Of a stretch of DNA of 64,000 bases, positions 1 through 64,000 are shown piece by piece. Position numbers and translations under genes: made by a program. Source of the DNA: a candidate division WOR-3 bacterium (GTDB taxonomy: Bacteria > Hydrothermota > Tepidihabitantia > SM23-42); NCBI GenBank assembly GCA_020343595.1, contig CP070802.1, positions 228,435 to 292,434 on the forward strand. The letters are read 5' to 3'. Numbering within the stretch: position 1 is the stretch's first letter; the number at the start of each line of letters is the position of its first letter. Under the pieces are notes generated by a model. The model saw only the letters and a program-made list of their open reading frames with translations. It searched no databases and had not been told where the DNA came from.

Positions 1-381
1 GAACGGAGCAAGAACATTATTGGGACGTGCAGTACTCGGTATCGTGGGAAATGGAGCTGCTTCGAGAAAGTTATCACCAAACGCAATATAGCCGTTCGAA
101 CCAACGAAGAATGAGTTCACCGTGTACCAGTAATAAGGAAAATCGAATCCAATTGAGAATGGTCCTACCACATTGTCATCGCCGAGGCCAGTTACCTGAG
201 TGCCAACCGTCGATATATCAATCCAGTTATAGGTCGGCACCGGTAAAGTCGGTGATGAAGTATCACTATCGACCCAGCGGTAGCCGTAGGCATCGGGGCC
301 GCCGGCACCACGGACGACTGCGGGGGTCGTCGCGGTGAACCCGGAGCCAGTTATTTGAAGAAACAATAATACTATTGCCAT
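1..381 (-). CDS. Secreted protein, N-terminal part (3' end runs off the window start)
   Basis: ATG at 381..379 preceded by AGGAGG (382..390, minus strand). The product begins MAILLLFLQITGSGFTA, which is signal-peptide-like, then PDAYGYRWVDSD. Open to window edge. Confidence 0.5.
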   Translation of the reverse strand, partial: MAIVLLFLQITGSGFTATTPAVVRGAGGPDAYGYRWVDSDTSSPTLPVPTYNWIDISTVGTQVTGLGDDNVVGPFSIGFDFPYYWYTVNSFFVGSNGYIAFGDNFLEAAPFPTIPSTARPNNVLAPF

Positions 382-455
382 ACTCCTCCTTTTTCGCAAT
401 TATACAGGATGCTATTGTGGTGTCAATATTGAAAGGGTGCTCTGGGGTCACGGAT

Positions 456-512
456 TTGCGTATGAAAAAAAGGCGGCAGCCGGATTTGCACCGGCGAATA
501 GCGGTTTTGCAG
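456..512 (-). terminator. Rho-independent terminator downstream of tRNA-Gly
   Basis: On the minus strand, GGCGGCGG...CCGGCTGCCGCC forms a GC-rich stem with an inner CCGG-N7-CCGG hairpin. It is followed by a T7 run (A-run at 456..462 on the plus strand). Confidence 0.5.
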
Positions 513-598
513 ACCGCCGCCTTGCTACTTGGCTATACCGCCTTAACTGTCTGTGGTCAAGATCGTGCACTCAGACAGGACACTCGATCTTGCTCAAA

Positions 599-670
599 AG
601 CGGGAGACGGGATTTGAACCCGCGACCCTCACCTTGGCAAGGTGATGCTCCACCACTGAGCTACTCCCGC
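599..670 (-). tRNA. tRNA-Gly (anticodon GCC)
   Basis: Reverse complement reads GCGGGAGTAGCTCAGTGGTGGAGCATCACCTTGCCAAGGTGAGGGTCGCGGGTTCAAATCCCGTCTCCCGCT. Cloverleaf has a 7 bp acceptor stem, a GTTCAAATC T-loop, and anticodon loop TTGCCAA. CCA is not encoded. Confidence 0.85.
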
Positions 671-788
671 GTGGTATTTAGAGTATATCCGTCATCGAGG
701 AAAAGTCAACAATTCAATTCCCATGTATGAACAGGCAAACCCATACCAGAGAAAGCAGAAAAACTGTTACCCCTGAGACGGTATGTCG

Positions 789-1679
789 TTAAGCCCGAGG
801 GTGGTATAAACGGTGCACTTCTTTTAAATATTCCCGGTCAATATGAGTATATATCTGGGTTGTTGAAATATCCGCGTGGCCCAGGAGTTCCTGGACAACC
901 CGCAAGTCAGCGCCTCCTTCCAGAAGGTGGGTTGCGAATGAATGACGAAAAGTATGTGGTGTCACTTTCTTCTTGACTCCGGACACGACCCAGTAACCCC
1001 GTAATATCTTGAGAAAACCCATACGTGATAGCTTCCTGCCGCGGGCGTTAAGGATCAGAATAGAAGATGTCTTGTTCTTCAGAATGGCTGGCCTGCCATT
1101 GAGGAGATAATTGTCGATCGCGAATCTGGCTTTGTTTCCAAACGGCACCAGACGCTGCTTGTTACCCTTTCCGACAACACTGAGTAGTCTCTCATTCAAC
1201 TGCAAATCACCAAGCTTCAATGAAAGTAGTTCTGAAATCCTCAAGCCAGACGAGTACAGCAGCTCCAGACAAGCCCGATCCCGCAATCCAAGCGGAGTCT
1301 TCTTACTTGCCGCCTCCACGATCGCACTGATTTCTTCCACGGACAGAACGAGTGGAAGTTTGCGCCTCGTTTTCAGCAATTCCAGGTCCATAGCCGGATT
1401 CACGCATATGACTTTACTCTGCATCAAAAATCGATAGAACGTCTTAACGGCTGATATCTTACGATTGATCGAAACGGCACTCAGGTGCATATCCGAAAGC
1501 GAATGTATGAAAGCCCTTAAATCCCGAGGGGTAGCGGACGGCAGTTGCTTACCGGTCTGTTCAAGGAATACATGGAGTTGCTTGAGATCGTATTGATAAG
1601 CGTGTATCGTCGCCAGTTCATCGCCCTGCGCAAGCAGATGATTCTGGAACTCTGCTATGGTATTTTTGTACGTGATCAA
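789..1679 (-). CDS. Site-specific tyrosine recombinase, XerC/XerD family
   Basis: 296 aa. C-terminal catalytic motifs are present: HTFRHSFATHLLEGGADLRVVQELLGHADISTTQIYTHI and R..LGKGNKQR. Confidence 0.85.
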   Translation of the reverse strand: MITYKNTIAEFQNHLLAQGDELATIHAYQYDLKQLHVFLEQTGKQLPSATPRDLRAFIHSLSDMHLSAVSINRKISAVKTFYRFLMQSKVICVNPAMDLELLKTRRKLPLVLSVEEISAIVEAASKKTPLGLRDRACLELLYSSGLRISELLSLKLGDLQLNERLLSVVGKGNKQRLVPFGNKARFAIDNYLLNGRPAILKNKTSSILILNARGRKLSRMGFLKILRGYWVVSGVKKKVTPHTFRHSFATHLLEGGADLRVVQELLGHADISTTQIYTHIDREYLKEVHRLYHPRA

Positions 1680-2896
1680 ATCGGTACGACCAGTCTGCGG
1701 GGGTATTTTGTTAGGTTGACGATCCTGCCCTGCGTTGTGACATGAATTACATCCTCAAGCCTGACACCATAACCCTTCGCCGGATAGTACAAACCAGGTT
1801 CAATTGTGAAAACCATTCCCGGTTCGATGCGAGCCTTATTGGTCTTGAAGATATTGAAGAACGGACTCTCGTGTATATTCAACCCAATACCGTGACCCAG
1901 TGAGTGACAGTACCCGATCTGTGTTCTGGTGTCACTCAAGAAAGTCTGATGTCCCTTCCGCTCGAAAAATTCGCATACCTTATGCTCAATTTCCTTTGTT
2001 CTCCTTCCTACCTTCAACAAGCTGCACGCGTAATCATGTGCACATGACACCGTATCATATAGTGTTTTAACCGCTTTTGGTGCGGAGCCAAAGCAAACTG
2101 TTCTCGTAAAATCAAAGAAATATCCTCCACCAATCTCCTGCGGGAAGATATCGAATACTATTGGTGTACCGACTCTTACCGGCTGGCGATCGCGTCCTTG
2201 GTTATGAGGAATACCTGCATCGCGCCCCTGAGCAACAATCATACCTCCAGCGTCGAAGACACCGTGCTCAAACAACTGCTGCCTAATGATACGCCTGAGA
2301 TCTCCTATCAACAGTTTGCGTCCGCGCCCGGCCATGAGAACTCCCTTACTTGTGCTGCATTTTCGGGCGGTATCCAGCATTACGTTAAACGAACGGACCA
2401 CTGCGTTTCTCACTCTTCTGATCCGTGCAATCTCTTCTGTACCCTTGGTCAGACGTGCCAGAGTAATCAATCCTCGTGCGTTACCATCATGTAATTTCAC
2501 ATTCCTGTTGAATTTCAGTATGTGCTTCATGTATTTATATCCAACTCCCAGGGGAAAATTGCCGTAGAATATGACATTACCCTCAACCTTCAGATCGCTG
2601 AACAATTTCGCAACGAAGAATGCATTTGCCTTCTGGACATCCTTGTATCTCTCGAGAAATTTCTGGCGATCATATTTGTTGATGTTGATCAAGCGGTGAC
2701 CTGATTTTGCCGCAACTTCTCGCTCAATCGGCGTGTGTATAACATAGGCAGGCTTCCCCCGCCTCTTGATAAAGTGTGCGAAGATGTTTGCTCCATTCAA
2801 CAAGTAGTACATATTTGTATCTCGACTAGCATGTCCTTCTGCGTATATCGCATCGACCTTCATTTTCTTCATCAATGCATCTAAATCCTTTTTCAT
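1676..2896 (-). CDS. M24 family metallopeptidase (Xaa-Pro aminopeptidase/creatinase fold)
   Basis: 406 aa. Contains the HSLGHGIGLNIHE metal-binding motif of pita-bread M24 enzymes. 4 nt overlap with the upstream gene. Confidence 0.8.
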   Translation of the reverse strand: MKKDLDALMKKMKVDAIYAEGHASRDTNMYYLLNGANIFAHFIKRRGKPAYVIHTPIEREVAAKSGHRLININKYDRQKFLERYKDVQKANAFFVAKLFSDLKVEGNVIFYGNFPLGVGYKYMKHILKFNRNVKLHDGNARGLITLARLTKGTEEIARIRRVRNAVVRSFNVMLDTARKCSTSKGVLMAGRGRKLLIGDLRRIIRQQLFEHGVFDAGGMIVAQGRDAGIPHNQGRDRQPVRVGTPIVFDIFPQEIGGGYFFDFTRTVCFGSAPKAVKTLYDTVSCAHDYACSLLKVGRRTKEIEHKVCEFFERKGHQTFLSDTRTQIGYCHSLGHGIGLNIHESPFFNIFKTNKARIEPGMVFTIEPGLYYPAKGYGVRLEDVIHVTTQGRIVNLTKYPRRLVVPI

Positions 2897-2909
2897 AGAC
2901 CCAGCCCCT

Positions 2910-3515
2910 TTACTTGATGTACCAACTTGCCAACTTGAAGAAATTCTCGAGTATCAACCGGCCCGCCGGGTGCTCTTCGTCAAATCTTTCCGGGTGAAAC
3001 TGCACCCCATAGATGGGTAACTTCACACTTTTCATGACCTCGATCCTGCAATTCGGAGAGGTGGCAAGTAGTTCGAAATCAAATGGCAAATCGACCACCA
3101 TTTCTTCGTGTGATTCAAGTACCAAAAACTTCTCTGGAAGACCTTCGAAAAGCTCATTATCACTCATTCGCTCTACCATATAGTAACCTTCCACCTTCGT
3201 GTCCATACCGGCAACATCTGCTCCAAAAGCCAGAGACATAAGCTGATGACCAAAACATATCCCAAGCATCGGCTTTTCAGTAGCCCTGATGAAATCCACT
3301 TCGTTGGCGTAGGTATCCATTATGCCGGGCTCAGCAAGTTTGCGCTGCGAACCGGAAAGGACGATCACATCGTAGAGTTTGAATTCTTCCCCAGGAGGGA
3401 TTGCAGAATAATCCTTGATCTCCACTGTGTGAACCGTTATATCCTTCAGAACATTGTACAGCTTCTCGATCTGCGGCGAATTGGGCAAGTAGTTGTCAAT
3501 TATCAACGTTCTCAT
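2910..3515 (-). CDS. Class I glutamine amidotransferase domain protein
   Basis: 201 aa. Has the GICFGHQL catalytic Cys motif and a GVQFHPE His motif. Confidence 0.7.
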   Translation of the reverse strand: MRTLIIDNYLPNSPQIEKLYNVLKDITVHTVEIKDYSAIPPGEEFKLYDVIVLSGSQRKLAEPGIMDTYANEVDFIRATEKPMLGICFGHQLMSLAFGADVAGMDTKVEGYYMVERMSDNELFEGLPEKFLVLESHEEMVVDLPFDFELLATSPNCRIEVMKSVKLPIYGVQFHPERFDEEHPAGRLILENFFKLASWYIK

Positions 3516-4548
3516 CGATCACCTCGAAGAGGGCTTCAACGAGTTTGTCCTCTTTCACTCGTCGTATCTCCTTACCCTTAGCGAAAACGGCACCGACCCC
3601 TTTACCACATGCAATCCCGAAATCAGCCTCACGAGCTTCACCAGGTCCATTAACGACACAACCCATAACAGCAACCTTCATAAAAGGATCATATTTCTGC
3701 AATCGCTTCTCAACGTTTCGCGCTATGCGTTCCAGATCCACGTCACATCGACCACACATCGGGCAGCTAATCAATATTGGTCCTCTTTGCCGTATTCCAA
3801 GTGCACTTAGTATTGCGTAAGCAGCTACAACTTCGTATACCGGGTCGGCGGTCAAAGAAACCCTTATTGTATCACCAATGCCAGAATAAAGAATAATACC
3901 CAATCCCACAGCGCTCTTAACGGCTCCGGATAATGGCAATCCAGCCTCCGTGATCCCTATGTGCAGAGGAAAATCAAATTCCTCATTCAGTATTTTATAA
4001 ACTTCTATGGTCTGACGCACATCAACTCCTTTTGCCGAAAGGACGATCTGGTCGAAATCATTTTCCCGGAATATGGCCGTTGCCACTCTTACCGAGTCGA
4101 CGATGGCATCGACACCAGGATGTCGATATTTCTGCAACACTTCCTTGGGCAGTGAACCCGAATTGACGCCGATTCTTATTGGAACATCATTCAATCTTGC
4201 TTGTCTGATGATCTCTTCGACTCTCCAAACATCACCGATGTTGCCTGGGTTTATTCTTATCTTATCGGCCCCGGCTTTGATCGCACCCAGTGCCAAACGG
4301 TAGTCAAAATGTATATCCGCGATCACAGGTATACTCACCGATGCTTTTATCCGCCTTAATGCTGCAACATCATCACGATTAACAACTGCACAACGAACCA
4401 ATTCACAACCAGCCCTTTGGAGACGTCTGATCTGGCGAACGGTTCCAGCGACATCTGCCGTCTTAGTCTTGGTCATCGACTGTACAACCACTGGATGTCC
4501 ACCTCCGATCCGGAAATCTCCAATACGCACGACTCTCTTCTGTTTCAC
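3496..4548 (-). CDS. ispG: 4-hydroxy-3-methylbut-2-enyl diphosphate synthase IspG (GcpE)
   Basis: 350 aa. Conserved IspG segments: IADIHFDYRLAL, INPGNIG, and CPMCGRC / VMGCVVNGPGE cluster ligands. Confidence 0.9.
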   Translation of the reverse strand: MKQKRVVRIGDFRIGGGHPVVVQSMTKTKTADVAGTVRQIRRLQRAGCELVRCAVVNRDDVAALRRIKASVSIPVIADIHFDYRLALGAIKAGADKIRINPGNIGDVWRVEEIIRQARLNDVPIRIGVNSGSLPKEVLQKYRHPGVDAIVDSVRVATAIFRENDFDQIVLSAKGVDVRQTIEVYKILNEEFDFPLHIGITEAGLPLSGAVKSAVGLGIILYSGIGDTIRVSLTADPVYEVVAAYAILSALGIRQRGPILISCPMCGRCDVDLERIARNVEKRLQKYDPFMKVAVMGCVVNGPGEAREADFGIACGKGVGAVFAKGKEIRRVKEDKLVEALFEVIDENVDN

Positions 4549-4550
4549 CG

Positions 4551-5813
4551 CTATTTCCCGCGACGTATACTTGCCCCAAGTCTACGTAACTTCACTTCGA
4601 ACTTTTCGTAGCCCCGATCCAGATGATATATCCTTCTTACTACTGTCGTTCCCTTTGCAGCAAGACCGGCAAGCACCAGCGCCGAGGATGCCCGGAGATC
4701 CGATGCCATGAGCTGGGTACCGGAGAGTTTCTTTACTCCCTTGATTACAGCAGTATCCCCCTCGATCGTGATATTCGCACCCATTCGCATCAACTCGACA
4801 GCCTGCATAAATCGATTCTCAAATATCGATTCCTTGATCGTACTAGTGCCCGGAATTGTCGAAAGAAGTGCCATGAATTGCGCTTGCATGTCAGTTGGAA
4901 ACCCGGGGTATGGTGCAACAAATATATCTGTCGCTTTCCTCCGTCCCCTACCATCTACTATGATACCGTCTTCTGCTTCCCGTATCACCAGGCCAATCTC
5001 GCGCAGTTTCTCAAGAACACTTGTCATGTGCTCTGACACCGCCCGTTTTACCACGATTCTACTCCTGGTTATCGCCGCAACGGTGGCAAATGTACCTGCT
5101 TCGATACGATCCGGGATGATTTTGTAATTGACACCACTGTGAAAACTATCACAACCGACAACTGTTATTTCGTGACTTCCCTGTCCGCTGATCTCAACAC
5201 CCAGGGCTCGGAGGAAATTCGCAACGTCGACCACCTCCGGTTCTGCCGCAGCCGGACTAATCACAGTTTTCCCTCGTGCTCGACTTGCCGCCAGCATGAC
5301 ATTAATAGTTGCACCAACTGAAGTTCCTTTCGGCCCCTGTAGGTCCACGTTCTGTCCCCGAAGGTTGCGCGCATCGGCGTTAATGTACCCTTCGGTAATA
5401 GAGATCTTCGTACCGAGAGCTGTGAAACCCTTGATGTGCAGGTCAATCGGTCTCGGTCCTATCGCACAACCACCCGGCATTGCCACGCTGGCTCTTTTCT
5501 CGCGCGCAATTAACGCACCCAGGACGTAGTAAGATGCCCGCATCCTGGTGACGATGTCATAGGGTGCTTCCAACCGTTTTACCTTGGGGGTATGTATGGA
5601 AAGCGTATTCCTTTTGAAATCGACACGCGCCCCCAGATGAGTAACAAGTTCTATCATGGTCCGTACATCGAAGACGTCGGGTACATTCTTGAGTGTTACT
5701 TTCTTGTCAGTCAGAAGCGCAGCCGCTATTATTGGTAAAGCGGAATTCTTGGCACCGGATACGTTGACTTCACCCGAGAGTCGTTTGCCTCCCTCGATGA
5801 AAAATCTTGCCAT
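4551..5813 (-). CDS. murA: UDP-N-acetylglucosamine 1-carboxyvinyltransferase
   Basis: 420 aa. N-terminus reads FIEGGKRLSGEVNVSGAKNSALPIIAAALL, typical of MurA. Confidence 0.9.
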   Translation of the reverse strand: MARFFIEGGKRLSGEVNVSGAKNSALPIIAAALLTDKKVTLKNVPDVFDVRTMIELVTHLGARVDFKRNTLSIHTPKVKRLEAPYDIVTRMRASYYVLGALIAREKRASVAMPGGCAIGPRPIDLHIKGFTALGTKISITEGYINADARNLRGQNVDLQGPKGTSVGATINVMLAASRARGKTVISPAAAEPEVVDVANFLRALGVEISGQGSHEITVVGCDSFHSGVNYKIIPDRIEAGTFATVAAITRSRIVVKRAVSEHMTSVLEKLREIGLVIREAEDGIIVDGRGRRKATDIFVAPYPGFPTDMQAQFMALLSTIPGTSTIKESIFENRFMQAVELMRMGANITIEGDTAVIKGVKKLSGTQLMASDLRASSALVLAGLAAKGTTVVRRIYHLDRGYEKFEVKLRRLGASIRRGK

Positions 5814-5857
5814 CGGACGATTATAAGGAAATTGTATCTGATGTCAATCTAAAATCT

Positions 5858-7492
5858 TCATCCGCGCCCAAACTTGTGCGCCAGTTCTTCTATCGTCCAT
5901 CTTAGTACGATCGGACGACCGTGCGGACATGTATAGGGGTTTTCAGTAGCGAACAGCCGATCGATCAACGACTGCATTTCAACTGATGAAAGCTTCTGCC
6001 CCGCTTTGATCGCACCGCGGCACGCGACAACGCGCGCAATCTCTGTTTTTTCCTTGATGAGATCTCCGATTGAGCTGAGTTCACTAAAAATCCCCGCAAT
6101 TTCCTCACGATTTATGCGAGCATCCGAGGGCAGGCTGTCAATAACAATCGTGCGGCTAGAGAACTCTTTGAATTCAATACCCATGTCGGTGAGAGCAAGC
6201 TTCGTTTTCTCGTATACTCTGTATTCTTCCGGAGTCAGATCTATTGTGATGGGAAAAAGGAGACGCTGTGACTGTACCTTGCCCTTCATTATTGACTCAT
6301 AGATTATACGTTCATGTGCAACATGCTGGTCGACGATGATCATCCCGGATTTGGTCTGGGCAAGTATATAGGTCCCGTGGAGTTGCCAGAACTCTTCGGT
6401 GGTACGGCCGGCTTCAGTGCTCTGCCCTTCGCCATACGAAAGAATAGTATCTTGCACAAAACCCTTTGCAGCCACTACGGGAGCAACCTTGTTTTCCGCA
6501 ATAACGTTGTCCAACTGCACAGGCTTCTTGTATATTGTACGCCTGACCACCTGGCACAGCAGATCCACCACATACCTTTCATCTTTCAACTTGACTTCGC
6601 TCTTCGTTGGATGAATATTCGCATCAACGGATTCGGGGTCGACCGTTATGTTCACCGCAAAAGCAGGTGGGTACTGTGGTTCCTGGTATAACTCAAGCAA
6701 CGCCCGATAGATACGGGGATACTTGACCGGCCTGGAATTAACGTATATATACTTGAGTCCATGTCTTTCAGTCAACCCGGGCAGCGATACTACGCCGGCA
6801 ATGCTTATTGCTCCGAGACTGAAATCGACTTCAACCAGTGCATCAGCTACTTTCCTCGGGAATAGCTTCTTAGCTCTCTGGATGACCGATGCGTGCCCCG
6901 GTACATTGAATATCGCTCTCCCATTATCTCCAAGATAGAATGCAATATGTGGGGATATGACCGCGTAACTGCTAATTAGATTTGTGATCAAACGACGTTC
7001 CCAATTAGCCGACTTCATGAATTTCAGCCGGGGTGGCAAATTGTAGAAAAGATCAGAAACTTTTATCCTGGTTCCCCGGGGTCTTTCCGAATCGAGAATG
7101 CGTTTGATCAACCCCCCTTCAGCAATGATCTTAGTTCCTGCCAGGCCATCAGAGGTTTCTATCTCGATTCGAGAAACCTGAACAATACTTGCCAGTGCTT
7201 CGCCACGAAATCCGTACGTCCTGATGCGCTCAATATCATCAAGGGATAAGATCTTGCTGGTTGCATACCTCTCAAGCGCAAGCTGTGCATCTTCTCGTCC
7301 CATACCAGAACCGTCATCGTTGACCAGACACGTTGTCTTACCACCGTTGCTGATCTCGATTTCGATCTTTTTTGCGCCGGCATCGAGTGCGTTCTCCACC
7401 AATTCCTTTACCACTGAAACCGGCCTGGTAATCACTTCACCCGCCGCAATCTTATCGCGTAAATCAGCAGGGAGAACCTTGATCTTAGCCAT
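5858..7492 (-). CDS. mutL: DNA mismatch repair protein MutL
   Basis: 544 aa. GHKL ATPase N-terminus IKVLPADLRDKIAAGEVITRPVSVVKELVENALDAGA and a MutL C-terminal dimerisation region. Confidence 0.9.
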   Translation of the reverse strand: MAKIKVLPADLRDKIAAGEVITRPVSVVKELVENALDAGAKKIEIEISNGGKTTCLVNDDGSGMGREDAQLALERYATSKILSLDDIERIRTYGFRGEALASIVQVSRIEIETSDGLAGTKIIAEGGLIKRILDSERPRGTRIKVSDLFYNLPPRLKFMKSANWERRLITNLISSYAVISPHIAFYLGDNGRAIFNVPGHASVIQRAKKLFPRKVADALVEVDFSLGAISIAGVVSLPGLTERHGLKYIYVNSRPVKYPRIYRALLELYQEPQYPPAFAVNITVDPESVDANIHPTKSEVKLKDERYVVDLLCQVVRRTIYKKPVQLDNVIAENKVAPVVAAKGFVQDTILSYGEGQSTEAGRTTEEFWQLHGTYILAQTKSGMIIVDQHVAHERIIYESIMKGKVQSQRLLFPITIDLTPEEYRVYEKTKLALTDMGIEFKEFSSRTIVIDSLPSDARINREEIAGIFSELSSIGDLIKEKTEIARVVACRGAIKAGQKLSSVEMQSLIDRLFATENPYTCPHGRPIVLRWTIEELAHKFGRG

Positions 7493-7547
7493 TTTCTATT
7501 CTATTGAAGATAGTCATAAAGTCAAGGAATGGACCGCAAGGCTCAAG

Positions 7548-7580
7548 CAAAAAAAAGGCTCGGTCCAGGATTCTGTGGAC
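7548..7580 (-). terminator. Rho-independent terminator after M42 peptidase gene
   Basis: Minus-strand hairpin GGTCCACAGAATCCTGGACC followed by a U8 run (A-run 7548..7555 on plus). Confidence 0.45.
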
Positions 7581-7619
7581 CAAGCCTGTGCTGTTCACAT
7601 TTTATTTATGCAGCGTACA

Positions 7620-8636
7620 TCAGTCAAACCCCCTTATGAAATGTGCAACCAACGTAGCGGTCCGTTCAATATCCTTCAATGAAACTATCTCGATCGGCGT
7701 ATGCATATAACGTAACGGTATATTCAAAACACAGGTAGGTACTCCATCGCGATTGAAAGCGATGTCATCGGCATCAGTGCCGGTCACGCTAGTTACTGCC
7801 TCGACTCGATAAGGTATCTTATATTTCCTGGCCGTTTTCGTAAGCCGGTCGAATAGACTTGGTGGTATGGTGGCACCCCGCAGTATTGTCGGACCGCTAT
7901 TCAACGGGAAGTACTCATACTCTTTTAGACCCGGATGCTCCGCATGAGAGACATCGAGCACGACTCCATAATCAATCGGGAGGCGATATGCATGTATCTT
8001 CGCTCCCATACCGGTGTACTCTTCCTGACTCGTGGCAACAAAATGCACATCCACATTACATTTCTTTCTTGCCAATTTCTTGAGAACCAATATGCCGCAC
8101 GCAACACTCGCTCGGTTATCAAGTGCCTTTACGACACGTAGTTTGCCCGGTAATCTTCCGTACCGCCCGTCAAAGGTAACATAATCACCCACTTGGACAT
8201 CTTTCTTAACAGCCGACGGTTCAAGTCCGGTATCAACAAACAGATCCTCGAGCCGGGGGGCTTTCTTCCGGTCCTCTTTCGATAGAAGATGTGGCGGCTT
8301 TGCAGCGATATAGCCCGTTAGCTTTCTCTTACCGGCTACTATCACCTCCTGGCCTGGAAGGATCCGGGTGTCGGCGCCACCGATCTCACTCAGAAATATG
8401 CGCCCTTCTCCATCAATTCTCGATACCATGTATCCTATCTCATCGGCATGGCATGCCAGCATGACACCGGACTTTCCCCTACCCTTTAGGTGCGCAACGA
8501 CGCTGCCGTCTCTCTCCATTACCGCAGGAATATGAACGGCCTTGAGGCACTGCTGGATCACGGCAGAAACATCACCTCCATACCCGACGCCAGTGGCCAG
8601 AGTTAGTTTCTCTAATAGCCGGTCGAGATAGTTCAT
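7620..8636 (-). CDS. M42 family aminopeptidase (FrvX/glutamyl aminopeptidase-like)
   Basis: 338 aa. M42 architecture with conserved H/D/E metal ligands (ACHADEIGYMV). Confidence 0.75.
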   Translation of the reverse strand: MNYLDRLLEKLTLATGVGYGGDVSAVIQQCLKAVHIPAVMERDGSVVAHLKGRGKSGVMLACHADEIGYMVSRIDGEGRIFLSEIGGADTRILPGQEVIVAGKRKLTGYIAAKPPHLLSKEDRKKAPRLEDLFVDTGLEPSAVKKDVQVGDYVTFDGRYGRLPGKLRVVKALDNRASVACGILVLKKLARKKCNVDVHFVATSQEEYTGMGAKIHAYRLPIDYGVVLDVSHAEHPGLKEYEYFPLNSGPTILRGATIPPSLFDRLTKTARKYKIPYRVEAVTSVTGTDADDIAFNRDGVPTCVLNIPLRYMHTPIEIVSLKDIERTATLVAHFIRGFD

Positions 8637-9265
8637 TACCGACGTCTCCTCGAACGGGAATCGCGCCTACTCTGCATCACCTTTTTTGAAGACTCCTCTT
8701 CAATGCTGCAAAAAACCAGACTACCCTTGTCCGATGTGATCATAGTCTGTACACGGGCATTTACGACCTGGTTCACGTACTTGGCCGAATTCTCAACGAC
8801 AACCTTAACGCCTTCTATGTAACCCACTCCCTCGTTGGTACGCAACCCCTTCTTGAGAACTCTGACGGAAATCATCCGACCCGGAATGAATATCGGCGTC
8901 AGAGTCCTGTAAAGATCCCTGATATCGATGACTCTGACCTTTGGGTATGATTTTGCATGCCTGCAGAGCTCATCCGATGCTGTGAATACCTTTGCCTTCT
9001 TCCTGCTGGCGATATTGAGGACACATATCTCCTCAATCAATCCATTACCTTTGTCCAGCACATATTCGACAGGCACGTTGCTTGCCAGCGTATTGAACAA
9101 CTTCTCAAAATCCGGGCCGCTTGCTTTCTGCACAATATCGTGTACAAGCTGCGGGACGATAACTTTACCCTCAAAAAATCTCTTACTAAACAATTGTACT
9201 ATTCTACCGTCAAGAATACTTGAAGAATCCAGAACATATTTGTTTTCGCGTTTAAAGAAATGCAT
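8636..9265 (-). CDS. PIN and TRAM domain protein
   Basis: 209 aa. N-terminal PIN-like fold (VLDSSSILDGRI) and C-terminal TRAM/OB region. It sits immediately upstream of radA, as in many bacteria. Confidence 0.6.
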   Translation of the reverse strand: MHFFKRENKYVLDSSSILDGRIVQLFSKRFFEGKVIVPQLVHDIVQKASGPDFEKLFNTLASNVPVEYVLDKGNGLIEEICVLNIASRKKAKVFTASDELCRHAKSYPKVRVIDIRDLYRTLTPIFIPGRMISVRVLKKGLRTNEGVGYIEGVKVVVENSAKYVNQVVNARVQTMITSDKGSLVFCSIEEESSKKVMQSRRDSRSRRRR

Positions 9266-9289
9266 TTTTCCTCCTACTCAATCATAGGT

Positions 9290-10624
9290 TCAAACCAAAG
9301 CAATTTTCACGGCCTCTTTCACATCACCGACGCCTACAAGTTCCATATTGAATCTTCCCGCACGTTGCTTACTCTTCTCAGGAATGATTCCAACATTGAA
9401 ACCAAGTTTCTCAGCTTCCTTCAATCTCGATTCAATACCGTAAACAGCTCTTACTTCGCCGCCAAGACCGACCTCACCGATGACCAGCGTTCCCTTTTCA
9501 ATGATTTTGTTCCTTACCGATGAAGCAATAGCAAGAATGAGACCGAGATCGCATCCCGGTTCGTTGATCTTGATCCCACCAACGGCATTGACAAAACAAT
9601 CCATACCATGCACACCGATGCCGACACGCCTCTCCAGTACCGCAAGAAGCATGGCCAGCCTCTTGTAATCAATACCGGTTGCCACGCGCTGCGGATAATT
9701 GAAGGATGCAGGACTGGTCAGTGCCTGCACCTCGACCAACAGTGGCCTCGTGCCTTCCATGACCGACGTTACTGCAGAACCGGATGCGATCGATTCAGAT
9801 ATGAAAAGACTGGACGGATTGGCAACCTCACTCAATCCATGTTCAGTCATCTCGAAGACACCGATTTCATTTGTCGAGCCAAAACGATTTTTCATTGCCC
9901 TCAGGATGCGGTACTGCTGCCCTTTATCTCCTTCGAAATACAGTACCGTATCAACAATATGCTCCAGCGTCTTTGGTCCGGCAATTACACCGAACTTCGT
10001 CACATGACCGATCAACACCGTTGTTATTTCCTGCTCTTTAGCAAATCGCATCAAATCGCTGCCGCATTCCCGGACCTGAGCCACTGAGCCTGGAGCGGAA
10101 GCAAGACCCGTCTTGTATGTGGTCTGTATTGAATCGATCACCAAAAGCTCTGGATTACATGCGCGCGCAGATTCGATTATTGAATCCAGGTCAGTCTCCG
10201 AAAGTAGATCGATGGTAGGATCGACACTGCCCAATCGCTCAGCGCGCATTCGAATCTGGTAAGGCGACTCTTCGCCGCTTGCATATAGGACACGACCTTG
10301 GCCCCGCGCTATGAGCGATGAAATTTGAAGCATCAACGTGGATTTTCCGATCCCTGGATCGCCACCCAGCAAGACCAGCGAGCCCTTAACAAAACCGCCG
10401 CCAAGTACTCGATCCAGCTCTCTGATGCCAATACTTTTCCGTTCCTTATCTGCAAAAGGAATGTCACGGAGTGAAACCGGTGCTGCGGCCTTTGCTTTCC
10501 TTGTCCCCTTGCTCTTCTCAAGTATCTCCTCAACCATTGAGTCATACGAGCCACATTCTGGACATCTACCTAGCCACTTAGGGGCAAAAGCACCACAACG
10601 CTGGCAAACGAATCTTGTCTTCAT
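9290..10624 (-). CDS. radA: DNA repair protein RadA/Sms
   Basis: 444 aa. N-terminal zinc ribbon CQRCGAFAPKWLGRCPECG, a RecA-like Walker A (GGDPGIGKST), the KNRFG motif and a Lon-like C-terminal domain. Confidence 0.9.
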   Translation of the reverse strand: MKTRFVCQRCGAFAPKWLGRCPECGSYDSMVEEILEKSKGTRKAKAAAPVSLRDIPFADKERKSIGIRELDRVLGGGFVKGSLVLLGGDPGIGKSTLMLQISSLIARGQGRVLYASGEESPYQIRMRAERLGSVDPTIDLLSETDLDSIIESARACNPELLVIDSIQTTYKTGLASAPGSVAQVRECGSDLMRFAKEQEITTVLIGHVTKFGVIAGPKTLEHIVDTVLYFEGDKGQQYRILRAMKNRFGSTNEIGVFEMTEHGLSEVANPSSLFISESIASGSAVTSVMEGTRPLLVEVQALTSPASFNYPQRVATGIDYKRLAMLLAVLERRVGIGVHGMDCFVNAVGGIKINEPGCDLGLILAIASSVRNKIIEKGTLVIGEVGLGGEVRAVYGIESRLKEAEKLGFNVGIIPEKSKQRAGRFNMELVGVGDVKEAVKIALV

Positions 10625-10652
10625 ACCGGGAAACAGACAGGGTAAAAGGAGA

Positions 10653-11396
10653 TCAGAAAACCTTTATATTTATGTACTTCTTCGGATTAGCATTAATATC
10701 TTCAATGAGCGCCTTAAGCGCAAGATTGGTTTCCCTTAGTTCGTTATAGAGTTCGTCAGATTTCAGCAGACGGCCAACTGTACCTTCCCCCTTAAAGAGA
10801 ACAGTAAGAGAATCCAACCGGACTGCAAGCATGTCGATCTTACCGACCGGTTCCTCTAACATCGACAGAAGCCGAGTGAGGCTCTTGTTCAAATCTGCAG
10901 AGATCCTGCGCACTGCTTGATCCAGATCAGGTATCTTTATCTTTCCGAAAGTCGTTATCAGACTATCCAATTGGCTCGCCAGAGCTTCCATATCGAGTGA
11001 ACCCCCGGTCCCATAGTAAACATCGGAGGTTTTGTCACTGATTCCGGGAGTTATCTTCACATACTTGTCCGCCCCGACATAACTGACTGAACGAATACTG
11101 AATTCTGAGTCTTCGGGAAGCCGAACGTCACGATCCATGGCAAGGACAACCTGCACTTGACCTTGGTCGATCTGCATTGATTTCACTTTGCCCTTCTCTA
11201 TTCCATAAACGAAAACCGGATCGCCGGTTCTTAACCCCTCGACATCCTGGAAGTATACGCTGGCGTCATAGGTGTTACGGAAGAATACCTTACCGGAAAG
11301 CCACGTGTAAAGGGCAATGAAAACAATAATGCCAACAACAACAAAAATACCAACAAATGTCTCCCTCAATCCTTTAGTCATATAATTCCTTTTCAA
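10653..11396 (-). CDS. mlaD: MCE-family lipid transport substrate-binding protein (MlaD-like)
   Basis: 247 aa. N-terminal transmembrane helix then an MCE domain. Lies in an operon with MlaF and MlaE homologues. Confidence 0.7.
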   Translation of the reverse strand: MKRNYMTKGLRETFVGIFVVVGIIVFIALYTWLSGKVFFRNTYDASVYFQDVEGLRTGDPVFVYGIEKGKVKSMQIDQGQVQVVLAMDRDVRLPEDSEFSIRSVSYVGADKYVKITPGISDKTSDVYYGTGGSLDMEALASQLDSLITTFGKIKIPDLDQAVRRISADLNKSLTRLLSMLEEPVGKIDMLAVRLDSLTVLFKGEGTVGRLLKSDELYNELRETNLALKALIEDINANPKKYINIKVF

Positions 11397-12060
11397 TCTT
11401 TGTCAATTTGGTTATCTTTCCCTTCTTGAGCATGTATATCTGGTCACCAACGGCCTTGGCTGTACTCAAATCGTGTGTCACAACTATGCCGCTATTCTTA
11501 TACCTCTTTTTCAAATCCTTTATAAGAGCAACGACCCTATCTGTCATTATCGGATCGAGCCCGGTTGTCGGTTCGTCATAGAATAAATACCGGGGACCCA
11601 GAGCTAATGCGCGGGCTACGGCGATCAGTCTCTTCATCCCTCCGGAGAGCGATTGTGGATAAAGATCCGCCTTGCCCTCCATGCCGACAACCTCAAGGAG
11701 ATGGCACACGCGCTCTCGAATATCTTTCGATGATAGGTTGGTATGTTCACGCAAAGGCAGCGCGATATTCTCCGCGACATTCATTGAATCAAAAAGAGCA
11801 GTACCCTGGAAAACAAAACCGACTTGCTTCCTTATCTCATATAACTCATTCGCAGTCGCATTCTGTATTGATTTTCCGTCAAAGATAACCTCGCCGCTAT
11901 CGACCGACATGAGACCTAATATCGATTTTAGCAAAACACTCTTTCCTGTGCCAGAAGGTCCTAGAACGACTACCAGAGAACCATCGTCGATGCAGAAACT
12001 CACATCATCGAGTACGACCTGCGAGTTGAAAGACTTTGATAGATTCTCTACCCTGATCAT
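11374..12060 (-). CDS. mlaF: ABC transporter ATP-binding protein MlaF-like
   Basis: 228 aa. Walker A GPSGTGKS, signature LSGGM, Walker B. Confidence 0.8.
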   Translation of the reverse strand: MIRVENLSKSFNSQVVLDDVSFCIDDGSLVVVLGPSGTGKSVLLKSILGLMSVDSGEVIFDGKSIQNATANELYEIRKQVGFVFQGTALFDSMNVAENIALPLREHTNLSSKDIRERVCHLLEVVGMEGKADLYPQSLSGGMKRLIAVARALALGPRYLFYDEPTTGLDPIMTDRVVALIKDLKKRYKNSGIVVTHDLSTAKAVGDQIYMLKKGKITKLTKIEKELYD

Positions 12061-12794
12061 CCGAATATCACTAATGCAATAAGGAAATCAAGCGTCAGTA
12101 TCAGAATCGACGCTGTCACGACCGCGTACGTCGCCGCACGACCAACCTCGCGTGCGCCGCCTCTGACGTTGAATCCGAAATAACAACCGGCGGTTGCGAT
12201 AACTATGGCGAAGAAAAGCGATTTCACCAAGCCGCCAAAGAAATCCTTAGCGTAGAAGAAATGAGTGAGGCCGTAATTAAAGACACCAAATGGAATATCA
12301 AGAAAGAAATGCGCATAAGCTCCGCTGACCAATAGCGCATCTAATTCTGCGATCACCGTGAGCACTGGTAGTGCAATGAAGGTTCCCACTATCCGCGGCA
12401 GACTAAGGAATCTGTGCGGGTTTATCGCCATGATCTCCAGCGCATCTATCTGCTCCGTAACGCGCATGGTTCCGATCTCGGCGGCCATGGATGACGCACA
12501 CCGCCCGCTGACCATCAAGGCGGTTAGAATTGGACCCAACTCTATCATTACCATACGCCCAACCGTCATGCCGAGTATGTATCTCGGCACAGTTCCCGCT
12601 ACCTGATATGAAGTCTGGACTATTGAGACCAGACCGACAAATGCTGCGATTATAAGAATAATAGGCAGCGATCCGATGCCAACTTCGAATACCTGACGCA
12701 GAATCCTGTATCTTGTATGCTTGAGTTGCCAGGGGATAAAAATACTACGAAAGAAGAAGGACGAAAAATCACCTATAGCGCTAAAAAGGTTCAC
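12057..12794 (-). CDS. mlaE: ABC transporter permease MlaE-like
   Basis: 245 aa polytopic membrane protein of the MlaE/Ttg2B family. Confidence 0.8.
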   Translation of the reverse strand: MNLFSAIGDFSSFFFRSIFIPWQLKHTRYRILRQVFEVGIGSLPIILIIAAFVGLVSIVQTSYQVAGTVPRYILGMTVGRMVMIELGPILTALMVSGRCASSMAAEIGTMRVTEQIDALEIMAINPHRFLSLPRIVGTFIALPVLTVIAELDALLVSGAYAHFFLDIPFGVFNYGLTHFFYAKDFFGGLVKSLFFAIVIATAGCYFGFNVRGGAREVGRAATYAVVTASILILTLDFLIALVIFG

Positions 12795-14142
12795 GTTCCT
12801 CCTCGACCAGCTCCTCCTCTCTCAGTGTTAAATTAGCAAACTGAGTGAATTCATTGAAGAAATTCAACTCGATGACACCGGTTGGACCATTCCGCTGTTT
12901 TGCCACAATGATCTCGGCAACGCCCTTCTTCTCGGTCTGTGGATCATAGACTTCATCCCGATAGATAAAGACTACAACATCGGCGTCCTGTTCGATCGCG
13001 CCGCTCTCACGCAAATCAGCCAATATTGGCCTTTTGTGTTCACGGTGCTCTGGCATCCTGGATAATTGGGAAACGACAACCATAGGACAATCCAGTTCTT
13101 TCGCAAGAGCTTTGAGCGATCTCGATATTTCGGAGATCTCCTGTTGTCGGGATACGGTTCTGGCTAATTTGGGGCCTTCCAGTAGTTGCAGATAATCAAC
13201 GATCAACATCTCGATATCATAATCCGCCTTCAAACGCCGGGCTTTGGCTTTGAGTTCGTATATCGATAGCTGGGCAGAATCATCGATCAATATCGGAGCC
13301 TTATCCAGATTACCGGCGGCCGTCGCCAGATTGACCCAATCCTCGTTACGCAACATCCCCCTCCGCAGGTTCTTCAGACTCACCTTCGCCTCGCTGCACA
13401 GCAAACGCTGGACCAGCGCTTCGCCTGACATTTCGACGGAGAAGATACCGGTTGGGACATTATTCCTTATGGCAGCATATGAAGCGACGTTCAGAACGAA
13501 AGCTGTCTTCCCCATTGAAGGTCTTCCGGCAACAACTATAAAATCACCTTTCTGGAAGCCTGACGTTATCTCATCGAGTTCATAGTAGCCGGTTTCGACT
13601 CCTGTAATCATCCGTGCGCCGCGCATCGACTCTGCAGTCTCGATTATTTTGGTAATATAACCCCTGATGCTGATCGGTTCCTTTCGGAGACCTTTCTCTT
13701 TGATCTGAAACACACTGTTCTGCGCATAGTCCACAAGCTCGGCTGCAGTTTGATTATCATCAAAACTGTTCTTCAGCATTTCCATGCCTACCTGAATGAT
13801 GCTTCGCTTGATCGCTTTATCAAGAACGACACGTGCGTGGTGTTCCACGTTCGCCGTCGTTAAGATGTTGCCGACGAGATTAGATAAATATTCAGGCCCG
13901 CCGATTTCATCGAGCATCTTGTTCTGTTTCAGCCAGTCATTCACCGTAACAAGATCCGCGGTTACATTCCGGTTAAACAGATTCAGGATCGCACGGTAGA
14001 TCTTCTGGTTCGCCGCCTGGTAGAAATGCTCCTCGCTGAGAATCTCCATTGCCTTCGGCAGCGCGCTGGGGTCCAGTAAGATCGCACCCAGTACCGATTC
14101 CTCTGCTTCCTGTGAATGAGGGGGTACTCGCTTTTCTTCCAT
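12781..14142 (-). CDS. dnaB: Replicative DNA helicase DnaB
   Basis: 453 aa. DnaB N-terminal domain (SQEAEESVLGAILLDP), Walker A GRPSMGKT, and the RecA-like C-terminal domain. Confidence 0.9.
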   Translation of the reverse strand: MEEKRVPPHSQEAEESVLGAILLDPSALPKAMEILSEEHFYQAANQKIYRAILNLFNRNVTADLVTVNDWLKQNKMLDEIGGPEYLSNLVGNILTTANVEHHARVVLDKAIKRSIIQVGMEMLKNSFDDNQTAAELVDYAQNSVFQIKEKGLRKEPISIRGYITKIIETAESMRGARMITGVETGYYELDEITSGFQKGDFIVVAGRPSMGKTAFVLNVASYAAIRNNVPTGIFSVEMSGEALVQRLLCSEAKVSLKNLRRGMLRNEDWVNLATAAGNLDKAPILIDDSAQLSIYELKAKARRLKADYDIEMLIVDYLQLLEGPKLARTVSRQQEISEISRSLKALAKELDCPMVVVSQLSRMPEHREHKRPILADLRESGAIEQDADVVVFIYRDEVYDPQTEKKGVAEIIVAKQRNGPTGVIELNFFNEFTQFANLTLREEELVEEEREPF

Positions 14143-15315
14143 CTATTTACAAGCCTTACTGTCCATCAAAAGGATACATTCATCGAGAATGCGGTTCGCG
14201 ATCTGCCATTTCGTCTGGTCGCCCAGATCCTCCTTCTCAGAGTTGCGCTTCATCATACTCACAGCAGCTCGTTCTGCACCAATTGCGGCAGGCGTATTGA
14301 AAACGACAATGTCCATGTTTTTTTTGTTCATCTTGTGCTGTGCTCGGGCAAGTTGATCAGAGGTCTCAAGAGAGAAACCGACAACAATCCGTGTTCCTTT
14401 TTCCTTCGTGATCTCCTTGAGTAAATCGATATTTTTCTTGAGACTGAGTTCAAACTTCTCATCATGAATCTTGATGCTACTTTGATCCAGCGGCCTGTAG
14501 TCCCCGACCGCAGCAGCCATTATCAAGCAATCGCACCAAGAGAAATCATTCTTCAGTGCGTCAAGCATCTCAGCCGACGTCCTTACCCTGGTAATATCCA
14601 TACCATCAGGTAACTGGCATGCAGCTTCGCCGACTATAGCCTTAACAGTACCTCCCCGGCAGAATATTGCCTGAATCAACTCGGCCGCCATCAAACCGGT
14701 AGAGCGATTGGTCACAACGCGCACCGGATCTATATCCTCTTCAGTTCGTCCGCCGGTCACAAGGAACTTCTTACCGCCAAGATCTCGGTGTTTATCGATT
14801 ATGGATACTATCTTCTTTCCGATGACCGCTACCGACGGGAATCTACCCCGGCCTATCTTTCCCGAAGCAAGCGCGCCTACGACCGGATCGACAAACCTGA
14901 AACCGTTGTTCTTCAAGATAGCAACGTTCTTCTTCACGATGGGATTATCCCACATGCCTTCGTCCATCGCCGGGACAAAAAGCACAGGCTTCTGACAGGA
15001 GAGTAAAGAGGTTGATAGCAGGTCATCTCCAATGCCGGATGCGGCCTTGCCGAGAATATTTGCGGTTGCCGGTGCCACCACGAGAATATCCGCCCACTCA
15101 CACAGGGTCAGATGCTTGATGCCCGTCGTCAAAACGAACTGATCAACATACACTTCGTAACCGGACAAGGTTTGACAACTCAGCGGGGTAACGAATTCGA
15201 GGGCTGACCGTGTCAGAACAAACCGCACTTCAGCACCCTGTCTCTTCAGCAATCGTGCCAGTTCAAGTGCCTTGTAGGCAGCGATTGAGCCGGTCACACC
15301 GAGCAATACCTTCAT
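14143..15315 (-). CDS. coaBC: Bifunctional phosphopantothenoylcysteine decarboxylase / phosphopantothenate-cysteine ligase
   Basis: 390 aa. Flavoprotein N-domain (LLGVTGSIAAYK) plus a CoaB ligase C-domain. Confidence 0.9.
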   Translation of the reverse strand: MKVLLGVTGSIAAYKALELARLLKRQGAEVRFVLTRSALEFVTPLSCQTLSGYEVYVDQFVLTTGIKHLTLCEWADILVVAPATANILGKAASGIGDDLLSTSLLSCQKPVLFVPAMDEGMWDNPIVKKNVAILKNNGFRFVDPVVGALASGKIGRGRFPSVAVIGKKIVSIIDKHRDLGGKKFLVTGGRTEEDIDPVRVVTNRSTGLMAAELIQAIFCRGGTVKAIVGEAACQLPDGMDITRVRTSAEMLDALKNDFSWCDCLIMAAAVGDYRPLDQSSIKIHDEKFELSLKKNIDLLKEITKEKGTRIVVGFSLETSDQLARAQHKMNKKNMDIVVFNTPAAIGAERAAVSMMKRNSEKEDLGDQTKWQIANRILDECILLMDSKACK

Positions 15316-15497
15316 TCGTTGAACTTTATTTTTGCGCTCAGCAGACGGCGCATGGACTCGAGTACCGGATTCATCTTCTCATCCACAAGGCCCTTGCCCT
15401 GTTCTTCCTTCAATCTGCGCGCCTCGAGCGATGCAACATTGATAGCCTTGTATTTATTCTGAAATTTCTTCCATATTTTCTCAACGGGAACTATCAT
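15312..15497 (-). CDS. rpoZ: DNA-directed RNA polymerase subunit omega
   Basis: 61 aa. NKYKAINVASLEARRLKEE resembles the RpoZ core. It lies immediately upstream of coaBC, a common arrangement. Confidence 0.55.
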   Translation of the reverse strand: MIVPVEKIWKKFQNKYKAINVASLEARRLKEEQGKGLVDEKMNPVLESMRRLLSAKIKFNE

Positions 15498-15541
15498 TGA
15501 ACCTCCTTTTGTATTCTACGCAATTTGCTCTCTGTGTCAAT

Positions 15542-16051
15542 CTAATATTCAAAACCTTCGCGCGCCTTAGTGCCTTTGTTAAAGTAATGTCTAACCTCTC
15601 GGCATTCGGTTATGAGGTCGGCATAAGGCTCAAGCTCTTCAGGCATGTAACGTCCGGTCAGTATCAGCGTGACGTCAGCTGATTTTCGCTTGAATAGTGC
15701 TATGATATCTGCGCTTTCTATCAGGCCGAAATTCGCAGCCACATTGATCTCATCGAGAATCACAATATCATACTTACGGCTATCCACGGCTTCAGAAGCT
15801 CTTGCCAGCCCTGCCCTGGCGAGACGGATGTCCTCTTCATCTGGATTCTCCGGATTCACGAAATCGGGACGACCAAACTGTTCGATCGTAAAGTTGGGTA
15901 ATTTTTTCGCCGCTTCCAGCTCTCCATAGTTGATCTTACCTTTCATGAACTGGATCATCAACACCTTCAAGCCGTGGCCGATGGCGCGCATTGCTTGACC
16001 CAGTGCCGCTGTCGTTTTGCCTTTTCCATTCCCGGTATATATATGTATCAT
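15542..16051 (-). CDS. Cob(I)yrinic acid a,c-diamide (corrinoid) adenosyltransferase, CobO/BtuR type
   Basis: 169 aa. P-loop GNGKGKTTAALG and the conserved IVILDEI and FNKGTKAREGFEY motifs. Confidence 0.8.
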   Translation of the reverse strand: MIHIYTGNGKGKTTAALGQAMRAIGHGLKVLMIQFMKGKINYGELEAAKKLPNFTIEQFGRPDFVNPENPDEEDIRLARAGLARASEAVDSRKYDIVILDEINVAANFGLIESADIIALFKRKSADVTLILTGRYMPEELEPYADLITECREVRHYFNKGTKAREGFEY

Positions 16052-16097
16052 TTTTCGCCCTCTAATTCTCTAGATGGCAGGACCAAACAGAATGCAT

Positions 16098-16802
16098 TCA
16101 ATTCAATAACCTGCAATCACCAGCAATGATATGCTCTATGGCATAGTCGGCACGCATTATGATCAATCCCCCCTGGTGGTCTATATCAAGGACTTTGCCA
16201 ACAACCAACCTGCCCGGCAGTTCAATGCTCACATCACGACCGCGCATAAGTGTATATTCACGCCATTTTGAGAGCAGCGCATCAACTTCTTCATTCTTCA
16301 GCAGACCGTAGTACGTATCAAGAGACTTGCACAGGTTATGGTAGAAGCTCTGAGGGTCAAGATGCTTCTTTGTTTCGATGAATATCGAACTTGCCTTATC
16401 ACGAAGATCATCGGGGAACTGCCGGACATTAAGATTGATGCCCACACCCAGAATGACATTCTCGTCGACGATTTCAGGTAGAATACCCGCAATTTTCCTG
16501 TCGTTGAGTAGTATATCGTTAGGCCATTTTATTTTTGTATCGATGCCGTATCCGGAAAAGGTCTCACAGATCGCAACACCTGCGATGAGCGAGACCAGAC
16601 AGTTCTGATGATGTTTTAGTAAAACCGACATCCACAGGCCGCCCTCGGGCGAATACCACGAACGACCCCTGCTTCCTCGACCAGAGCTCTGTACATCAGC
16701 AACAACTACCGTGCCCTCAGGAGCGTTTTCCAGTATTTGCTTTATGTAGTCGTTTGTAGATCCGATTTCGTTCAATCTGTAGTATTTGCTCCCAACGATC
16801 AT
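16098..16802 (-). CDS. birA: Biotin--[acetyl-CoA-carboxylase] ligase (no N-terminal HTH)
   Basis: 234 aa. BirA catalytic motif QSSGRGSRGRSWYSPEGGLWMSVLL. Confidence 0.8.
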   Translation of the reverse strand: MIVGSKYYRLNEIGSTNDYIKQILENAPEGTVVVADVQSSGRGSRGRSWYSPEGGLWMSVLLKHHQNCLVSLIAGVAICETFSGYGIDTKIKWPNDILLNDRKIAGILPEIVDENVILGVGINLNVRQFPDDLRDKASSIFIETKKHLDPQSFYHNLCKSLDTYYGLLKNEEVDALLSKWREYTLMRGRDVSIELPGRLVVGKVLDIDHQGGLIIMRADYAIEHIIAGDCRLLN

Positions 16803-16818
16803 CGATACTCCGGATACA

Positions 16819-18066
16819 CTACTCTGTCTTCTTGAAGATCATGGCAACGACGGTCTTATCATTCCCACCCATGCTCGAAAGCATACCGTAAGGGCGCTCT
16901 GAACTAATCTCTACTTGATACTCACCGGCCTTGCCCGAAAGTTGATGAACGATATCGACTGCCTGGCGGACACCTGTTGCGCCAGTCGGATGGCCGTAGC
17001 CAATGAGTCCGCCAGAGGTATTCGTAGGTATCAAACCATCAAGGCTGGTATTACCGTCCTTAACAAAATCAGCCCCTTCACCATAACCAGCCAGACCGGC
17101 TGCTTCGACTGCCAGTAGCCCGGCCACAGTAAAACAATCATGTACTTCCAGAACGCCAAGGTCCTTCGGTTGTATACCTGCCCTCTCATACGCGCGCTTG
17201 GCGGCCATTTCACATGTAGTCAGTTTGGTCAGATCAGGCGGTGGCGTGGTCAAATTATCCTGCACCTGGGCGTAGGCGATGACTTCGACAGCATCATTCT
17301 TGCTGACACCGATCTTCTCTAATCCTCGCTCAGATGCAAAGAGCAACCCAGCAGCACCATCAGAGACTTTGGAACAATCAAAAACATTGATGTACTCACA
17401 GAACGCCTTCGGGTTCGGTGATGTCATACCGGTCCCATTGAGATCGCTGTTCTTGTTATGATACTCCTGGGCTTTTGGGTTTTTACGTGCATTCTCAATC
17501 GCATTTACGTACCAGCGGGCCATGCCCGGACGGACTCTATCATATCCGAACTTATCAAAACAGGCACCGGCCCGTTGAGAAAACTGGTCGGGGAAGAAAT
17601 ACGCGTGCCCCTGCTTGCGCTCGCCAGAGTACCAACCTGCTGCTGCCAGGTAATCAGCACCGTACACAGCTTTGACGGTATTCTGGACTTCAACGCCCAA
17701 GCACATTACAACATCGGCAATGTCCGCAAGCACGGTCTTAACCGCAGCAGCGAGAGCCAAGCCGCCTGAATCGCATGCCCCTTCAACACGCATACACGGT
17801 TTGTACTGAAACGTATCGTGAACCATCGGAAAGAATCCGCCAAGGTTACCCTGATGACAGAATCTCGAGGCTATGAAATTACCAATGATACCTTCATCAA
17901 TGTGTTCGGGATTACTTATCTGTTCGATCACTCCGAGTCCAGCTTCTTTGATGTAGTGTTCAATACCTGGACGTGGCTTCTTGGGATGAAATTCCTTTCT
18001 CCCCGTACCAAGCGAGACCGTGTAGAAACCGGAACAGGCATACACCTTCTTTCTGAAAAATGACAT
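16819..18066 (-). CDS. Thiolase-like protein (SCP-x / DUF35-associated thiolase family)
   Basis: About 415 aa. Thiolase fold with an active-site Cys region, and C-terminal GYGHPTGATG plus HDCF motifs. The likely start is the ATG at 18066 (MSFFRKK) with a GGAGG RBS 6 nt upstream. The track ORF extends to 18096. Confidence 0.75.
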   Translation of the reverse strand: MSFFRKKVYACSGFYTVSLGTGRKEFHPKKPRPGIEHYIKEAGLGVIEQISNPEHIDEGIIGNFIASRFCHQGNLGGFFPMVHDTFQYKPCMRVEGACDSGGLALAAAVKTVLADIADVVMCLGVEVQNTVKAVYGADYLAAAGWYSGERKQGHAYFFPDQFSQRAGACFDKFGYDRVRPGMARWYVNAIENARKNPKAQEYHNKNSDLNGTGMTSPNPKAFCEYINVFDCSKVSDGAAGLLFASERGLEKIGVSKNDAVEVIAYAQVQDNLTTPPPDLTKLTTCEMAAKRAYERAGIQPKDLGVLEVHDCFTVAGLLAVEAAGLAGYGEGADFVKDGNTSLDGLIPTNTSGGLIGYGHPTGATGVRQAVDIVHQLSGKAGEYQVEISSERPYGMLSSMGGNDKTVVAMIFKKTE

Positions 18067-18212
18067 AAAAACCTCCTTCAAGGAGTAAAAATCCAATAAT
18101 CAAGCAACAAATTCCAAATAATATCCAATTCTCAATACCCAAATTCCCAGACATATGGTCAGAATTCTCGAATTTGACATTTGTTTGTTATTTGCAGTTT
18201 GTGATTTGGGAT
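18067..18212. promoter_or_regulatory. AT-rich promoter region of the thiolase gene, carrying a motif shared with 19557..19688
   Basis: Contains CCAAATAATATCCAA and TTTGTGATTTGGGATTTACTCC. The same blocks recur upstream of the 3-hydroxyacyl-CoA dehydrogenase gene. Confidence 0.4.
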
Positions 18213-19556
18213 TTACTCCAAATAGTTATTTATCGGTCCGTAGAGCCAGAAGAAACCGTTCATGAGGACAGCATTGACATCCTCGCCCGAATTGGCCACG
18301 CCTCTACTCACAAGACCTTCTGCAATATCCTTGGTCTTTTTCAAGAAGGCAGTCGCAAGCTGAGCACCGAGCGTATCCATTGCCGTAATCTTTTCAAAAT
18401 GCTGCCTCAACTTCTCTTCCTTGTTGCTGTCCATGAGCAACCCACGCCAGGGCACAAAGCCGTCGGGCAATGGCCCCAATTTCTTGTCCATTCTCTTTCG
18501 CCACTCTTCGGAAATATGAAAATATTCCTTCTTTCTCAAGTCATAAATACCAACCGGGCGGTTCTTCTCGTATTTTAAGAATCCATCCTTCTGCGACCCA
18601 TCGGCATACTGACCACCAAGCACCTTATACTTGGCCATCCTGTCGATCAATTTGCTTCTCAATGAATCATCAGGAAGGTGTGTACGCATGACCTTCAATA
18701 TACACTGAAAAACGTCAATACCGACGTAGTCGATCAACTGGAATATTCCCATCGGTCTAACGAGAAAATCCTGCGTTATCCTGTTGACGGCATAGACCGC
18801 GCCGGGATAACGGAACTTCGCTTTCAGCCTGTCGACTTCAGCAATCCCGTGAAGCCCATCACGGATGAAATGTCCATTACCGATAAACCCTGATATATCA
18901 TTCGCCGGCACCAATTTCTTACGCAGTCGTTTACCGAGTTCGCCCGCAACAGCTTTCAGCTCCTCCGTAGTGTTCTTTGCCGCGATCACTTCCACCAATC
19001 TTTGAACCACAGGTGGATTGTAGAAATGGTAGCCAATGAGCCGTCCGCCAAGCCCGGCACTGTCATCAAGGTATCCGATCGGAATGCTTGACGTATTAGT
19101 GAGATACAGCGTGTCTTTGCTGCACATCCTATTCAATTTCTTGTATATCTTTATCTTTACCTTCTCATTCTCAAATATTGCTTCGAATATCAAGTGGCTC
19201 TTCGCGGCAATACCGAGATCAGTACTGTAATTCAGAACGCTCGTGGAATCATCAACGAACGCATTGATAATATCGCTGTTCTCGACGAGATCCTTTCTGT
19301 GCCTGTACAGTTCCCTGAGCATAACAGTTGACTTTTCGCCAGCCTTCACAAGTTGAGCCTTCATGTAAGCCCTGAGACCATCAAGTGCCTCTTCGCTTAC
19401 ATCCACCAAGTTGAGCCTATAAATATTGCCCTTGTTTTCAGGTACTAACTTCAGTCTGGCCATCTCTTGTGCAATGAGTACTCCAATACCGCTGCCCATC
19501 TTACCGGCCGCACCGATAATCGTTACGTTCTGAAGCCTCTGATCAAGGTCCATCAA
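18213..19556 (-). CDS. 3-hydroxyacyl-CoA dehydrogenase family protein (long form)
   Basis: 447 aa. N-terminal Rossmann motif IIGAAGKMGSGIG, and the 3HCDH N- and C-terminal domains. Confidence 0.8.
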   Translation of the reverse strand: MMDLDQRLQNVTIIGAAGKMGSGIGVLIAQEMARLKLVPENKGNIYRLNLVDVSEEALDGLRAYMKAQLVKAGEKSTVMLRELYRHRKDLVENSDIINAFVDDSTSVLNYSTDLGIAAKSHLIFEAIFENEKVKIKIYKKLNRMCSKDTLYLTNTSSIPIGYLDDSAGLGGRLIGYHFYNPPVVQRLVEVIAAKNTTEELKAVAGELGKRLRKKLVPANDISGFIGNGHFIRDGLHGIAEVDRLKAKFRYPGAVYAVNRITQDFLVRPMGIFQLIDYVGIDVFQCILKVMRTHLPDDSLRSKLIDRMAKYKVLGGQYADGSQKDGFLKYEKNRPVGIYDLRKKEYFHISEEWRKRMDKKLGPLPDGFVPWRGLLMDSNKEEKLRQHFEKITAMDTLGAQLATAFLKKTKDIAEGLVSRGVANSGEDVNAVLMNGFFWLYGPINNYLE

Positions 19557-19688
19557 ACCTCCTTCCTTATCGAAATATCAAATCACAAGAATCAAAAAAC
19601 AAATAATATCCAAATCACAAATTCAATGTTTCTTTTGGATATTAGTTATTGTGGTTTATTTGTAATTTGGGGTTTGCCTTTTGGGATT
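19557..19688. promoter_or_regulatory. AT-rich promoter region of the 3-hydroxyacyl-CoA dehydrogenase gene with an 11 bp inverted repeat
   Basis: Sense strand: TAATATCCAAA-N21-TTTGGATATTA is a perfect inverted repeat. It shares TTGGATATTATTTG and TTTGTGATTTGG blocks with 18067..18212. Confidence 0.4.
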
Positions 19689-20471
19689 TCATTTCTTATC
19701 CCACTTTGGTTTTCGTTTCTCCAAGAACGCCTTCATACCTTCTTTTGCCTCTTCGGTGGAGAACAGTATACTGAATGCTTCGGTCTCGTATGAGTTGGCT
19801 GTTGTCAAATTGGTATCGACTCCCCGGTTAATGACTGTTTTTGAAAAACGCACGGCCGTAGGACCGACCTCCATGATCTTCTTCGCCATGCTCTCTGCTT
19901 CCTGGATGAGCGCCTCGGGTGCTACAACCTTATTCACGAGACCAACGCGAAGAGCCTCCTGGGCATCGATCATCTCTCCCGTGAATATCAACTCTTTAGC
20001 CTTTGCGATGCCAACAAGTCTCGCGAGCCGCTGCGTACCTGCATGCCCCGGGATTAGCCCCAATTTGACCTCGGGCTGACCGAATTTTGCCTTCTCGGAT
20101 GCAATCCTGATGTCGCACGCCATGGCAAGTTCACATCCGGAACCGAGTGCAAAGCCATTAACGGCGGCGATAACAGGCTTCTCCATATTCTCAATGAAAT
20201 TGAGTACACGTTGACCGATCTGACTGTACTCGCGCGCCTTAATAGAATCCATCTTTGCGAGTCGGGATATATCCGAACCAGAGACAAAGGCCTTGCCCTC
20301 CCCCGTAATAATAACGATCAGCACATCATTATCGTCATTGAACATGTGCATGGCCTTTTCCAGTTCGACAATTGCTTCAACATTGACAGCATTGTAGACA
20401 TCAGGTCGGTTTATCTTAGCATAACCAATCTTATCTTTCTTCTCAGCAACAATGAACTCAAACGACATCAA
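19689..20471 (-). CDS. Enoyl-CoA hydratase (crotonase family)
   Basis: 260 aa crotonase fold. Has GEGKAFVSGSDI and AAVNGFALGSGCELAMACD. Confidence 0.8.
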   Translation of the reverse strand: MMSFEFIVAEKKDKIGYAKINRPDVYNAVNVEAIVELEKAMHMFNDDNDVLIVIITGEGKAFVSGSDISRLAKMDSIKAREYSQIGQRVLNFIENMEKPVIAAVNGFALGSGCELAMACDIRIASEKAKFGQPEVKLGLIPGHAGTQRLARLVGIAKAKELIFTGEMIDAQEALRVGLVNKVVAPEALIQEAESMAKKIMEVGPTAVRFSKTVINRGVDTNLTTANSYETEAFSILFSTEEAKEGMKAFLEKRKPKWDKK

Positions 20472-21049
20472 TCCTCCTTTTTCATTTTGCTCGTCAATTC
20501 ACCTCGGACTACCATCTTAATGCAAGCCGTGGGACAAACATCGGTACATAAACCACAGCCGTAGCACTGATCAACGACAACGTTCAGTTCTCCGTCAACC
20601 ATACCACGTGCGCCAAAGTAGCAAACTTCTGCACACTCACCACAGTGAGTGCAATTATCAAAGTCAGTTGCCTCCCTGTACTTTCCTTTATCGCATTTTT
20701 CATCAGGATTCAAAAAATATCCGCAGCAGTCGTCGCAGCAGAAACAAATACCGGCGACCTTATTTCTATCATTGTCATCACGGAAAGGCCTTACCACGAG
20801 GTGTTTCTCCTTGGCTTCGGCAAAAAGATCAACCATGTCTTTTCTGCTGGCCTCACGCAGTGCCGAACCAGTTCCAGATTCGGGTTCATGTAAGAAAAGG
20901 CATACATCGATCCTGGAGCGAGCACACTCTCCTCTGTGCTCACGGCAACCACAGTTCGATAACCAGTATCTCTGGTTACTCTCGACAATCTGCCAGCCCT
21001 CGTCGCGGGTGGCTACATAGTGAATATTACCTTCGAGGTTTGAGCCCAC
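20468..21049 (-). CDS. Cys-rich 4Fe-4S ferredoxin-domain protein
   Basis: 193 aa. Two CxxCxxCxxxCP motifs (CTHCGECAEVC, CYGCGLCTDVCP) plus an unusual ICFCCDDCCGYF cluster. Confidence 0.55.
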   Translation of the reverse strand: MGSNLEGNIHYVATRDEGWQIVESNQRYWLSNCGCREHRGECARSRIDVCLFLHEPESGTGSALREASRKDMVDLFAEAKEKHLVVRPFRDDNDRNKVAGICFCCDDCCGYFLNPDEKCDKGKYREATDFDNCTHCGECAEVCYFGARGMVDGELNVVVDQCYGCGLCTDVCPTACIKMVVRGELTSKMKKED

Positions 21050-21871
21050 TCAAATCCCCATTTCCTTCTTCTTCCTGACGATGTCTTTCAACATGGACTT
21101 GAATCTCGGTCTTGTCTGCAAGACCCAATTCTCAAAATGCTCCTGGAGGCTCTTTCCGGTCCAGCGATGCCTATTCAGATCGCTGGCATCAAAATAATAC
21201 CCCCTATCAGTCAATCGAGCAGGAGTAAGACATATTGGGCAGCGGAATCGATCGCCGCCAATCCGTTCAAAAACTGAACTGTGATCTACTGGACACTTCT
21301 GTGCCACAGTCGAATCGAAAGGCTCATCCTTAAAATGCACAAGTTTATCGACGAGCACAGAAAGTCCTGCGATGCTCCCGTTAAGCAAGACCTCACCTGG
21401 CCCTGCCCCGTAGAGCACAGTGCTACCTGCGATACGTCTACCCACGGCGAGAAGCATCAGATTCGTGAAAGGTATCTGGAATTGATGCCAATCAGGCAGT
21501 GCCGCAACACCGATGCTTGCTCCTGGGCCGGCAACCTGTGTTTTCATATATCCAGCAATGGCCAGGTATCGATCCAGTAACATCTTCAACTTACCTGGAA
21601 TACCCAGCACATAAACCGGCGCAATGATCAGAAGCCGGTCTGCTTCCTTGATGATATCGAGCAATCTGTACAGGTCATCATCAATCCCGCATTTCTTGTT
21701 CTCCCCGATACACTGCAAACAACCACGGCACTGCTCCAGCCTGAAATTCTTCAGATGTGCAACCTCACCCGAATCCACACCTGACTTCAAAGCATACCGT
21801 ACAGAAAGACGTCCTATGATATCACTATTTCCGTTACGTCTTTCAGAAGCGACTATAGCGAGGAAATGCAT
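21050..21871 (-). CDS. Flavodoxin-like NAD(P)H-dependent FMN reductase (iron-sulfur flavoprotein-like) with C-terminal Zn-ribbon-like extension
   Basis: 273 aa. Has MHFLAIVASERRNGNS and LLIIAPVY, typical of NADPH-dependent FMN reductase. The C-terminus has CPVDH...CPICL. Confidence 0.55.
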   Translation of the reverse strand: MHFLAIVASERRNGNSDIIGRLSVRYALKSGVDSGEVAHLKNFRLEQCRGCLQCIGENKKCGIDDDLYRLLDIIKEADRLLIIAPVYVLGIPGKLKMLLDRYLAIAGYMKTQVAGPGASIGVAALPDWHQFQIPFTNLMLLAVGRRIAGSTVLYGAGPGEVLLNGSIAGLSVLVDKLVHFKDEPFDSTVAQKCPVDHSSVFERIGGDRFRCPICLTPARLTDRGYYFDASDLNRHRWTGKSLQEHFENWVLQTRPRFKSMLKDIVRKKKEMGI

Positions 21872-21888
21872 TACCCACCGGTTGTTGG

Positions 21889-22218
21889 TTATCTGTCCTC
21901 GCAGCCTGTATGGTCGTTGGTCATTTGTCTGCGGCCCTTAAACTTGTTCCACGCCTGGGCTAGCCTGTAGAGCTGACGTGCAGATATATCATAGGTATTC
22001 AGCAATTCATTGCATAAATCGACTTCAATCCTGTATATATCCTTGACATGCTCGAGACTCACTATCGTCTCGTTACACTCAGCCATCGCATCATCAATGT
22101 ACTTCTGAAATCCAGATCTCTGGTGTTTCTTGGCAAAACCCTCAGCGATCAAGCGCGGTATCGCTTTTGAAGATCTGCTGAGTTGGCTATTCAAATCGTA
22201 GCGCTCCTGGTCGGGCAA
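21889..22218 (-). CDS. Four-helix-bundle protein (the so-called 23S rRNA intervening-sequence protein family)
   Basis: 109 aa. LSRSSKAIPRLIAEGFAKK matches the conserved core of this family. Confidence 0.6.
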   Translation of the reverse strand: MPDQERYDLNSQLSRSSKAIPRLIAEGFAKKHQRSGFQKYIDDAMAECNETIVSLEHVKDIYRIEVDLCNELLNTYDISARQLYRLAQAWNKFKGRRQMTNDHTGCEDR

Positions 22219-22393
22219 TTTCGGGAGTATCTTGGTTGCGACAATTATGATGCTTGGTAGGTCTTCTGGTAAACTTCCAAATCCTTGAAACTCTTAATAC
22301 GCCTCTTGCTATTTTCATTCGTCTTTTTCATATAACAACCACCAAAAACAATACTGGCAGCAACACCAAACAACCATAGACAAAAACTATGAG

Positions 22394-22891
22394 TTATGGT
22401 GATTCGTCGATCTCCACGATCGACACAAATGCATCTACCTGTTCGCCTTCTTTGAAGTTGACACTCTTCACAATACCATCAACCGGCGAACGGAGTTCAT
22501 TCTGCATTTTCATGGCTTCGACGATCGCCACTGTATCACCGGGTTTAACCTTACTGCCGATCTTCACCGGCAGTTTGACAAGTAACCCCGGCATAGAAGA
22601 AGCAATGACATTGTCTTTTCGCTGTCCCGGCCCTTCTGAACCATATCGTGCACCGCTGCTCAACTCAAGAGTGTAGTATTCGCCTTCGAGCGAGATATAT
22701 ATTTTCTTTTTATCCCGCGCAAAAGGCATTCTGTAATTCTTGTTTTTTATCCTGAAGCTGATCGCGTTTTCGTGCATTGTCAATTCTCTAACCTTGAAAC
22801 GCCGGTCACCTATTGTCACGATTATTTCGTCTTCGCCCTTTTGGACATCAGCGGCATATGCTTTATTCAAACACAGAAAGTTATATTTCAT
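22394..22891 (-). CDS. Biotin carboxyl carrier protein: a stand-alone C-terminal piece of an acyl-CoA carboxylase alpha subunit
   Basis: 165 aa. Biotinyl domain with EAMKMQNEL, preceded by a BT-like linker region of about 90 aa. Confidence 0.75.
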   Translation of the reverse strand: MKYNFLCLNKAYAADVQKGEDEIIVTIGDRRFKVRELTMHENAISFRIKNKNYRMPFARDKKKIYISLEGEYYTLELSSGARYGSEGPGQRKDNVIASSMPGLLVKLPVKIGSKVKPGDTVAIVEAMKMQNELRSPVDGIVKSVNFKEGEQVDAFVSIVEIDESP

Positions 22892-22897
22892 ATGGCG

Positions 22898-24409
22898 TTA
22901 TTCATGAATATCTCTGCACACTTCCCAATCTCCGATCTCATGCCAAGGTGTTGTCGACCGTAATATTTCATCTTCCTGCCGCAGGATTCTCTCCCCGTTC
23001 CTTCCTGTCATGGCTATCAGTGAAGCCGCGGTTATTGCGGCATGAATACTGTCATCGGACATACGCAGATCCGCCTCATTATCATCAATGAAATGAGTAT
23101 GGTAATCGCCCGCAGTGAATTTTGGTGTCAACATGATACGTCTCAGGTAACCAAGATTTGTTTTGATCCCCAGTATCACATAGTAACTCAGTGCATCGGA
23201 CATTCGATTAATCGCCGACTCGCGGTCCTCTGCCCATGCTATCAACTTCGACAATATCGGATCATAGTGCGGTGGAACATCCCATCCCTGGAATATTCCA
23301 GAATCAATCCTCACACCCGGACCGTTCGGTTCATCCAGATATAGTATCTTCCCGGGAGAAGGCAAGAAACCGTTCTCTGGATCTTCAGCATAAATCCTCG
23401 CTTCGATCGCATGGCCGCGCTGCTCGACCGCGTCTTGCTGAAAACCTATCTCCACCCCAGCTGCGATCATTATTTGCTGGCGGACAAGGTCAATTCCCGT
23501 CACCATCTCGGTAATTGGATGTTCAACCTGCACCCGGGCATTCACTTCAAGAAAGTAAAAATTGTGGGTCTCATCGAGCAGGAATTCTACGGTACCAGCG
23601 TTGGTATAATCCGATGCCTCGATGACCCTCTTCGCTGCTTCGCCCATACGCTGACGCAAATCCACATCGAGCGCAGTCGAAGGAGTTTCCTCTACTATCT
23701 TTTGATGGCGTCTCTGTATCGAGCATTCCCGCTCGAACAGATGCACCGTATTTCCATGTTTGTCCCTCAACACCTGAAATTCGATGTGACGTGGCCTTTC
23801 GATATATTTCTCGAGATAGACAGTCTCATCGCCGAATGCGCTCTTTGCCTCTCGCTGCCCGGCTTCAATGCTGTTCTGAAGCTCTTTCTCGGTGCGAACG
23901 ATACGCATGCCTTTGCCACCACCGCCCATCGAAGCTTTGACAATCACCGGGTATCCCACCTCAGCGGCAATATTCTTGAAGGAAGCATAGCCCTTTTTTG
24001 CAATTTGCATACCCGGTATAATTGGAACACCCACCTTCGTAACGGTATTGCGCGACGCAACCTTATCGCCGACCAGTGCAAGTGCCTTCGAGCCGGGACC
24101 TATAAAGATAATACCACTATCTTCGCATGCCCTTGCAAATTTTGGATTCTCGGCAAGAAAGCCATATCCTGGGTGTATCGCGTCTGCATTTGAGGCTTTC
24201 GCCAGATCGATAATCGCTTGGATATTCAAATAACTGGACTGAGGAGGAGGATCCCCCACGAGATACGTTTCTTCCATATACCGCAGATGCTTGGAATTCT
24301 CATCCGCACTTGAGTATATTCCAACCGGGCAGATACCGAGTTCCCTGCATGCCCTGGCTACCCTGATAGCAATTTCGCCACGATTCGCAATTAATATCTT
24401 CTTAAACAT
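22898..24409 (-). CDS. Biotin carboxylase subunit of an acyl-CoA carboxylase (candidate methylcrotonyl-CoA carboxylase alpha, split form)
   Basis: 503 aa. N-terminus KILIANRGEIAIRV, an ATP-grasp domain, and GGGGKGMRIV. Confidence 0.9.
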   Translation of the reverse strand: MFKKILIANRGEIAIRVARACRELGICPVGIYSSADENSKHLRYMEETYLVGDPPPQSSYLNIQAIIDLAKASNADAIHPGYGFLAENPKFARACEDSGIIFIGPGSKALALVGDKVASRNTVTKVGVPIIPGMQIAKKGYASFKNIAAEVGYPVIVKASMGGGGKGMRIVRTEKELQNSIEAGQREAKSAFGDETVYLEKYIERPRHIEFQVLRDKHGNTVHLFERECSIQRRHQKIVEETPSTALDVDLRQRMGEAAKRVIEASDYTNAGTVEFLLDETHNFYFLEVNARVQVEHPITEMVTGIDLVRQQIMIAAGVEIGFQQDAVEQRGHAIEARIYAEDPENGFLPSPGKILYLDEPNGPGVRIDSGIFQGWDVPPHYDPILSKLIAWAEDRESAINRMSDALSYYVILGIKTNLGYLRRIMLTPKFTAGDYHTHFIDDNEADLRMSDDSIHAAITAASLIAMTGRNGERILRQEDEILRSTTPWHEIGDWEVCRDIHE

Positions 24410-24486
24410 CTTTTCTCCGAAAAAAATAGATTCAAACGGATTCGATCAGATTCAACGGAATAACGATCAGTTTGCATCGACATTCA

Positions 24487-25287
24487 TCAGCCTGAATCTG
24501 AATCCCATCTGGGTTTACGTTTTTCCAAAAATGCTGCCATGCCTTCCTGGCCTTCCTCAGAGACGCGTATTTGCGCAATGACCTCGGCCGTATACCTCTT
24601 TACCTCATCGTATGACATTTGAGGAACCTTGCGCAGCAGTTCCTTACACGTTGTTATGGCGCTTGGTCCGCTGGAGATTAGTTGCGTCAGGTATTGATCG
24701 ACCAGCGCATCAAGCGTCTCGAGTTCGGTCACGGCATTGACCAGTCCGGCGGTCAGGGCTTTTTCTGCAGAAAGCCTTTCTCCGGTCAGAAAAAATTCAC
24801 GGCATTTGCCCTCGCCACATTTCTTCACGACATACGGCGATATACAGGCCGGTATTAAACCGAGTTTGACCTCACTGAAACTAAACTTGGCACTGCGCGC
24901 TGCAACTGCAATATCGCAGACAGCTACAAGCCCTGTGCCACCACCTATCGCCGCGCCATTGACTCGAGCGATTGTCGGTTTTGGACACGAATATGCCTTG
25001 TATAGCATATCAGACAGTTCAAGTGATTCTTTCAAGTTGTCGTCATATGAATAGTCCTTGACTCGACGCATCCAATTCAAGTCAGCACCGGCACAGAATG
25101 ACTTACCCTCGCCGGTCAGGACGACTGCACGCACCTCTGTTTGTGCCGCCAGACGGTCAAAGGTCTCTGCCAGTTCGCCGATCATTACGTCATCGAAGGC
25201 ATTATGCACTTCGGGACGGTTGAATGTCACCACAGCAACATTCTCTTTCACTTCATAGCGTATTGTTTTGAATTCTTTTTCCTGCAT
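24487..25287 (-). CDS. Enoyl-CoA hydratase/isomerase family protein (candidate methylglutaconyl-CoA hydratase)
   Basis: 266 aa crotonase fold (GEGKSFCAGADL, VNGAAIGGG). The function is inferred from the adjacent carboxylase genes. Confidence 0.7.
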   Translation of the reverse strand: MQEKEFKTIRYEVKENVAVVTFNRPEVHNAFDDVMIGELAETFDRLAAQTEVRAVVLTGEGKSFCAGADLNWMRRVKDYSYDDNLKESLELSDMLYKAYSCPKPTIARVNGAAIGGGTGLVAVCDIAVAARSAKFSFSEVKLGLIPACISPYVVKKCGEGKCREFFLTGERLSAEKALTAGLVNAVTELETLDALVDQYLTQLISSGPSAITTCKELLRKVPQMSYDEVKRYTAEVIAQIRVSEEGQEGMAAFLEKRKPRWDSDSG

Positions 25288-25324
25288 GACAAGTACCTCT
25301 AGATATCAAACAAAGAGCGTATTA

Positions 25325-25672
25325 CTAACCGGCTTCTCCCTTTGTCTTGGTAATTACAGGTTCTATCAGCAATACCCAGGCCGGTTTTTTGGCGCGTGAA
25401 CGATGCCTAGTGCCCTTCTTCACGAGGAATCCTTCGTTCTCCCTGATCTCGGTGGAACCCTTCTCCGTATCAATGTATATCTTACCTTTTAGCACGAAGA
25501 AAAACTCGTCCTCATTGAGATGCATGTGCCATTCATACGCACCGTCGATCTTTGCGACTCGTAGTGCGGTATCATGGACATGCAGTATATCCCTGGGTTG
25601 CCAAGGCTCCTTGATCTCCTTGATGATCTTCCTTAGACTGATCTTCGCCACACTACCCCCTTTTTGCAACAA
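25325..25672 (-). CDS. Cupin domain protein
   Basis: 115 aa with a cupin metal-binding motif (HVHDTALRV...WHMHLNEDEFFFVLKG). Confidence 0.6.
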   Translation of the reverse strand: MLQKGGSVAKISLRKIIKEIKEPWQPRDILHVHDTALRVAKIDGAYEWHMHLNEDEFFFVLKGKIYIDTEKGSTEIRENEGFLVKKGTRHRSRAKKPAWVLLIEPVITKTKGEAG

Positions 25673-25766
25673 ACATCCAAAAATCCAAAATTACTAAATA
25701 CCTAAACCTGATGGGTTTTTAGGTATATAGGAATTTAGGCATTTAGGTATTTGGAAATTCATCGGA
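25673..25766. repeat. Intergenic TTTAGGYA / TRCCTAAA repeat element (family A), copy 1
   Basis: CTAAATACCTAAACC on the left. TTTTTAGGTATATAGGAATTTAGGCATTTAGGTATTTGG on the right, as tandem 8 bp units. Lies upstream of the cupin gene. Confidence 0.6.
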
Positions 25767-27374
25767 TTACATTCTGAATACGCCGAATTTGTGGTCGGGA
25801 ATCGGCGCATTAAGCGACATAGAAATTGCCAGGCCCAATATTACTCTCGTGTCTTTGGGGTCGATTATACCATCATCCCAGAGCCGAGCCGTCGAATAGT
25901 ATGCACTCGATTCATAATCGTACTTTGCCAATATCGGTTTTCTGATCTCCTCGATCTCCTTTTTCGTTGGTTTCCTTCCTTCTTTTATCAACGACCGGAC
26001 TTTAATATCGGTCAACACGCCTGCCGCCTGCTCACCGCCCATGACACAAATCCTTGCTGTAGGCCACATCCAGAGCAACCGAGGATCATATGCACGACCG
26101 CACATGCCGTAGTTACCGGCACCGTAGGAATTACCGATGATAATCGTGAACTTCGGCACCTGGGCATTTGCCACAGCATGTATCAATTTCGCGCCATCCT
26201 TGGCAATACCCCCATGCTCATAACGCTTACCGACAATAAACCCTGTGATATTCTGAAGAAAGAGAATCGGAATTTTCCTAACCGCGCACATCGAGACGAA
26301 ATGCGCTCCCTTCTGTGAAGACTCAGAAAATAACACACCGTTGTTGGCAAGAATACCGACCGGATATCCCATGATCCTGGCGAAGCCGCATACCAAAGTT
26401 GTGCCGTAGAGTGATTTGAATTCGTGAAACTCGCTGCCGTCAACGATGCGAGCTATTATCTCACGCACATCAAACGGCTTCCTCAGATCGCTCGGGATAA
26501 TACCGTAAAGCTCAGAAGGATCGTAAGCAGGTTCCACCGGTCTTGAGCGGTCGAGAGGATATTTCTCTGATTTCGCCAGGTTTTCCATGATGTTTCTCGT
26601 CATTTCCAGAGCATGCTCATCATTGACCGCGAAGTGATCGGCAACTCCTGAGATACGGCAGTGAACATCGGCGCCTCCCAAATCCTCTTCGCTGACGACT
26701 TCTCCCGTTGCCGCCTTTACCAGAGGCGGTCCGCCAATGTATATCGTGCCTACGCCCTTGACGATCACCACCTCGTCGCTCATCGCAGGCTGGTAGGCAC
26801 CGCCGGCCGTGCAGAAACCAAGCACTACTGAAATCTGAGGTATGTTATCGGCCGACATACGTGCTTGATTGAAGAATATTCTTCCGAAGTGATATCTATC
26901 GGGGAACGTACCGACCTGGAGCGGAAGGAATATCCCACCCGAATCAACGAGGTAGATGCACGGCAGTCGATTCTCAATGGCGATCTCCTGGGCGCGGATA
27001 TGCTTCTTGATCGTCTCAGGAATATAGGTACCGCCTTTCACTGTCGCATCATGCGCAACAACCATCACCTCACGGTCATGGACAACGCCAATACCAGTGA
27101 TGATCGCAGCTGAGGGATGTTCATTCTTATACATATCCCATGCCGCAAGGTTGCTCAGTTCGAGAAACGGAGTATTAGGGTCGAATAACTGCTTGAGCCT
27201 GTCACGGACAAACAACTTACCCCGTTCTGCATGCTTTTTGTGCATATAATCAGGACCGCCTTCTCTCACCTTTACGAGACGCTCCTTCAGAGTGCGTACA
27301 GCTTCTTCCATAACAGATCTATTCTTCTTAAAATCTGCGCTCTGCGTACTTATCTTCGACTCAATTTTATACAT
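25767..27374 (-). CDS. Acyl-CoA carboxylase carboxyltransferase subunit (methylcrotonyl-CoA carboxylase beta-like)
   Basis: 535 aa. The N-terminus, with [28 protein letters not shown], resembles MCCase beta / geranyl-CoA carboxylase beta. Two crotonase-like carboxyltransferase domains. Confidence 0.8.
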
Positions 27375-27516
27375 AAATCACTTAAAGGATCCGGGTTACG
27401 CTGGACGGTTACGAAGCCCGTTTCGTTCGACGGTTACGTCTGCACATCAGTCACAACGTTACCGCGATCCGACAAACGATACGGGCATCGTTGCCTTAAA
27501 CCGTGCAACGTTGCCT
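27375..27516. repeat. GC-rich intergenic repeat element (family B), copy 1
   Basis: Shares ACGAAGCCCGTTtCGT.cGACGG, ACGGTTACG and ACGGGCATCGTTGCC blocks with 33394..33534. Contains small hairpins (AACGAT-ACGGGC-ATCGTT). Lies in the 5' region of the carboxyltransferase gene. Confidence 0.6.
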
Positions 27517-27903
27517 TCATATTAGTATTGCCTTATATCCGTAGCATATGATGCCAGTGTGTCCTTCGGTGTATAGTTTTCGGAAAACAAATTTCACTTT
27601 CTTACCGATCTCGAGTTCGTTCGGTTTGCAATCAACAACCTGTGTCGTGACTCTGACGCCGTTATCAGATTCAACAATGGCCACGCTATAGGGCACTTCC
27701 GTCTCAAAATCCTTTGGAGCAACTCGGATTGTCGTGAAGGTCAGTATCTTTCCATAGTCTGAAACCTTTTCTCCCTTGAAGTCTCGGGATCCGCAATTGC
27801 AGACCATACGCGGCGGAAAAGCAACGCGGCCACAGCCACTGCATTTTGCAGCCTCAAGTCGATATCTCTGAGGCATTTCTCTATGATATCTTGGTGATGG
27901 CAT
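27517..27903 (-). CDS. DUF35 Zn-ribbon / OB-fold protein (partner of archaeal-type thiolase and HMG-CoA synthase)
   Basis: 128 aa. Zn ribbon CSGCGRVAFPPRMVCNCGS followed by an OB fold. It lies directly upstream of the thiolase and HMGCS genes. Confidence 0.75.
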   Translation of the reverse strand: MPSPRYHREMPQRYRLEAAKCSGCGRVAFPPRMVCNCGSRDFKGEKVSDYGKILTFTTIRVAPKDFETEVPYSVAIVESDNGVRVTTQVVDCKPNELEIGKKVKFVFRKLYTEGHTGIICYGYKAILI

Positions 27904-28037
27904 TAAACCTCCTAAACAAAGAATAAATTCCTAAATCCGTCCGAGACGGACCAAAATACCTAAATTCCTAAACCTGCTTTAGGCATTTGTAAAAACGTGA
28001 TGTACTGATTCCTGTATCCACTAACCATTTAGGTATT
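27904..28037. repeat. Family A repeat element, copy 2 (with hairpin core)
   Basis: AAATTCCTAAATCC-GTCCGAGACGGAC-CAAAATACCTAAATTCCTAAACC, then CTTTAGGCATTTG ... CATTTAGGTATTTTAGGCATTTG. Lies upstream of the DUF35 gene. Confidence 0.65.
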
Positions 28038-29186
28038 TTAGGCATTTGTAAATATATGTACTACCGACGAGGCACCTGAACCACCCATATTCTGTGTTAA
28101 ACCGATTTTTGCGTTCTTGACCTGACGTTTTTCAGCCTCGCCGCGCAGTTGTTCAACGACTTCCACAACCTGTGCGACTCCAGTAGCACCGACCGGATGT
28201 CCTTTCGATTTCAGCCCGCCCGATGGATTAACCGGAATTTTGCCAGTCAACGAAGTATGGCCTTGTTCAGTGAACAAACCGCCCTTTCCTTTGTCAACAA
28301 AACCGAGTTCCTCGATAATGCATATCTCTGCGATCGAGAAGCAATCATGTACTTCGGCAAGGTCTATGTCCGACGGTTTGAGACCAGCCATCTTGTATGC
28401 CGCTTCAGCCGATTGTTTGACAGATCCGAGTGTGGTAATATCCTCACGCGCATGGAGAGCAAGCGTATCTGTGGCCGCGCCAGTGCCAATCACTTTCACG
28501 GCGGGCTTATTCACTTTCTTAGCGATGTCCATCGATGCCAGAAGCACACACGCCGCACCGTCTGAAACAGGAGAACTGTCGAGTACGGTAAGCGGGTCTG
28601 CCACCATCGTTGCCTTGATGACTTGGTCTACCGTAACTTCACCCCTGAACTGTGCGTTCGGATTGAGCGCACCGTTGTGGTGATTTTTTACCGAGACCAT
28701 AGCAAGCTGCTGCCTCGTTGTACCATATTTATGCATATGTGCCCTGGCGATCATTGCATACAAACCCGGGAACGTTACACCGTGGTAAACTTCATATTCT
28801 TGGTCAGCGGCTGTAGCCAGCGCGTATGTGACATCTGCACCATCGGTCATTTTTTCCACACCGCCAACCAGTACTACATCACTATGACCGGAAGCCACCT
28901 CAAATAGACCAAGGCGGAATGCCATGCCGCCCGAGCAGCAAGCTGATTCAACTCTCACCGCAGGTATTTGAGGTGTTCCGAGATAATCTGCCATCAATGC
29001 CCCGACGTGTTCCTGCCCCACGAAGAGACCAGGAGTCATAGAACCAACATACATCGATGAAATACGGTCAACACCTGCATCATCGATAGCTTTCAGCGCC
29101 GCTTCTACGAAAATATCTCTTAGAGACTTTTTCCATAGTTCACCGAATTTCGTCATACCACAACCAATTACCGCAACCTCACGCAT
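28038..29186 (-). CDS. Acetyl-CoA C-acetyltransferase (thiolase, archaeal type)
   Basis: 382 aa. N-terminus [13 protein letters not shown], and C-terminal GHPVGATG and HDCFS motifs. Confidence 0.85.
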
Positions 29187-29220
29187 ATCTTACCCCCTTT
29201 GAACACTGAATTCAGTGTAA

Positions 29221-30267
29221 TCAGTCATTCATTATGATCTTACCACGGAATTTGGCATAATGACCGTAGTCCAAGTAGATACGATTCGTTTCCAGCATAT
29301 CTCTCACCTTGTCAGCTTTGTCCCGTACTTCATCTATTCTTTCAGTAACCTTGAAAATAAACGCATCACTACCGGCACCAGAACCGAATGACACAAGAAG
29401 GATCATGTCGCCTTTCTTTGCAATATCGAGCGTTGCCGAAAAGCCTGTTGGTGAAGAACCTGAATATGTATTACCCATGAGTGGGACTACCCAACCCGGT
29501 TCGAGTTGTTCCCGCTTGAAACCAAGTTTCTTGCCGACGGTCAAAGGGAATTTTCCATTTGGCATGTGAAAGACGGCGTAATTGAAATCAGAGGCTTTTA
29601 ATCCGCTCTTCTTTAGGATCCCTTCACCCGCACCCAATATATGCTTGAAATATGCAGGCTGTCCAGTGAATCGTCCACCGTGCAAGGGATAGAAAGCTCC
29701 CTCGCGGCGCCAGAAATCAGGCGTATCGGTCGTATAAGAGTAAGTGTGCAGCAGTTCAGCAACGATCTTGTCTTTACCGAATATGAAGGCTGACCCGCCT
29801 GCGGATGCGCTGAACTCAAGAGCATCGCCCGGGGCGCCTTGCGATGTATCAGCACCAATCGCCAGTGCATACTTCATCTGATCTGCGCTGACAAGGCTGA
29901 AGGCTACGAACATAGCCTCGGTACCTGCCTTGCAGGCAAATTCATAGTCAGCAATATGCACCTCCGGTACAACACCAAGGGCTTCGGCGACGACCGTACC
30001 GGACGGCTTCACTGCGTATGGATGAGACTCCGAACCAATATATACTGCGCCGATATCCGCTGGATCGATCTCAGCCCGACGCAGTGCATTTCTGGCAGCC
30101 TCTACCGATATCGTGATCGTATCTTCGTCAAGAGCCGGGACTGTTTTCTCCTTCAGCAATAGACCTCTGCGTACTGCTTCTGCATCACGACCCCATTGCT
30201 TGGCGATCTCATCAACCTTTATTCTGTACCTTGGCAGGTAAGAACCATATCCAACAATACCAACCAT
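29221..30267 (-). CDS. Hydroxymethylglutaryl-CoA synthase (archaeal type)
   Basis: About 348 aa. Starts [22 protein letters not shown], which matches the archaeal HMGCS N-terminus. ATG at 30267 with a GGAAGGAGG RBS. The track ORF extends to a TTG at 30303. Confidence 0.8.
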
Positions 30268-30371
30268 CAAACCTCCTTCCAAAGACAAAGACCTAAATTC
30301 CAAAAGTCCTAAACACCTAAACGAAGCGACTACAGTCTTTTAGGCATTTAGGCATCTAGGTATTTAGGCAT
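30268..30371. repeat. Family A repeat element, copy 3
   Basis: GACCTAAATTCCAAAAGTCCTAAACACCTAAACG ... TTTTAGGCATTTAGGCATCTAGGTATTTAGGCATTT. Lies upstream of the HMG-CoA synthase gene. Confidence 0.6.
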
Positions 30372-31778
30372 TTATGTTTTCTCAAGTGCTTGTTCCAGAT
30401 CGGCTATCATGTCGTCTGGATGTTCGGCGCCTATACATAGTCTTATCAAATCTGCAGGAATACTTGCCATAGAACGGAGATCCTCACCCATCTGCTGATG
30501 GGTAGAGATCGAGGGGATCGTGGCCACCGACTTGATCCTCCCCAAATCGGTCGCGCGCCAGATACGCTTCAGATGATCGAAGAAAGCACGCGCCGCCGAA
30601 ATACCGCCTTTTAGTTGAAATGACATCAAATGACCGTATCTGTTCACCGGTTTCTTGTACTGGTCGTCGTATTCCGCGTCAACGAGCCAAAGGTACTTGG
30701 CCGCAACGTTGTGAAGGGAATGATTTCTTAAACCCAAATAATTGACGGCCGAAACCTTCGAATGCCCTTCAAGGAACTCCGCGACTTTCATTGAATTCTG
30801 ACTCAGAATATCCATTTTCGAACGCAAGGTCCGAATATCATTGAGGGTAAGAATCGCCTGCATCGGGGACAAACACCAACCGACATCCCTGTTCGGCAGC
30901 AGTTTGATGTATGTAGCAAAGTCCTCTCTCAGCTCATCATTGTCGATATTAGTAACGATATGCTTGCGCGCAATCACAGCTCCCGCAATACAGAAACCAC
31001 TTGCAGTCAGCGTTTTGGTAACGGAATGTACAACTATATCGGCGCCCAATGAAATCGGACGTAGTAGTGCCGGCGTGGCGATAGTCGTATCGAATATTGC
31101 GGGAATCCCGTGTTCATGTGCGAGGTCAATTACTTTTTTTAGGTCGAAGAACGATAAACCAGGATTTGAAGGCAGCTCTCCGAAAAGAAAGCGCGTATCA
31201 CTATCAATCTTGGACGCCCACTCATCAATGTTGTTGGGTTCAACAACCCAGCGGCATTCGATCCCACGATCCTGCATCTTACGGATATTGAACTGCTGGA
31301 ACGTACCTCCGTATATTTGGGCGTTAGAAACAAAATTGATGGGCTCGGTCGATTTCTTAGTGCTCTTGACGAGAAAAGGATCAGTGGCGCTCGCTATTGC
31401 GGCCATACCTGATGATGCCGCGCAGCATCCGGTCTCACCATCAAAGCCGTACCCCTCGAGCAAAGCCAGAGTAGCTTCGAGATAACCCATGGACGGGTTA
31501 TGAATTCTGCTGTATGTCCACGATGGTATAAGATAAGCCAGTGCCGCTTCCATCTCATCGCTATCACGGAAGGCCTGAGATGAACTCATATATACTGGCT
31601 CGATGATAGAACCCTGGTTATTCTCTATTGCCTCCTGCACAGAGTACGCGCCATGCACCGCTATTGTATCGAATTTCCATTTCTTCACTTCCTCGTCGAT
31701 GTACCGGCGGTGCGCGGCAAGAGCCTTCTTGGCATTGTCTACGTATTTCTGTACGCCCTCATTCATATTATCCTCCAT
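30372..31778 (-). CDS. Cys/Met-metabolism PLP-dependent enzyme (O-acetylhomoserine sulfhydrylase-like)
   Basis: 468 aa. Fold-type I transsulfuration family. PLP-Lys motif SVTKTL. Confidence 0.7.
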   Translation of the reverse strand: MEDNMNEGVQKYVDNAKKALAAHRRYIDEEVKKWKFDTIAVHGAYSVQEAIENNQGSIIEPVYMSSSQAFRDSDEMEAALAYLIPSWTYSRIHNPSMGYLEATLALLEGYGFDGETGCCAASSGMAAIASATDPFLVKSTKKSTEPINFVSNAQIYGGTFQQFNIRKMQDRGIECRWVVEPNNIDEWASKIDSDTRFLFGELPSNPGLSFFDLKKVIDLAHEHGIPAIFDTTIATPALLRPISLGADIVVHSVTKTLTASGFCIAGAVIARKHIVTNIDNDELREDFATYIKLLPNRDVGWCLSPMQAILTLNDIRTLRSKMDILSQNSMKVAEFLEGHSKVSAVNYLGLRNHSLHNVAAKYLWLVDAEYDDQYKKPVNRYGHLMSFQLKGGISAARAFFDHLKRIWRATDLGRIKSVATIPSISTHQQMGEDLRSMASIPADLIRLCIGAEHPDDMIADLEQALEKT

Positions 31779-31813
31779 AATGAGTCAAAACTACCGATTT
31801 CATCACGCAGTTT

Positions 31814-32983
31814 CTATATTTTTCTCAAGGCCAGGTCCAGATCATCGATGATATCATCCGGGTGTTCAAGACCAACGGACAGGCGTACGAATCCTGGCTT
31901 GATACCGCTTTCAAGAAGTTCACTTTCGCTGTAACCGGAATGAGTCATTGATCCAGGATGCTCGATAAGAGTATCGACGTCGCCGAGACTGACCGCGAGA
32001 GTACATAATTTGACCGAATTCATGATCGCCTTGCCGGCCTCCTTACCACCTTTAACATCAAAGCCGACCATTCCCCCAAAACCATTCATCTGTCGGCAAG
32101 CAACCTCATACCCGGGGTGTGATTCCAGCCCTGGATAATAGACGTGCTCGACCCTGTCGTGCTTCGTTAGAAATTCAACGATCTTCTGGGCATTTGAACA
32201 ATGCCTATCCATGCGGACAGCAAGGGTTTTCAATCCCCGCAGTATCAACCAGGCATTGAACGGAGATAGGGAAGCGCCTATGTCCTTTGCTCTCTTCCAC
32301 ATGTTCTTGACGAAATCCTGTGTACCAACGACAACACCGCCAATGATATCACCATGACCGCCAAAGTATTTCGTCGCGGAATGGACAACGATATCGGCAC
32401 CCAATCCGATCGGTCGTTGAAGGTACGGGGTGGCAAAAGTATTATCGACACAGAGCGGTATCCCTTTGCTGTGTGCCGAATCCACACATCGAGCGATGTC
32501 AATGATCTTCAGCGTCGGATTGGCTGGAGTCTCAATGAACAAGAGTTTCGTTTGTTCATTGACCGCTGCTTCCACCTGATCGATATCAGTTGCATCAACG
32601 AATGTTACCTTGATGCCAAGATCCGGCAACACGTTTTTAAAAAGTGTGTATGTACCGCCATAAATGGTATCGTCTGACACAACATTCTCTCCCGATTTCA
32701 CGGTCGATACCACAACATTGAATATCGCCGCGAGCCCGGATGCGAAAACCGAACCTGCCTGCGCCGATTCTAGAAGAGCGATCTTCGAGGCAAGAAGTTC
32801 GATCGTTGGGTTGCTGATCCGCGTGTAGATATGTCCGGGTTCCTCTCCTTTGAATAACCGCGCACCGTGGTCGGCATCACGGAAGACAAAAGTAGACGTT
32901 TGGTAAATCGGTGGCGATAATGCCCCCGTATGTTTGTCAGGATGCTGCCCGCCGTGGACAACATCTGTTTCGATATGCATCAC
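31814..32983 (-). CDS. Methionine gamma-lyase / cystathionine gamma-synthase family PLP enzyme
   Basis: 389 aa. Has ETDVVHGG, YTRISNPT, and the PLP-Lys motif SATKYFGGHGD. Confidence 0.8.
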   Translation of the reverse strand: MMHIETDVVHGGQHPDKHTGALSPPIYQTSTFVFRDADHGARLFKGEEPGHIYTRISNPTIELLASKIALLESAQAGSVFASGLAAIFNVVVSTVKSGENVVSDDTIYGGTYTLFKNVLPDLGIKVTFVDATDIDQVEAAVNEQTKLLFIETPANPTLKIIDIARCVDSAHSKGIPLCVDNTFATPYLQRPIGLGADIVVHSATKYFGGHGDIIGGVVVGTQDFVKNMWKRAKDIGASLSPFNAWLILRGLKTLAVRMDRHCSNAQKIVEFLTKHDRVEHVYYPGLESHPGYEVACRQMNGFGGMVGFDVKGGKEAGKAIMNSVKLCTLAVSLGDVDTLIEHPGSMTHSGYSESELLESGIKPGFVRLSVGLEHPDDIIDDLDLALRKI

Positions 32984-32988
32984 ACCTC

Positions 32989-33393
32989 CTAATCTCTCTC
33001 TTCCCGCTGGCTTAATTCAATCAGAACACCACCGGTTGAACGAGGATGAACGAACGCGATTTTTGCAGCGTGCGCGCCCTTACGCGGAATTTCATCGATC
33101 AATATAGCTCCTCTATTCTTAAGATCTTCCATCGATTTTTTGATATCTTCGACTTCAAAACTTAGATGATGCAACCCCTCTCCCCGCTTCTCAATGAATT
33201 TGTGGATCGTGCTGTCTTCACTCGTCGGTTCGAGGAGCTCAACGGTCACCCCTCCGACATCCAGCATTGCCACTCTCACCTTCTGCTCAGGTGTCTCTGA
33301 GATCATTTTCAAACTGAAACCGAGAAGATCACGCCAGATTCTGAGCTGATTCTCGATATCCTTAACAGCAATGCCTATATGTTCGAGTTTCAT
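32989..33393 (-). CDS. mce: Methylmalonyl-CoA epimerase (VOC/glyoxalase family)
   Basis: 134 aa. MKLEHIGIAVKDIE...GEGLHHLSFEV, typical of Mce. Confidence 0.75.
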   Translation of the reverse strand: MKLEHIGIAVKDIENQLRIWRDLLGFSLKMISETPEQKVRVAMLDVGGVTVELLEPTSEDSTIHKFIEKRGEGLHHLSFEVEDIKKSMEDLKNRGAILIDEIPRKGAHAAKIAFVHPRSTGGVLIELSQREERD

Positions 33394-33534
33394 ACTATAA
33401 AGATCGGAAAACGGTTCTCGGATACGAAGCCCGTTACGTCGGACGGAAGACGGTAACGTTTGTCCGGACGGTTGCCGTAACCTTTTGAGCCGAAACGGGC
33501 ATCGTCACCCATAACCTGTGATTCCTGTCTGCTC
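33394..33534. repeat. GC-rich intergenic repeat element (family B), copy 2
   Basis: ACGAAGCCCGTTACGTCGGACGG, GACGGTAACGTTTGTCCGGACGGTTGCCGTAACC and GAAACGGGCATCGT are collinear with copy 1. Lies in the 5' region of mce. Confidence 0.6.
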
Positions 33535-34830
33535 CTATATAAGTTTCCTCTTCTTTGCTGCTTCTTCCAGTTCGGCTCGGAAGTTCGGGTGAGCGATCTC
33601 GATCAACGATTTTGCCCTTTCATTCAGATTCTTACCGTGCAAGTTCGCGATACCGTGTTCGGTGACAATGTAATGGACATCAGCTCGCGTCGTAACCACT
33701 CCTGCTCCGACCTGCAGGGTAGGCACGATCTTAGAAATGGTATCATTCTTTGTTGAAGAAGGAAGTGCAATGATCGGCTTGCCACCCTTAGACTGTGCAG
33801 CACCACGTATGAAGTCCACCTGCCCCCCGAATCCAGAATAGATACGCGTCCCGATCGAATCAGAACATACCTGTCCAGTAAGATCCACTTCAATTGCCGA
33901 GTTTATCGCGATCATCTTCTCATTCTGACCTACTATGAACGGATGGTTAGTATAATTCGTTGGATGTGTTTCGAATATCGGGTTGTTATCAATGAAATCA
34001 TAGAGATCCTTGGTGCCAAAATAGAAAGTAGCAATCACCTTGCCAGGATGCAGTGTCTTCTTCGAACCCGTAATCACACCAGCATTTATCGCTTCAATGA
34101 GGCCATCGGAAACCATCTCGGTGTGAATACCTAGATCCCTCTTGCTGAACATTGCCTTCAGCGCGGCGTTGGGAATGCCACCTATACCGAGTTGGAGAGT
34201 GCAACCGTCATCGACAAGACTCGCTATGTATTCGCCTATCTTTTTCTCTACTTCTGTAAACGGCGGTATGTTCAGTTCAGGAAGTTCGTCAGATACCTCT
34301 ACGAGCTTTGCAAACCTCGACACGTGAAGAAAGGAATCACCAAGAGTTCTCGGCATGCGATCATTTACCTGGGCAACGACTATCTTCGCTGTCTCAGCCG
34401 CGGCCTTCGACGCAAGACATTCAACACCCAGACTCACAAAACCGTGTTCGTCTGGCGGCGATACATGCAGAAAAGCAACATCGAGCGGCAATAGATCCTT
34501 GTAGAAGAGCGTCGGTATCTCATACAAGAACACCGGTGTGTAATCCGCCCGGCCGTCATTGACCGCAGTACGGTCGGCCGGGCCAACGAAGAGCGAATTG
34601 TGCCTGAAATGCGGCTCCATACCTGGTTTGGAGAGAGGGTCGTCACCGAGTAGAAGCACGTGAGTTATCTCAACATTACTAAGTTTATCCTTCCGCTGCG
34701 CCAGTGCTTCGGTCAACCGAAAGGGTGTAGCAGCATTGCCACTAACATAGACGCGGTCCTTACTTTTCACGACAGATACGGCTTCCTCGAAGGAGCACAA
34801 TTTGGCTTTATAGTCGTCGAACCAGCTCAT
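33535..34830 (-). CDS. Acetyl-CoA hydrolase/transferase family CoA-transferase (4-hydroxybutyrate/succinyl-CoA:acetate type)
   Basis: 431 aa. Has both the N- and C-terminal domains of the AcH/Cat family. Confidence 0.75.
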   Translation of the reverse strand: MSWFDDYKAKLCSFEEAVSVVKSKDRVYVSGNAATPFRLTEALAQRKDKLSNVEITHVLLLGDDPLSKPGMEPHFRHNSLFVGPADRTAVNDGRADYTPVFLYEIPTLFYKDLLPLDVAFLHVSPPDEHGFVSLGVECLASKAAAETAKIVVAQVNDRMPRTLGDSFLHVSRFAKLVEVSDELPELNIPPFTEVEKKIGEYIASLVDDGCTLQLGIGGIPNAALKAMFSKRDLGIHTEMVSDGLIEAINAGVITGSKKTLHPGKVIATFYFGTKDLYDFIDNNPIFETHPTNYTNHPFIVGQNEKMIAINSAIEVDLTGQVCSDSIGTRIYSGFGGQVDFIRGAAQSKGGKPIIALPSSTKNDTISKIVPTLQVGAGVVTTRADVHYIVTEHGIANLHGKNLNERAKSLIEIAHPNFRAELEEAAKKRKLI

Positions 34831-35915
34831 GGCAGGAACTCCTTCTTTATTACCCCTTTCTCGGCGTAAAGACCATTGGCAAGTGCCTTGCTCTGCTTCA
34901 GCGCTTTTTCAAAACCGAGTTCCGTGATCATCTTAAGATAAGGAAAAGCACTCGATGTCAATGCATGGACTGCTGTCCTCGCGATCAGAGATGTTGCGTT
35001 GGGCATACAGAAATGGATGACATCATCGACCGTATAGATGAACTTTCCGCTCGGCGATATCTTGGCAGTTTCGACACATCCACCCTGGTCGATAGAGAAA
35101 TCGATTATTACCGAACCTCTGCGCATCGTCTTAACCATCTCCTTCGTCACAAGGGTCGGCGACCGTTTCCCTCGCAACAAGACTGCCCCGATCACAACGT
35201 CAGCAAATTTGATGAGCTTCTCGATATTATGTCTGGTAGCAAACATGGTCGTGACTCGCATATTGGCCGTGTGACAGGCAAGGTGATCCAGTTTGCTTCG
35301 ATCGATATCGAGCACATAAACATTAGCGCCGATCCCGGCAAACGTCTTTGCGGCGTTACAGCCCAGCGTACCACCGCCCAGTATTATGACCTCGGCCGGT
35401 GGAATACCTGCGATACCGCCCAGCAATATACCACGACCGCCGCGCGGAGATTCCAGTAACCTCCCGGCTATTTGTACCGATAACTTACCTGCCATTTCGC
35501 TGAACGGTATGACTATGGGCAGCCGGCCATCAGGCTGCTGCACTATTTCGTAGCCAACAAGCGTGACCTTCTTATCCGAGATTGTTTTGACGAATTCCTT
35601 ACGTGCCGTGATCAGATGGATGAATCCCATGATCACCTGGCCCTCCTTGATAAAAGGATATTCATCCTGCTGGGGTCTTCTAACCTTGAGCAGAATCTCT
35701 GCACGCCGATATGCTTCCTCCTTAGAATAGACTACGGTCGCACCGGCTTTTTCATAGTCGCCATCCGAAAAACCTGCGCCAACCCCTGCTTTGCTCTCGA
35801 CATAAACCTTGGCGCCGCATAGTATCAATTCCTGGGCGCCCATTGGCGAAAGACCAACACGGTATTCATCGGTGCCCTTGAATGGTGGTATCTCCTTAGG
35901 GACCCCAAACTGCAT
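34827..35915 (-). CDS. ald: Alanine dehydrogenase
   Basis: 362 aa. AlaDH/PNT N- and C-domains, NAD motif VIILGGGTLGCNAA. Confidence 0.8.
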   Translation of the reverse strand: MQFGVPKEIPPFKGTDEYRVGLSPMGAQELILCGAKVYVESKAGVGAGFSDGDYEKAGATVVYSKEEAYRRAEILLKVRRPQQDEYPFIKEGQVIMGFIHLITARKEFVKTISDKKVTLVGYEIVQQPDGRLPIVIPFSEMAGKLSVQIAGRLLESPRGGRGILLGGIAGIPPAEVIILGGGTLGCNAAKTFAGIGANVYVLDIDRSKLDHLACHTANMRVTTMFATRHNIEKLIKFADVVIGAVLLRGKRSPTLVTKEMVKTMRRGSVIIDFSIDQGGCVETAKISPSGKFIYTVDDVIHFCMPNATSLIARTAVHALTSSAFPYLKMITELGFEKALKQSKALANGLYAEKGVIKKEFLP

Positions 35916-35950
35916 GTATCCTCCTTGTTTCTATCAAGTTCTGCTAAAAT

Positions 35951-37501
35951 TCAAAAGATCTGCTTTTCTTTGAATTGACCATAGACACCGCGCAAGACAT
36001 CAGATATTTCACCAACAGTGGCATAACTCCTGACGCAATCGATGATCGCATCCATAAGATTATCGCCTAATATCGCCTTCTGACGGAACACTTCCAGTAG
36101 TTGTTTCACCTCACTGTTATTCCTCTTCCTCCGAATCCGATCTGTCCTTGCCTTCTGCCTACGGACAGATTCAAGTGCGACTCTCATCGTTCTGTATCTC
36201 TTAACCGACTTGCCATCCGAAAATTTGTTAACACCAATGACATTAACCTCACCCTGCTCCATCGCCCTCTGATGCTCATACGCACTTTTGTGTATTTCCT
36301 TCTGGAAATAACCGTTGTCAATGGCACTCACCGATCCTCCCATCCCCTCAATCTCCTCCAGATAACGATTGACATCGGCTTCCAATCTGTTGGTCAATGA
36401 TTCGACGTAATAGGAGCCCCCTGCCGGGTCGATTACATTCGGGACATTACTCTCATAGGCAATGACCTGTTGGGTGCGTAGTGCAAGGCGTACTGCATCC
36501 TCGGTCGGCAGTGAGAGTGCCTCATCATAGCTGTTTGTATGAAGGCTTTGCGTACCGCCAAGCACTGCAGCCAGCGCCTGGAGTGTCACTCTGACCGCAT
36601 TGTTCAACGGTTCCTGTGCGGTAAGTGACGACCCTGCGGTCTGGGTATGGAATCTCAGCATCCATGACTTCGGGTTTTTTGCGCCGAACCCTTCTTTCAT
36701 TACCCTCGCCCAGATGCGCCTCGCCGCGCGGAATTTGGCTATTTCCTCGAAAAAATCAACGTGAGCGTTGAAGAAGAAGGAAAGCCGCGGCGCGAATTCA
36801 TCAACGGCGAGGACTCCTCGGTCGATCACTGCTTTCACATACGAAATACCGTTTGCCAGAGTGAAAGCAACCTCCTGCGTAGCCGTCGACCCGGCTTCTC
36901 TTATGTGATAACCGGATACGGAGATCGTATTCCACTTCGGCAGATGCCTGCTGCAATACGAGATAATATCAACCGTCATACTAATTGACGGTAAGGGCGG
37001 AAATATGTAAGTACCGCGCGCGATATATTCCTTGAGTATGTCATTCTGCACCGTTCCTTCCAGGACGGCCGGACCGATACCTTTTTTCTCGGCAACCACA
37101 ATATACATAGCAAGAAGAATCGCGGCAGTAGCATTGATAGTCATGGACGTGCTTACCTTATCAAGCGGTATACCTTCGAACAGTATCTCCATGTCGGCAA
37201 GGCTGTCGATCGCCACACCGGTCTTTCCGACTTCGCCCTCGGATAGAGGATTGTCAGAATCATAGCCCATCTGTGTCGGCAAGTCGAATGCAACGGACAA
37301 ACCGGTCTGGCCATGAGCAAGCAGGTATTTGTATCTTTTGTTTGACTCCTCAGCCGTACCGTATCCCGCATACTGGCGCATTGTCCAGAGCCTACCGGTG
37401 TACATGGAAGGATAAATGCCACGGGTGAAAGGAAATTCACCGGGTTTTCCCAGATCACGATCGTGCACGAATTCCTTCAAATCATCAGGATAATATATCA
37501 T
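35951..37501 (-). CDS. Methylmalonyl-CoA mutase family, catalytic (N-terminal) subunit, copy 1
   Basis: About 516 aa. [51 protein letters not shown] is the hallmark of acyl-CoA mutase TIM-barrel domains. No B12 domain is fused. The ATG at 37501 is likely the start; the track gives GTG at 37522. Confidence 0.85.
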
Positions 37502-37531
37502 GATAACCCACCAAAAACCCACATAGCATCC

Positions 37532-38023
37532 TCACTCGATAACAAGGAGTATATCACCGGTATTCACCGTCTGCCCTTGTTTGACGTTGATCTTCTTGAG
37601 CAAACCATCGCGCACCGCCTTTATTTCATTCTGCATTTTCATGGCTTCAACAACGAGCAGCCCGTCTCCGGTCTTGACTGAATCACCCTCTTTCGCAACG
37701 ACTTCTATTACCAGTCCGGGCATTACCGCTTTCACCGCCAATTCCTTTTTGTGCGCCAGTTCCGGGCTCGCCGTTATCATACGCTGCACTTGCTCATCGA
37801 CAACATTGACTTCATATGACTCTCCATTCACGAGTACCCGATCGTCAGATTCAACGACGACAGCGAATGGTTTGTCTTTAACAATAAGCATCAATTGAGA
37901 AGCCTGTTCATGGGCGACTTCGACGCGTACTTCCTCACCGTTGAGGAATACGATAAAACGGTCATCCTCTTTCCTGACATCCACACGGAATTCCTTCCCG
38001 TCCACATCAACGACGTATGCCAT
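37532..38023 (-). CDS. Biotin carboxyl carrier protein
   Basis: About 164 aa from the ATG at 38023, one nt after the stop of the upstream biotin carboxylase. Biotinyl domain with EAMKMQNEI. The longer track ORF would overlap the upstream gene by 77 nt. Confidence 0.75.
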   Translation of the reverse strand: MAYVVDVDGKEFRVDVRKEDDRFIVFLNGEEVRVEVAHEQASQLMLIVKDKPFAVVVESDDRVLVNGESYEVNVVDEQVQRMITASPELAHKKELAVKAVMPGLVIEVVAKEGDSVKTGDGLLVVEAMKMQNEIKAVRDGLLKKINVKQGQTVNTGDILLVIE

Positions 38024-38024
38024 A

Positions 38025-39524
38025 CTAACCTCGATCAAACATCGCTTTCCGTCCCGACATTTTCCATGGATTAGCGGTCTTAGCGTCCTTATGTTGCGCA
38101 ATTTTCACGCGCTGCTCGCTCAAAACTCGGGCAAGCACCGACGAAATCGCTGCCACATCATGGTAATGCTTTTTATATTCGATCTTCTTCAATACCTTAT
38201 CGATAAAGGTAGTATCATAGTCGCCCTCGACGAATTTTTCATGACCCATGACCAGAATATGGAACGGTATTGAAGTCTTTATCCCTCTGATCACATATTC
38301 ATTCAACGCCCTCCTCATGCGTACAATGGCATCCTCTCTTGTTGGAGCCCATACGAGTAATTTGGCGACGAGTGGATCGTAGTAGATGGGAACATCAAAA
38401 CCCTCATAGATTCCACTATCGACTCTCACGCCAATGCCACCGGGCTCGATCAGCTCAAGAATTTTTCCGGTGGATGGTGCAAATTCGTTCTCGGGATCCT
38501 CAGCAGAAATGCGGCATTCGATCGCGGCGCCGGTCATGCGTATTTTGTCCTGTTCAAGGCTCAATCGCTCTCCAGAGGCTATCTTGAACTGTTCCTTCAC
38601 GATATCAATGCCGGTTATCAATTCGGTGACCGGATGCTCAACCTGTAAACGCGTGTTCATTTCGAGAAAATAGAAATTCCTATCTTTATCCACCATGAAT
38701 TCCACTGTACCGGCGTTATTGTACTTCGATACCTTCACGGCTTTGACCGCTGCCTCGCCCATCCTCGCCCTCAACTCCGGGGTCATCACGGTGGACGGGG
38801 ACTCTTCTATCAGTTTCTGATGACGTCTCTGTACGGAACACTCGCGCTCAAACAAATGAACGGCATTGCCATGATTATCGGCGAGGATCTGAAACTCAAT
38901 GTGCCTTGGAGATTCCAGGAATTTCTCGATGAATATCGTCGGATTACCGAAAGCCGATCTCGCTTCACCCATTGCCTGTTTCATCGCACCGCCCAGGCTC
39001 TTCTCATCGCGAACGACGCGCATGCCCTTTCCACCACCACCACCGGCAGCTTTGATAAGCACCGGGAATCCGATTTCCGCAGCGATACTACGGGCATCAT
39101 CCTCTTTTTCGACTGGTCCATCGCTCCCCGGAATAACGGGGATATTCGCTTTGCTCATCGTACGCTTTGACTCGATCTTGTCGCCGAGCAGTTCGACCGC
39201 CCGACTGTTCGGGCCAATGAACACAATGCCACTCTTCTCGCAGGAACGTGCAAAGCCAGTGTTCTCGGCCAGGAATCCATACCCGGGATGGATTGCTTCT
39301 GCACCCGATTTCTTTGCCACCTGAATGAGTGTATCCACCTTGAGATAGCTTTCGGTCGCCGGAGCACCGCCAATACAATACACTTCATCTGCATACCGCG
39401 TGTGCAGAGCGTTCCGATCGGCATCGGAGTAAACAGCAACCGACCCAATACCCATCTCCCGGCATGCCCTCAGCACCCGGACCGCAATCTCACCTCGATT
39501 GGCAACTAATATTTTTTTAAACAT
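38025..39524 (-). CDS. Biotin carboxylase subunit (candidate propionyl-CoA carboxylase alpha, split form)
   Basis: 499 aa. KILVANRGEIAVRV, ATP-grasp domain, GGGGKGMRVV. Confidence 0.9.
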   Translation of the reverse strand: MFKKILVANRGEIAVRVLRACREMGIGSVAVYSDADRNALHTRYADEVYCIGGAPATESYLKVDTLIQVAKKSGAEAIHPGYGFLAENTGFARSCEKSGIVFIGPNSRAVELLGDKIESKRTMSKANIPVIPGSDGPVEKEDDARSIAAEIGFPVLIKAAGGGGGKGMRVVRDEKSLGGAMKQAMGEARSAFGNPTIFIEKFLESPRHIEFQILADNHGNAVHLFERECSVQRRHQKLIEESPSTVMTPELRARMGEAAVKAVKVSKYNNAGTVEFMVDKDRNFYFLEMNTRLQVEHPVTELITGIDIVKEQFKIASGERLSLEQDKIRMTGAAIECRISAEDPENEFAPSTGKILELIEPGGIGVRVDSGIYEGFDVPIYYDPLVAKLLVWAPTREDAIVRMRRALNEYVIRGIKTSIPFHILVMGHEKFVEGDYDTTFIDKVLKKIEYKKHYHDVAAISSVLARVLSEQRVKIAQHKDAKTANPWKMSGRKAMFDRG

Positions 39525-39657
39525 TATTACTCTTTGGTCATTTGATTATGGCTATTTGTCATGGCAGCCGGTATTGTCACACGTTGTTGGTCTATGTAAC
39601 CACATCATATGACAAAGTACCAAACAGGCAACCACGCCAAACAACATAAAACTAGTT

Positions 39658-41205
39658 TCATAGTGGTATATTCCCATGCTTCTTGGGCGGATTTGAATCG
39701 CGCTTGTTTTCTATGATTTCCAGAGACTCGATGATGCGCGCTCTTGTTTCCGACGGACGTATTACCGCATCGATATAACCCTTACTGGCTGTGACGAACG
39801 GGTTGGCGAATTTCTGAGTGTACTCATCAATAAGTTTCTTCTCCAGTGCCTTTGGATCTTTGGCCTCTTTCAACTGCTTCCGGTAGAGAATTTTCACAGC
39901 TCCATCAGGCCCCATCACGGCAATCTCTGCGCTCGGCCAGGCGAAATTAACGTCGGCCCGGGTATGTTTGGAACTCATAACACAGTACGCACCGCCATAC
40001 GCCTTACGGGTGATGATTGTGATTCTCGGTACAGTAGCCTCACAGAATGCGTAGAGCAGCTTGGCCCCGTTCTTTATAACCCCACCCCACTCCTGGGCCG
40101 TGCCGGGAAGGAAACCGGGGACATCCACGAACGTAATGATCGGAATATTAAAGCAGTCACAGAAGCGGACGAATCGTGCGCCCTTCATGCCCGAGTTCCT
40201 ACCCAGGACTCCCGCAAGGACTGCTGGCTGATTCGCCACAACCCCAACGGCTTTGCCATTGAAACGAGCAAACCCGACAATCAAGTTCGGCGCATAATGC
40301 CTGTGCACTTCCAGGAATTCTCCGCTGTCAACGATCTTTTTGATGACCTCAAGCATGTCATAGGGTTTGTTCGGGCTGTCCGGTATGATCGTATCGAGGC
40401 TCTTGTCCATACGATTCGGGTCATCAGTTGGTTCAAGAGATGGCGGATCTTCAAGATTGTTCTGCGGTATGAACGAAAAGAGTCTTTTGAGGAGCTCAAT
40501 ACATTCAAGCTCTGAATCTACCGCGAAATGCGCAACGCCAGATTTTTCATTATGCACCATCGCCCCGCCGAGTTCGTCATAAGTAACATCCTCATGTGTT
40601 GCGGCCTTAACGACATCAGGTCCGGTCAAGAACATGTAAGAACCAGCAACCATGATAATGAAATCGGTCATCGCTGGCGAGTACACTGCACCACCAGCAC
40701 AGGGACCCAGCACCGCAGATATTTGTGGAATGACACCCGAAGCGAGCACATTACGAAGAAATACATCCGTGTAACCAGCAAGACTATCAACACCCTCCTG
40801 AATGCGTGCCCCGCCCGAATCCTTCAAACCGATGATTGGGCATCCCATCTTCATTGCCAGGTCCTGCAATTTCACTATCTTACCGGCATAAGCCAAAGAC
40901 AGAGAACCACCGAACACTGTGAAATCCTCAGCGAAAATACACACCACGCGTCCATTTATCCGCCCGTAACCGGTTACAACACCATCGCCCAGTACTCGGT
41001 TCTTATCAAGACCGAAATCAGCACAACGATGGGTTACGAACTTATCGGTTTCTCTGAACGTGTTCTTATCGAGTAACAGATCTATGCGTTCACGTGCGGT
41101 CAACTTACCCTTATCATGCTGGGCTTTTATTCTTTTCTCGCCACCGCCGAGCAGCGCTTCCCTCTCGAGGTCCTCGAGGTTCTTGAGCCTATCCTCACCT
41201 TTCAT
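39658..41205 (-). CDS. Propionyl-CoA carboxylase beta chain / methylmalonyl-CoA carboxyltransferase
   Basis: About 515 aa. Carboxyltransferase N- and C-domains. ATG at 41205 (MKGEDRL) with a GGGAGG RBS. The track start at 41217 is a GTG inside the RBS. Confidence 0.85.
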
Positions 41206-41311
41206 TAATCCTCCCACTTCACTGAATCACCGTATACTACAGCACCGGTGATCATAAGACTACTCGACTGCAAGACAGCAAAAACCATCCAGGTTGATAA
41301 CACCATTATCA

Positions 41312-42220
41312 TCATCCAGAAAGCCTTTTCTTTCTCCATCGGCCGGATTTCTTTGCAGTTTTCTTTCGTTTCTGTACAACGCCTTCACCGCCGACCACTT
41401 CAACTTTCAAACTTCCCTGGCGTTCCCTCAAGCGTGCAAAAACGATCTTCGGGTCGTGCTCGAATACTAACAAGTGGTCTTCTCTGACGGCATCCTCGAC
41501 TATTTGCTTCTTCCGTGCGATGAGATCAACCGGATACAGGTCATAGCTGGTCAAGTAGTGCGGCTTAAGATGATATACCGTAGGGATGATATCACCGAGA
41601 TAGAGCGCACTGCCGTTACCGCCATCGATCAAGACCGACTGATGACCCAGTGTGTGGCCGTTGGTGAGCAAGACCTTTATGCCGCGCACGATCTCAAAAT
41701 CCCCATCAACAAATTCAACCTGTCCGGCAGCTTCCAGCGGCAGAAAATCACTGGCCCGGTAACTGGACCTCGTCCTCTCATCCGTATTCTGCGCGCTAAA
41801 CCATTCCTGTTGCTGTATGAAGTACTTTGCATTCCCGAAGGTTGGAAGATACTTGCCGCCACTGTTGGACGTATTACTCCCACAGTGGTCAAAGTGGAGA
41901 TGCGTATTGATCACATAGTCGATATCTTGAGGCTTCACTCCATATCGGGCCAAGGATGCGATCAGATTCACATCACGATCAATCTTATATACCTCTCTCA
42001 GCTTTTTACTGAATTTATCGCCGATCCCGGTATCTACAAGTATGCACTTGCCATCGGCCTTGATCAGCAGGCAATTCACCGCAAGCTTTATCCTGTTCTG
42101 TCCATCTGAAGGAGAAACTTTATCCCATAAAACCTTGGGCACAGCACCGTACATTGCTCCGCCGTCGAGCCAGAAGTGCCCGTCGGATATTGGGTACAAT
42201 TCAAATTTACCAAGCTTCAT
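41312..42220 (-). CDS. MBL-fold metallo-hydrolase
   Basis: 302 aa. Has the HxHxDH motif (NTHLHFDHCG). Lys/Arg-rich C-terminal tail. The start codon abuts the stop of the upstream B12-binding gene. Confidence 0.7.
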   Translation of the reverse strand: MKLGKFELYPISDGHFWLDGGAMYGAVPKVLWDKVSPSDGQNRIKLAVNCLLIKADGKCILVDTGIGDKFSKKLREVYKIDRDVNLIASLARYGVKPQDIDYVINTHLHFDHCGSNTSNSGGKYLPTFGNAKYFIQQQEWFSAQNTDERTRSSYRASDFLPLEAAGQVEFVDGDFEIVRGIKVLLTNGHTLGHQSVLIDGGNGSALYLGDIIPTVYHLKPHYLTSYDLYPVDLIARKKQIVEDAVREDHLLVFEHDPKIVFARLRERQGSLKVEVVGGEGVVQKRKKTAKKSGRWRKKRLSG

Positions 42221-42700
42221 CTATTTCTTTCTTTTCTTGGTGACTCTTTTCTTGACGGATCTTTTCGCGCGCCGCGATGGCTTTTTTGGCTCCGAAGTAT
42301 TGCTTCTTATCCAATCCACGATCTCACTGGTCGGTGTTCCGGGGCCAAAAAGCATGCGGACACCAATTCGCTGAAGCTTTTTCATGTCATCAATCGGGAT
42401 TATGCCACCACCTATCACCAATATGTCAGTAGCTTTCTTTGCCTTGAGCAACTTCAAGACCTTGGGGAATATCGTCATATGTGCGCCGGATAGAACCGAG
42501 AGTCCGATGACTTGCACGTCCTCCTGCACGGCTGCTTCGACGATACTCTCGCACGTCTGATGAAGTCCAGTGTATATTACTTCCATCCCTGCATCACGCA
42601 GCGCAGCAGCAACAACTTTTGCACCCCGATCGTGTCCATCAAGGCCTGGCTTGCCAACCAAAACGCGAATCTTACCTCTCATAAGACCTCCTGACGACAA
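42221..42700 (-). CDS. Methylmalonyl-CoA mutase B12-binding (C-terminal domain) subunit
   Basis: 159 aa. Cobalamin-binding DxHxxG motif ([11 protein letters not shown]) and a Rossmann-like fold. Lys-rich C-terminal tail of about 25 aa. Confidence 0.8.
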
Positions 42701-42732
42701 TTCCGAATTTCGAAATTCGAATTGCGAAATTT

Positions 42733-44364
42733 CTAGAATATGATCGGCTCATGATATATGCCATATTCTTCTTTTAATGTATTACACATTTCTCCAATAG
42801 TTGCGTACTCACGCACGCAATCTAAAATCCTTGGCATCAGGCTCTCACCATCTTCTGCCGCTTTCCGAAGCATACGCAATTTTTCTCTCACACGCTTATT
42901 GTTCCTTTGTTTTCTGAGTTTCCTGAGTTCCTGTATTTGAACCTTTTCGACCTGTCGCGATATCTTGAGTATCTCGATCTCTGGCCTTTCTTCTTCCTCG
43001 AAGACATTTACGCCAACATGATATTTCTGCTTCCGTTCCAATGCTTTCTGATATGAGTACGCGCTACGGGATATTTCCTTCTGAAAAAACCCTTTCTCAA
43101 TAGCGGGTATCACACCACCCATCTTGTCAATCTTGGTAAAGTATTCGTAGGCACCCTTCTCCAGTTCATTCGTGAGTGATTCCACATAATAAGACCCACC
43201 CAGAGGATCAATCGTATTAGCCACACCAGATTCATAGGCCAACAGCTGCTGCGTACGCAAGGCTATCTTCGCCGACTTCTCCGTTGGCAGAGCGTATGTC
43301 TCATCCATTGAATTAGTGTGAAGAGACTGAGTTCCACCGAGCACTGCTGAAAGTGCCTGATACGCGGTACGAATAATGTTGTTCTCCGGCTGTTGTGCCG
43401 TCAACGTGCATCCGGCAGTCTGGGTATGGAAACGCATCAGATAGGAACGCGGATCTTCTGCGTTGTATTTCTCGCGCATCATACGAGCCCATATCCTCCG
43501 TGCCGCACGATACTTTGCGATTTCTTCGAAGAAATCAAGATGTGCGTTAAAGAAGAACGATAGACGCGGCGCGAATTTATCAACGGAGAGACCTGCCTTG
43601 ATTCCGTGCTCCACGTACGTGAAGCCGTTCTTAAGAGTAAAGGCGAGCTCCTGGAGCGCAGTAGAACCCGCCTCCCGGATATGATAACCCGAGATCGATA
43701 TCGTGTTCCACTTGGGAACATGCTCACAACAATATGCAAGAATATCGGAAATGATCTTCATTGACGGACCGGGCGGGTAGATCCACGTCTTCTGTGCCTG
43801 GTATTCTTTCAGCATATCGTTCTGTATCGTGCCGGTCAGAATCCTCGGAGGAAGGCCTTGTTTCTCTCCTACTGCAATATACATCGCGAGTAGCATTGCT
43901 GCCGGAGGATTGATCGTCATGGAGGTGGAAATCCTGTCGAGCGGGATCCCTCTGAAGAGTATTTCCATATCGCGTAGACTGTCTATGGCAACACCACATT
44001 TGCCAACTTCGCCGCGGGAGAAGGAATCGTCCGAATCACGCCCGTAAAGTGTCGGAAAATCAAATGCAACAGACAGACCGGTCTGGCCATGCTTCAACAA
44101 ATACTTGTAGCGCCGGTTAGTATCCCTGGCAGTGCCGAAGCCAGAGAATTGTCGCATTGTCCAGAGACGGCCCCGATACATATTCGTGTATACACCCCGC
44201 ACGTACGGAAACGCACCCGGATATCCAAGGTCTCTATCGTATTCTATATCAGCAATGTCATCCGGTGTATACAATACCCTGACCGGCAGACCGGAGACGG
44301 TCGTAAATTCCACCTGCCTCTCCTCACACGACTTCACTTTCTCATTCCATTCTTCTTTTTTCAC
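42733..44364 (-). CDS. Methylmalonyl-CoA mutase family, catalytic subunit, copy 2
   Basis: 543 aa, paralogous to 35951..37501 ([50 protein letters not shown]). Confidence 0.85.
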
Positions 44365-44373
44365 CCAAACCTC

Positions 44374-45339
44374 CTACCGGCTACCCCTGATAATTCTTCG
44401 AGCGATTTTCTTTGCAACTCGATAGGGATTGAGCTGACGTTTGTACATGCTTTCCATCAGTTGTTTTATTTCATTCTCGGGAATCACCTTCTTCTGCAAG
44501 TGTACCCTTATCCTCCGTTCAATCAGCTCATGCATGCGTAGCAACAACTTTTTCTTTCGCTCCTGCTCCAACTTTCCCGTCTTTGTCAGATGTTTCTCGT
44601 GTGACTCAAGAGCCAGAACAAGTTCTTCTATACCTTCATCCTTTATTGCAGTTGTCTTCAGGATCGGGAGGTCCCACCCGGCCTCTTTTTCTCTCATTTC
44701 GAAAGCGAACTTCAGTTCGCTTACGAGACGTTCAGACCCCTCACGGTCGCCTTTATTGACAACCATGATATCGGCAATCTCCAGCAGTCCCGCCTTCATG
44801 GCCTGAATGCTATCGCCGGATTCGGGAACCAATACGACGATGGTTGTATCACAAACCTGCGCAATGTCCAGTTCTACCTGTCCGACACCGATCGTTTCGA
44901 TGAGAACATAGTCCATACCCGCGGCATCGAGCACAAGGGCTACGTCCTTTGTTGCCTGTGCCAGGCCGCCCATGCTGCCGCGCGACGCCATGCTCCTGAT
45001 GAATATATTATCTTTTAATGCAAGATCGGTCATGCGTATCCGATCGCCCAGGAGCGCCCCGCCGGAGAAAGGCGAACTAGGGTCGACTGCTATTATACCA
45101 ACCTTCTTATCGCAACCAAGGAGCCGCTTCGCGATTGAAGTGACCAGTGTCGATTTTCCTGCTCCTGGCGGACCAGTAATACCAATATGGAAGGAACGCC
45201 CGGTATGGGGAAAGATGCTTTCCAGGAGATCCTCACCCTTACCATCCTCCACGGCGCTGACTATCCTGGCAATGACCCTCTTGTCGCCCTTTAACAGACT
45301 CTTGATATCATTCATGCAGACAGCCCGGAAGCGCTCCAT
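44374..45339 (-). CDS. meaB: Methylmalonyl-CoA mutase-associated GTPase MeaB/ArgK
   Basis: 321 aa. P-loop GITGPPGAGKST and the G3E family motifs. Confidence 0.85.
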   Translation of the reverse strand: MERFRAVCMNDIKSLLKGDKRVIARIVSAVEDGKGEDLLESIFPHTGRSFHIGITGPPGAGKSTLVTSIAKRLLGCDKKVGIIAVDPSSPFSGGALLGDRIRMTDLALKDNIFIRSMASRGSMGGLAQATKDVALVLDAAGMDYVLIETIGVGQVELDIAQVCDTTIVVLVPESGDSIQAMKAGLLEIADIMVVNKGDREGSERLVSELKFAFEMREKEAGWDLPILKTTAIKDEGIEELVLALESHEKHLTKTGKLEQERKKKLLLRMHELIERRIRVHLQKKVIPENEIKQLMESMYKRQLNPYRVAKKIARRIIRGSR

Positions 45340-45357
45340 CGAGCGGGATCATACTCT

Positions 45358-47220
45358 TCATTGACGAATGGATCCACGACCACTTGCCTCCGTTCCTTTG
45401 ATCTTCACCAGGAGAAAGTCAAGCGAACCAGCAGCGCCACCGTCTGAATGGCCAGCCACGAAAAGATCACCGGTTCGACTGAAATAAACCGCATTCGCCC
45501 ACTCGGTACCATGCCTACTGATTGCCTTCTCCCAAATAACGGAACCTTCGGTATCGAGCCCGGTTATGTACAAATTATTGTTATACGTTCTCCTATCATC
45601 TTCGGTCGGCCTGACCATTTCCTTTGTCATACCAACAATCACATAACCATCGTTACCAGACTGACATACTGCATTGCCATATTCATAAAAAGGCTTGTTG
45701 CCGAACGATGTCAGCCACTCTTCATTTCCCATCGAATCGGTCTTGACGACAACCACGTCCATCATATCGTTGCAATCAGAGTATCCGGTTAATATCCAAC
45801 CACCATCCACGGCAGGCGAAGATCCCTTACACCAATCAAATCCATGACCGTGCTCACCTGGTGCATTGTAGTGTCGTGACCACTCCCTTTTACCAGAGGA
45901 GTCTATCTTAGCCAGATAGAAATCAGTGTTCGAGCTAAAGCTCCCGCTGGTCGCCGTTATCACACAACCGCCATCTTCAGTAGCGTGAACAGAATTTGCC
46001 ATGTCAATTCGCCAGCCGCTGTACGTATTCGACCAGACAGTATTCCCCGCTGCATCAATCTTAAGCAGATATATATCTTCCTCGCTGACACCAAATGAGT
46101 GAGTGAAACCACATACGTAGAAGTGCTTGTCGCCAGCACGGCATATTGCAGTTCCGACATCCCAACTCCTGCCGCCAAATGTCTTTGACCATAATTCATT
46201 TCCTTCGTGGTCGATCTTCAGCAAATAGAAATCCTTGGATCCAGCACCAAACGAAGTGGTGTAACCGAGAACCAAAAAACCGTCATCAGTCTCCGCGCAT
46301 GCATTGCCATATTCTGTCCCTGCCCCGCCGAAGCGCTTGGACCAGATCATGTCGCCGCCGGCATCGGTCTTGACAAGCAAAATATCCGCGTCCGGCTCGC
46401 CAGGAGCAAAGGTATAACCAACCACAAGAATGCCGCCGTCGCGTGTCGTGCACGAAGCACGGGCACCATCGGCACCGCCGCCGCCGTAGTTTTTGGCCCA
46501 CACAATATCTCCTCGGTCGAAATCTACATCCATCTCCTCGACGTATCCAGCGGACAGGTTACCCTTGTGACCCCGGTTCTGATTTTTTTCAATAACGGTC
46601 GCGACTGCCATCACATTCGCATAGTTGTAGTATTGTCCCCGCGCGCTGGTGATGATGTTGCCATCGATAGTCGGAGGATTGTCGTTCCGCGGACGTCCGA
46701 TATAATTGGCTCCAGCGTCGATGTACTCTTGACGGAATCTCGGTGACCCGACGATGAATCGTCCCCGTATGATATCAGCCGCGGCCAGTGCACGGACTCC
46801 GGCACAGGTAGCAGAGAGCGGCAACCCGTAGTACGCAGCCCGCCGGATGAGACGCATGGCTTCAGGACTATCTATTATATCGCCCACCGGGTGTTCAACC
46901 GGAGCGGCATTGCCGGTCGACGGTGCAATTATCAAACCGTCGTAGTATCCAATGTCTTCAAGGTCTTCAATGTTTCTGTCAGGAATTAGCGAAAAGACCT
47001 GACCGTGGTTGGCAAACCACGGGCACGGTACTATGCTGTCCAGGACGCCAGTATGGGTCACATTCCACCCGTATTCTTCAATAACATCACTCAGCAGATA
47101 ATAATTCGCTCCCAGGTTGCGCGGCGTCAAGATCAAAACATTGATGCCGCTGTCGTGCCGGGGCGCGCAAGAAACAAAAATCAAAACGATCAAACATACC
47201 GTCAAATAATTTCGGGTCAT
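45358..47220 (-). CDS. Lipoprotein with an N-terminal DJ-1/PfpI-like domain followed by about 7 beta-propeller-type repeats
   Basis: Signal peptide with a lipobox (LIVLIFVSC). DJ-1/PfpI-like region (GLIIAP, ATCAGVRALAAA). Seven 50 aa repeats of consensus GYT.SFG.G..D.YLLKID..GN..WSKTFGG. ATG at 47220 with a GGGGGTGA RBS. The track start is 47235. Confidence 0.6.
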   Translation of the reverse strand: MTRNYLTVCLIVLIFVSCAPRHDSGINVLILTPRNLGANYYLLSDVIEEYGWNVTHTGVLDSIVPCPWFANHGQVFSLIPDRNIEDLEDIGYYDGLIIAPSTGNAAPVEHPVGDIIDSPEAMRLIRRAAYYGLPLSATCAGVRALAAADIIRGRFIVGSPRFRQEYIDAGANYIGRPRNDNPPTIDGNIITSARGQYYNYANVMAVATVIEKNQNRGHKGNLSAGYVEEMDVDFDRGDIVWAKNYGGGGADGARASCTTRDGGILVVGYTFAPGEPDADILLVKTDAGGDMIWSKRFGGAGTEYGNACAETDDGFLVLGYTTSFGAGSKDFYLLKIDHEGNELWSKTFGGRSWDVGTAICRAGDKHFYVCGFTHSFGVSEEDIYLLKIDAAGNTVWSNTYSGWRIDMANSVHATEDGGCVITATSGSFSSNTDFYLAKIDSSGKREWSRHYNAPGEHGHGFDWCKGSSPAVDGGWILTGYSDCNDMMDVVVVKTDSMGNEEWLTSFGNKPFYEYGNAVCQSGNDGYVIVGMTKEMVRPTEDDRRTYNNNLYITGLDTEGSVIWEKAISRHGTEWANAVYFSRTGDLFVAGHSDGGAAGSLDFLLVKIKGTEASGRGSIRQ

Positions 47221-47248
47221 ACCGTCACCCCCCATGCAACAAATCCGA

Positions 47249-47737
47249 TCAGTCTATCTCCTCAAATTCACCGGTTTTTTTATTCTTACGCACTTTGTCC
47301 CAGTAGAAATAGCGTCCGTTCATCACCACATATATCCCGTGCGGCAGGGTCTGTACAAATGCCAGAGCACTGCCCAGATTGAACAAACCATCCGAACTGC
47401 CAAAGGTATAGGGCACCATTGCACCGGTAAGCACAACGGTCTTGTCCTTGACGTGTTCGGCGATCACCCGTGCCGTATCGACTATCGTGTCGGTACCGTG
47501 CGTAATAACGATGCGCTCTTCCACAGCCTTCTTACAGTTCCGCGCGATCGTCTCCCTGTCTTCATCGCTTATCTCACGGCTATCCACCATCATCAGAGTC
47601 CTTACATCGACTGCTACGCGGCACCTGCCCAGCATCAAAGTATGGGGAACGTGGGTTTCCTTGAAATATAGTTCGCCGGTCAGTTCATTGTATTCTTTGT
47701 CAAAAGTACCACCGGTGACGAAAATTCTTATGTTCAT
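47249..47737 (-). CDS. Asparaginase-domain protein (short, N-terminal asparaginase fold only)
   Basis: 162 aa. Has VTGGTFDKEY and VITHGTDT motifs of the L-asparaginase N-terminal domain. Confidence 0.6.
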   Translation of the reverse strand: MNIRIFVTGGTFDKEYNELTGELYFKETHVPHTLMLGRCRVAVDVRTLMMVDSREISDEDRETIARNCKKAVEERIVITHGTDTIVDTARVIAEHVKDKTVVLTGAMVPYTFGSSDGLFNLGSALAFVQTLPHGIYVVMNGRYFYWDKVRKNKKTGEFEEID

Positions 47738-47740
47738 GAT

Positions 47741-48259
47741 TTACTCAGTACTCATCGCCTCACGTAAGCGCCCCCGTACTCCACCGGCAACCACTGCCAT
47801 CACAATCGACAGGACCACACCTATCTCTTCGTCTGTGATTTTCTGCTGCTTGGCGACGCCAAGTAGATTCTTCATTCACGTGGGGCAGCCATTTGCCAAT
47901 GCCGCTGCTATCTGGATCAATAGTGTAGTGCGGGCATCAAGCACATCATTCTGCTTCGCCGATTCGAAAAAATCAGAAAATTTCTTCTTCTGAACATCAG
48001 GTATCGAACCTGTTTCTTTGCGGTGGAGGATGCTGCATGCAGAAACTGCCATGACCAAAGAAAGAACAGTACCCGTATGTTCTTCTGTAAAACCTTTTTC
48101 CCTGGCAACTCCAAGGTAGTATCTCATTCACGATCCGCAGCCAAAAGAAGTCGCCGTCGCAAGGTGGAGCATAAGAGTGGTATCCTCCCCGAGCACCTTG
48201 TTGTAACGGGCAGATTCATAGAATGACGTGTATGCTTTGTTCTGTTTATCAGGCAACAC
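47741..48259 (-). CDS. Tandem AhpD/carboxymuconolactone-decarboxylase-like protein with two in-frame TGA codons; probable selenoprotein with Sec at both sites (CxxU x2)
   Basis: GTG start at 48259, 5 nt after a GGGGAGG RBS; stop TAA at 47743..47741. A 173-codon frame is open except for TGA at 48130..48128 and at 47878..47876. Domain 1 reads ...ATATSFGCGS-[TGA]-MRYYLGVAREKGFTEEHTGTVLSLVMAV. Domain 2 reads ...IAAALANGCPT-[TGA]-MKNLLGVAKQQKITDEEIGVVLSIVMAV. Each TGA replaces the second Cys of the AhpD-family CxxC motif. The track shows only the middle piece (47876..48127). Confidence 0.6.
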
Positions 48260-48298
48260 TTTCACCTCCCCACAAAGACGCGTTCGGTCAAACAGATT

Positions 48299-49777
48299 TT
48301 AATCAATCTCGCCCATTTGATCGAGGATCGCTTGTGCAGGTTCTGCTCTAAATCCATTTGGTGCGAGTTCGAGATATCTCTGCAAGTAATCCCTGGCCAG
48401 ATCACTTTTGTTCATTCCATGGTAGATCTCACCGAGCATGTAATATGGATGCGCAAATTCCTCATCCAGTGAGATTGCTTTTTCATAGTGGCGGATCGCC
48501 TGCTTGATATCGCCCTTTCGGAAATAGGCCTCCGCCATGCTGTCGTATGAATTAGGATCATCCGGCGACTTCTCTACCAGTCTACGGAAAGCCCTTATTG
48601 CATCGTCATACGCCTCGACGCCAATCTGACAGTAACCGAGCATGTTATACTGTCTGCTGTTCTCTGGATCAAGTTCTATTGCCTGTTTGTATCTCTCAAT
48701 CGCAGGATAGTATGCCTGCATTTCATAGTACGCAGATGCCATGCGCCGGTGAGCATCCGCATTCCGAGGATCTGAAGTAATGACACTCTCTGTCTCGATG
48801 ATTACGTCCAACAGATCGATGAATCTCTCATCGTCAATACCACCCAGTCCATAGGGGTAAGCCCCTCGACTTGTCTTGATCATTTCGCGTAGGGCAACAG
48901 CATCACCGGTTCTTCGAAAAGCAGTCAGTTCCTTTTGAAACCTGGCAGCATGTTCCAACCCCGTCTTCTGCTTCTTTTCAATTACCAGATCAAACCCTTC
49001 TTGAGCCTCTTCGAAGCGACCAGACTGACTCAATTCTACGCTGTTCTTGAATATGGAATATGGCTTCCAGTCGTAACCAAGCTGCGATACCAGAAGATCA
49101 GCGTGTTCCGCGCGAACCTGTTCTGCATAAGCAGACAGCGGATATCTGTCTACAACCTTCGCAAAATCATTCGCTGCTTCTACCGGTTCGTTCATTTCGA
49201 GACGGATGCGGGCCATTTCAAACTGGTATTGCGGTGCCCACAGGCCGTCAGGATCTCTTTCCAGAGAGCTTACATAAAATCTTACAATACTAGCCTGGTC
49301 GCCGAGCTTTCGATAACTTGCCAATAGCCGTGAGGTGAAAACTGGGGTCCAGTCTGCTGCCAGTTCAGAATGAAAAGGCTCGTTAAGTCTTTCGAGTGCA
49401 GATTCGTAGATTCTGACCGCATCCTCCCATTTCTCCTGCTTCTCATAACACAAACCCAGACGGTCAAAGGAAAAGATCTCCCAACCACTATCACTATGCT
49501 TGCTCAGGATATTCTGATAGACGATCGCTGCCTTATGGTAGTCCTGTTTTATGGTGTAGTAAATATTGGCGATCGCCCATTTGGCTGCAGGTGCGAGATG
49601 GTGGTCAGGATTCTCGTGTAAAAAATATTCATAGGCCTTCAGGGCATCGTCGTATCGTCTATTTTCAAGAAGCTTGTTGGCTTCGTCGAATACATTGAGA
49701 CTGTCCTCTTCTGCTACACCTGAGGAGACCAGGACAAGAAAGCACAGACATATCATCAACACAGATCTGTTAATCAT
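48299..49777 (-). CDS. Secreted tetratricopeptide-repeat protein
   Basis: 492 aa. N-terminal signal peptide, then multiple TPR-like helical repeats (AL.AYE.., AI..Y..A). Confidence 0.7.
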   Translation of the reverse strand: MINRSVLMICLCFLVLVSSGVAEEDSLNVFDEANKLLENRRYDDALKAYEYFLHENPDHHLAPAAKWAIANIYYTIKQDYHKAAIVYQNILSKHSDSGWEIFSFDRLGLCYEKQEKWEDAVRIYESALERLNEPFHSELAADWTPVFTSRLLASYRKLGDQASIVRFYVSSLERDPDGLWAPQYQFEMARIRLEMNEPVEAANDFAKVVDRYPLSAYAEQVRAEHADLLVSQLGYDWKPYSIFKNSVELSQSGRFEEAQEGFDLVIEKKQKTGLEHAARFQKELTAFRRTGDAVALREMIKTSRGAYPYGLGGIDDERFIDLLDVIIETESVITSDPRNADAHRRMASAYYEMQAYYPAIERYKQAIELDPENSRQYNMLGYCQIGVEAYDDAIRAFRRLVEKSPDDPNSYDSMAEAYFRKGDIKQAIRHYEKAISLDEEFAHPYYMLGEIYHGMNKSDLARDYLQRYLELAPNGFRAEPAQAILDQMGEID

Positions 49778-49878
49778 AAATGCCCACCTCTGTCATAACG
49801 TTATTCTCCCGAAGGTACCTGTGCTCCAAGCATAGGGCTGCGCTGCACCGTTCGGATAACACTGAAAGCAGTGGCCGA

Positions 49879-50634
49879 TCACTTGATCACCCCTAAAGAA
49901 ATCAATATGAATGAAGGCCCGTTCACTACTGCATGCATTATAATGCCGATCAGAATATTCTTTCTCTTTTGCACCACATACGGCAGAATTAGCAAAACGG
50001 GCAGCAACAATATCAGCAGATCCACGCCAAAACAAACGTGAAAGACGAACCACAAGGCGGCGTTCACCAACCATGCAAATCTTCCAAAGGCAAGTTCCTG
50101 TCTCGGCAGAATATACCCCCTCCACAGGATCTCTTCACCAACAATATTGAAGAAGAAGAAAGGCACCCATATCAACAGCAGTAACCGTTCCGTACCCTTG
50201 AGTGGCTCGAAATGCAGGAAAGGAGCCGAAGTATCAATCGGGCTGATGCCGGACCATATCGACAGCAGTCTCCATGATCCCATGACAATCCCGGTGACGA
50301 GCATAATGCCTATCAGACCACCGAAGAGCCAGCGCCAATCCGTCTTAGTCAATCTAACGAGACGAAATCGCACAGCCATAGTCGTCAGATTACATTCATA
50401 CCCGTCTCTCTTGAACAGAAATATCGCCAGTACGAAGAGAGGCAGGAAAAGAAACAAACCTCCAAACATGAACCATGTAAGAACCGGATGGATATTATAT
50501 GTTCTGTTGAAGTACGGGATGAGAACTCTGGTAACAAAATAGAAAACCACCGTTGGGATACCAAATAGCAGCATTGACTCGGGTAATCTCATCGGCTTCA
50601 TTTTGCTATCGTATACTACTTCGCTATTCATCAC
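49879..50634 (-). CDS. CPBP family intramembrane metalloprotease (CAAX protease-like)
   Basis: 251 aa membrane protein with EEILWRG and FxxxH motifs. Confidence 0.7.
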   Translation of the reverse strand: MMNSEVVYDSKMKPMRLPESMLLFGIPTVVFYFVTRVLIPYFNRTYNIHPVLTWFMFGGLFLFLPLFVLAIFLFKRDGYECNLTTMAVRFRLVRLTKTDWRWLFGGLIGIMLVTGIVMGSWRLLSIWSGISPIDTSAPFLHFEPLKGTERLLLLIWVPFFFFNIVGEEILWRGYILPRQELAFGRFAWLVNAALWFVFHVCFGVDLLILLLPVLLILPYVVQKRKNILIGIIMHAVVNGPSFILISLGVIK

Positions 50635-50957
50635 TTCGACAGGCTATCTTCGGAGCGGATCTGATTGTAGTGTTCTTCGATCACTGTATTGTCCCCTGGA
50701 TCGAGTAGCATCTGAAATTCCTGCCACAGCCGTTCGATCTCTGGCTCGGCGTTGACAAGTTCAATGCCGCGTCGGTACGCCGCCTCATCCTGATACCATT
50801 GTATTTCCAGCCACTGGCATGGATCATCCACTTTCTGTAAATGGACAACCCTGTATGTAACATGCTTCTTGTAGATGCGATCTGCCCGCTCCTGGATATC
50901 GAGAAAGTCTTTTATCTTGCTCGGCTGAATGCGGTAGCGGTATACTTTCACATACAT
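50631..50957 (-). CDS. Hypothetical protein (possibly ABM/Dabb-like small alpha+beta fold)
   Basis: 108 aa ORF, translationally coupled at both ends (overlaps of 4 and 1 nt). I cannot support a specific family. Confidence 0.4.
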   Translation of the reverse strand: MYVKVYRYRIQPSKIKDFLDIQERADRIYKKHVTYRVVHLQKVDDPCQWLEIQWYQDEAAYRRGIELVNAEPEIERLWQEFQMLLDPGDNTVIEEHYNQIRSEDSLSK

Positions 50958-51961
50958 TATTGCCTTCCGCTACCTGCGTTCTCTATCAACACCCTCAGAT
51001 TTCTTTGAAGTAGATCGTAACTGTCGAGCATGCTGACCTTACTCAATTTCTCGGTGGTCTGAGCAGGAAGCCGATCCTGTGGCACGCCATCAAGTATCAG
51101 CTTTGTCTCTTCCTCAGAAAATTCTCCGCCAGGCATGAGCCAGCGTATGTACTCCTTGTTGGCCGGGCATACATCCTGACAAATCATGCAGCCGATAAGG
51201 CAATTATGCCATGCCGGTTCGATCCATTCTGGAAATTCGTCGGGCCCTTCGTTGAAGAAAGTCAGGCATCGCCCGGCATTGATAAGAAAACGCTCTGAGC
51301 TGATCGCTTTCGTGGGACATTTCTTCACACACGCGGTGCATTCCCTGCACTGAGCCATTGCGGCGGCTTCTCCCCAGGATTCTTCTCCGCACGGCATATC
51401 AGAAAAATACACCCGTAACCTGAAATAGCTTCCCCAACCATCAATGTACGTGACGTTGTTGCGCCCGTATCGGGCAAGGCCGCTTCGAACTGCCAGGAGT
51501 TTTGCCGGCAACAGTGCCTGATTGATACTGTAACCCTTTTCGTGCAATAAATTTGAAATGATCCTGAGAATCGCCGCATCCGTATCATACACGTATGTCG
51601 GTGGAATAATACCGTAATATTTCTTTGCACCGTATGTGAATTCCATGCTCATCTTGGGTTGCTGCGCGGCTGTGATTATGATCGACCTCGCAGCCGGGAG
51701 CTTTGTGGATGGATCGAAATCCCATGCGAGGCCATACCGCGCCACTATTTCGTTATAAAAATCTCTGTCCAGACCACCCTCATTAAGGAGCCGGTCGTAT
51801 TCGCTGCGCAGCTCAGACAAATGGTCGGTTGAAACAACCAGGCCCTTGAATCCGTCTTGCTTGAGTCGCTTTTCTAATGCCCCAACTCTATTATCTGCTT
51901 TCATAACTATCGTTTGGTCCGCTAATTTCGTTAAAAGCGTTAGGTTCGCTAATTTCGTCAT
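50957..51961 (-). CDS. Epoxyqueuosine reductase QueG-like 4Fe-4S protein
   Basis: 334 aa. C-terminal CRECTACVKKCPTKAI, then GRCLTFFNEG and IGCMICQDVCPANK, which resembles the QueG double-cluster region. Confidence 0.5.
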   Translation of the reverse strand: MTKLANLTLLTKLADQTIVMKADNRVGALEKRLKQDGFKGLVVSTDHLSELRSEYDRLLNEGGLDRDFYNEIVARYGLAWDFDPSTKLPAARSIIITAAQQPKMSMEFTYGAKKYYGIIPPTYVYDTDAAILRIISNLLHEKGYSINQALLPAKLLAVRSGLARYGRNNVTYIDGWGSYFRLRVYFSDMPCGEESWGEAAAMAQCRECTACVKKCPTKAISSERFLINAGRCLTFFNEGPDEFPEWIEPAWHNCLIGCMICQDVCPANKEYIRWLMPGGEFSEEETKLILDGVPQDRLPAQTTEKLSKVSMLDSYDLLQRNLRVLIENAGSGRQ

Positions 51962-52060
51962 TACCGTCAGCCTCTAAGGACACGCTTTTGGCCGTCCGAA
52001 AGAACGGCGAAAATAACGAAACTAACGGAAACAACAATAACAACGTCATATGCAAATAGA

Positions 52061-53755
52061 TCAACCTCTTTGAGCCTTTTCGATCTTGGCCCACGTGTCA
52101 CGCAGCGAGACTGTCCGGTTGAAAACCAGTGATCTTTCCGTCGATTCCGGGTCAACGCAGAAATAGCCGAGACGTTCGAACTGGTAACGGCTGCCAACGC
52201 GCGCTGTACTCAAACTCGGCTCGAGCTTACAGCCGCTCAAAACTTCCAGCGATCTGGGATTCACATTCGCCCGGAAATCCTTTCCCTCACCGTCAACCTC
52301 ATCCGGAGCCCCTCTTGTGAACAGACGATCGTACAACCTGACTCCTGCATCGATGGCGTCAGGTGCCGAAACCCAGTGCAGGGTTGCCTTTACTTTTCTG
52401 CCGTCAGGCGAATCACCGCCCCGGGTCTTAGGGTCGTAGGTGCAGCGAAGTTCGACGGCCTTACCATCCTTGTTCTTCTTCACGTCAACGCACTTCACAA
52501 AATAGGCATATCGCAATCTCACCTCTCTTCCCGGCGCGAGACGGTAGTACTTGGGCGGTGGTTCTTCCCGGAAATCATCCTGTTCAATATACAGGACACG
52601 GGAGAATGGGACCTTGCGCGTACCCATGCTCTCATCTTCGGGATTGTTTACGGCATCTAACTCTTCCGTCTTTCCTTCCGGGTAGTTATCGATCACCACT
52701 TTTAGCGGACGCAGGACTCCCATCACGCGCGGTGCATTTCTGTTCATGTAATCACGTACGAAGTGCTCAAGCTTTGCAATTTCGATGACGCTCTCTGCCT
52801 TGGCAACACCGATGCCTTCACAGAAATTACGGATCGATTCCGGAGGATAACCACGCCTGCGCATACCAGCGAGGGTCGGCATTCGAGGATCATCCCATCC
52901 CTTAACAAAACCTTCTTCGACCAATTTGCGTAACTTGCGTGTGCTCGTGATAGTGTAGCTGAGGTTGAGACGGGAGAATTCAATCTGCTGGGGATGGTGG
53001 ACTCCCAGATTATCAAGGAACCAGTCATACAAGGGGCGGTGATCCTCGAATTCCAGAGAGCACAGCGAGTGAGTGATCCCTTCGATCGAATCCGACTGAC
53101 CATGAGCCCAATCATAGGTCGGGTAGATACACCACTCATCGCCGGTCCGGTGGTGGGTAGCGCGGAGTATCCGGTACATCACCGGGTCACGCATGTTCAT
53201 GTTACCCGCTGACATGTCTATCTTCGCGCGCAATACTTTGCTGCCGTCAGGGAATTCACCTTTCCGCATTCTTGTGAACAATTCAAGATTCTCCTCGATT
53301 GTCCGGCTGCGAAACGGACTGTCCCTGCCCGGAGCAGTCAGGGTGCCGCGGTACTCACGAATCTGTTCGGCACTCAGATCGTCGACGTACGCCTTGCCTT
53401 TCTTTATGAGATCGATGGCCCAGTCATATAGTTGCCCGTAGTAATCCGAAGCATAGTATTCACGGTCTTTCCAGTCAAAACCTAACCATCGGATATCTTC
53501 CTTTATCGAATCAATGTACTGCTGCTCTTCACGTGTCGGATTCGTGTCGTCGAACCTTAGATTACATAACCCGTTGTATTTCAGGGCAATGCCGAAATCT
53601 ATGCAGATCGCTTTGGCATGGCCGATGTGCAGATACCCGTTGGGTTCAGGCGGAAATCTGGTGTGCACACGGCCTTCGTATTTACTGGTGCGTAGATCTT
53701 CTTCAACTATCTCTTCGATAAAGTTTGTCGGTTTGCTTCTACGATCTTCCTGCAA
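52061..53755 (-). CDS. glnS: Glutaminyl-tRNA synthetase
   Basis: Class I HIGH motif ([15 protein letters not shown]). [13 protein letters not shown] aligns with the GlnRS N-terminus. C-terminal anticodon-binding barrels. The likely start is the TTG at 53755, after GGGAGAG. The track ORF begins 17 codons upstream at 53806 and would overlap the upstream gene. Confidence 0.8.
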
Positions 53756-53768
53756 ATTATCTCTCCCG

Positions 53769-54455
53769 TTAACTAAGCTGAATGGCAACGCTGCACACAT
53801 CATCACCCTTCAGCACGCTCTTCAGCAACTCGACCCTGACCGGGCGCTGAAGTATTTCTTCCCATATACCCTTGTAGTATCCGGCACCGCAATAGCAATA
53901 CGTGGATGAAATATTCGGACCGGTCATCAGCGAGTCACGGATCCTCGGACAGTGGCAATAGATCGCTCTCTTTTTCACTGGGTCTGCCTCCTCCAGATAT
54001 TCCTTTATATAGGCGCTCTTGGGGATTTTAGTAGCAATTATTCTGGCTCCATCCCTCACGCCCGCAAGACCCCATCCTCTATCCACTATATCTGCAATCA
54101 TACCATCACTCAGATTCAGGCCGTCCTTAAGAAAGGAAACAAATCTCTCCTGGAGCATGCCTATCACCTGGTCTGTGTCTCCTGTTTCTTCGTACCGTTT
54201 TCTTACATCCTGCAGATCATTCTTCGGGTATTGGCATGAACAACCGGTCATTATCCGTCTGCTCGTCTCGGCTTCGACGAGTTCATCGAGTCTGTCCATT
54301 GCTCCTTTGGACCACTCGATGACCTTATCCCGATCCGTACTATCAGAAAATCCCTCACTTCCGGCCATGACCTTCTTGCGGATTTCGGCGTTCGTCTCAC
54401 CTTCTATGCAGACGCCGAATTTTTCGAGCCAGGTCTTCTCAAAATCGGTTGGCAT
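53769..54455 (-). CDS. Hypothetical Cys-rich protein
   Basis: 228 aa with several Cys pairs ([18 protein letters not shown]). No family recognised. Confidence 0.45.
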
Positions 54456-54478
54456 ACCTCACACCGTCTGTGATGCTA

Positions 54479-55966
54479 CTATTTAAATTCAAATCTCGCC
54501 TTAAAATGGCGCAGAGGCAACTCCCGTCCATACGTAACCTTCACCCCAGGGATTTCATTCCGGCAATTATGCAGCACTCTCATTGCTTCAGCCACTGCAT
54601 CCAGATCTTGCTTTTCGTACCTCAAACGCGGTACCGCAAAACGAACGAAATTAACTTCCGGGAAGATGTCGACTTTCTTGACTCTATCGAAATGTCCAAA
54701 GGTAAAATATCCAAGTTCACAGGCTCTGTGACCGTACGCGGCGAGTAGAACGGCACATAGAGCAACTCCTCCGAAATCATCCGGTCTCATCTTCGTACCT
54801 TCAAAAAACTTATCGACATCAACGTATACAGCATGACCGCCCACCGGCATTACGACCGGAACGCCTCTGCTGCACATACCTTCGCCGAATTCCCGTACCT
54901 GGTTGATACGATAAGCCAGATATTCTTTATCGGTAACCGCCGCTAATCCAGATGCCAGCGCCATGATATCACGGCCTGATAGACCACCATAGGTCGGATG
55001 GCCTTCTTTTAAAATCTGGTAATCGAGCAGCACGCCCGGTATCTGCGGGTATTTCTTCACAAAAAGACCATCTGCCTTCAAGAACAGACCACCGCCCATA
55101 TTCGTTAGGCCATCTTTCTTGAAGCTGATCGTGAAGCCGTCAGCATGCGAGAACATTTCGTGCACTATATCCTTGACTTGCTTGCTCTTGTAGCCATGCT
55201 CGTGTTGTTGTATGAACCAGGCATTCTCGGCAAAACGGCATGCATCAAAGAAGAAAGGAATTTTATACTGATGAGCCAACGAGGATACTGCTCTAATGTT
55301 CTCCATTGACACGGGCTGCCCACCTGCCGTATTGTTGGTTATCGTCAAGTAAATGAGTGGTACCCGGTCACGGGCTTCCTCGAGCAGGCTCTTCAACTTC
55401 ACAACATTCATATTCCCCTTGAAGTGAAAACCCAAGTCGCGGTCAGCCAACTCATCGCAAAAGAGATTCAGCGCCTGCATTCTATTCGCTTCAATATTCG
55501 CTCCCGTCGTGTCAAAATGTCCATTACTCGGAACAATCATGTTCTGGCCCAGCCTGCCGACCTGCGTGAAAAGAGCATCTTCGCTTGCTCTCCCCTGATG
55601 GAAGATAAAGGCATTCGGCTCGCCCTTGCCGGGCTCGTTGAAGAAGACTTCTCCAAAGGTGGTCCGTATTTGGTCCTTGAGAGCAAAGTAACCACGGTTG
55701 GAACCGTATGCCTCATCACCCATGTGAAGGGCGGCCCACTGTTCATTGGTCATTGTCGTCACTCCTGAATCCGACAGCAGATCGCAACCGGTTATCATTT
55801 CCGATGGAAAGAAGAAGACATTCAAACCGACCCTTGCCAAAACCTCTGCCCTTTGCTCGGCAGTGAAAGCTTTCTTCTTTTCCACCGAGTGGTTGAAGTA
55901 AGGCCTAGGAATCGAACCGAGTTCCTTTTCGGAAGCTAACTTGTTCAGCAGCGATTTCAGCTTCAT
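54479..55966 (-). CDS. Beta-eliminating lyase (tryptophanase / tyrosine phenol-lyase family)
   Basis: 495 aa with the PLP-Lys motif SFKKDGLTNMGG. Overall TnaA/Tpl-like length and motifs. Confidence 0.8.
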   Translation of the reverse strand: MKLKSLLNKLASEKELGSIPRPYFNHSVEKKKAFTAEQRAEVLARVGLNVFFFPSEMITGCDLLSDSGVTTMTNEQWAALHMGDEAYGSNRGYFALKDQIRTTFGEVFFNEPGKGEPNAFIFHQGRASEDALFTQVGRLGQNMIVPSNGHFDTTGANIEANRMQALNLFCDELADRDLGFHFKGNMNVVKLKSLLEEARDRVPLIYLTITNNTAGGQPVSMENIRAVSSLAHQYKIPFFFDACRFAENAWFIQQHEHGYKSKQVKDIVHEMFSHADGFTISFKKDGLTNMGGGLFLKADGLFVKKYPQIPGVLLDYQILKEGHPTYGGLSGRDIMALASGLAAVTDKEYLAYRINQVREFGEGMCSRGVPVVMPVGGHAVYVDVDKFFEGTKMRPDDFGGVALCAVLLAAYGHRACELGYFTFGHFDRVKKVDIFPEVNFVRFAVPRLRYEKQDLDAVAEAMRVLHNCRNEIPGVKVTYGRELPLRHFKARFEFK

Positions 55967-55975
55967 AACATGCTC

Positions 55976-57181
55976 TCACCCATCCTGGTTTTCGTTCACT
56001 GACTCGTACAGAAGCTCAGAAATATCCTTAACCTCAATATCCAGATTCATCGCCTTCACGGTCTCTTCGAACATCTGAAGGCAGTATGGACATGCAACCG
56101 CGATAACCTCGGCACCAGTATCGACCAACTGTTTCACACGTATGTCGGCCATGCGCTCACCCTTGGGCCAGTCGATCCAGAGCGCCCCGCTTCCCGCACC
56201 GCAGCAAAGGCTCAGGTTGCGCGAGAAATCCTCAACCTCCAGTAATTCCAGACCAGGGATACTCTTGAGGATATTCCTCGGTGGATCGTAAATGCCACTC
56301 TGACGTCCGAGCGTACACGGGTCGTGGTATACTACTTTCTTCTTCAAACTCTTTTTCGGGACTATTTTCCCGCGCTCGATGCAGTCCCACAAAAATTCCG
56401 TAGCATGTACCGCCTTGAATTCGCCGCCGAAATCCGGATATTCCTTCTGAAAAGTCACGAGACAGTGAGGCGAACTGACGAGCGCCATCTTCACATTAGC
56501 CTCCTTGAAGCCATCGATGTTAGATCGGGCAGTCTCTTCGAAGACCTTCTCGGCACCAACCCTACGGATGGCCTCGCCGCAGCAACTCTCCTTTTGTCCA
56601 AGAATGCCGAAAGAAACACCGGCACGCTTGAGCAACCCGGCCGTAGATCTTGCGACGTTCCTGATCCTGTTATCGTACGAAGGCAAGCAGCAGGCGAAAT
56701 ACAGCATCTCCATATTCTCCGAATAATCGCCGATAAGGAGTTCTTTCGCCCAGTCACCACGATTTTCACGCGGCTCACCGAGTGGATTTCCTACGTTGTG
56801 AATCTTCTGGACAACGGATTTGAGGTTCTCCGGATAGGAGCCAAAATCTACCAGAATCCTCCGTGCCGACCGCAGGATATGAGGCATCTCCACTCCCAAC
56901 GGACATTGATCAACGCAAGCCTCGCAGCCGACACAACGGTAGATCTTATCGACTTCCCTGGCCAACTCATCCTTGTCCTCACTGCTCGCGATAAGACCAA
57001 GTACCGTTTCGAGGGGAAACCTGAACACAAGAAACTCATATGTTCCCACTTGAAACCAGGGACATACGCTGGCACATTTGCCGCATTGATAGCACTTGTA
57101 GGCATCAACCGCGCCCATTTCCACAAGAGCATCCCTGATCTCTGGGTTTATCTCCGCGACTATGTTCTTTTTATTCGCCAA
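55976..57181 (-). CDS. HdrD/GlcF-like Fe-S oxidoreductase (2x[4Fe-4S] ferredoxin domain plus two CCG domains)
   Basis: 401 aa. CYQCGKCASVCP and CVGCEACVDQCP, followed by two CCG-type Cys-rich domains (CCGEAIRR, CCGAGSGALW). Confidence 0.75.
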   Translation of the reverse strand: MANKKNIVAEINPEIRDALVEMGAVDAYKCYQCGKCASVCPWFQVGTYEFLVFRFPLETVLGLIASSEDKDELAREVDKIYRCVGCEACVDQCPLGVEMPHILRSARRILVDFGSYPENLKSVVQKIHNVGNPLGEPRENRGDWAKELLIGDYSENMEMLYFACCLPSYDNRIRNVARSTAGLLKRAGVSFGILGQKESCCGEAIRRVGAEKVFEETARSNIDGFKEANVKMALVSSPHCLVTFQKEYPDFGGEFKAVHATEFLWDCIERGKIVPKKSLKKKVVYHDPCTLGRQSGIYDPPRNILKSIPGLELLEVEDFSRNLSLCCGAGSGALWIDWPKGERMADIRVKQLVDTGAEVIAVACPYCLQMFEETVKAMNLDIEVKDISELLYESVNENQDG

Positions 57182-60100
57182 GGATAACCTCCACCATTTT
57201 TGAAATCTGCTTTTCGACCAGATTCTTCTGTTGTGAAGCTCCGCTCGGACACGCTGCTACACAACATCCGCATCCCATACACAGTGCTTCGTTTATTCTT
57301 ACGATATTCTTTTCCTCATCGATCTCTCGCGCCTCGTAGGGACACGTAACAACGCACATTTTGCAGCCACTACACATTTCCTCATCGATCACAACGACCA
57401 TCGGTTCGGCGGTCAATTCCTTTTTGGAGAACATTTCGAGTGCCTTGGATGCCGCCGCCGATGCCTGAGCAACACTCTCGGGAATATCTTTCGGCGTCTG
57501 AGCACAACCGGCGAGGAAGAATCCAGGCACGAGGGATTCCACCGGCCGTAATTTTGGATGAGCCTCATTGAAGAATCCATGGATATTTGTCTGTATTCTG
57601 AGTTTCTTTGCCAAATCGGATGTCTCCATTGAAGGCACCACTGCCATCGACAACACCACCATATCACACTTGACCTTGAGTGGACGGCCGGTCAGCGTAT
57701 CAGTGCTCCACACAATAAGGTCTTTGCCGTCTTTAATTACACGCGACGGCTTACCGCGGATGTAAAGCACATTCTCTCCTTCCTTCGCCCGCATGAAGAA
57801 CTCTTCATAGTCTTTTCCCGCCGTCCTTATGTCTATCGAAAATACTACTGCTTCACCATCGGGCACACGTTCCTTGTACAACAGGGCATGTTTCGTGTTG
57901 TACATACAGCAGATCTTTGAGCAATACGGGAGATGGTGTTCCGGATCACGCGAACCGGCGCATGATATGAAAGCAATTCTCTTTGGTATGCTATTGTCGG
58001 ATGGTCTACGAATCTCGCCTTGCGTGGGTCCGGAAGCAGACAGCAGACGTTCAAACTGAAGGCCATCTATCACATCTTCATACCGGCCCGCACCGTACTC
58101 ACGGATCTTCTCGACCGGGTACAGCTCGTAACCGGTAGCGACGATCACGGCACCAACCTCTTCTTCCACCAGTTCATCCTCCATGCCGTGCACTATCGCA
58201 TCTTGTTCACAAGCCTTCTCACACTCACCACATTCAGTGCATCCTCCACAGGCGAAACAGCGTAAAGCCTCGATCTTGGTCTGTTCGGCAGTCAGCCCCA
58301 AATTAACTTCATCGAAATTGCCAGTCCGATCGGCAGCAGAGAGTGTGCGCACCTCCTGCCGTAAATTATCCTTGATGGTTCTCGGCAGGATTATATTCTT
58401 AACCGGTTCGGTCCTCGCCCGGTTCTCATACATGTCGGCGCCATTGAAATATCGATCAATAGAAACCGCCGCCTCCTTACCGTCGGCGATCGCCCAGATT
58501 ACCGTATCTGGACCCCGTACCGCGTCACCTCCGGCAAAAACACCCGGTATCGACGTTTGCTTTGTAGTATCATCAACGACAATACTACCCCATTCGCTTG
58601 TCTCTATCCCCGTTCCTGCTGGAAGGTAGGACAGATCAGGTGATTGTCCGATGGTTACGACAACGGTATCGACTCCGATCGTAAAATCAGAGCCCGGTAT
58701 TGGCTCGGGACGCCGGCGTCCGGATTCATCAGGCGCGCCGAGTCGCATCTGTATGCACTTCATTTCCTTCAAGGTACCACCACTACCGACAAAAGATATC
58801 GGTGTCGCGAGGAATCTGATTTCAATACCTTCCTTCATTGCCTCTTCGATCTCATCAGGATCAGCTGGCATTTCCGTAAGGGAACGCCTGTAGACGATCG
58901 TCACTTCTTTTGCACCCAGCCTGAGCGCAGTGCGCGCGGCATCGATGGCGGAATTACCACCGCCGACCACGGTAACCCGGGACCCTACTGCGGGCTTTTC
59001 TTCGAGGTTGGCACGGCGTAAGAAATCGATGCCATAGTAGACGCCCTGCAAGTCCTCACCGTCGACGTTCAATCTCCGTTCGACATGCGCGCCGCTACTG
59101 AGATACACCGCATCAAAACCGCTCTTCCGAAGCTTTTCTGGATCTTCGATCCTTTGCCCGGTTACGATCTCAACACCCCATGACTTGATGTAATCGATAT
59201 CCTGTTCGAGCATCTTACGTGGCAACCTGAATTCGGGAATACCTGTTATCAACATCCCACCGGCTACTGGCAGCGCCTCAAAGACTTTTGCTTTGTATCC
59301 ACGTTTCGCCAAGAAGTATGCACAACTCAATCCTGACGGACCGGCGCCAACCACTGCCACCTTTTTCTTACGTTCCTCTGGTTTATCATGTGCCGGCAGC
59401 TGTTCTTCAACATCGGAGATGAACCGTTTTATCGCGCGTATCGACACAGCATCACCGAACTCAGCCCTCTTGCATTCTGATTCGCATGGATGCGTGCACA
59501 CGCGACCGCAGACCGAGGCAAATGGATTGTCCTCGCGCTCAAGAGCGAGTGCCTCCTTGAACTTACCTTGCGATGAAAGCGCGACGTACCCCTGGACGTT
59601 AACACCTGCCGGGCACGCCGTACGGCAAGGAGGTACACCCCTCTTGTCAATCGTGTAGACATTGGGCACGGCCTGAGGGAATGGTCGGTAGATGGCTTTC
59701 CTCTGTGAAAGTCCTGAGTCAAATTCATTTACCATCAATACAGGACACGCCGGATCGCAATCCGCACAGCCATTGCATTTGTTATTATCAACGAAAGATG
59801 CTTTCCTTCTTATCTTCACCCGGAAATTACCGACCGAACCCGCTACTTCTTCAACTTCCGAGTACGTGTAGAGTTTTATCTTTTCATGGTGTGAAACATC
59901 CACCATCTTAGGCGTGAGGATACACTGTGAGCAATCAAGGGTAGGAAAGGTCTCGGACAACTGCGCCATATGACCTCCCACCGACGGGCTTTTTTCAACC
60001 AGCACCACTTCATAGCCGGAATTTGCAATATCGAGCGCCGCCTGAATGCCGGCAATGCCGCCGCCGAGCACAAGTGCTCTTGTGTTAACCGGGATCTTTG

Positions 60101-60503
60101 CTGGTTCTAAAGCATCATTGTATTTGACCTTCTCAATCGTTGCCTTTATGATCCCGCTCGCTTTTCTCGTCGCCTCCTTGCCATCATCGTGGATCCAACT
60201 GCACTGCTCCCTTATGTTCGCCATCTCCAGGAGGTATGGATTAAGACCGGCATCCTGTATGGCCCGTCGGAACGTAACCTCGTGCAGCAACGGGCTGCAT
60301 GAGGCAACCACGATAGCATCAAGTTTCTTCTCCCTTAGCTTCTCCTTGATCATTACCTGACCAGGATCTGAACACAGGTACTTGTAATCCTCGCAGTGCT
60401 CTACCCCAGGATGCGTGCTGATATCCTTCACCAATTGCTCGATATCCACCTTAGTGCTAATATTCCTCCCACAGTGACAGATAAAGACGCCTATTCTCTT
60501 CAT
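57171..60503 (-). CDS. HdrA-like flavoprotein with N-terminal MvhD-like domain and inserted GltD/NfnB-like NAD(P)H-binding module
   Basis: 1110 aa. HdrA FAD motif VLGGGIAGIQAAL...FPTLDCSQCI. Inserted module with GAGPSGLSCAYFLA and VVGGGNSAIDAA, like the glutamate synthase small subunit. C-terminal CFACGGCTECGECEKAC. Two terminal 4Fe-4S motifs, CSGCKMCVVTCP and CMGCGCCVAACP. Confidence 0.8.
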   Translation of the reverse strand: MKRIGVFICHCGRNISTKVDIEQLVKDISTHPGVEHCEDYKYLCSDPGQVMIKEKLREKKLDAIVVASCSPLLHEVTFRRAIQDAGLNPYLLEMANIREQCSWIHDDGKEATRKASGIIKATIEKVKYNDALEPAKIPVNTRALVLGGGIAGIQAALDIANSGYEVVLVEKSPSVGGHMAQLSETFPTLDCSQCILTPKMVDVSHHEKIKLYTYSEVEEVAGSVGNFRVKIRRKASFVDNNKCNGCADCDPACPVLMVNEFDSGLSQRKAIYRPFPQAVPNVYTIDKRGVPPCRTACPAGVNVQGYVALSSQGKFKEALALEREDNPFASVCGRVCTHPCESECKRAEFGDAVSIRAIKRFISDVEEQLPAHDKPEERKKKVAVVGAGPSGLSCAYFLAKRGYKAKVFEALPVAGGMLITGIPEFRLPRKMLEQDIDYIKSWGVEIVTGQRIEDPEKLRKSGFDAVYLSSGAHVERRLNVDGEDLQGVYYGIDFLRRANLEEKPAVGSRVTVVGGGNSAIDAARTALRLGAKEVTIVYRRSLTEMPADPDEIEEAMKEGIEIRFLATPISFVGSGGTLKEMKCIQMRLGAPDESGRRRPEPIPGSDFTIGVDTVVVTIGQSPDLSYLPAGTGIETSEWGSIVVDDTTKQTSIPGVFAGGDAVRGPDTVIWAIADGKEAAVSIDRYFNGADMYENRARTEPVKNIILPRTIKDNLRQEVRTLSAADRTGNFDEVNLGLTAEQTKIEALRCFACGGCTECGECEKACEQDAIVHGMEDELVEEEVGAVIVATGYELYPVEKIREYGAGRYEDVIDGLQFERLLSASGPTQGEIRRPSDNSIPKRIAFISCAGSRDPEHHLPYCSKICCMYNTKHALLYKERVPDGEAVVFSIDIRTAGKDYEEFFMRAKEGENVLYIRGKPSRVIKDGKDLIVWSTDTLTGRPLKVKCDMVVLSMAVVPSMETSDLAKKLRIQTNIHGFFNEAHPKLRPVESLVPGFFLAGCAQTPKDIPESVAQASAAASKALEMFSKKELTAEPMVVVIDEEMCSGCKMCVVTCPYEAREIDEEKNIVRINEALCMGCGCCVAACPSGASQQKNLVEKQISKMVEVILGE

Positions 60504-60505
60504 GG

Positions 60506-61480
60506 CTACTTTTTCACTTCCAGTATCTTGCTCTTCAATACCGGCAAGACCTTGAAAAGATCGTCGACGATACCGTAGTCGGCTTCGTTGAAGATTGGTG
60601 CATTCGGATCCTTGTTGATGGCGATTATTGTATCGGAATTCTTCATCCCCGCGATGTGTTGAAATGCCCCCGAAATACCGATCGCAATGTAAAGCTTCGG
60701 CTTGACGGTCTTTCCCGAAGATCCAACTTGCCGGTCCTTGGGCAGCCAGTTCGCATCAACTATCGGCCGTGAGCACGCAACGACGCCACCGACAGCACTG
60801 GCAAAATCCTCGACCATGGACAGATTCGCTTGCTCCTTTATACCACGGCCAATACCGACGACCACATCGGCTTTAGTGATATCAACATCCCCAACCGCTG
60901 CTTCGACATATTCTATGAATCTCCTGTACTCGGGCTGGCTCGTGAGCGGTGCATCTATTTTCTCGATCTCGGCAGAGAGGCCACCGTCTTCTGCCGGACA
61001 AGTGCCGCTCCGCAATGTCAGCATATAGTGAGGACCCTGGGCCAGTCTCAGATGGGCATCCATCTTACCATCATACAGCTGACGTGTCACCCTGATACCT
61101 CCATCCACGACTTCCACTCCTATACAGTCGGTGGTGAAAGGAATACCGAGTTGGGTCGCAAGCGATGGGCAGAAATCTATGCCGAACGCGGTATTACCAA
61201 TAATGGTCAGAAAAGGGCTCTCCTTCTTGACGACGGCAGAGATCGCCTCCTGATATACGTCGCCGTTGAAATCCTTGAAAACTTCATGGTCAGCAACGAC
61301 AAGACGATGAACGTGTTTCTTGATATCTTCCTGGAGGTCATCGGTATTATGACCCAGCAACACGCCAATCAATTTCGCATTGGTCTTTTCTGCCAGTTTT
61401 CTCCCGAACGTCATCAATTCGTACGTGATGTCTCTGACTACTCCCTGACGGTGTTCAACCACTGTTAGAATATCAGCCAT
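60506..61480 (-). CDS. etfA: Electron transfer flavoprotein alpha subunit
   Basis: 324 aa. ETF alpha FAD-binding C-terminus (LYIAIGISGAFQHIAGMKNSDTIIAINKD). Confidence 0.85.
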   Translation of the reverse strand: MADILTVVEHRQGVVRDITYELMTFGRKLAEKTNAKLIGVLLGHNTDDLQEDIKKHVHRLVVADHEVFKDFNGDVYQEAISAVVKKESPFLTIIGNTAFGIDFCPSLATQLGIPFTTDCIGVEVVDGGIRVTRQLYDGKMDAHLRLAQGPHYMLTLRSGTCPAEDGGLSAEIEKIDAPLTSQPEYRRFIEYVEAAVGDVDITKADVVVGIGRGIKEQANLSMVEDFASAVGGVVACSRPIVDANWLPKDRQVGSSGKTVKPKLYIAIGISGAFQHIAGMKNSDTIIAINKDPNAPIFNEADYGIVDDLFKVLPVLKSKILEVKK

Positions 61481-61490
61481 TATTCCCCCC

Positions 61491-62261
61491 TTAGATCAGT
61501 CCCTTTTCTTTGATTATACCTGCGGTTCTCGTCGCAACTTCATCAGTGTTACCGCTCATAATCTCGGCTCTCTTTCCAACGGGTGGTATGAAAAGTTCTT
61601 CGAGTGTGCTGTTGGTCTTGGCTTCAAGAGCAATGTCGCTCTTACCCACAACCTTGATCTCTTTTGCAGCCGCTCTGCGTATCGCGATCAACGACGCATA
61701 ACGTGGTTCATTGATGCCGGTTTGCACGGCAAAGACTGCCGGTAATGACATCTGGAGATGCTCGATCAAACCGCCCTCAAGTTCACGATTTACATCAGCC
61801 TTGCCGTCAGTTATGTCCACCTTGCTCACCAAAGTCGCGTGAGGCACGCCGAGCATTTCAGCAAGTACCGGACCCACCTGGTAATAACTATCGTCGGTCG
61901 CCACGCAGCCGGTGAATATCGCGTCGAATTTTGTGTCTTTTATCACCTCTTTTAGCAATGCGGCGGTCTTGAATCCATCCAGATCCCCGAAATCCTCAGC
62001 CTTTATCCTGATTGCACTGTCAGCTCCCTTTGCCAGAGCAATACGAAGGGTATCTTCAGCATCAGCTATACCGAGGGAAACCGCAGTTATGGTCCCACCG
62101 AATTTCTCTTTGAGAAGGATCGCCGCTTCGAGAGCATATGTATCTGCCTCGTTCATATCGAACGTCAAACGATCCCTGACTATATCCTTGCCCGTTGCAT
62201 CAACCTTGACCTCGGCCTCAGCGGTCTGGGCAACTCTCTTAACGCAGACGATCAGGTCCAA
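61491..62261 (-). CDS. etfB: Electron transfer flavoprotein beta subunit
   Basis: 256 aa. ETF beta N-terminus MDLIVCVKRV, and conserved AVSLG and DAIFTG segments. Confidence 0.85.
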   Translation of the reverse strand: MDLIVCVKRVAQTAEAEVKVDATGKDIVRDRLTFDMNEADTYALEAAILLKEKFGGTITAVSLGIADAEDTLRIALAKGADSAIRIKAEDFGDLDGFKTAALLKEVIKDTKFDAIFTGCVATDDSYYQVGPVLAEMLGVPHATLVSKVDITDGKADVNRELEGGLIEHLQMSLPAVFAVQTGINEPRYASLIAIRRAAAKEIKVVGKSDIALEAKTNSTLEELFIPPVGKRAEIMSGNTDEVATRTAGIIKEKGLI

Positions 62262-62405
62262 AACAACCTCCTTCCTAAAATCAAATTCCTAAATCCGCCT
62301 GATGCGGCCAAAATACCTAAACTACCTAAACATGTAAGCAGCCACCATAAATGTCTCAACAACTTACCGCCCTTTAGGTATTTAGGATTTTTGGTATTTA
62401 GTTAT
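62262..62405. repeat. Family A repeat element, copy 4 (with hairpin core)
   Basis: AAATTCCTAAATCC-GCCTGATGCGGC-CAAAATACCTAAACTACCTAAAC ... CTTTAGGTATTTAGGATTTTTGGTATTTAG. About 60 nt are collinear with copy 2. Lies upstream of etfB. Confidence 0.65.
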
Positions 62406-63551
62406 TTATCTCGTAAGTTCTCTCGCGATAACGATCTTCTGGACTTCAGATGTACCCTCATATAACTCCAGGATCTTGGCGTCGCGGTACAGTCTTTCCA
62501 CTGCGTAGTCCTTTGAATATCCATAGCCGCCGTGTATTTGAACCGCCTTCCTGACCACATCAACGGCAATATCAGACGCATAGTATTTTGACATCGCCGA
62601 TTCCTTGGAGAACCTCTTCATACCTTTGTCTTTGCAGTAACCTGCATAATGGACTAAGAGACGTGCCGCCTGGATCTGAGTTGCCATTTCAGCCAGCATT
62701 GACTGGATCATTTCGAAGTTACATATCGGTTGTCCGAATGCTTTACGCTCCTTCGAATACTTCACTGCTTCATCCAGAGCAGCCTGAGCAATACCGACTG
62801 CCTGCGCGCCTATATCGATACGCGAAACATCGAGTGTGTTCATACATATCTTGAAACCATCGCCTTCATTAGCAAGGAGATTCTCTTTCGGTACTTTGAC
62901 ATCCTCGAAGATCAATTCGCAATTTGCCGTCGCCCTAATGCCCATCAGGTCTTCATGATTCCCGAGACTGAAGCCGGGTGTGTCGCGCTCGACCACAAAG
63001 GCGCTGATCCCCTTGTGTTTCAGTTCCCTGTTGGTATAGGCAAATACAACAAATGTCCCGGCCTCACCGCCGTTGGTGATGAAACGTTTTGTCCCGTTAA
63101 GGATGTAGTGGTCGCCTTCCAACCTTGCCGTCGATTCCATGGCGGCGACATCCGACCCCGCATTAGGTTCGGTAAGACCAAACGCACCGACTCTTTCACC
63201 ACTGCACAATGGCGGTAGATACTTCTTTTTCTGTTCTTCGTTACCGAACTGTGCTATCGGATATGTAGTCAACGAATTGTTCACGGCAACAATCACGCCG
63301 GTCGAGGCACAAGCACGGGAAATCTCCTCGATTGCGATAGCCAGTGACACAAAATCGAATCCGGAACCGCCGTATTGCTCTGGGACAATCACACCGAGTA
63401 AACCCAACTGCGCCATCTTTTTTATAGTAGCCCACGGGAACTCCCTGGATTTATCAATTTCCGGTGCCAGCGGTGCCAATTCACTCTGCGCGAACTTGCG
63501 TACTTCTTCCTGAAGCATCTTCTGATCATTGGTTAAATCAAAATTCATCAA
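62406..63551 (-). CDS. Acyl-CoA dehydrogenase (butyryl-CoA dehydrogenase-like)
   Basis: 381 aa. ACAD N-, middle and C-domains. C-terminal YEGTSEVQKIVIAR, and catalytic Glu region. Confidence 0.85.
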   Translation of the reverse strand: MMNFDLTNDQKMLQEEVRKFAQSELAPLAPEIDKSREFPWATIKKMAQLGLLGVIVPEQYGGSGFDFVSLAIAIEEISRACASTGVIVAVNNSLTTYPIAQFGNEEQKKKYLPPLCSGERVGAFGLTEPNAGSDVAAMESTARLEGDHYILNGTKRFITNGGEAGTFVVFAYTNRELKHKGISAFVVERDTPGFSLGNHEDLMGIRATANCELIFEDVKVPKENLLANEGDGFKICMNTLDVSRIDIGAQAVGIAQAALDEAVKYSKERKAFGQPICNFEMIQSMLAEMATQIQAARLLVHYAGYCKDKGMKRFSKESAMSKYYASDIAVDVVRKAVQIHGGYGYSKDYAVERLYRDAKILELYEGTSEVQKIVIARELTR

Positions 63552-63689
63552 ACCTCCTTAATCGTTGAAATCTCAAAATCCAAAATTCAAATCTCAGATG
63601 ATGGACATATCTCAAAACCCAAACGCTTTTTGTCCATCGTGATTGGTTTGATTGGTAATTTCTTGTTATTTGGACCTTTGTGATTTGAT

Positions 63690-63714
63690 ATTTAGGCAAG
63701 TCACTTGCCTAAAA
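63690..63714. repeat. Perfect palindrome built from two family A units (TTTAGGCAAGT-c-ACTTGCCTAAA)
   Basis: 11+1+11 nt perfect inverted repeat overlapping the stop codon of the partial ACAD gene. Lies upstream of bcd. Confidence 0.55.
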
Positions 63715-64000
63715 TTTGTCTGGCAATGACGATCTTCTGTATCTCGCTCGTTCCCTCACCGATCTCCATGAGTTTTTCATCCCTTATGAAACGCTCAACA
63801 GGATATACATCAGTCATGCCCAGTAATCCGTGAATGTCGATCGCCATGCTAGCCGCTTTCATACCAACTGTCGAGGCATAGTACTTGGCCATCGCAGCCT
63901 CCTTGACGTACGGCATACCAGCATCTTTCAGGGCAGAAGCCTGGTATACAAGCAAACGCGCGGCTTCGATATCCGTTGCCATCTCCGCGATCATTGACTG
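63701..64000 (-). CDS. Acyl-CoA dehydrogenase, C-terminal part (5' end beyond window end)
   Basis: The frame is open to the window edge. Its C-terminus, IGEGTSEIQKIVIARQILGK, is paralogous to the upstream ACAD. Confidence 0.7.
   Translation of the reverse strand, partial: QSMIAEMATDIEAARLLVYQASALKDAGMPYVKEAAMAKYYASTVGMKAASMAIDIHGLLGMTDVYPVERFIRDEKLMEIGEGTSEIQKIVIARQILGK

Follow-up and report, generated by a model that had tools for sequence, protein, structure and literature searches.

An uncultured sediment bacterium of the candidate division WOR-3 exhibits, within the 64-kb stretch of DNA analysed here (the window), a cluster of eight genes. It opens with a trio of adjacent genes for an HMG-CoA synthase (HMGCS), a thiolase and a DUF35 protein, followed downstream by a carboxyltransferase (CT) of the methylcrotonyl-CoA carboxylase (MCC) beta clade, a small cupin, a LiuC/AtuE-like crotonase and a split MCC alpha, the latter in the order biotin carboxylase (BC), then a BT-domain fragment with the biotin carboxyl carrier protein (BCCP). 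We propose that the eight genes form a module interconverting 3-methylcrotonyl-CoA plus CO2 and three acetyl-CoA via HMG-CoA, most likely in the catabolic direction; we give this reading a probability of about 0.45. All eight genes, listed before by a sequence-only reading of this DNA, were recovered where that reading had placed them, on the minus strand (22394-30267; ORF list, Pfam and NCBIfam).

Table 1. Genes of the cluster and other features of the window
Feature	Length (aa)	Position	Strand	Basis
Archaeal-type HMG-CoA synthase	348	29221..30267	-	TIGR00748, 6esq_I match, catalytic tetrad
Archaeal-type acetoacetyl-CoA thiolase	382	28038..29186	-	PRK06064, 6esq_A match, motifs
DUF35 scaffold protein, zinc ribbon + OB fold	128	27517..27903	-	Pfam zf-ChsH2 + OB_ChsH2_C
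MCC-beta-type carboxyltransferase	535	25767..27374	-	Bit scores against known CTs
Small predicted metal-binding cupin		25325..25672	-	Pfam Cupin_2; start uncertain
Crotonase, candidate 3-methylglutaconyl-CoA hydratase	266	24487..25287	-	Pfam ECH_1
Biotin carboxylase subunit, ATP-grasp	503	22898..24409	-	Biotin_carb_N, CPSase_L_D2, Biotin_carb_C
BT-domain fragment + biotin carboxyl carrier protein	165	22394..22891	-	Pfam Biotin_lipoyl
IspG/GcpE, MEP isoprenoid pathway		3496..4548	-	Pfam GcpE, 463 bits
Biotin protein ligase		16098..16802	-	BPL_LplA_LipB + BPL_C
CoA-transferase that could activate acetoacetate		33535-34830		
Electron-transfer flavoprotein (ETF) alpha + beta		60506..62261	-	ETF, ETF_alpha domains
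Short-chain acyl-CoA dehydrogenase, possibly an isovaleryl-CoA dehydrogenase		62406..63551	-	Acyl-CoA_dh domains

Judged from sequence, the trio is a true archaeal-type set, as had been claimed: among solved structures, each member is matched best by its counterpart chain in the Methanothermococcus complex (PDB 6ESQ), and the catalytic residues are intact. The HMGCS scores 542 bits against the NCBIfam model TIGR00748 (HMG_CoA_syn_Arc; cut-off 353) and 463 bits, with 62% identity, against 6esq_I, and keeps the catalytic tetrad E80/C112/H234/N266, which is invariant in 81 of 81 sequences. The sequence-only reading had started this gene at a TTG (30303); the ATG at 30267 is more likely, since it is preceded by GGAGG and yields a protein of 348 aa, as in all homologues. 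The thiolase scores 545 bits against PRK06064 (cut-off 420) and 553 bits against NF053570, the latter under its cut-off of 600, and its top PDB match is 6esq_A (388 bits). Its HDxF and GHP (GHx) motifs are kept in 73 of 73 relatives, and the cysteine-containing CxS motif is seen in the alignment with 6esq_A. The DUF35 protein best matches 6esq_E (92 bits); all four zinc-ribbon cysteines are present and conserved. Unlike the Methanothermococcus complex, the WOR-3 trio has a bacterial host, no mevalonate genes nearby and a MEP gene in its window; it is embedded with an MCC and a hydratase, and the direction that we propose is opposite to the characterised one. A bacterial HMGS/ACAT/DUF35 tripartite architecture is also exhibited by the Friedel-Crafts acyltransferases PhlABC and MucAB, which give weaker matches (PDB 5m3k, 9skh). 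Neither the E-C-H-N tetrad nor the HDxF motif survives in those complexes (PMC12960953), whereas the WOR-3 proteins retain both features and resemble the archaeal enzymes much more closely.

The CT belongs to the MCC-beta clade, scoring 736 bits against Pseudomonas aeruginosa MCC beta (LiuB, 3u9r_B) and 703 against human MCCB, versus 477 against geranyl-CoA carboxylase beta and at most 280 against propionyl-CoA carboxylase (PCC) betas; its close homologues are named methylcrotonoyl-CoA carboxylase by NCBI. The BC (PRK08591, 630 bits; cut-off 597) is 53% identical to a second BC of the window (38025-39524). The BCCP piece carries the biotinylation motif EAMKM. Its residues 48-164 align with positions 539-653 of P. 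aeruginosa MCC alpha (3u9s_A), a span made up of the last part of the BT domain and the BCCP; the earlier description as a split MCC alpha is thus accurate. In a Calditrichaeota homologue, the BCCP piece gives a weak Pfam match to ACCA_BT. The top NCBIfam models for the crotonase are PRK07468 and PRK05674 (gamma-carboxygeranoyl-CoA hydratase), both under their cut-offs, and its PDB matches include AtuE (4zu2, 134 bits) and Myxococcus xanthus LiuC (5jbx, 114 bits); it shares just 34% identity with the other crotonase of the window. The cupin exhibits the motif HxH..E..H, its homologues are 106-109 aa long, and in 12 loci its gene separates the CT from the crotonase. Cupin homologues of 61-67% identity also stand alone in unrelated contexts.

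The arrangement of trio and MCC is not due to chance: of 80 species representatives, 19 have an MCC-beta-type gene no more than 10 kb away from the trio. These 19 comprise WOR-3, TA06, Stahlbacteria, Cloacimonadota, Zixibacteria, a Clostridia-labelled MAG and unclassified MAGs, so that the genetic coupling of the trio with MCC and a methylglutaconyl-CoA-hydratase-like crotonase, noted earlier for this window, extends over several phyla. In the closest clade (WOR-3/TA06/Stahlbacteria/Cloacimonadota) the linkage holds for 13 of 13 informative loci, and in the single Clostridia-labelled MAG five genes form a compact operon that is complete in itself. Locus L028 exhibits the run HMGCS-thiolase-DUF35-CT-crotonase with gaps of 9, -1, 2 and 6 nt, flanked by mreBCD/PBP2/rodA. 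A dedicated ATP-grasp BC and a BCCP also belong to the cluster in three other loci (L018, L061, L081). Acyl-CoA dehydrogenases stand beside the trio in four (L011, L068, L081, L037); in L068, IcmF and two such dehydrogenases adjoin the CT, crotonase and trio. Several observations count against our reading: the trio is not beside MCC in about 60 of the 80 species, BC and BCCP are not adjacent in L028 and several WOR-3 loci, and close CT homologues of Calditrichaeota occur in CT-BC-BCCP operons without the trio. AtuA follows the trio in about 22 of the roughly 60 species without the linkage. There is thus one further context, if not more, in which the trio may play a different role.

A functional link of the trio to MCC and hydratase through HMG-CoA is well supported. 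Breakdown is a plausible direction, favoured by the ATP-dependent carboxylase, by acyl-CoA dehydrogenases as repeated partners and by the catabolic neighbourhood, and the synthase complex would therefore run in reverse. The direction of flux is inferred, as are the substrate specificities, the formation of a complex and the energetic rationale. The module would constitute the end of anaerobic leucine/isovalerate breakdown. A three-subunit MCC (CT, BC, BT-BCCP) would spend one ATP on carboxylating 3-methylcrotonyl-CoA, the crotonase would hydrate 3-methylglutaconyl-CoA to HMG-CoA, and the reversed HMGCS/thiolase/DUF35 complex would replace HMG-CoA lyase. The latter would first convert HMG-CoA and CoA to acetyl-CoA and enzyme-channelled acetoacetyl-CoA, whose strongly exergonic thiolysis to two acetyl-CoA would pull the cleavage of HMG-CoA, the net reaction being HMG-CoA + 2 CoA -> 3 acetyl-CoA. 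Thiolytic cleavage of acetoacetyl-CoA yields about -25 kJ/mol; we estimate the net reaction to be near equilibrium under standard conditions (about 0 to +15 kJ/mol), and it becomes exergonic when the CoA/acetyl-CoA ratio is high. Two properties of HMG-CoA synthase count against reversal: the enzyme is regarded as practically irreversible, and the reverse reaction needs a free carboxylate to acylate the active-site cysteine. Reversal is not known for this complex.

The surroundings in the window are catabolic, with methionine-gamma-lyase-like enzymes, alanine dehydrogenase, PCC/MCM/epimerase, a CoA-transferase, peptidases, an ECH/HCDH/thiolase set and the acyl-CoA dehydrogenase/ETF genes. Against a catabolic reading, the candidate dehydrogenases are Bcd/SCAD-like rather than IVD-like: the short-chain enzyme best matches Clostridium difficile Bcd (5ol2_C, 445 bits; 303-324 bits for IVDs), and Bcd-type enzymes can act reductively. 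This would suit a module working in the biosynthetic direction, comparable to the alternative isovaleryl-CoA pathway of myxobacteria that the sequence-only reading had offered as its second option. The trio would then make HMG-CoA from acetyl-CoA, in keeping with the known function of the 6ESQ complex, the crotonase would dehydrate it, the MCC-type enzyme, reversed or as a biotin-dependent decarboxylase, would decarboxylate 3-methylglutaconyl-CoA, and a Bcd-like dehydrogenase with ETF would reduce 3-methylcrotonyl-CoA to isovaleryl-CoA, which would go into leucine or iso-branched fatty acids. The FCB group commonly has iso-C15 fatty acids, and in L028 and several WOR-3 loci only the CT, with or without the crotonase, stands beside the trio, with no BC at that place. 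The myxobacterial route (MvaS, LiuC, AibA/AibB, AibC) likewise uses an HMG-CoA synthase and a 3-methylglutaconyl-CoA hydratase/dehydratase outside the mevalonate pathway. However, its synthase is an MvaS of bacterial type, its decarboxylase is the CoA-transferase-like AibA/B and its reductase is AibC, of the MDR type, and none of the three occurs in the WOR-3 cluster; Pfam scans found no glutaconate-CoA-transferase-like AibA/B and no MDR-type AibC in the whole window. The cluster has instead a conserved, dedicated ATP-grasp BC, a type of enzyme that runs as a carboxylase at cellular ATP/ADP ratios. Given also the catabolic neighbours and the crotonase's distant similarity to M. xanthus LiuC, we consider synthesis a fairly unlikely alternative to leucine breakdown.

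Pfam scans of the window detected no HMGL-like domain on coding-strand ORFs of at least 100 aa, and a six-frame tblastn search of it with a validated lyase probe gave no match, which bears out the assertion that the window has no HMG-CoA lyase. The validated probe also found none in the roughly 1.3 Mb that surround the trio in 83 loci, and in all 80 species the 10 kb to either side of the trio are free of a lyase. A lyase or a reductase could be encoded elsewhere in the genome, which counts against our reading. With a lyase elsewhere, leucine would be degraded conventionally, with the trio running forward or its thiolase alone in use, and co-location would reflect shared acetoacetyl-CoA and HMG-CoA, as in a ketogenesis-like HMG-CoA cycle. 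The lyase searches cover 64 kb here and, in relatives, the 10 kb that flank the trio at either end, the CoA-transferase of Table 1 could serve acetoacetate, and the anaerobe Desulfococcus multivorans uses a canonical HmgL for isovalerate (PMC5109826). Such a scheme nevertheless leaves unexplained the tight operon of HMGCS and DUF35 with MCC beta and hydratase in several phyla, none of the 19 trio-MCC clusters has a lyase beside it, and a cycle of synthase and lyase would merely hydrolyse acetoacetyl-CoA, a waste for an energy-limited anaerobe. We therefore hold it to be improbable. Canonical liu clusters include liuE. The Pseudomonas liuABCDE cluster shares with the WOR-3 one an MCC-beta-clade CT, BC and BCCP functions and a LiuC/AtuE-like crotonase; it differs in that the WOR-3 cluster has the trio in place of LiuE (HMG-CoA lyase), an MCC alpha in two proteins (BC and BT-BCCP), no dehydrogenase of the IVD type and an inserted cupin.

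Archaea enter the mevalonate pathway through the trio, and leucine (through MCC and hydratase) and acetyl-CoA (through the trio) might both feed HMG-CoA into that pathway for isoprenoid lipids, a scheme already put forward for some archaea. A routing of leucine to mevalonate has been proposed for Calditenuis (PMC12979851), and WOR-3 is among the bacterial groups covered by a survey of phospholipid-biosynthesis genes (PMC6431249). Pfam scans found neither HMGR nor GHMP-kinase (mevalonate-kinase-type) genes in the window, so that with HMGL-like proteins included no alternative HMG-CoA consumer of the kinds sought was seen there, and a weak motif scan of the 83 loci found no HMGR or GHMP kinase near the trio. 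Cloacimonetes, which carry an orthologous cluster, are reported to have a complete MEP pathway, and the only mevalonate-pathway genes named for their MAGs are ACAT (thiolase) and HMGCS (PMC7852524). Because of this report and of IspG in the window, a mevalonate role for the trio is unlikely, and we assign very little probability to joint feeding of isoprenoid synthesis.

If leucine breakdown through the reversed complex is correct, it would yield one thioester more (about 1 ATP by substrate-level phosphorylation) than the route through lyase and CoA-transferase, that is, one energy-rich bond saved per leucine. A conceptual analogue exists: citrate synthase is reportedly reversed in vivo in Desulfurella and Thermosulfidibacter, according to work of Mall et al. 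and of Nunoura et al. from 2018. There too (Desulfurella acetivorans, Thermosulfidibacter takaii) a Claisen-type synthase with thioester hydrolysis is reversed in anaerobes and saves an ATP-dependent or thioester-wasting lyase step. The enzyme family and the pathway are different, and reversal was shown there by experiment, whereas in WOR-3 it is gene context alone that suggests it.

All genes of the window lie on the minus strand. The sequence-only reading had listed among them an archaeal-type HMG-CoA synthase (HMGCS), a thiolase and a DUF35 protein (together "the trio") in one run with a methylcrotonyl-CoA carboxylase (MCC), a cupin and a hydratase candidate, and each element of that list was recovered with Pfam and NCBIfam (see table). 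The HMGCS start it had placed at TTG 30303 is less likely than the ATG at 30267, which lies behind a GGAGG and gives a 348-aa protein, the length of all homologues. The window belongs to a candidate division WOR-3 bacterium, and its HMGCS has the closest database relative, with 96% identity, in a WOR-3 MAG. The number of sites returned by a promoter and terminator scan of the cluster was not above that for shuffled sequence.

Genes of the trio-carboxylase cluster and of its surroundings
Feature	Position	Strand	Remark
HMG-CoA synthase	29221-30267	minus	first in transcription order
Thiolase	28038-29186	minus	second
DUF35 protein	27517-27903	minus	third; zinc ribbon and OB fold
Carboxyltransferase (CT)	25767-27374	minus	fourth
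Cupin	25325-25672	minus	fifth; HxH..E..H metal motif
Crotonase	24487-25287	minus	sixth
Biotin carboxylase (BC)	22898-24409	minus	seventh
Biotin carrier (BCCP)	22394-22891	minus	eighth; EAMKM motif
Two Cys/Met-type PLP enzymes	within window	minus	one methionine-gamma-lyase-like
Glyoxalase-fold protein	within window	minus	epimerase candidate
CoA-transferase	within window	minus	butyryl-CoA:acetate type
Alanine dehydrogenase	within window	minus	
Two methylmalonyl-CoA-mutase paralogues	within window	minus	with B12 domain and MeaB
Crotonase/3-hydroxyacyl-CoA dehydrogenase/thiolase set	within window	minus	
Biotin ligase; corrinoid adenosyltransferase	within window	minus	
Several peptidases	within window	minus	

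The adjacent HMGCS, thiolase and DUF35 genes each encode a protein whose best PDB match is the corresponding chain of the thiolase/HMGCS/DUF35 complex of Methanothermococcus thermolithotrophicus (6ESQ): chain I for HMGCS (463 bits, 62% identity), chain A for the thiolase (388 bits) and chain E for the DUF35 protein (92 bits). The HMGCS passes the archaeal equivalog TIGR00748 (542 bits, cut-off 353). In the alignment its Glu-Cys-His-Asn tetrad (E80/C112/H234/N266) corresponds to E82/C114/H238/N270 of the archaeal enzyme, and this tetrad is invariant across 81 sequences. In contrast, the PhlA/MucA Friedel-Crafts homologues have lost it (PMC12960953). The thiolase exhibits the CxS, HDxF and GHx motifs when aligned to 6esq_A, the histidine and aspartate of HDxF and the histidine of GHP being kept in 73/73 sequences. 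It scores 545 bits against the PRK06064 subfamily (above the cut-off of 420) and 553 bits against the NF053570 equivalog (under the cut-off of 600). The four cysteines of the DUF35 protein are retained. The trio thus matches the archaeal complex in gene adjacency, tetrad and thiolase motifs, and from the HMGCS identity and the high-scoring 6ESQ matches we infer that its products may assemble into a complex that shares one CoA-binding site and channels acetoacetyl-CoA.

The carboxyltransferase groups in the MCC-beta clade, with scores of 736 bits to PaMCC beta and 703 bits to human MCCB, versus 477 bits for GCC beta, no more than 280 for PCC betas and 150 for GcdA. The NCBI name for its close homologues is methylcrotonoyl-CoA carboxylase, and 3-methylcrotonyl-CoA is its predicted substrate, judged by clade membership. 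The cluster also encodes a biotin carboxylase of the ATP-grasp type and a carrier with a lysine (AMKM) that can be biotinylated. Whereas MCC alpha is typically one BC-BT-BCCP polypeptide, it is divided here between two proteins, a BC of 503 aa and a BT-fragment/BCCP of 165 aa; the latter aligns with the last part of the BT domain and with the BCCP of P. aeruginosa MCC alpha. Relatives show the same CT/BC/BCCP split.

Two further observations concern the carboxylases. The top PDB relatives of the CT (9tps/9tqc/9tqg, 750 bits) bear the PDB name "Propionyl CoA carboxylase beta subunit" and outscore the bona fide MCC betas. The partner chain G is a 677-aa fused alpha. Judged by sequence, this enzyme looks like a member of the MCC clade. 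The window also contains a second three-subunit biotin carboxylase (37532-41217) composed of BCCP, BC and a PCC/Mmd-type CT (TIGR01117, 799 bits). Between this BC and the one of the cluster the identity is 53%; two CTs within 20 kb thus each have a BC/BCCP pair of their own.

The top NCBIfam models of the crotonase are PRK07468 and gamma-carboxygeranoyl-CoA hydratase (LiuC/AtuE-type), and its top PDB matches include no characterised methylglutaconyl-CoA hydratase. Since both models score under their cut-offs, the crotonase is described here as a putative methylglutaconyl-CoA hydratase. The cupin is kept between CT and crotonase in 12 loci, and this position, together with the metal motif, suggested a hidden HMG-CoA lyase. 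We set this idea aside because homologues of 61-67% identity stand alone in unrelated neighbourhoods (Aminicenantes-labelled and other contigs) and several trio-MCC clusters have no cupin, which is probably not a core enzyme. The sole acyl-CoA dehydrogenase (ACAD) of the window (62406-63551) is 32 kb from the cluster. Its assignment as an isovaleryl-CoA dehydrogenase is unsupported: it is Bcd/SCAD/AcrC-like, with 445 bits to Bcd/SCAD-type enzymes versus 303-324 bits to isovaleryl-CoA dehydrogenases. The trio-adjacent ACADs of relatives are likewise Bcd/SCAD-like, and such candidate dehydrogenases could serve in either direction.

A scan of relatives with one genome per species yielded 80 loci (HMGCS identity 68-93%), and the HMGCS-thiolase-DUF35 order is contiguous in nearly all of those long enough to show the trio. 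In 19/80 loci an MCC-beta-type gene is found no more than 10 kb from the trio. The WOR-3/TA06/Stahlbacteria/Cloacimonadota clade accounts for 13 of the 19 (all of its informative loci); the others come from one Zixibacteria MAG, one Clostridia-labelled MAG and several unclassified MAGs. Gene order varies among the 19. In the Clostridia-labelled MAG (L028:10001-14993) the order HMGCS-thiolase-DUF35-MCC beta-crotonase shows gaps of 9, -1, 2 and 6 nt. These five genes, with mreBCD, PBP2 and rodA in the flanks and no adjacent BC/BCCP, have cell-shape genes on one side and a convergent gene on the other and thus constitute a self-contained operon, which makes this locus the most clear-cut example. 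ACADs recur next to the trio in four loci (L011, L037, L068 and L081). One of them (L068:2-11774) carries divergent operons, with an ACAD, a fused IcmF-type mutase (1084 aa; B12 domain, MeaB and mutase), MCC beta and crotonase on one strand and an ACAD followed by the trio on the other, which points to one joint island for the catabolism of branched-chain acyl-CoA. The recurrence of trio-MCC/hydratase neighbourhoods points to a link via a common metabolite, and the connection of the two modules through shared HMG-CoA is well supported.

Other gene neighbours of the trio were observed in the same scan. In about 22 Ignavibacteria/Melioribacter/Bacteroidota species the gene directly after the trio belongs to the AtuA family (PF07287, 503 bits), and an AtuA_ferredoxin-like gene comes next (loci L020-L027, L032-L034, L036, L038-L040, L043, L049, L051, L053, L054, L058 and L069; for instance L020:12815-14182 and L021:14173-14508), whereas the window has no AtuA. 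Liu/Atu-type chemistry acting on an analogue of HMG-CoA is thus also the source of the trio's second common partner. Two loci, one from an Aquificales-labelled MAG (L064:1505-5786 and L066:3-5571), have a crotonase and a divergent CT directly upstream of the trio, L066 also carrying a BC fragment. This CT is nearest to Thermotoga/Pyrococcus PCC/Mmd-type enzymes (398 bits versus about 304-338 for MCC-type) and was left out of the MCC linkage count; these loci may represent an independent carboxylase-hydratase-trio arrangement. Small genes for a "23S rRNA-intervening sequence protein" (PF05635; window 21889-22218, L012:12408-12824, L018:12311-12688, L011:7006-7419) sit in or beside the clusters at differing places, in Cloacimonadota between thiolase and DUF35, and look like mobile or selfish insertions.

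The sequence-only reading had also stated that the window encodes no HMG-CoA lyase, and this holds: no HMGL-like Pfam match was obtained in the scanned ORFs, and tblastn with a lyase probe gave no match for the window or for any of 83 related loci. The probe was a human HMG-CoA lyase sequence, validated by a PDB search in which it scored 655 bits against 2CW6 and 383 bits against the lyase of P. aeruginosa. The known Liu cluster contains the lyase LiuE, whereas the present cluster has the trio in that place. A conventional leucine pathway with its lyase encoded elsewhere in the genome is a possible reading, and Desulfococcus multivorans, a sequenced anaerobic isovalerate degrader, uses a canonical HMG-CoA lyase (PMC5109826). 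However, this reading leaves the presence of HMGCS and DUF35 in operons with MCC beta/hydratase unexplained. A contrast search was uninformative, as close CT homologues without the trio (Calditrichaeota and others) show CT-BC-BCCP only and no adjacent lyase.

The archaeal complex feeds the mevalonate pathway, and the trio might be expected to do the same. However, Pfam revealed no HMG-CoA reductase (HMGR) or GHMP-kinase domain, and no mevalonate kinase or other downstream gene, in the ORFs of the 64-kb window; a weak HMGR/GHMP motif scan, run with no positive control, found none near the trio in 83 loci. The window does encode IspG (GcpE) of the MEP pathway (3496-4548). Cloacimonetes MAGs, whose trio and MCC beta share 77-84% identity with the window's, are reported to have a complete MEP pathway, and the only mevalonate genes named for them are ACAT (thiolase) and HMGCS (PMC7852524). 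On these three grounds the mevalonate reading is disfavoured, and we reject it as the main explanation.

A myxobacterial-style biosynthetic route from HMG-CoA to isovaleryl-CoA is possible as well. That pathway uses AibA/AibB and AibC, but neither the Pfam families of a CoA-transferase-like decarboxylase (AibA/AibB) nor those of an MDR reductase (AibC) occur among the scanned window ORFs. It also conflicts with the dedicated biotin carboxylase, as an ATP-grasp biotin carboxylase at cellular ATP/ADP ratios drives carboxylation.

The most parsimonious reading left is the one proposed from the sequence at the outset, namely that MCC and the hydratase feed a trio running backwards; we give it a probability of roughly 45%. 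HMG-CoA supplied by MCC and hydratase would be converted by the HMGCS/thiolase/DUF35 complex according to HMG-CoA + 2 CoA -> 3 acetyl-CoA, the endergonic reverse synthase step being pulled by the exergonic thiolysis of channelled acetoacetyl-CoA. The yield would be 3 acetyl-CoA, versus 2 by the lyase/CoA-transferase route. We estimate the standard free energy of the overall reaction at roughly 0 to +15 kJ/mol. With 30 µM acetyl-CoA, 1 mM CoA and 0.1 mM HMG-CoA, the concentration term would by our estimate be about -20 kJ/mol, so that the reaction would become exergonic. A precedent for such a reversal is the citrate synthase of Desulfurella and Thermosulfidibacter. More tentatively, the trio may be a physiologically reversed, lyase-independent HMG-CoA thiolytic system in WOR-3, TA06, Stahlbacteria, Cloacimonadota and some other anaerobes.

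Anaerobic leucine/isovalerate oxidation is energetically marginal. The textbook route proceeds through MCC, hydratase, HMG-CoA lyase, CoA-transferase and thiolase, and since it spends the ATP of MCC and loses a thioester in re-activating acetoacetate, it offers about no gain over excreting isovalerate. A reversed complex would provide an oxidation route conserving one extra thioester, and with 3 rather than 2 acetyl-CoA the pathway would be worth running for energy-limited sediment or digester bacteria, a possible answer to how anaerobic isovalerate oxidation nets ATP. It would be the second natural "irreversible" Claisen synthase found to run backwards, after the reversed citrate synthase, and would imply that a channelling architecture discovered in archaea works both ways. 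It would also explain why many FCB-group and candidate-phylum bacteria with MEP have only the first two "mevalonate" genes, a pair that has been read in Cloacimonetes as part of isoprenoid synthesis (PMC7852524). The parts belong to known families (the archaeal trio, MCC with split alpha); what is unusual is their combination, with the trio replacing liuE in a Liu-like cluster, a bacterial host with a MEP gene and conservation across candidate phyla. Our literature searches found no description of a trio-MCC association or of a reversed HMGCS.

The window as a whole is a catabolic super-cluster. Its two mutase large-subunit paralogues (35951-37522 and 42733-44364) are 59% identical, and only the latter adjoins a B12-binding subunit (42221-42700) and MeaB (44374-45339). 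The former may act on methylmalonyl-CoA, isobutyryl-CoA or another acyl-CoA. The Bcd/AcrC-like ACAD lies together with ETF alpha/beta, an HdrD-like CCG protein and a multi-domain flavo-iron-sulfur oxidoreductase of 1110 aa (55976-63551). In acyl-CoA oxidation this group could serve as a module for electron confurcation or reverse electron transport. At the low-coordinate end, the window carries a tyrosine recombinase/phage-integrase-family gene (789-1679).

Follow-up and report, generated by a model that had tools for sequence, protein, structure and literature searches.

TTTAGGYA repeats between operon genes of a candidate division WOR-3 bacterium as probable arms of gene-less, hairpin-forming cassettes

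Introduction

Correia/nemis repeats of Neisseria and ERIC/IRU repeats of enterobacteria are MITE-like hairpin repeats that are transcribed within operons, and RNase III cleavage has been reported for nemis. [quoted passage not shown] Heptameric intergenic repeats have been read as G-quadruplex formers and reported without association with mobile elements (PMC4692102).

Here we analyse a 64-kb stretch of DNA from a candidate division WOR-3 bacterium (the window), with all genes on the minus strand, in which TTTAGGYA elements occupy intergenic spacers. Like Correia/nemis and ERIC/IRU, these elements are short, occur in several copies, have inverted repeats at their ends, vary between strains and lie in intergenic DNA that is, here presumably, transcribed; unlike them, they show no target-site duplication and no known cognate transposase, their arms are tandem 7-9-nt units (A/C-only versus G/T-only), and their full-length relative encodes a non-catalytic four-helix-bundle (4HB) protein. 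With S23p-type IVSs of Leptospira, Coxiella and Brucella (PMC4990558) they share terminal inverted repeats, a stem of about 28-32 bp, an enclosed PF05635 ORF that is decaying and without a good ribosome-binding site, short tandem direct repeats of variable copy number in the arm (GACAGAT in Coxiella, 8-mers here) and apparently selfish behaviour. In contrast to IVSs, which lie in helix 9, 25 or 45 of 23S rRNA, the WOR-3 elements lie in protein operons, their window copies are gene-less, and many unit families co-exist, some with PF13366; RNase III excision, known for IVSs, is a candidate here by analogy. The GGGAATC repeats of Xanthomonas and GGGGAYT/STRR of Nostoc and Calothrix (PMC4692102) are likewise tandem 7-8-nt intergenic units, mostly between same-strand genes near the upstream stop and variable in length among close relatives, and GGGAATC often forms inverted pairs. 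Unlike in the published reading, inverted pairs flank a PF05635 gene both here and in Xanthomonas accB-accC, where a gene of the XCC0516 4HB family lies between GGGAATC x4 and its complement x4, and the AT-rich WOR-3 units cannot form quadruplexes. REP/BIME and RAYT-dependent REPIN sequences (PMC3116915) are also extragenic palindromic repeats in operons and can stabilise upstream mRNA, but the WOR-3 elements have no conserved REP head, no RAYT gene is present in the window, and the arms are much longer, internally periodic and tied to small passenger genes.

Results

TTTAGGYA has 16 exact matches in the window against 2.46 expected, a count reached by none of 100 shuffles, and a composite 22-mer, TTTAGGNNTTTAGGNNTTTTGG, has 14 matches with up to three mismatches against 0.05 expected. 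Every TTTAGGYA match falls inside, or at the border of, one of five spacers that separate same-strand genes (25673-25766, 27904-28044, 30290-30371, 62262-62405 and 63691-63713), and the units show 8-nt periodicity (lag-8 autocorrelation z = 9.4). The clustering reported in an earlier sequence-only reading is therefore real, and our gene calls agree with the downstream genes named there: cupin, DUF35 (ChsH2-like), HMGCS-like, etfB and acyl-CoA dehydrogenase (bcd). We refer to the cassette family with TTTAGGYA/TRCCTAAA arms as F1, and to its five window copies as E1 to E5.

25673..25766, minus strand: E1, F1 element lacking a gene, in the carboxyltransferase (25767-27374)/cupin (25325-25672) spacer
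25716-25759 and 25675-25708, minus strand: E1 5′ arm (NNCCTAAA units) and 3′ arm (TTTAGG/TTTTGG units)
27904..28044, minus strand: E2, F1 element lacking a gene, in the thiolase/DUF35 spacer
27915-27972, minus strand: E2 3′ arm, holding a small GC hairpin (27936-27950)
30290..30371, minus strand: E3, F1 element lacking a gene, in the PLP-enzyme/HMGCS-like spacer
30339-30371 and 30290-30321, minus strand: E3 5′ and 3′ arms
62262..62405, minus strand: E4, F1 element lacking a gene, in the bcd (62406-63551)/etfB (61491-62261) spacer
62373-62402 and 62278-62330, minus strand: E4 5′ arm and 3′ arm, the latter holding a small GC hairpin (62294-62308)
63552..63713, minus strand: E5, a palindrome (63691-63713) and then a hairpin of CAAA.../...TTTGA units (63565-63690)

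On the mRNA strand the spacers read stop codon, (NNCCUAAA)x3-4, centre, (UUUAGGNN)x4, Shine-Dalgarno and start, and they are predicted to fold into an imperfect stem, about 28-32 bp long or four units of 7-8 nt, that encloses the whole spacer. The units of the F1 3′ arm are not all identical and follow a set order (TTTAGG, TTTAGG, TTTTGG, TTTAGG), and a CCTAGA/CCAAAA variant recurs in the 5′ arm at the mirror-image position; both features are conserved between loci and between genomes. E1 has 30-nt arms that are 80% complementary (RNA fold -24.4 kcal/mol, z -4.6) and E3 folds at -30.6 kcal/mol (z -5.6), while for E2, E4 and two further elements the fold z-scores, at -0.6 to -1.9, do not stand out. 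The first unit of E2 overlaps the final thiolase codons (28028-28044), and in its centre a short stretch is left that resembles the 3′ end of the 4HB gene. An arrangement with tandem units at one end and reverse-complement units at the other, as originally described for the whole set, holds for E1 to E4; the F1 content of E5 is a single palindrome, the rest of the spacer being a hairpin of different units. This palindrome is indeed an exact 11+1+11, but the TGA stop of the acyl-CoA dehydrogenase gene upstream lies inside it, and the last codons of that gene (..ILGK-stop) form its left half and are conserved as coding sequence in related loci L002 and L003.

The collinearity claimed for copies 2 and 4 was confirmed over the 3′ arm, including the small GC hairpin (TCCGTCTCGGACGGA at 27936-27950 in copy 2 and GCCGCATCAGGCGGA at 62294-62308 in copy 4). 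The compensatory changes described for this hairpin are real but modest, because only two of its six pairs changed on both sides among 13 related copies, in which the best register, (U)CCGYC-loop-GRCGG(A), is mostly sequence-conserved. Antisense folds equal sense folds in stability for four of seven elements, and G.U pairs number 247 in sense against 203 in antisense (p = 0.04, counted over non-independent copies). Strand-specific selection on RNA is weak, and the elements may have a role at the DNA level. Of the suggestion that they form a structured leader RNA, only the long stem predicted for the operon transcript stands, and no Rfam family matches the elements; promoter and terminator signals are not in excess within them.

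At the E2 junction, between thiolase and DUF35, relatives carry a 470-490-nt version in which F1 arms surround a same-strand PF05635/TIGR02436 gene for the "23S rRNA IVS protein", an S23p/Avd-like four-helix bundle. These orthologous full-length cassettes (L082, L084, L088/89, L093, L100 and L161; TIGR02436 E 2e-19, PF05635 E 3e-15) run from a stop through (NNCCTAAA)x3-4, the ATG of the 124-aa gene and its stop to TTTAGGNA-TTTAGGNA-TTTTGG(AC or small GC hairpin)-TTTAGGNN-TTT and a Shine-Dalgarno sequence. F1 cassettes are oriented like the operon and lie between one gene's stop and the next gene's Shine-Dalgarno, and the 3′ arms of E1 to E4 can be aligned, position by position, with the sequence 3′ of the cassette ORF stop. 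Remnants of the gene were also found: L081 and L108, at the E2 junction, keep its first codons only (KYSISD.LKER), L091 its last codons only, and in L092 it is truncated. Gene-less copies of a second family keep ATGACCAAAATMCAAAATTCAAAAC, the N-terminal codons of that family's ORF, and in L116 and L117 one element is nested within another. No intact F1-type gene lies within the 64-kb window. Each protein subfamily is accompanied by its own unit sequence, and in Bacteroidota and at other loci PF05635 or PF13366 genes are flanked by still other unit families. For 22 cassette ORFs, complementarity of the flanks gave a median duplex z-score of -2.85, with 10 of the 22 below -3, as against three of 62 small host genes.

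In relatives at or below 71% thiolase identity, thiolase and DUF35 overlap by ATGA without a spacer and HMGCS and thiolase are about 12 nt apart, whereas among closer relatives the spacers at each junction measure anything between 0 and about 700 nt; by this comparison the spacer-free junction is the ancestral state. The closest relatives, L081 (95% thiolase identity) and L001 (93% bcd identity), have other families at the E1, E3 and E4 junctions. At the E4 junction other unit families occur in L001 and L003, and L002 has a 28-nt spacer only; at the E3 junction F1 is also present in L082, L089, L093 and L095, and other families in L081, L083, L086, L087, L092, L096 and L116. The window holds four to five F1 copies, another operon, in WOR-3 genome CP070664.1 (a 127-aa gene, then a NuoF-like gene), contains an F1 cassette whose arms are the same, and 190 homologues of the F1 protein were found in WOR-3, Stahlbacteria, Cloacimonetes and Marinimicrobia. 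To judge from these comparisons, the family is dispersed and turns over fast, and because F1 also occurs in the NuoF-like operon, the link to acyl-CoA metabolism reflects what the window contains. No target-site duplication was seen at the elements and neither PF05635 nor PF13366 is a known transposase, so the argument for cassette mobility is one from distribution. At the E3 junction F1 units persist in genomes with saturated four-fold sites (identity 0.30-0.38), which could point to constraint, and thus to a function for the host, instead of re-insertion.

At least five further families of the same architecture, with different 7-9-nt units, fill most other long spacers of the window, and some carry PF13366 GxxExxY genes in place of PF05635.

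18097..18212, minus strand: different-unit element (CCAAA/ACAAA ... TTTGG/TTTGT) in the 3-hydroxyacyl-CoA dehydrogenase/thiolase spacer (lag-7 z 4.7)
19557..19688, minus strand: different-unit element in the enoyl-CoA hydratase/3-hydroxyacyl-CoA dehydrogenase spacer (lag-7 z 5.1)
21872..22393, minus strand: gene-bearing cassette, PF05635/TIGR02436 ORF at 21889-22331 with a 1-nt frameshift inside
22338-22390 and 21875-21935, minus strand: G/T-rich and A/C-rich arms of this cassette, the latter overlapping the ORF 3′ end
24410..24486, minus strand: candidate solo arm resembling the 3′ arm of GCAGAT/ATCTGTTTGAATCCG GxxExxY cassettes
27375..27516, minus strand: gene-less GTAACG/CGTTAC + GCCCGT/ACGGGC element in the DUF35/carboxyltransferase spacer
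29203..29218, minus strand: footprint in the HMGCS-like/thiolase spacer, a perfect palindrome ACACTGAA|TTCAGTGT with one unit per arm
33394..33534, minus strand: second copy of the GTAACG/GCCCGT family
39525..39657, minus strand: sibling, lacking a gene, of the cassette at 21872-22393, with GGTTGTTTGG ... CCAACAAC units and the G/T-rich arm in first place

The ORF of the 21872..22393 cassette matches TIGR02436 (E 6e-13) and, when corrected for the frameshift, PF05635 positions 1-105 of 106 (E 1.6e-17). At the 27375..27516 junction the GTAACG/GCCCGT family also occurs in L086, L095, L099, L101, L103, L104 and L109, and a relative of it flanks a PF05635 ORF in L086 (2706-3143). The HMGCS-like/thiolase spacer of the window corresponds to the empty site seen in L081 (TGA-ATAAAGGGGG) plus the one-unit, 16-nt palindrome of a non-F1 family, full-length ACACTGAA...TTCAGTGT cassettes of which, with a PF13366 GxxExxY gene, occupy this junction in L083, L084, L087, L089, L101, L110 and L122. 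The 24410..24486 spacer, which resembles a 3′ arm in L086 and L003 at 12066-12153, looks like a solo arm from the GCAGAT/ATCTGTTTGAATCCG GxxExxY family.

Discussion

We consider it likely that TTTAGGYA and TRCCTAAA are the inverted arms of hairpin-forming selfish cassettes whose window copies are gene-less, MITE-like derivatives, because relatives keep gene-bearing versions, deletion remnants or spacer-free junctions. Internal deletion has probably removed the F1 gene and left hairpin elements of about 80-160 nt (E1-E5). Having no promoter, terminator or Shine-Dalgarno sequence of their own, the elements are presumably transcribed within the operon mRNA, in which the A/C-only arm would pair only with the G/U-only arm, looping out the payload so that the ribosome-binding site of the following gene comes to lie beside the stop codon of the preceding one. 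Their likeliest fate is that of tolerated insertions whose stems, by analogy with IVSs, are most likely processed by RNase III or serve as intercistronic stability elements, and they would persist as selfish, rapidly turning-over DNA and not as host regulators. A REP/MITE-like family was the closest of the three options in the sequence-only reading, given the dispersal, inverted arms and presence/absence polymorphism among close relatives, but it missed the derivation from PF05635 gene cassettes and the fact that F1 is only one of several families in the window.

It is possible, though unlikely, that the repeats are recognition sites, in RNA or DNA, of a pentameric ring-shaped PF05635 protein encoded elsewhere in the genome, which would bind four to five tandem units and move cassettes or control invaded operons post-transcriptionally; gene-less copies would then be functional targets in trans. 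The pairing of protein subfamilies with their own units fits this, as do the five-chain assemblies in which XCC0516 and 2rld were solved, the binding of nucleic acid and reverse transcriptase by the related DGR protein Avd (PMC10053308), the roughly four units per arm in WOR-3, Xanthomonas and Coxiella, and the F1 units kept at one junction despite saturated synonymous sites. Common descent alone, however, predicts co-inheritance of protein and arm, the arm design is not specific to 4HB rings because cassettes of the unrelated PF13366 GxxExxY protein have it too, the window lacks an intact F1-type gene, and the Coxiella protein is apparently not made (PMC4990558). Improbable, too, are host-selected, REP/BIME-like stem-loops that set cistron stability or translation in acyl-CoA operons, with the small genes as occasional passengers. 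Exact stop-to-Shine-Dalgarno placement in ancestrally translationally coupled, multi-subunit enzyme operons, a stem enclosing the whole spacer, the slight sense-strand excess of G.U pairs and the F1 sequence kept at the E3 junction across diverged genomes would suit such a role, but presence, family and length vary among the closest relatives at every junction, many relatives have no spacer, and nested elements (L116, L117), solo arms, footprints, gene remnants inside elements and the same families in unrelated operons all argue against it.

The leading idea of the sequence-only reading, operators of a regulon-wide transcription factor for a catabolic island, was prompted by repeated, partly palindromic 8-mers 5′ of five functionally related genes and now seems very improbable: the sites are intercistronic, from stop codon to Shine-Dalgarno within operons, and have no promoter signals; the regulator expected nearby is absent from the genes of the 64-kb window; orthologous spacers of the nearest relatives contain other, unrelated units or no element at all; F1 recurs in the NuoF-like operon; and neighbouring spacers hold six further unit families of the same architecture. 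Equally hard to credit is a compositional or slippage artefact, i.e. simple repeats of AT-rich spacers with separate origins. Units of 7-9 nt in tandem are slippage-prone and many different ones are present, but this reading is contradicted by the unit order of F1 arms conserved across loci and genomes, by the complementarity of the arms and by the 22-mer excess. Under the selfish-cassette explanation, replication slippage of short units and template switching between arms probably maintain arm length and matching. In some cases the direction could be the reverse, with genes captured by pre-existing hairpins; for F1 this is disfavoured because deletion remnants exist.

Anatomy of the repeat elements in the window

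All long ORFs of the window lie on the minus strand, and its spacers were therefore read on that strand. TTTAGGYA matched 16 times in the 64-kb window compared with 2.46 matches expected (16 was reached in 0 of 100 shuffles), and the matches were confined to five spacers or their edges. This bears out the sequence-only reading, which had placed five such spacers 5′ of the cupin, DUF35, HMGCS, etfB and bcd genes:

25673-25766 (-), E1, between carboxyltransferase and cupin genes
27904-28044 (-), E2, between thiolase and DUF35 genes
30290-30371 (-), E3, between PLP enzyme and HMGCS-like genes
62262-62405 (-), E4, between bcd and etfB
63552-63713 (-), E5, between an acyl-CoA dehydrogenase gene and bcd

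Each spacer opens with a stop codon and three to four NNCCUAAA units; beyond a centre come four UUUAGG/UUUUGG units, then a GGAGG Shine-Dalgarno sequence and a start codon. None of E1-E5 contains an ORF. The tandem unit runs with their reverse complement opposite, also noted in that reading, were confirmed in E1-E4. Periodicity at 8 nt is strong across the five spacers (lag-8 z = 9.4), the arms of ~30 nt are 75-89% complementary, and the predicted folds are long imperfect stems (z -1.1 to -5.6). With up to three mismatches allowed, the 22-mer TTTAGGNNTTTAGGNNTTTTGG matched 14 times in the window against 0.05 expected. The family, termed F1, is present in 64 kb as four to five copies of ~80-160 nt each, bounded by terminal inverted repeats.

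Two finer features proposed earlier held in part. The small GC hairpin common to E2 and E4 is a recurring module, (U)CCGYC-loop-GRCGG(A). Pairing reaches 95% over 13 copies of it, with change on both sides at only two of six pairs. The bcd-upstream palindrome is present in E5, but in one copy only, and the left half of it belongs to the upstream gene, whose C-terminal codons are conserved there.

Several further spacers of the window share the F1-like architecture with units different from TTTAGGYA:

18097-18212, 19557-19688 and the body of E5 (-), CAAA.../...TTTG units
21872-22393 (-), gene-bearing cassette, PF05635 ORF (frameshifted by 1 nt) enclosed by a G/T-rich and an A/C-rich arm
24410-24486 (-), apparent solo arm
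27375-27516 and 33394-33534 (-), GTAACG/GCCCGT units
39525-39657 (-), GGTTGTTTGG ... CCAACAAC units, G/T-rich arm first

Units of 8 nt (F1) or 7 nt occur, and the 14 spacers of the window without TTTAGGYA showed a 7-nt periodicity (z = 5.0). One arm is nearly pure A/C and its partner nearly pure G/T, so that each arm is able to pair with its partner only. The sole PF05635 gene of the window (21889-22331, minus strand) is split by the frameshift after ..DLEVYQKTYQA; either the gene has decayed to a pseudogene or the assembly may be wrong at this point. All hairpin elements lie within the acyl-CoA, propionyl-CoA and ETF operons (16800-64000), and the housekeeping part at 1-16800 (ispG, murA, mutL, radA, mla, dnaB, coaBC) is free of them.

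Comparison of junctions in relatives

The bcd product of the window had no match in an exact-protein look-up; its nearest homologues, from loci L001 (CP070686.1, 93% identity), L002 (85%) and L003 (81%), place the contig in candidate division WOR-3. A metagenome scan with the thiolase as query returned 80 syntenic loci of 69-95% identity. At distant loci the thiolase and DUF35 genes overlap as ATGA and HMGCS and thiolase are spaced by ~12 nt; within the WOR-3-like clade each junction ranges from 0 to ~700 nt, and spacer lengths fall into two clusters of ~70-260 nt and ~470-550 nt. The E1, E3 and E4 junctions are occupied by other families in the nearest relatives, with other-unit hairpins at bcd-to-etfB in L001 and L003 and a 28-nt spacer in L002. 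Against L081, four-fold sites are no more than about half diverged; a comparison of spacer identity with four-fold-site identity was uninformative, as an alignment of ~77% is reached even by low-complexity arms from unrelated families.

Homology to gene-carrying cassettes

The long spacers contain a small ORF between the arms, on the operon strand, and in the syntenic WOR-3-like loci every cassette ORF points the same way as its operon. These ORFs are of two kinds. One is TIGR02436/PF05635 ("four helix bundle protein" or "23S rRNA-intervening sequence protein"), represented by four subfamilies with PF05635 E-values of 3e-15 to 3.5e-32, for which 2rld and 2gsc (XCC0516) are the nearest solved structures; the other is TIGR04256/PF13366 GxxExxY, with a PD-(D/E)XK fold. 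Unit sequence is specific to each protein subfamily. The subfamily with the N-terminus KYSVSDELKERT has CCTAAA/TTTAGG arms, and its cassette occupies the thiolase-to-DUF35 junction, the site of E2 in the window, in L082, L084, L088/89, L093, L100 and L161. The 3′ arms of E1-E4 align column for column with the sequence 3′ of the stop codon of this subfamily, including the fixed order of units, and the small GC hairpin is also found in that post-stop sequence in L082, L084 and L161. Among 22 cassette ORFs, complementarity of the flanks was far more frequent than among small host genes. Its significance is underestimated by the duplex z-scores, since the mononucleotide shuffles behind them retain the A/C versus G/T segregation of the arms. 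We also observed GxxExxY cassettes with directly repeated composite flanks: at L114 1389-1863 the gene lies between direct, not inverted, copies of CAGAATTCAGTTTGCATCAATG, and further examples occur in L138 and L150, each flank in L150 being itself an inverted repeat.

Deletion series, dispersal and polymorphism

Deletion intermediates were also found: L092 carries a truncated cassette ORF, L081 and L108 retain N-terminal codons only, and L091 retains C-terminal codons only. The 34-nt HMGCS-to-thiolase spacer of the window (29187-29220) corresponds to the empty site of L081 plus a 16-nt perfect palindrome, ACACTGAATTCAGTGT (ACACTGAA followed by TTCAGTGT), which comprises one unit from each arm of the GxxExxY cassette. 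Seven relatives (metagenome contigs) have that cassette complete at this junction, and the palindrome is its footprint; set against the empty site, the footprint revealed no target duplication. The series spans empty site, full-length cassette, truncated gene, gene-less hairpin and 16-nt footprint.

Homologues of the F1 protein subfamily number 190 and come from WOR-3, Stahlbacteria, Cloacimonetes and Marinimicrobia. Another operon, in the WOR-3 genome CP070664.1, contains an F1 cassette with these arms upstream of a NuoF-like gene. L085 and L086 form a single clean filled/empty pair: relative to L086, L085 has an inserted 42-nt solo arm of a family other than F1, with no target duplication. 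Elements are nested in the HMGCS-to-thiolase and CT-to-cupin spacers of L116 and L117, where the loop of a TCTAAA/TTTAGA-type element encloses a GTAACG/GCCCGT-type element or, in L117, a CCCCCTC...GAGGGGG element. A search of viral contigs with the F1 22-mer gave three matches, the level expected by chance.

Proposed mechanism and alternative explanations

Promoter and terminator signals show no excess in the spacers, from which we infer that F1 elements are co-transcribed with the operon. The ~30-bp stem would then loop out the insert and set the stop codon beside the ribosome-binding site. By analogy, the stem may be processed by RNase III, and the arms could be kept up by slippage and template switching. 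The case for selection at the RNA level is weak; sense versus antisense G.U asymmetry has a weak bias of 55:45, which does not separate RNA-level from DNA-level selection.

The sequence-only reading had offered an operator for a regulon-wide transcription factor. This fails on position, conservation and the absence of a regulator gene: the elements are not in promoter position, the motif is replaced or absent in the nearest relatives, and no regulator gene was found in the 64-kb window. A known structured RNA family would be expected to match a covariance model, and an Rfam scan of the window returned only two tRNAs at gathering score. Compositional artefact is contradicted by the conserved order of non-identical units and by arm complementarity. 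The 8-nt spacing of UAG or GGA motifs recalls repeats bound by TRAP-, HutP- or CsrA-like proteins, an idea set aside because unit sequences differ wholly among families of one architecture. A TAA or TGA in every 8-nt unit could provide a three-frame stop; this is true of F1 and the ACACTGAA family but not of all families, and is at most a side benefit.

Comparison with known classes

S23p-type intervening sequences (IVS) of 23S rRNA and MITE-like hairpins are already known. The present elements resemble the former in having terminal inverted repeats that form a long stem. A PF05635 ORF occupies the loop in the full-length F1 cassettes at the orthologous junction in relatives and at 21872-22393 of the window, but not in E1-E5. 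All copies differ from IVS in lying exclusively between same-strand protein genes rather than in helix 9, 25 or 45 of 23S rRNA, and the Rfam scan found no rRNA in the window. Like MITEs they are short, multi-copy and bounded by terminal inverted repeats; unlike MITEs their ORFs are PF05635 or PF13366, neither a known transposase, although an origin by internal deletion is itself supported. Unlike REP/BIME elements, they come with neither a REP head motif nor a RAYT gene within the window.

In Coxiella, a terminal stem of 28 bp encloses the S23p ORF of the 23S IVS; RNase III cuts this stem, which contains three to four tandem GACAGAT heptamers in strain-variable number (PMC4990558). Heptamer-type repeats (STRR; Xanthomonas GGGAATC) are likewise tandem intergenic units near the upstream stop, often in inverted pairs, with unrelated unit sequence; the class rests on description and not on homology. 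Xanthomonas GGGAATC has been described as an intergenic, often inverted-paired, G-quadruplex-forming SSR "not associated with mobile elements" (PMC4692102). We found an XCC0516-family four-helix-bundle (4HB) gene between accB and accC in two Xanthomonas loci (L173, 1424-1880; L175, 1424-1875), one arm consisting of four GGGAATC-type heptamers, GGGAATC GGGAGTG GAGAATC GGGAATC, and the opposite arm of four in complement, CCATTCC CCATTCC CGACTCC CTATTCC. Judged by these arms, the published "G-quadruplex" heptamer repeat is an arm of a PF05635 cassette at accB-accC. An earlier study noted PF05635 genes in cas operons, where they lie between cmr3 and cmr2 (PMC3936711), and additional unit families surround PF05635 and PF13366 genes in Bacteroidota and other phyla.

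Wider reading and significance

Searches of the literature on WOR-3 repeats, STRR, 4HB/IVS proteins and GxxExxY found no earlier account of operon-spacer cassettes. The operon-spacer location, the gene-less octamer-armed derivatives, the co-existing families including GxxExxY cassettes and the tie to published heptamer repeats appear to be new. Knowledge of 23S rRNA IVS and their S23p genes goes back to the early 1990s, with no agreement on function or origin, and heptamer-type intergenic repeats have been described separately and without explanation. The comparison puts S23p-type IVS, operon-embedded 4HB/GxxExxY genes and short inverted tandem-repeat hairpins between operon genes on one footing. 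Annotators have a reason not to take such genes in acc, cas or thiolase/HMGCS operons as functional operon members, RNase III sites are predicted inside many operon mRNAs, and Xanthomonas accB-accC offers a tractable system in which to test element function.

A broader, tentative and on balance doubtful reading is that PF05635 (Avd-like) and PF13366 genes mark out a class of selfish cassettes that is widespread and as yet undescribed. Such cassettes would inhabit any RNA with a high level of transcription, rRNA and operon spacers alike. Their arms would be ~30 nt long, with four tandem units of 7-8 nt, and the host would tolerate the cassettes because the arms zip the transcript back together. 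If so, gene-less remnants would account for the WOR-3 octamers and the Xanthomonas GGGAATC "G-quadruplex" repeats, 23S_rRNA_IVP genes inside cas operons would also be accounted for, and cyanobacterial STRR repeats might be cassette remnants as well. The boldest form, covered by the same doubt, is that a ring-shaped protein would read the tandem units and mediate RNA-level mobility or regulation in trans.

Other features of the window

A 561-nt gap left by the ORF finder at 47738-48298 (minus strand) reads as a single ORF with two in-frame TGA codons, both in C-x-x-U context (..FGCGS*MRYYLGVA.. and ..NGCPT*MKNLLGVA..). The TGAs fall within AhpD/CMD-like halves arranged in tandem, and each is followed at 11-15 nt by a small hairpin. 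It is probably a selenoprotein with two selenocysteines. At 470-1679, tRNA-Cys and tRNA-Gly adjoin a tyrosine recombinase gene (Phage_integrase family), a possible integration site unless the gene is simply xerC/D.

Follow-up and report, generated by a model that had tools for sequence, protein, structure and literature searches.

The related repeats at 27375-27516 and 33394-33534 of the window (the whole 64,000-nucleotide stretch of WOR-3 DNA analysed) are ORF-less members of a widespread intergenic family of imperfect palindromes, and probably relics of cassettes that resemble the intervening sequences (IVSs) of 23S rRNA and carry a PF05635 gene. PF05635 (also TIGR02436) is the family of the 23S rRNA intervening-sequence protein, "S23p", and includes the ORFs of 23S rRNA IVSs. 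As the complete copies carry a small gene of the rRNA-IVS kind, the two repeats are best read as a selfish-element relic rather than a riboswitch of carboxylase genes.

Two elements in the spacers of one operon

The two regions coincide exactly with minus-strand inter-ORF spacers of a WOR-3 operon. Copy A occupies the DUF35/ChsH2-OB to carboxyltransferase spacer, and copy B the acetyl-CoA hydrolase/transferase to mce spacer, in each case between minus-strand ORFs. The neighbouring genes belong to housekeeping acyl-CoA metabolism; the window carries an HMG-CoA synthase / thiolase / DUF35 trio, which might suggest archaeal DNA, but the window is WOR-3. The elements of the window considered here are as follows:

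27384..27515, minus strand: copy A, ORF-less type-1 hairpin element (envelope from the family profile)
27491-27481 and 27421-27411, minus strand: 5' core ACGATGCCCGT and 3' core ACGGGCTTCGT of copy A
33397..33520, minus strand: copy B, ORF-less type-1 hairpin element (envelope from the family profile)
33505-33495 and 33434-33424, minus strand: 5' core and 3' core of copy B
21872..22393, minus strand: ORF-bearing type-1 cassette with a frameshifted PF05635 (S23p / four-helix-bundle) gene (jackhmmer and Pfam)
22331, 22247-22245 and 22218-21889, minus strand: ATG, premature TAA and remaining frame of the gene in this cassette

Every sequence block that a preliminary description had reported as shared by the two regions was found in its place, and the AACGAT-ACGGGC-ATCGTT mini-hairpin is present in copy A. 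The repeat had been put at about 110 nt, which was too short; the profile envelopes give about 125-130 nt, and each copy is one imperfect palindrome of this size. On the operon strand, both copies read ACGATGCCCGT-(59/60 nt)-ACGGGCTTCGT. On the plus strand, ACGAAGCCCGTTTCGT lies at 27411-27426 (copy A) and ACGAAGCCCGTTACGT at 33424-33439 (copy B), with ACGGGCATCGT at 27481-27491 and 33495-33505, respectively. The two 11-mers of each copy are mutual inverted repeats (10 of 11 pairs), a relationship absent from the preliminary description. The copies are collinear in alignment, with a mean column identity of 73%. When up to one mismatch was allowed, ACGGGCWTCGT occurred seven times in comparison with 1.9 expected, and the four exact matches constitute copies A and B. 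A search of the window with a profile of 114 family members returned exactly two matches, copies A and B, and their membership of the family was thereby observed directly. The minimum free energy of the predicted RNA fold was -55.5 kcal/mol for copy A (z -3.66) and -45.6 kcal/mol for copy B (z -1.85). Neither copy contains an ORF.

Each copy immediately precedes a gene of the same pathway in the sense orientation and is predicted to fold stably, and copy A is conserved among close relatives, as might be expected of a gene-specific cis-regulatory RNA (a riboswitch-like leader) or of a small RNA gene serving acyl-CoA carboxylation. However, the carboxylation pathway common to the two downstream genes, which had been remarked upon in the preliminary description, is a coincidence of one operon, in which all five spacers longer than 60 nt bear a hairpin element. 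No sigma-70-like promoter or intrinsic terminator was identified on the operon strand of either spacer, on the basis of a sigma-70 consensus that may not be that of WOR-3, and the small RNA gene is thus unsupported. Comparison with RNA family models in Rfam, at gathering thresholds and at E ≤ 10, gave nothing relevant, the only matches in the window being two tRNAs. In relatives, these sites hold hairpins of other types or are empty.

Spread, context and structure of the short elements

Exact matches to the element pattern were found at no fewer than 119 places in species-representative genomes, and 116 of these match the family consensus well beyond the pattern. The exact pattern (at least 116 places) is present in Omnitrophota, Desulfobacterota, Nitrospirota, Planctomycetota, CPR, WOR-3 and Bacteroidota. 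The similarity of copies A and B, for which a chance GC-rich match had been considered, is therefore real, since there are at least 116 homologous copies elsewhere. The search for further copies in other genomes thus returned a multi-copy family in several phyla, and of the options originally offered, the short dispersed repeat was the correct one.

Among the matches listed, the short copies are always intergenic, typically at 20-60 nt from the flanking ORFs. There are often several copies per genome, with extra, slightly variant copies in the same loci. In co-directional spacers, 30 of the matches listed are sense vs 48 antisense; a further 14 lie in convergent and nine in divergent spacers. 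Clustering of the neighbours within 8-kb flanks gave no recurring protein family (the largest cluster covers 11 of the 119 loci listed), and no transposase family recurs near the elements among the matches listed. No carboxyltransferase adjoins any other copy among these matches, and the test for a carboxylase/epimerase link found one mce and one MCM homologue among 815 ORFs, that is, no association. No members were seen within rRNA genes, all copies being located between protein-coding ORFs. Viral contigs contained one short copy and no long copies; phages are therefore not the vector.

In the type-1 arms, the core ACGAWGCCCGTWTCG ... CGAWACGGGCWTCGT is surrounded by GGTTAC-like units, each about 6 nt long, and the family arms read GGTTACGGT / ACCGTAACC. 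The two core blocks are inverted, each able to form its own mini-hairpin of 4-6 bp, and the spacing of ~60 nt between them is filled with periodic units. The conserved arms could pair over at least 25 bp. For whole elements, the predicted folds are much more stable than those of shuffles, whichever strand is taken (median z -3.8 and -3.6); the apical part alone folds weakly (median z -1.24).

Compensatory covariation, proposed as a check of the structure, was found in none of 12 consensus pairs, and RNAalifold applied to a MAFFT alignment recovered the invariant core helix only, again without covariation. A register-based test showed no excess of Watson-Crick (WC) pairs over shuffles and deficits at about five positions. 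At these facing positions (T/T or A/A), WC pairing is avoided, with 3-6% WC vs 39-45% in shuffles. On the sense strand, G.U was not significantly favoured over A.C (65 vs 59 in short forms and 53 vs 41 in long forms). The covariation and G.U/A.C tests therefore gave no positive evidence of selection on RNA structure. The riboswitch and small RNA readings fail because the elements match nothing in Rfam, show no compensatory covariation and are not associated with carboxylase genes; there is also no fixed orientation and no recurring neighbour family, and the neighbours at more than 100 other loci are unrelated. A gene-specific role of this kind is accordingly considered extremely improbable. 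Readings as a C/D-box or H/ACA sRNA, an attC site, a CRISPR repeat or a terminator were dropped because their defining motifs are missing from the sequence.

The strict conservation of the core across phyla without covariation, and the construction of the arms from periodic units, would also suit a double-stranded DNA binding array, in which an oligomeric protein, possibly pentameric S23p, would bind the GGTTAC-like units of ~6 bp and the core as it would an operator or a centromere-like site. The co-variation of arm type with protein subfamily, described below, and the absence of a strand-specific RNA signature are in keeping with such an array. However, the facing positions differ systematically between the half-sites, unlike those of a symmetric dimer site, and we know of no DNA binding by PF05635 proteins. 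The strong sense bias of the ORFs further suggests a logic at the level of the transcript, and the array is regarded as decidedly unlikely.

We also considered a non-autonomous REP/REPIN-like or MITE-like transposon, mobilised in trans by a RAYT (Y1) or DDE transposase from another locus, with PF05635 as a passenger. This would explain imperfect palindromes of 110-150 nt that are multi-copy, intergenic and present in both orientations, as well as the mini-hairpins of the core blocks, which are REP-doublet-like. In one Desulfobacteraceae subgroup, near-identical units of ~260 nt with CTAG at both ends were found at different loci of one MAG, which likewise favours a transposon. The transposon is nevertheless very doubtful, given the lack of a recurring transposase family and of a GTAG-type REP signature. 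There were no target-site duplications or sharp termini, the similarity between copies fading gradually 10-30 nt outside the core. In addition, one and the same gene is present in all 29 long forms, where it is built into the arms, and the ORF-bearing form of a MITE would here encode a four-helix-bundle protein, which is no known transposase fold.

ORF-bearing cassettes and turnover at orthologous spacers

An arm-pair scan for long forms, covering a single loop-length class (396-456 nt), gave 29 metagenome matches with the same arms ~430-450 nt apart. All 29 enclose an ORF of the same PF05635 subfamily, about 130 aa in length, and ORF-bearing relatives with the same arms were thus observed directly. 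As only this loop class was scanned, cargo genes beyond PF05635 are possible. The ORF begins with an ATG immediately after the inner 5' arm and ends with a stop codon inside the inner 3' arm, its last codons being part of that arm. In all 23 cases that could be scored, the host gene upstream runs in the same direction as the ORF; the gene downstream does so in 17 of 20. The median dN/dS was 0.09 (43 unsaturated pairs) at a median amino acid identity of 68%; judged from these sequence comparisons, the sense ORFs are under purifying selection. The arm type tracks the PF05635 protein subfamily. The closest solved structure to the long-form protein is 2GSC, the Xanthomonas S23p, which is a homopentameric four-helix bundle (PMC4990558). 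This arrangement was not found described in the literature on PF05635, S23p and GxxExxY with hairpin or intergenic context, and a full-text search with the core 11-mers returned unrelated primers only.

The third element of the window (21872..22393) has degenerate type-1 arms with GGTTGT units (GCTGCCAGTATTG / CATACAGGCTGC), for which the predicted arm duplex is -45.2 kcal/mol vs -32.3 +/- 4.1 in shuffles. Its gene matches Pfam PF05635 (E=9.5e-14) and TIGR02436, and the protein shows 63-76% identity to type-1 proteins.

Turnover was observed directly at orthologous spacers of related WOR-3. The copy-A spacer holds orthologous copies in L122 and L120, and decayed type-1 hairpins in L153 and L154. 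The copy-B spacer is empty in L154 (43 nt), contains a type-1 PF05635 cassette in L121 (520 nt), and contains a PF05635 pseudogene or remnant with other arms in L155 and L153. Remnants that keep an N-terminal ORF fragment, together with frameshifted ORFs, represent decay in place. A BLAST search for ORF remnants within the short forms was confounded by several ORFs whose reading frame continues into the 3' arm. As the relatives' spacers are empty, occupied by full cassettes, or decayed, copies A and B are read as ORF-less IVS-type hairpins in mRNA spacers.

The copy-A spacer is 93% identical to that of L122, in comparison with 73% at 4-fold sites; in another comparison between relatives, copy A and synonymous sites were 62% and 32% identical, respectively. 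A relic in plain decay would not be this well conserved, and either a function or gene conversion between copies is suggested. It is therefore possible that copy A acts locally within the operon transcript, without being specific to a gene.

The conservation of copy A well beyond synonymous sites could also be expected if the short hairpins were independent host or mobile stem-loops into whose apical loops PF05635 genes home, copies A and B being unoccupied targets. In 23S rRNA, IVSs are likewise found at helix tips, namely those of helices 25 and 45. Short forms seem to outnumber long forms, although the two counts come from scans of different collections with different patterns and can be compared only loosely, and at one locus (L104) an ORF lies between two complete short elements. 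The pairing of arm type with protein subfamily could equally result from target specificity. However, the ATG abuts the 5' arm, the stop and last codons of the ORF lie within the 3' arm, and the remnants and frameshifted ORFs indicate in-place decay. An identical core across phyla is also hard to explain for a host element that has no known universal, sequence-specific partner. Homing into pre-existing stem-loops is thus considered rather unlikely.

If copies A and B are, as we favour, ORF-less relics of IVS-like cassettes, the full-length form would be a promoter-less cassette, with two arms bracketing a PF05635 / TIGR02436 gene of ~130 aa. The cassette would lie within transcribed host-operon spacers, its ORF sense to the transcript, and would thereby ride on host transcription. 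ORF loss, rather than ORF gain, would leave a hairpin of about 110-150 nt such as copies A and B, and at least some short forms would then persist or multiply as short forms. In the operon mRNA, the element is predicted to form a stem of at least 25 bp with a single mismatch roughly every 6 bp, which, by analogy with rRNA IVSs, would be a candidate site of RNase III processing or of transcript stability. It would be neither a ligand sensor nor a gene-specific regulator. Movement of the cassette is presumed, with no mechanism attached, because to our knowledge PF05635 proteins have no transposase or recombinase activity, and duplications and sharp ends are lacking. The systematic avoidance of WC pairs at about five facing positions is not accounted for by this model.

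We tentatively raise a wider possibility, to which appreciable but limited weight is given. IVS-type cassettes may be general promoter-less selfish genes of any highly transcribed mRNA or rRNA spacer across phyla, built on PF05635 and perhaps PF13366 PDDEXK_3, with each subfamily recognising its own cognate arms (periodic units, obligatory mismatches). Unexplained intercistronic hairpins, including both repeat families of the window, might then be ORF-less derivatives, some of them constrained.

Comparison with known systems

The 23S rRNA IVSs have been known since 1990, and neither how they arose and move nor what the S23p ORF does has yet been explained (PMC4990558). New here is the S23p gene family in the same stem-and-loop architecture in ordinary operon spacers, always sense, with an arm sequence that can be searched across phyla, and with ORF-less relics at sites whose orthologues in relatives are empty or hold something else. 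Unlike the rRNA cases, these elements provide numerous independent insertions, unoccupied sites and pairings of a protein subfamily with an arm type. They explain much of the intercistronic hairpin content of WOR-3, Omnitrophota, Desulfobacterota and Nitrospirota genomes, and guard against the annotation of a recurring structured, GC-rich intergenic motif as a riboswitch.

Avd of the diversity-generating retroelements belongs to the same superfamily (PF05635, pentameric four-helix bundle); unlike Avd, the subfamily here is distinct, and no reverse transcriptase or TR/VR pair lies beside the cassettes examined. Integron cassettes and attC sites are similar in their promoter-less sense ORFs behind host or platform transcription, and in imperfect palindromes (60-140 nt) in which certain unpaired positions are conserved. 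However, the elements here have no R''/R' GTTRRRY cores (RYYYAAC / GTTRRRY), the window has no integrase-adjoining cassette array, and one hairpin arm flanks each side of the ORF, in place of a complete attC after it.

The ERIC/IRU, REP/BIME/REPIN and Correia elements are likewise imperfect palindromes of ~100-150 nt, transcribed, intergenic, in either orientation, with many copies and no gene-specific association. Each of these is restricted to a single genus or family, and its transposase partner, where there is one, is a RAYT or DDE enzyme. The family here, by contrast, is present in at least seven phyla and is PF05635-linked, with neither a GTAG motif nor a TA duplication in evidence, and no sharp ends to the TIRs.

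IVSs with or without an S23p ORF occur in Coxiella, Leptospira, Xanthomonas and Brucella, and ORF-less rRNA IVSs in Salmonella, Yersinia and Campylobacter. Unlike these, which occupy helix 25 or 45 of 23S rRNA, the elements here are located in protein-coding operon spacers; a genome carries several copies, and an 11-nt core is common across phyla. The Coxiella IVS is a 428-nt selfish element with the S23p ORF in the loop of an inverted-repeat stem; tandem heptamer repeats adjoin the ORF, which is sense to the host transcript, and RNase III cleavage has been performed in vitro (PMC4990558). For the elements here, RNase III excision is a candidate by analogy only. The two groups are alike in the long stem of terminal inverted repeats, in the optional PF05635 loop ORF in the sense of the host transcript with short tandem units beside it, and in having ORF-containing (about 430-500 nt) and ORF-less (about 100-150 nt) forms. 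They also have in common a sporadic distribution and ORFs prone to decay (PMC4990558). The shared protein family and architecture suggest, by analogy, the link between these elements and the IVSs.

Two hairpin copies within an acyl-CoA operon

Every gene between ~25.3 and 37.5 kb of the window lies on the minus strand. The operon encodes, in order, methylmalonyl-CoA mutase, an alanine dehydrogenase-like protein, acetyl-CoA hydrolase/transferase, mce (glyoxalase fold), two Cys/Met PLP enzymes, an HMG-CoA synthase-like protein, thiolase, a DUF35 protein (ChsH2 OB/zinc ribbon) and a carboxyltransferase. The organism belongs to candidate division WOR-3; its carboxyltransferase shares 90% identity with the CP070795 protein and 86% with the CP070664 protein. 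The two regions singled out in the preliminary description coincide exactly with two spacers of this operon, and all of the collinear blocks quoted for them were present:

27375-27516, minus strand: spacer between the DUF35 and carboxyltransferase genes (copy A)
33394-33534, minus strand: spacer between the acetyl-CoA hydrolase and mce genes (copy B)

Read along the operon strand, each spacer has the form ACGATGCCCGT-(59 or 60 nt)-ACGGGCTTCGT. Its two 11-mer cores form an inverted repeat in which 10 of 11 positions pair and one is a U.U mismatch. The copies align collinearly with a mean column identity of 73%, and folding gives a single long, imperfect hairpin for each spacer (copy A, -55.5 kcal/mol, z -3.66; copy B, -45.6 kcal/mol, z -1.85). 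The 11-mer was over-represented in the window (seven matches against 1.9 expected), the four exact matches being those of copies A and B. A family profile search of the 64 kb returned these two copies only (envelopes 27384-27515 and 33397-33520). The repeat pair of the preliminary description is thereby confirmed.

The adjacent HMG-CoA synthase-like, thiolase and DUF35 genes (27517-30303) form a trio typical of archaea, here located inside a bacterial (WOR-3) acyl-CoA operon and kept in all of the relatives examined. The only Rfam gathering-level matches in the window were tRNA-Cys(GCA) and tRNA-Gly(GCC), at 470-543 and 599-670 on the minus strand.

Family distribution and a test for gene-specific regulation

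A search for further copies among species-representative genomes yielded at least 119 stretches with the exact pattern ACGATGCCCGT-N45-75-ACGGGCTTCGT. Three loci (L036, L037 and L048) were set aside as probable chance matches, two of them lying within a long ORF. The remaining 116, among the matches listed, share a consensus reaching far past the pattern: ...cGTnTnnCGGTTACGGTn-ACGATGCCCGT(T/A)TCGT-nTnTCGGTTACGTCnTTCGT-[AT-rich apex]-ACGTnACC...CGA(T/A)ACGGGCTTCGT-nACCGTAACCnTT..CC. The hosts among loci L001-L080 included Omnitrophota (18), Desulfobacterota-type lineages (29), Nitrospirota (11), Planctomycetota/PVC (6), three CPR lineages, WOR-3 and Bacteroidota, with 3-5 copies in several genomes among the matches listed. 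The exact pattern under-counts the family, because extra copies with single-base core variants occur in the same 8-kb loci. Similarity between copies usually fades 10-30 nt beyond the cores, giving an element of ~110-150 nt without sharp ends. Viral contigs, 2.9 million in all, yielded a single family copy.

The preliminary description had offered a riboswitch-like leader, a small RNA gene or a short dispersed repeat. The copies were intergenic in every case and occurred in both orientations in co-directional spacers (30 versus 48), as well as in 14 convergent and 9 divergent spacers. No recurring neighbour protein family was found among 815 ORFs near the elements, and no carboxyltransferase was found beside any copy other than the window's. 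Comparison with RNA family models (Rfam 15) gave no match to the elements even at E<=10, no promoter-like or terminator-like site was seen on the operon strand of either spacer, and covariation analysis of the family found no compensatory changes. The riboswitch reading was therefore rejected, the small RNA reading gained no support from the scan for sigma-70-type promoters and terminators, and the dispersed repeat proved to be the right one.

Several loci contained composite arrangements. A ~260-nt unit with a central type-1 hairpin (the copy A/B form) was present in seven loci of Desulfobacteraceae and related CSMAG MAGs (L003, L016, L031, L051, L059, L078 and L105). The loci are unrelated, three lie within one MAG, and the unit is ~90% conserved between them. 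It starts with CTAGCGAAGC, ends with GACATCTAG and contains a TTGACA...TATATA promoter-like stretch; it may move as a composite unit that targets CTAG. Locus L088 (5058-5530) holds a cluster of six half-sites in 470 nt. The type-1 element of locus L065 (891-1215) has 243 nt between its cores and a different GC-rich palindrome in its loop (GGGGTTGCGTAGCTCGAA ... TTCGAGCTACGCAACC), and looks like a hairpin element nested within another.

PF05635 cassettes and spacer turnover

In the relative CP070664 (L121), a 142-aa gene of Pfam PF05635 (23S_rRNA_IVP) occupies the spacer equivalent to that of copy B. The 28-nt inverted repeats on either side of this gene, GGCAGCCTGTATCGTCATTCG ... CGATACGGGCCGC, are diverged versions of the element's arms. 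A metagenome scan for cores of the family 396-456 nt apart gave 29 loci, against about one expected by chance on a rough estimate. All 29 contained an ORF of ~130 aa from one PF05635/TIGR02436 subfamily, with the ATG directly 3' of the inner 5' arm and the stop codon within the inner 3' arm. Selection on the ORFs is strongly purifying (median dN/dS 0.09; median 68% aa identity). Among solved structures the nearest is 2GSC, the S23p of Xanthomonas, a pentameric four-helix bundle (PMC4990558). In all 23 scorable cases the upstream host gene, usually at 12-110 nt, had the orientation of the ORF, as did the downstream gene in 17 of 20. Given this co-orientation and layout, the ORF-bearing form is a promoter-less cassette riding host operon transcription. 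The window has a cassette of its own:

21872-22393, minus strand: frameshifted type-1 PF05635 gene with degenerate arms

These arms still pair (-45.2 kcal/mol, versus -32.3 +/- 4.1 in shuffles).

Two loci showed further arrangements: L104 (5290-6010) has two complete short elements with a PF05635 ORF between them, and L130 (3450-4050) has an arm-spacer unit directly repeated on either side of the cassette.

Other PF05635 genes in the loci compared were flanked by different arm types, comprising ACGC units (L120), GGTTAATAA units (L080) and ACCTAAAT/ATTTAGGT units (L153), the last being the window's other repeat. The protein subfamily tracks the arm type; identity is 58-76% among type-1 proteins and at most 34% between them and the others. 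Two further hairpin families were present in the window:

25673-25766, 27904-28037 and 30304-30371 (remaining long spacers of the operon), also 62270-62420: second family, 8-nt units, AAATNCCT on one arm and AGGNATTT on the other
18080-18240, 19540-19700 and 63530-63700: third family, periodic arms of CAAATCACAAA / TTTGTGATTTGG type

All five operon spacers longer than 60 nt hold an ORF-less hairpin. The second family corresponds to the first repeat of the preliminary description. At the syntenic locus L153 (8026-8400), a PF05635 gene of a different subfamily lies between second-family arms (ACCTAAATTCCTAAATACCTA / TAGGTATTTAGGCATTTTGGT), and the window's second family probably represents ORF-less relics of a second cassette type. 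The third family lies upstream of AGGAGG-type ribosome-binding sites. In the WOR-3 relative L155 (6485-7105), an inserted 139-aa PDDEXK_3 (PF13366) gene, sense to the operon, separates the HMG-CoA synthase and thiolase genes. Inverted repeats with a periodic build, GACACTGAAAGCACAGAA / TTCAGTGTTTTCAGTGTC, lie on either side of it, so cassettes of this architecture may extend beyond PF05635.

Spacers of copies A and B compared across the syntenic operons of six WOR-3 relatives

Copy B, L154: empty (43 nt)
Copy B, window: ORF-less type-1 hairpin
Copy B, L121: type-1 cassette including the ORF
Copy B, L155: 493 nt, PF05635 pseudogene with TAGTAG-type arms
Copy B, L153: remnant, a single TAGTAG arm and the first ~30 ORF codons
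Copy A, window, L122 (96% relative) and L120 (90%): ORF-less type-1 hairpin
Copy A, L153 and L154: decayed type-1 hairpin
Copy A, L155 and L121: periodic hairpins, unrelated

Other WOR-3 operon spacers contained more PF05635 genes or fragments, all sense (L153 14161-14610, L155 14125-14304, L120 16915-17325). No arms of at least 14 nt were detected around the type-1 gene at L153 14161.

Proposed origin and relation to known elements

Copies A and B are probably leftovers of type-1 S23p cassettes, or their non-autonomous relatives. Transcribed inside the operon mRNA, they could form a stem of at least 25 bp, a candidate RNase III or stability site by analogy with rRNA intervening sequences (IVSs). 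Four results call for caution with this account. The sense strand carried no RNA-specific signature (G.U versus A.C, 65 versus 59 and 53 versus 41), and the apex folds weakly. Facing positions approximately every 6 bp are held as T/T or A/A (Watson-Crick 3-6%, versus 39-45% in shuffles), which could reflect recognition of the mismatches, or a need to keep the palindrome or the dsRNA imperfect. Copy A is conserved far above synonymous sites (93% versus 73% against L122; 62% versus 32% against L120), and is thus either functional at its locus or homogenised by gene conversion. PF05635 is not known to have recombinase activity. In a less probable, reverse derivation, the hairpins would be targets and the PF05635 gene would home into their loops.

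The family of copies A and B is a palindromic-repeat element of IVS type. Both its spread across phyla and its association with S23p cassettes appear undescribed so far; the searchable literature, with its incomplete coverage, held no account of this arm/PF05635 arrangement. ERIC, REP and Correia-type repeats are like the short form in their size, their palindromy and the way they occur in genomes, but their associated genes are different or none. The closest known system is the IVS of 23S rRNA. In Coxiella, the IVS is a selfish element of 428 nt: its inverted repeats pair into a stem cut by RNase III, and the loop carries a decaying S23p ORF, sense to the precursor, with tandem heptamer repeats alongside; IVS origin and mobility are an unresolved question (PMC4990558). 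Unlike the rRNA IVSs, the type-1 family lies in mRNA spacers, which places it outside that class by location, is multi-copy, and has an arm core conserved across phyla. The two share architecture, gene family, sense orientation, short periodic units, and ORF-bearing and ORF-less forms side by side, and the spread and S23p link of the type-1 family open the old question of IVS origin to computation and experiment.
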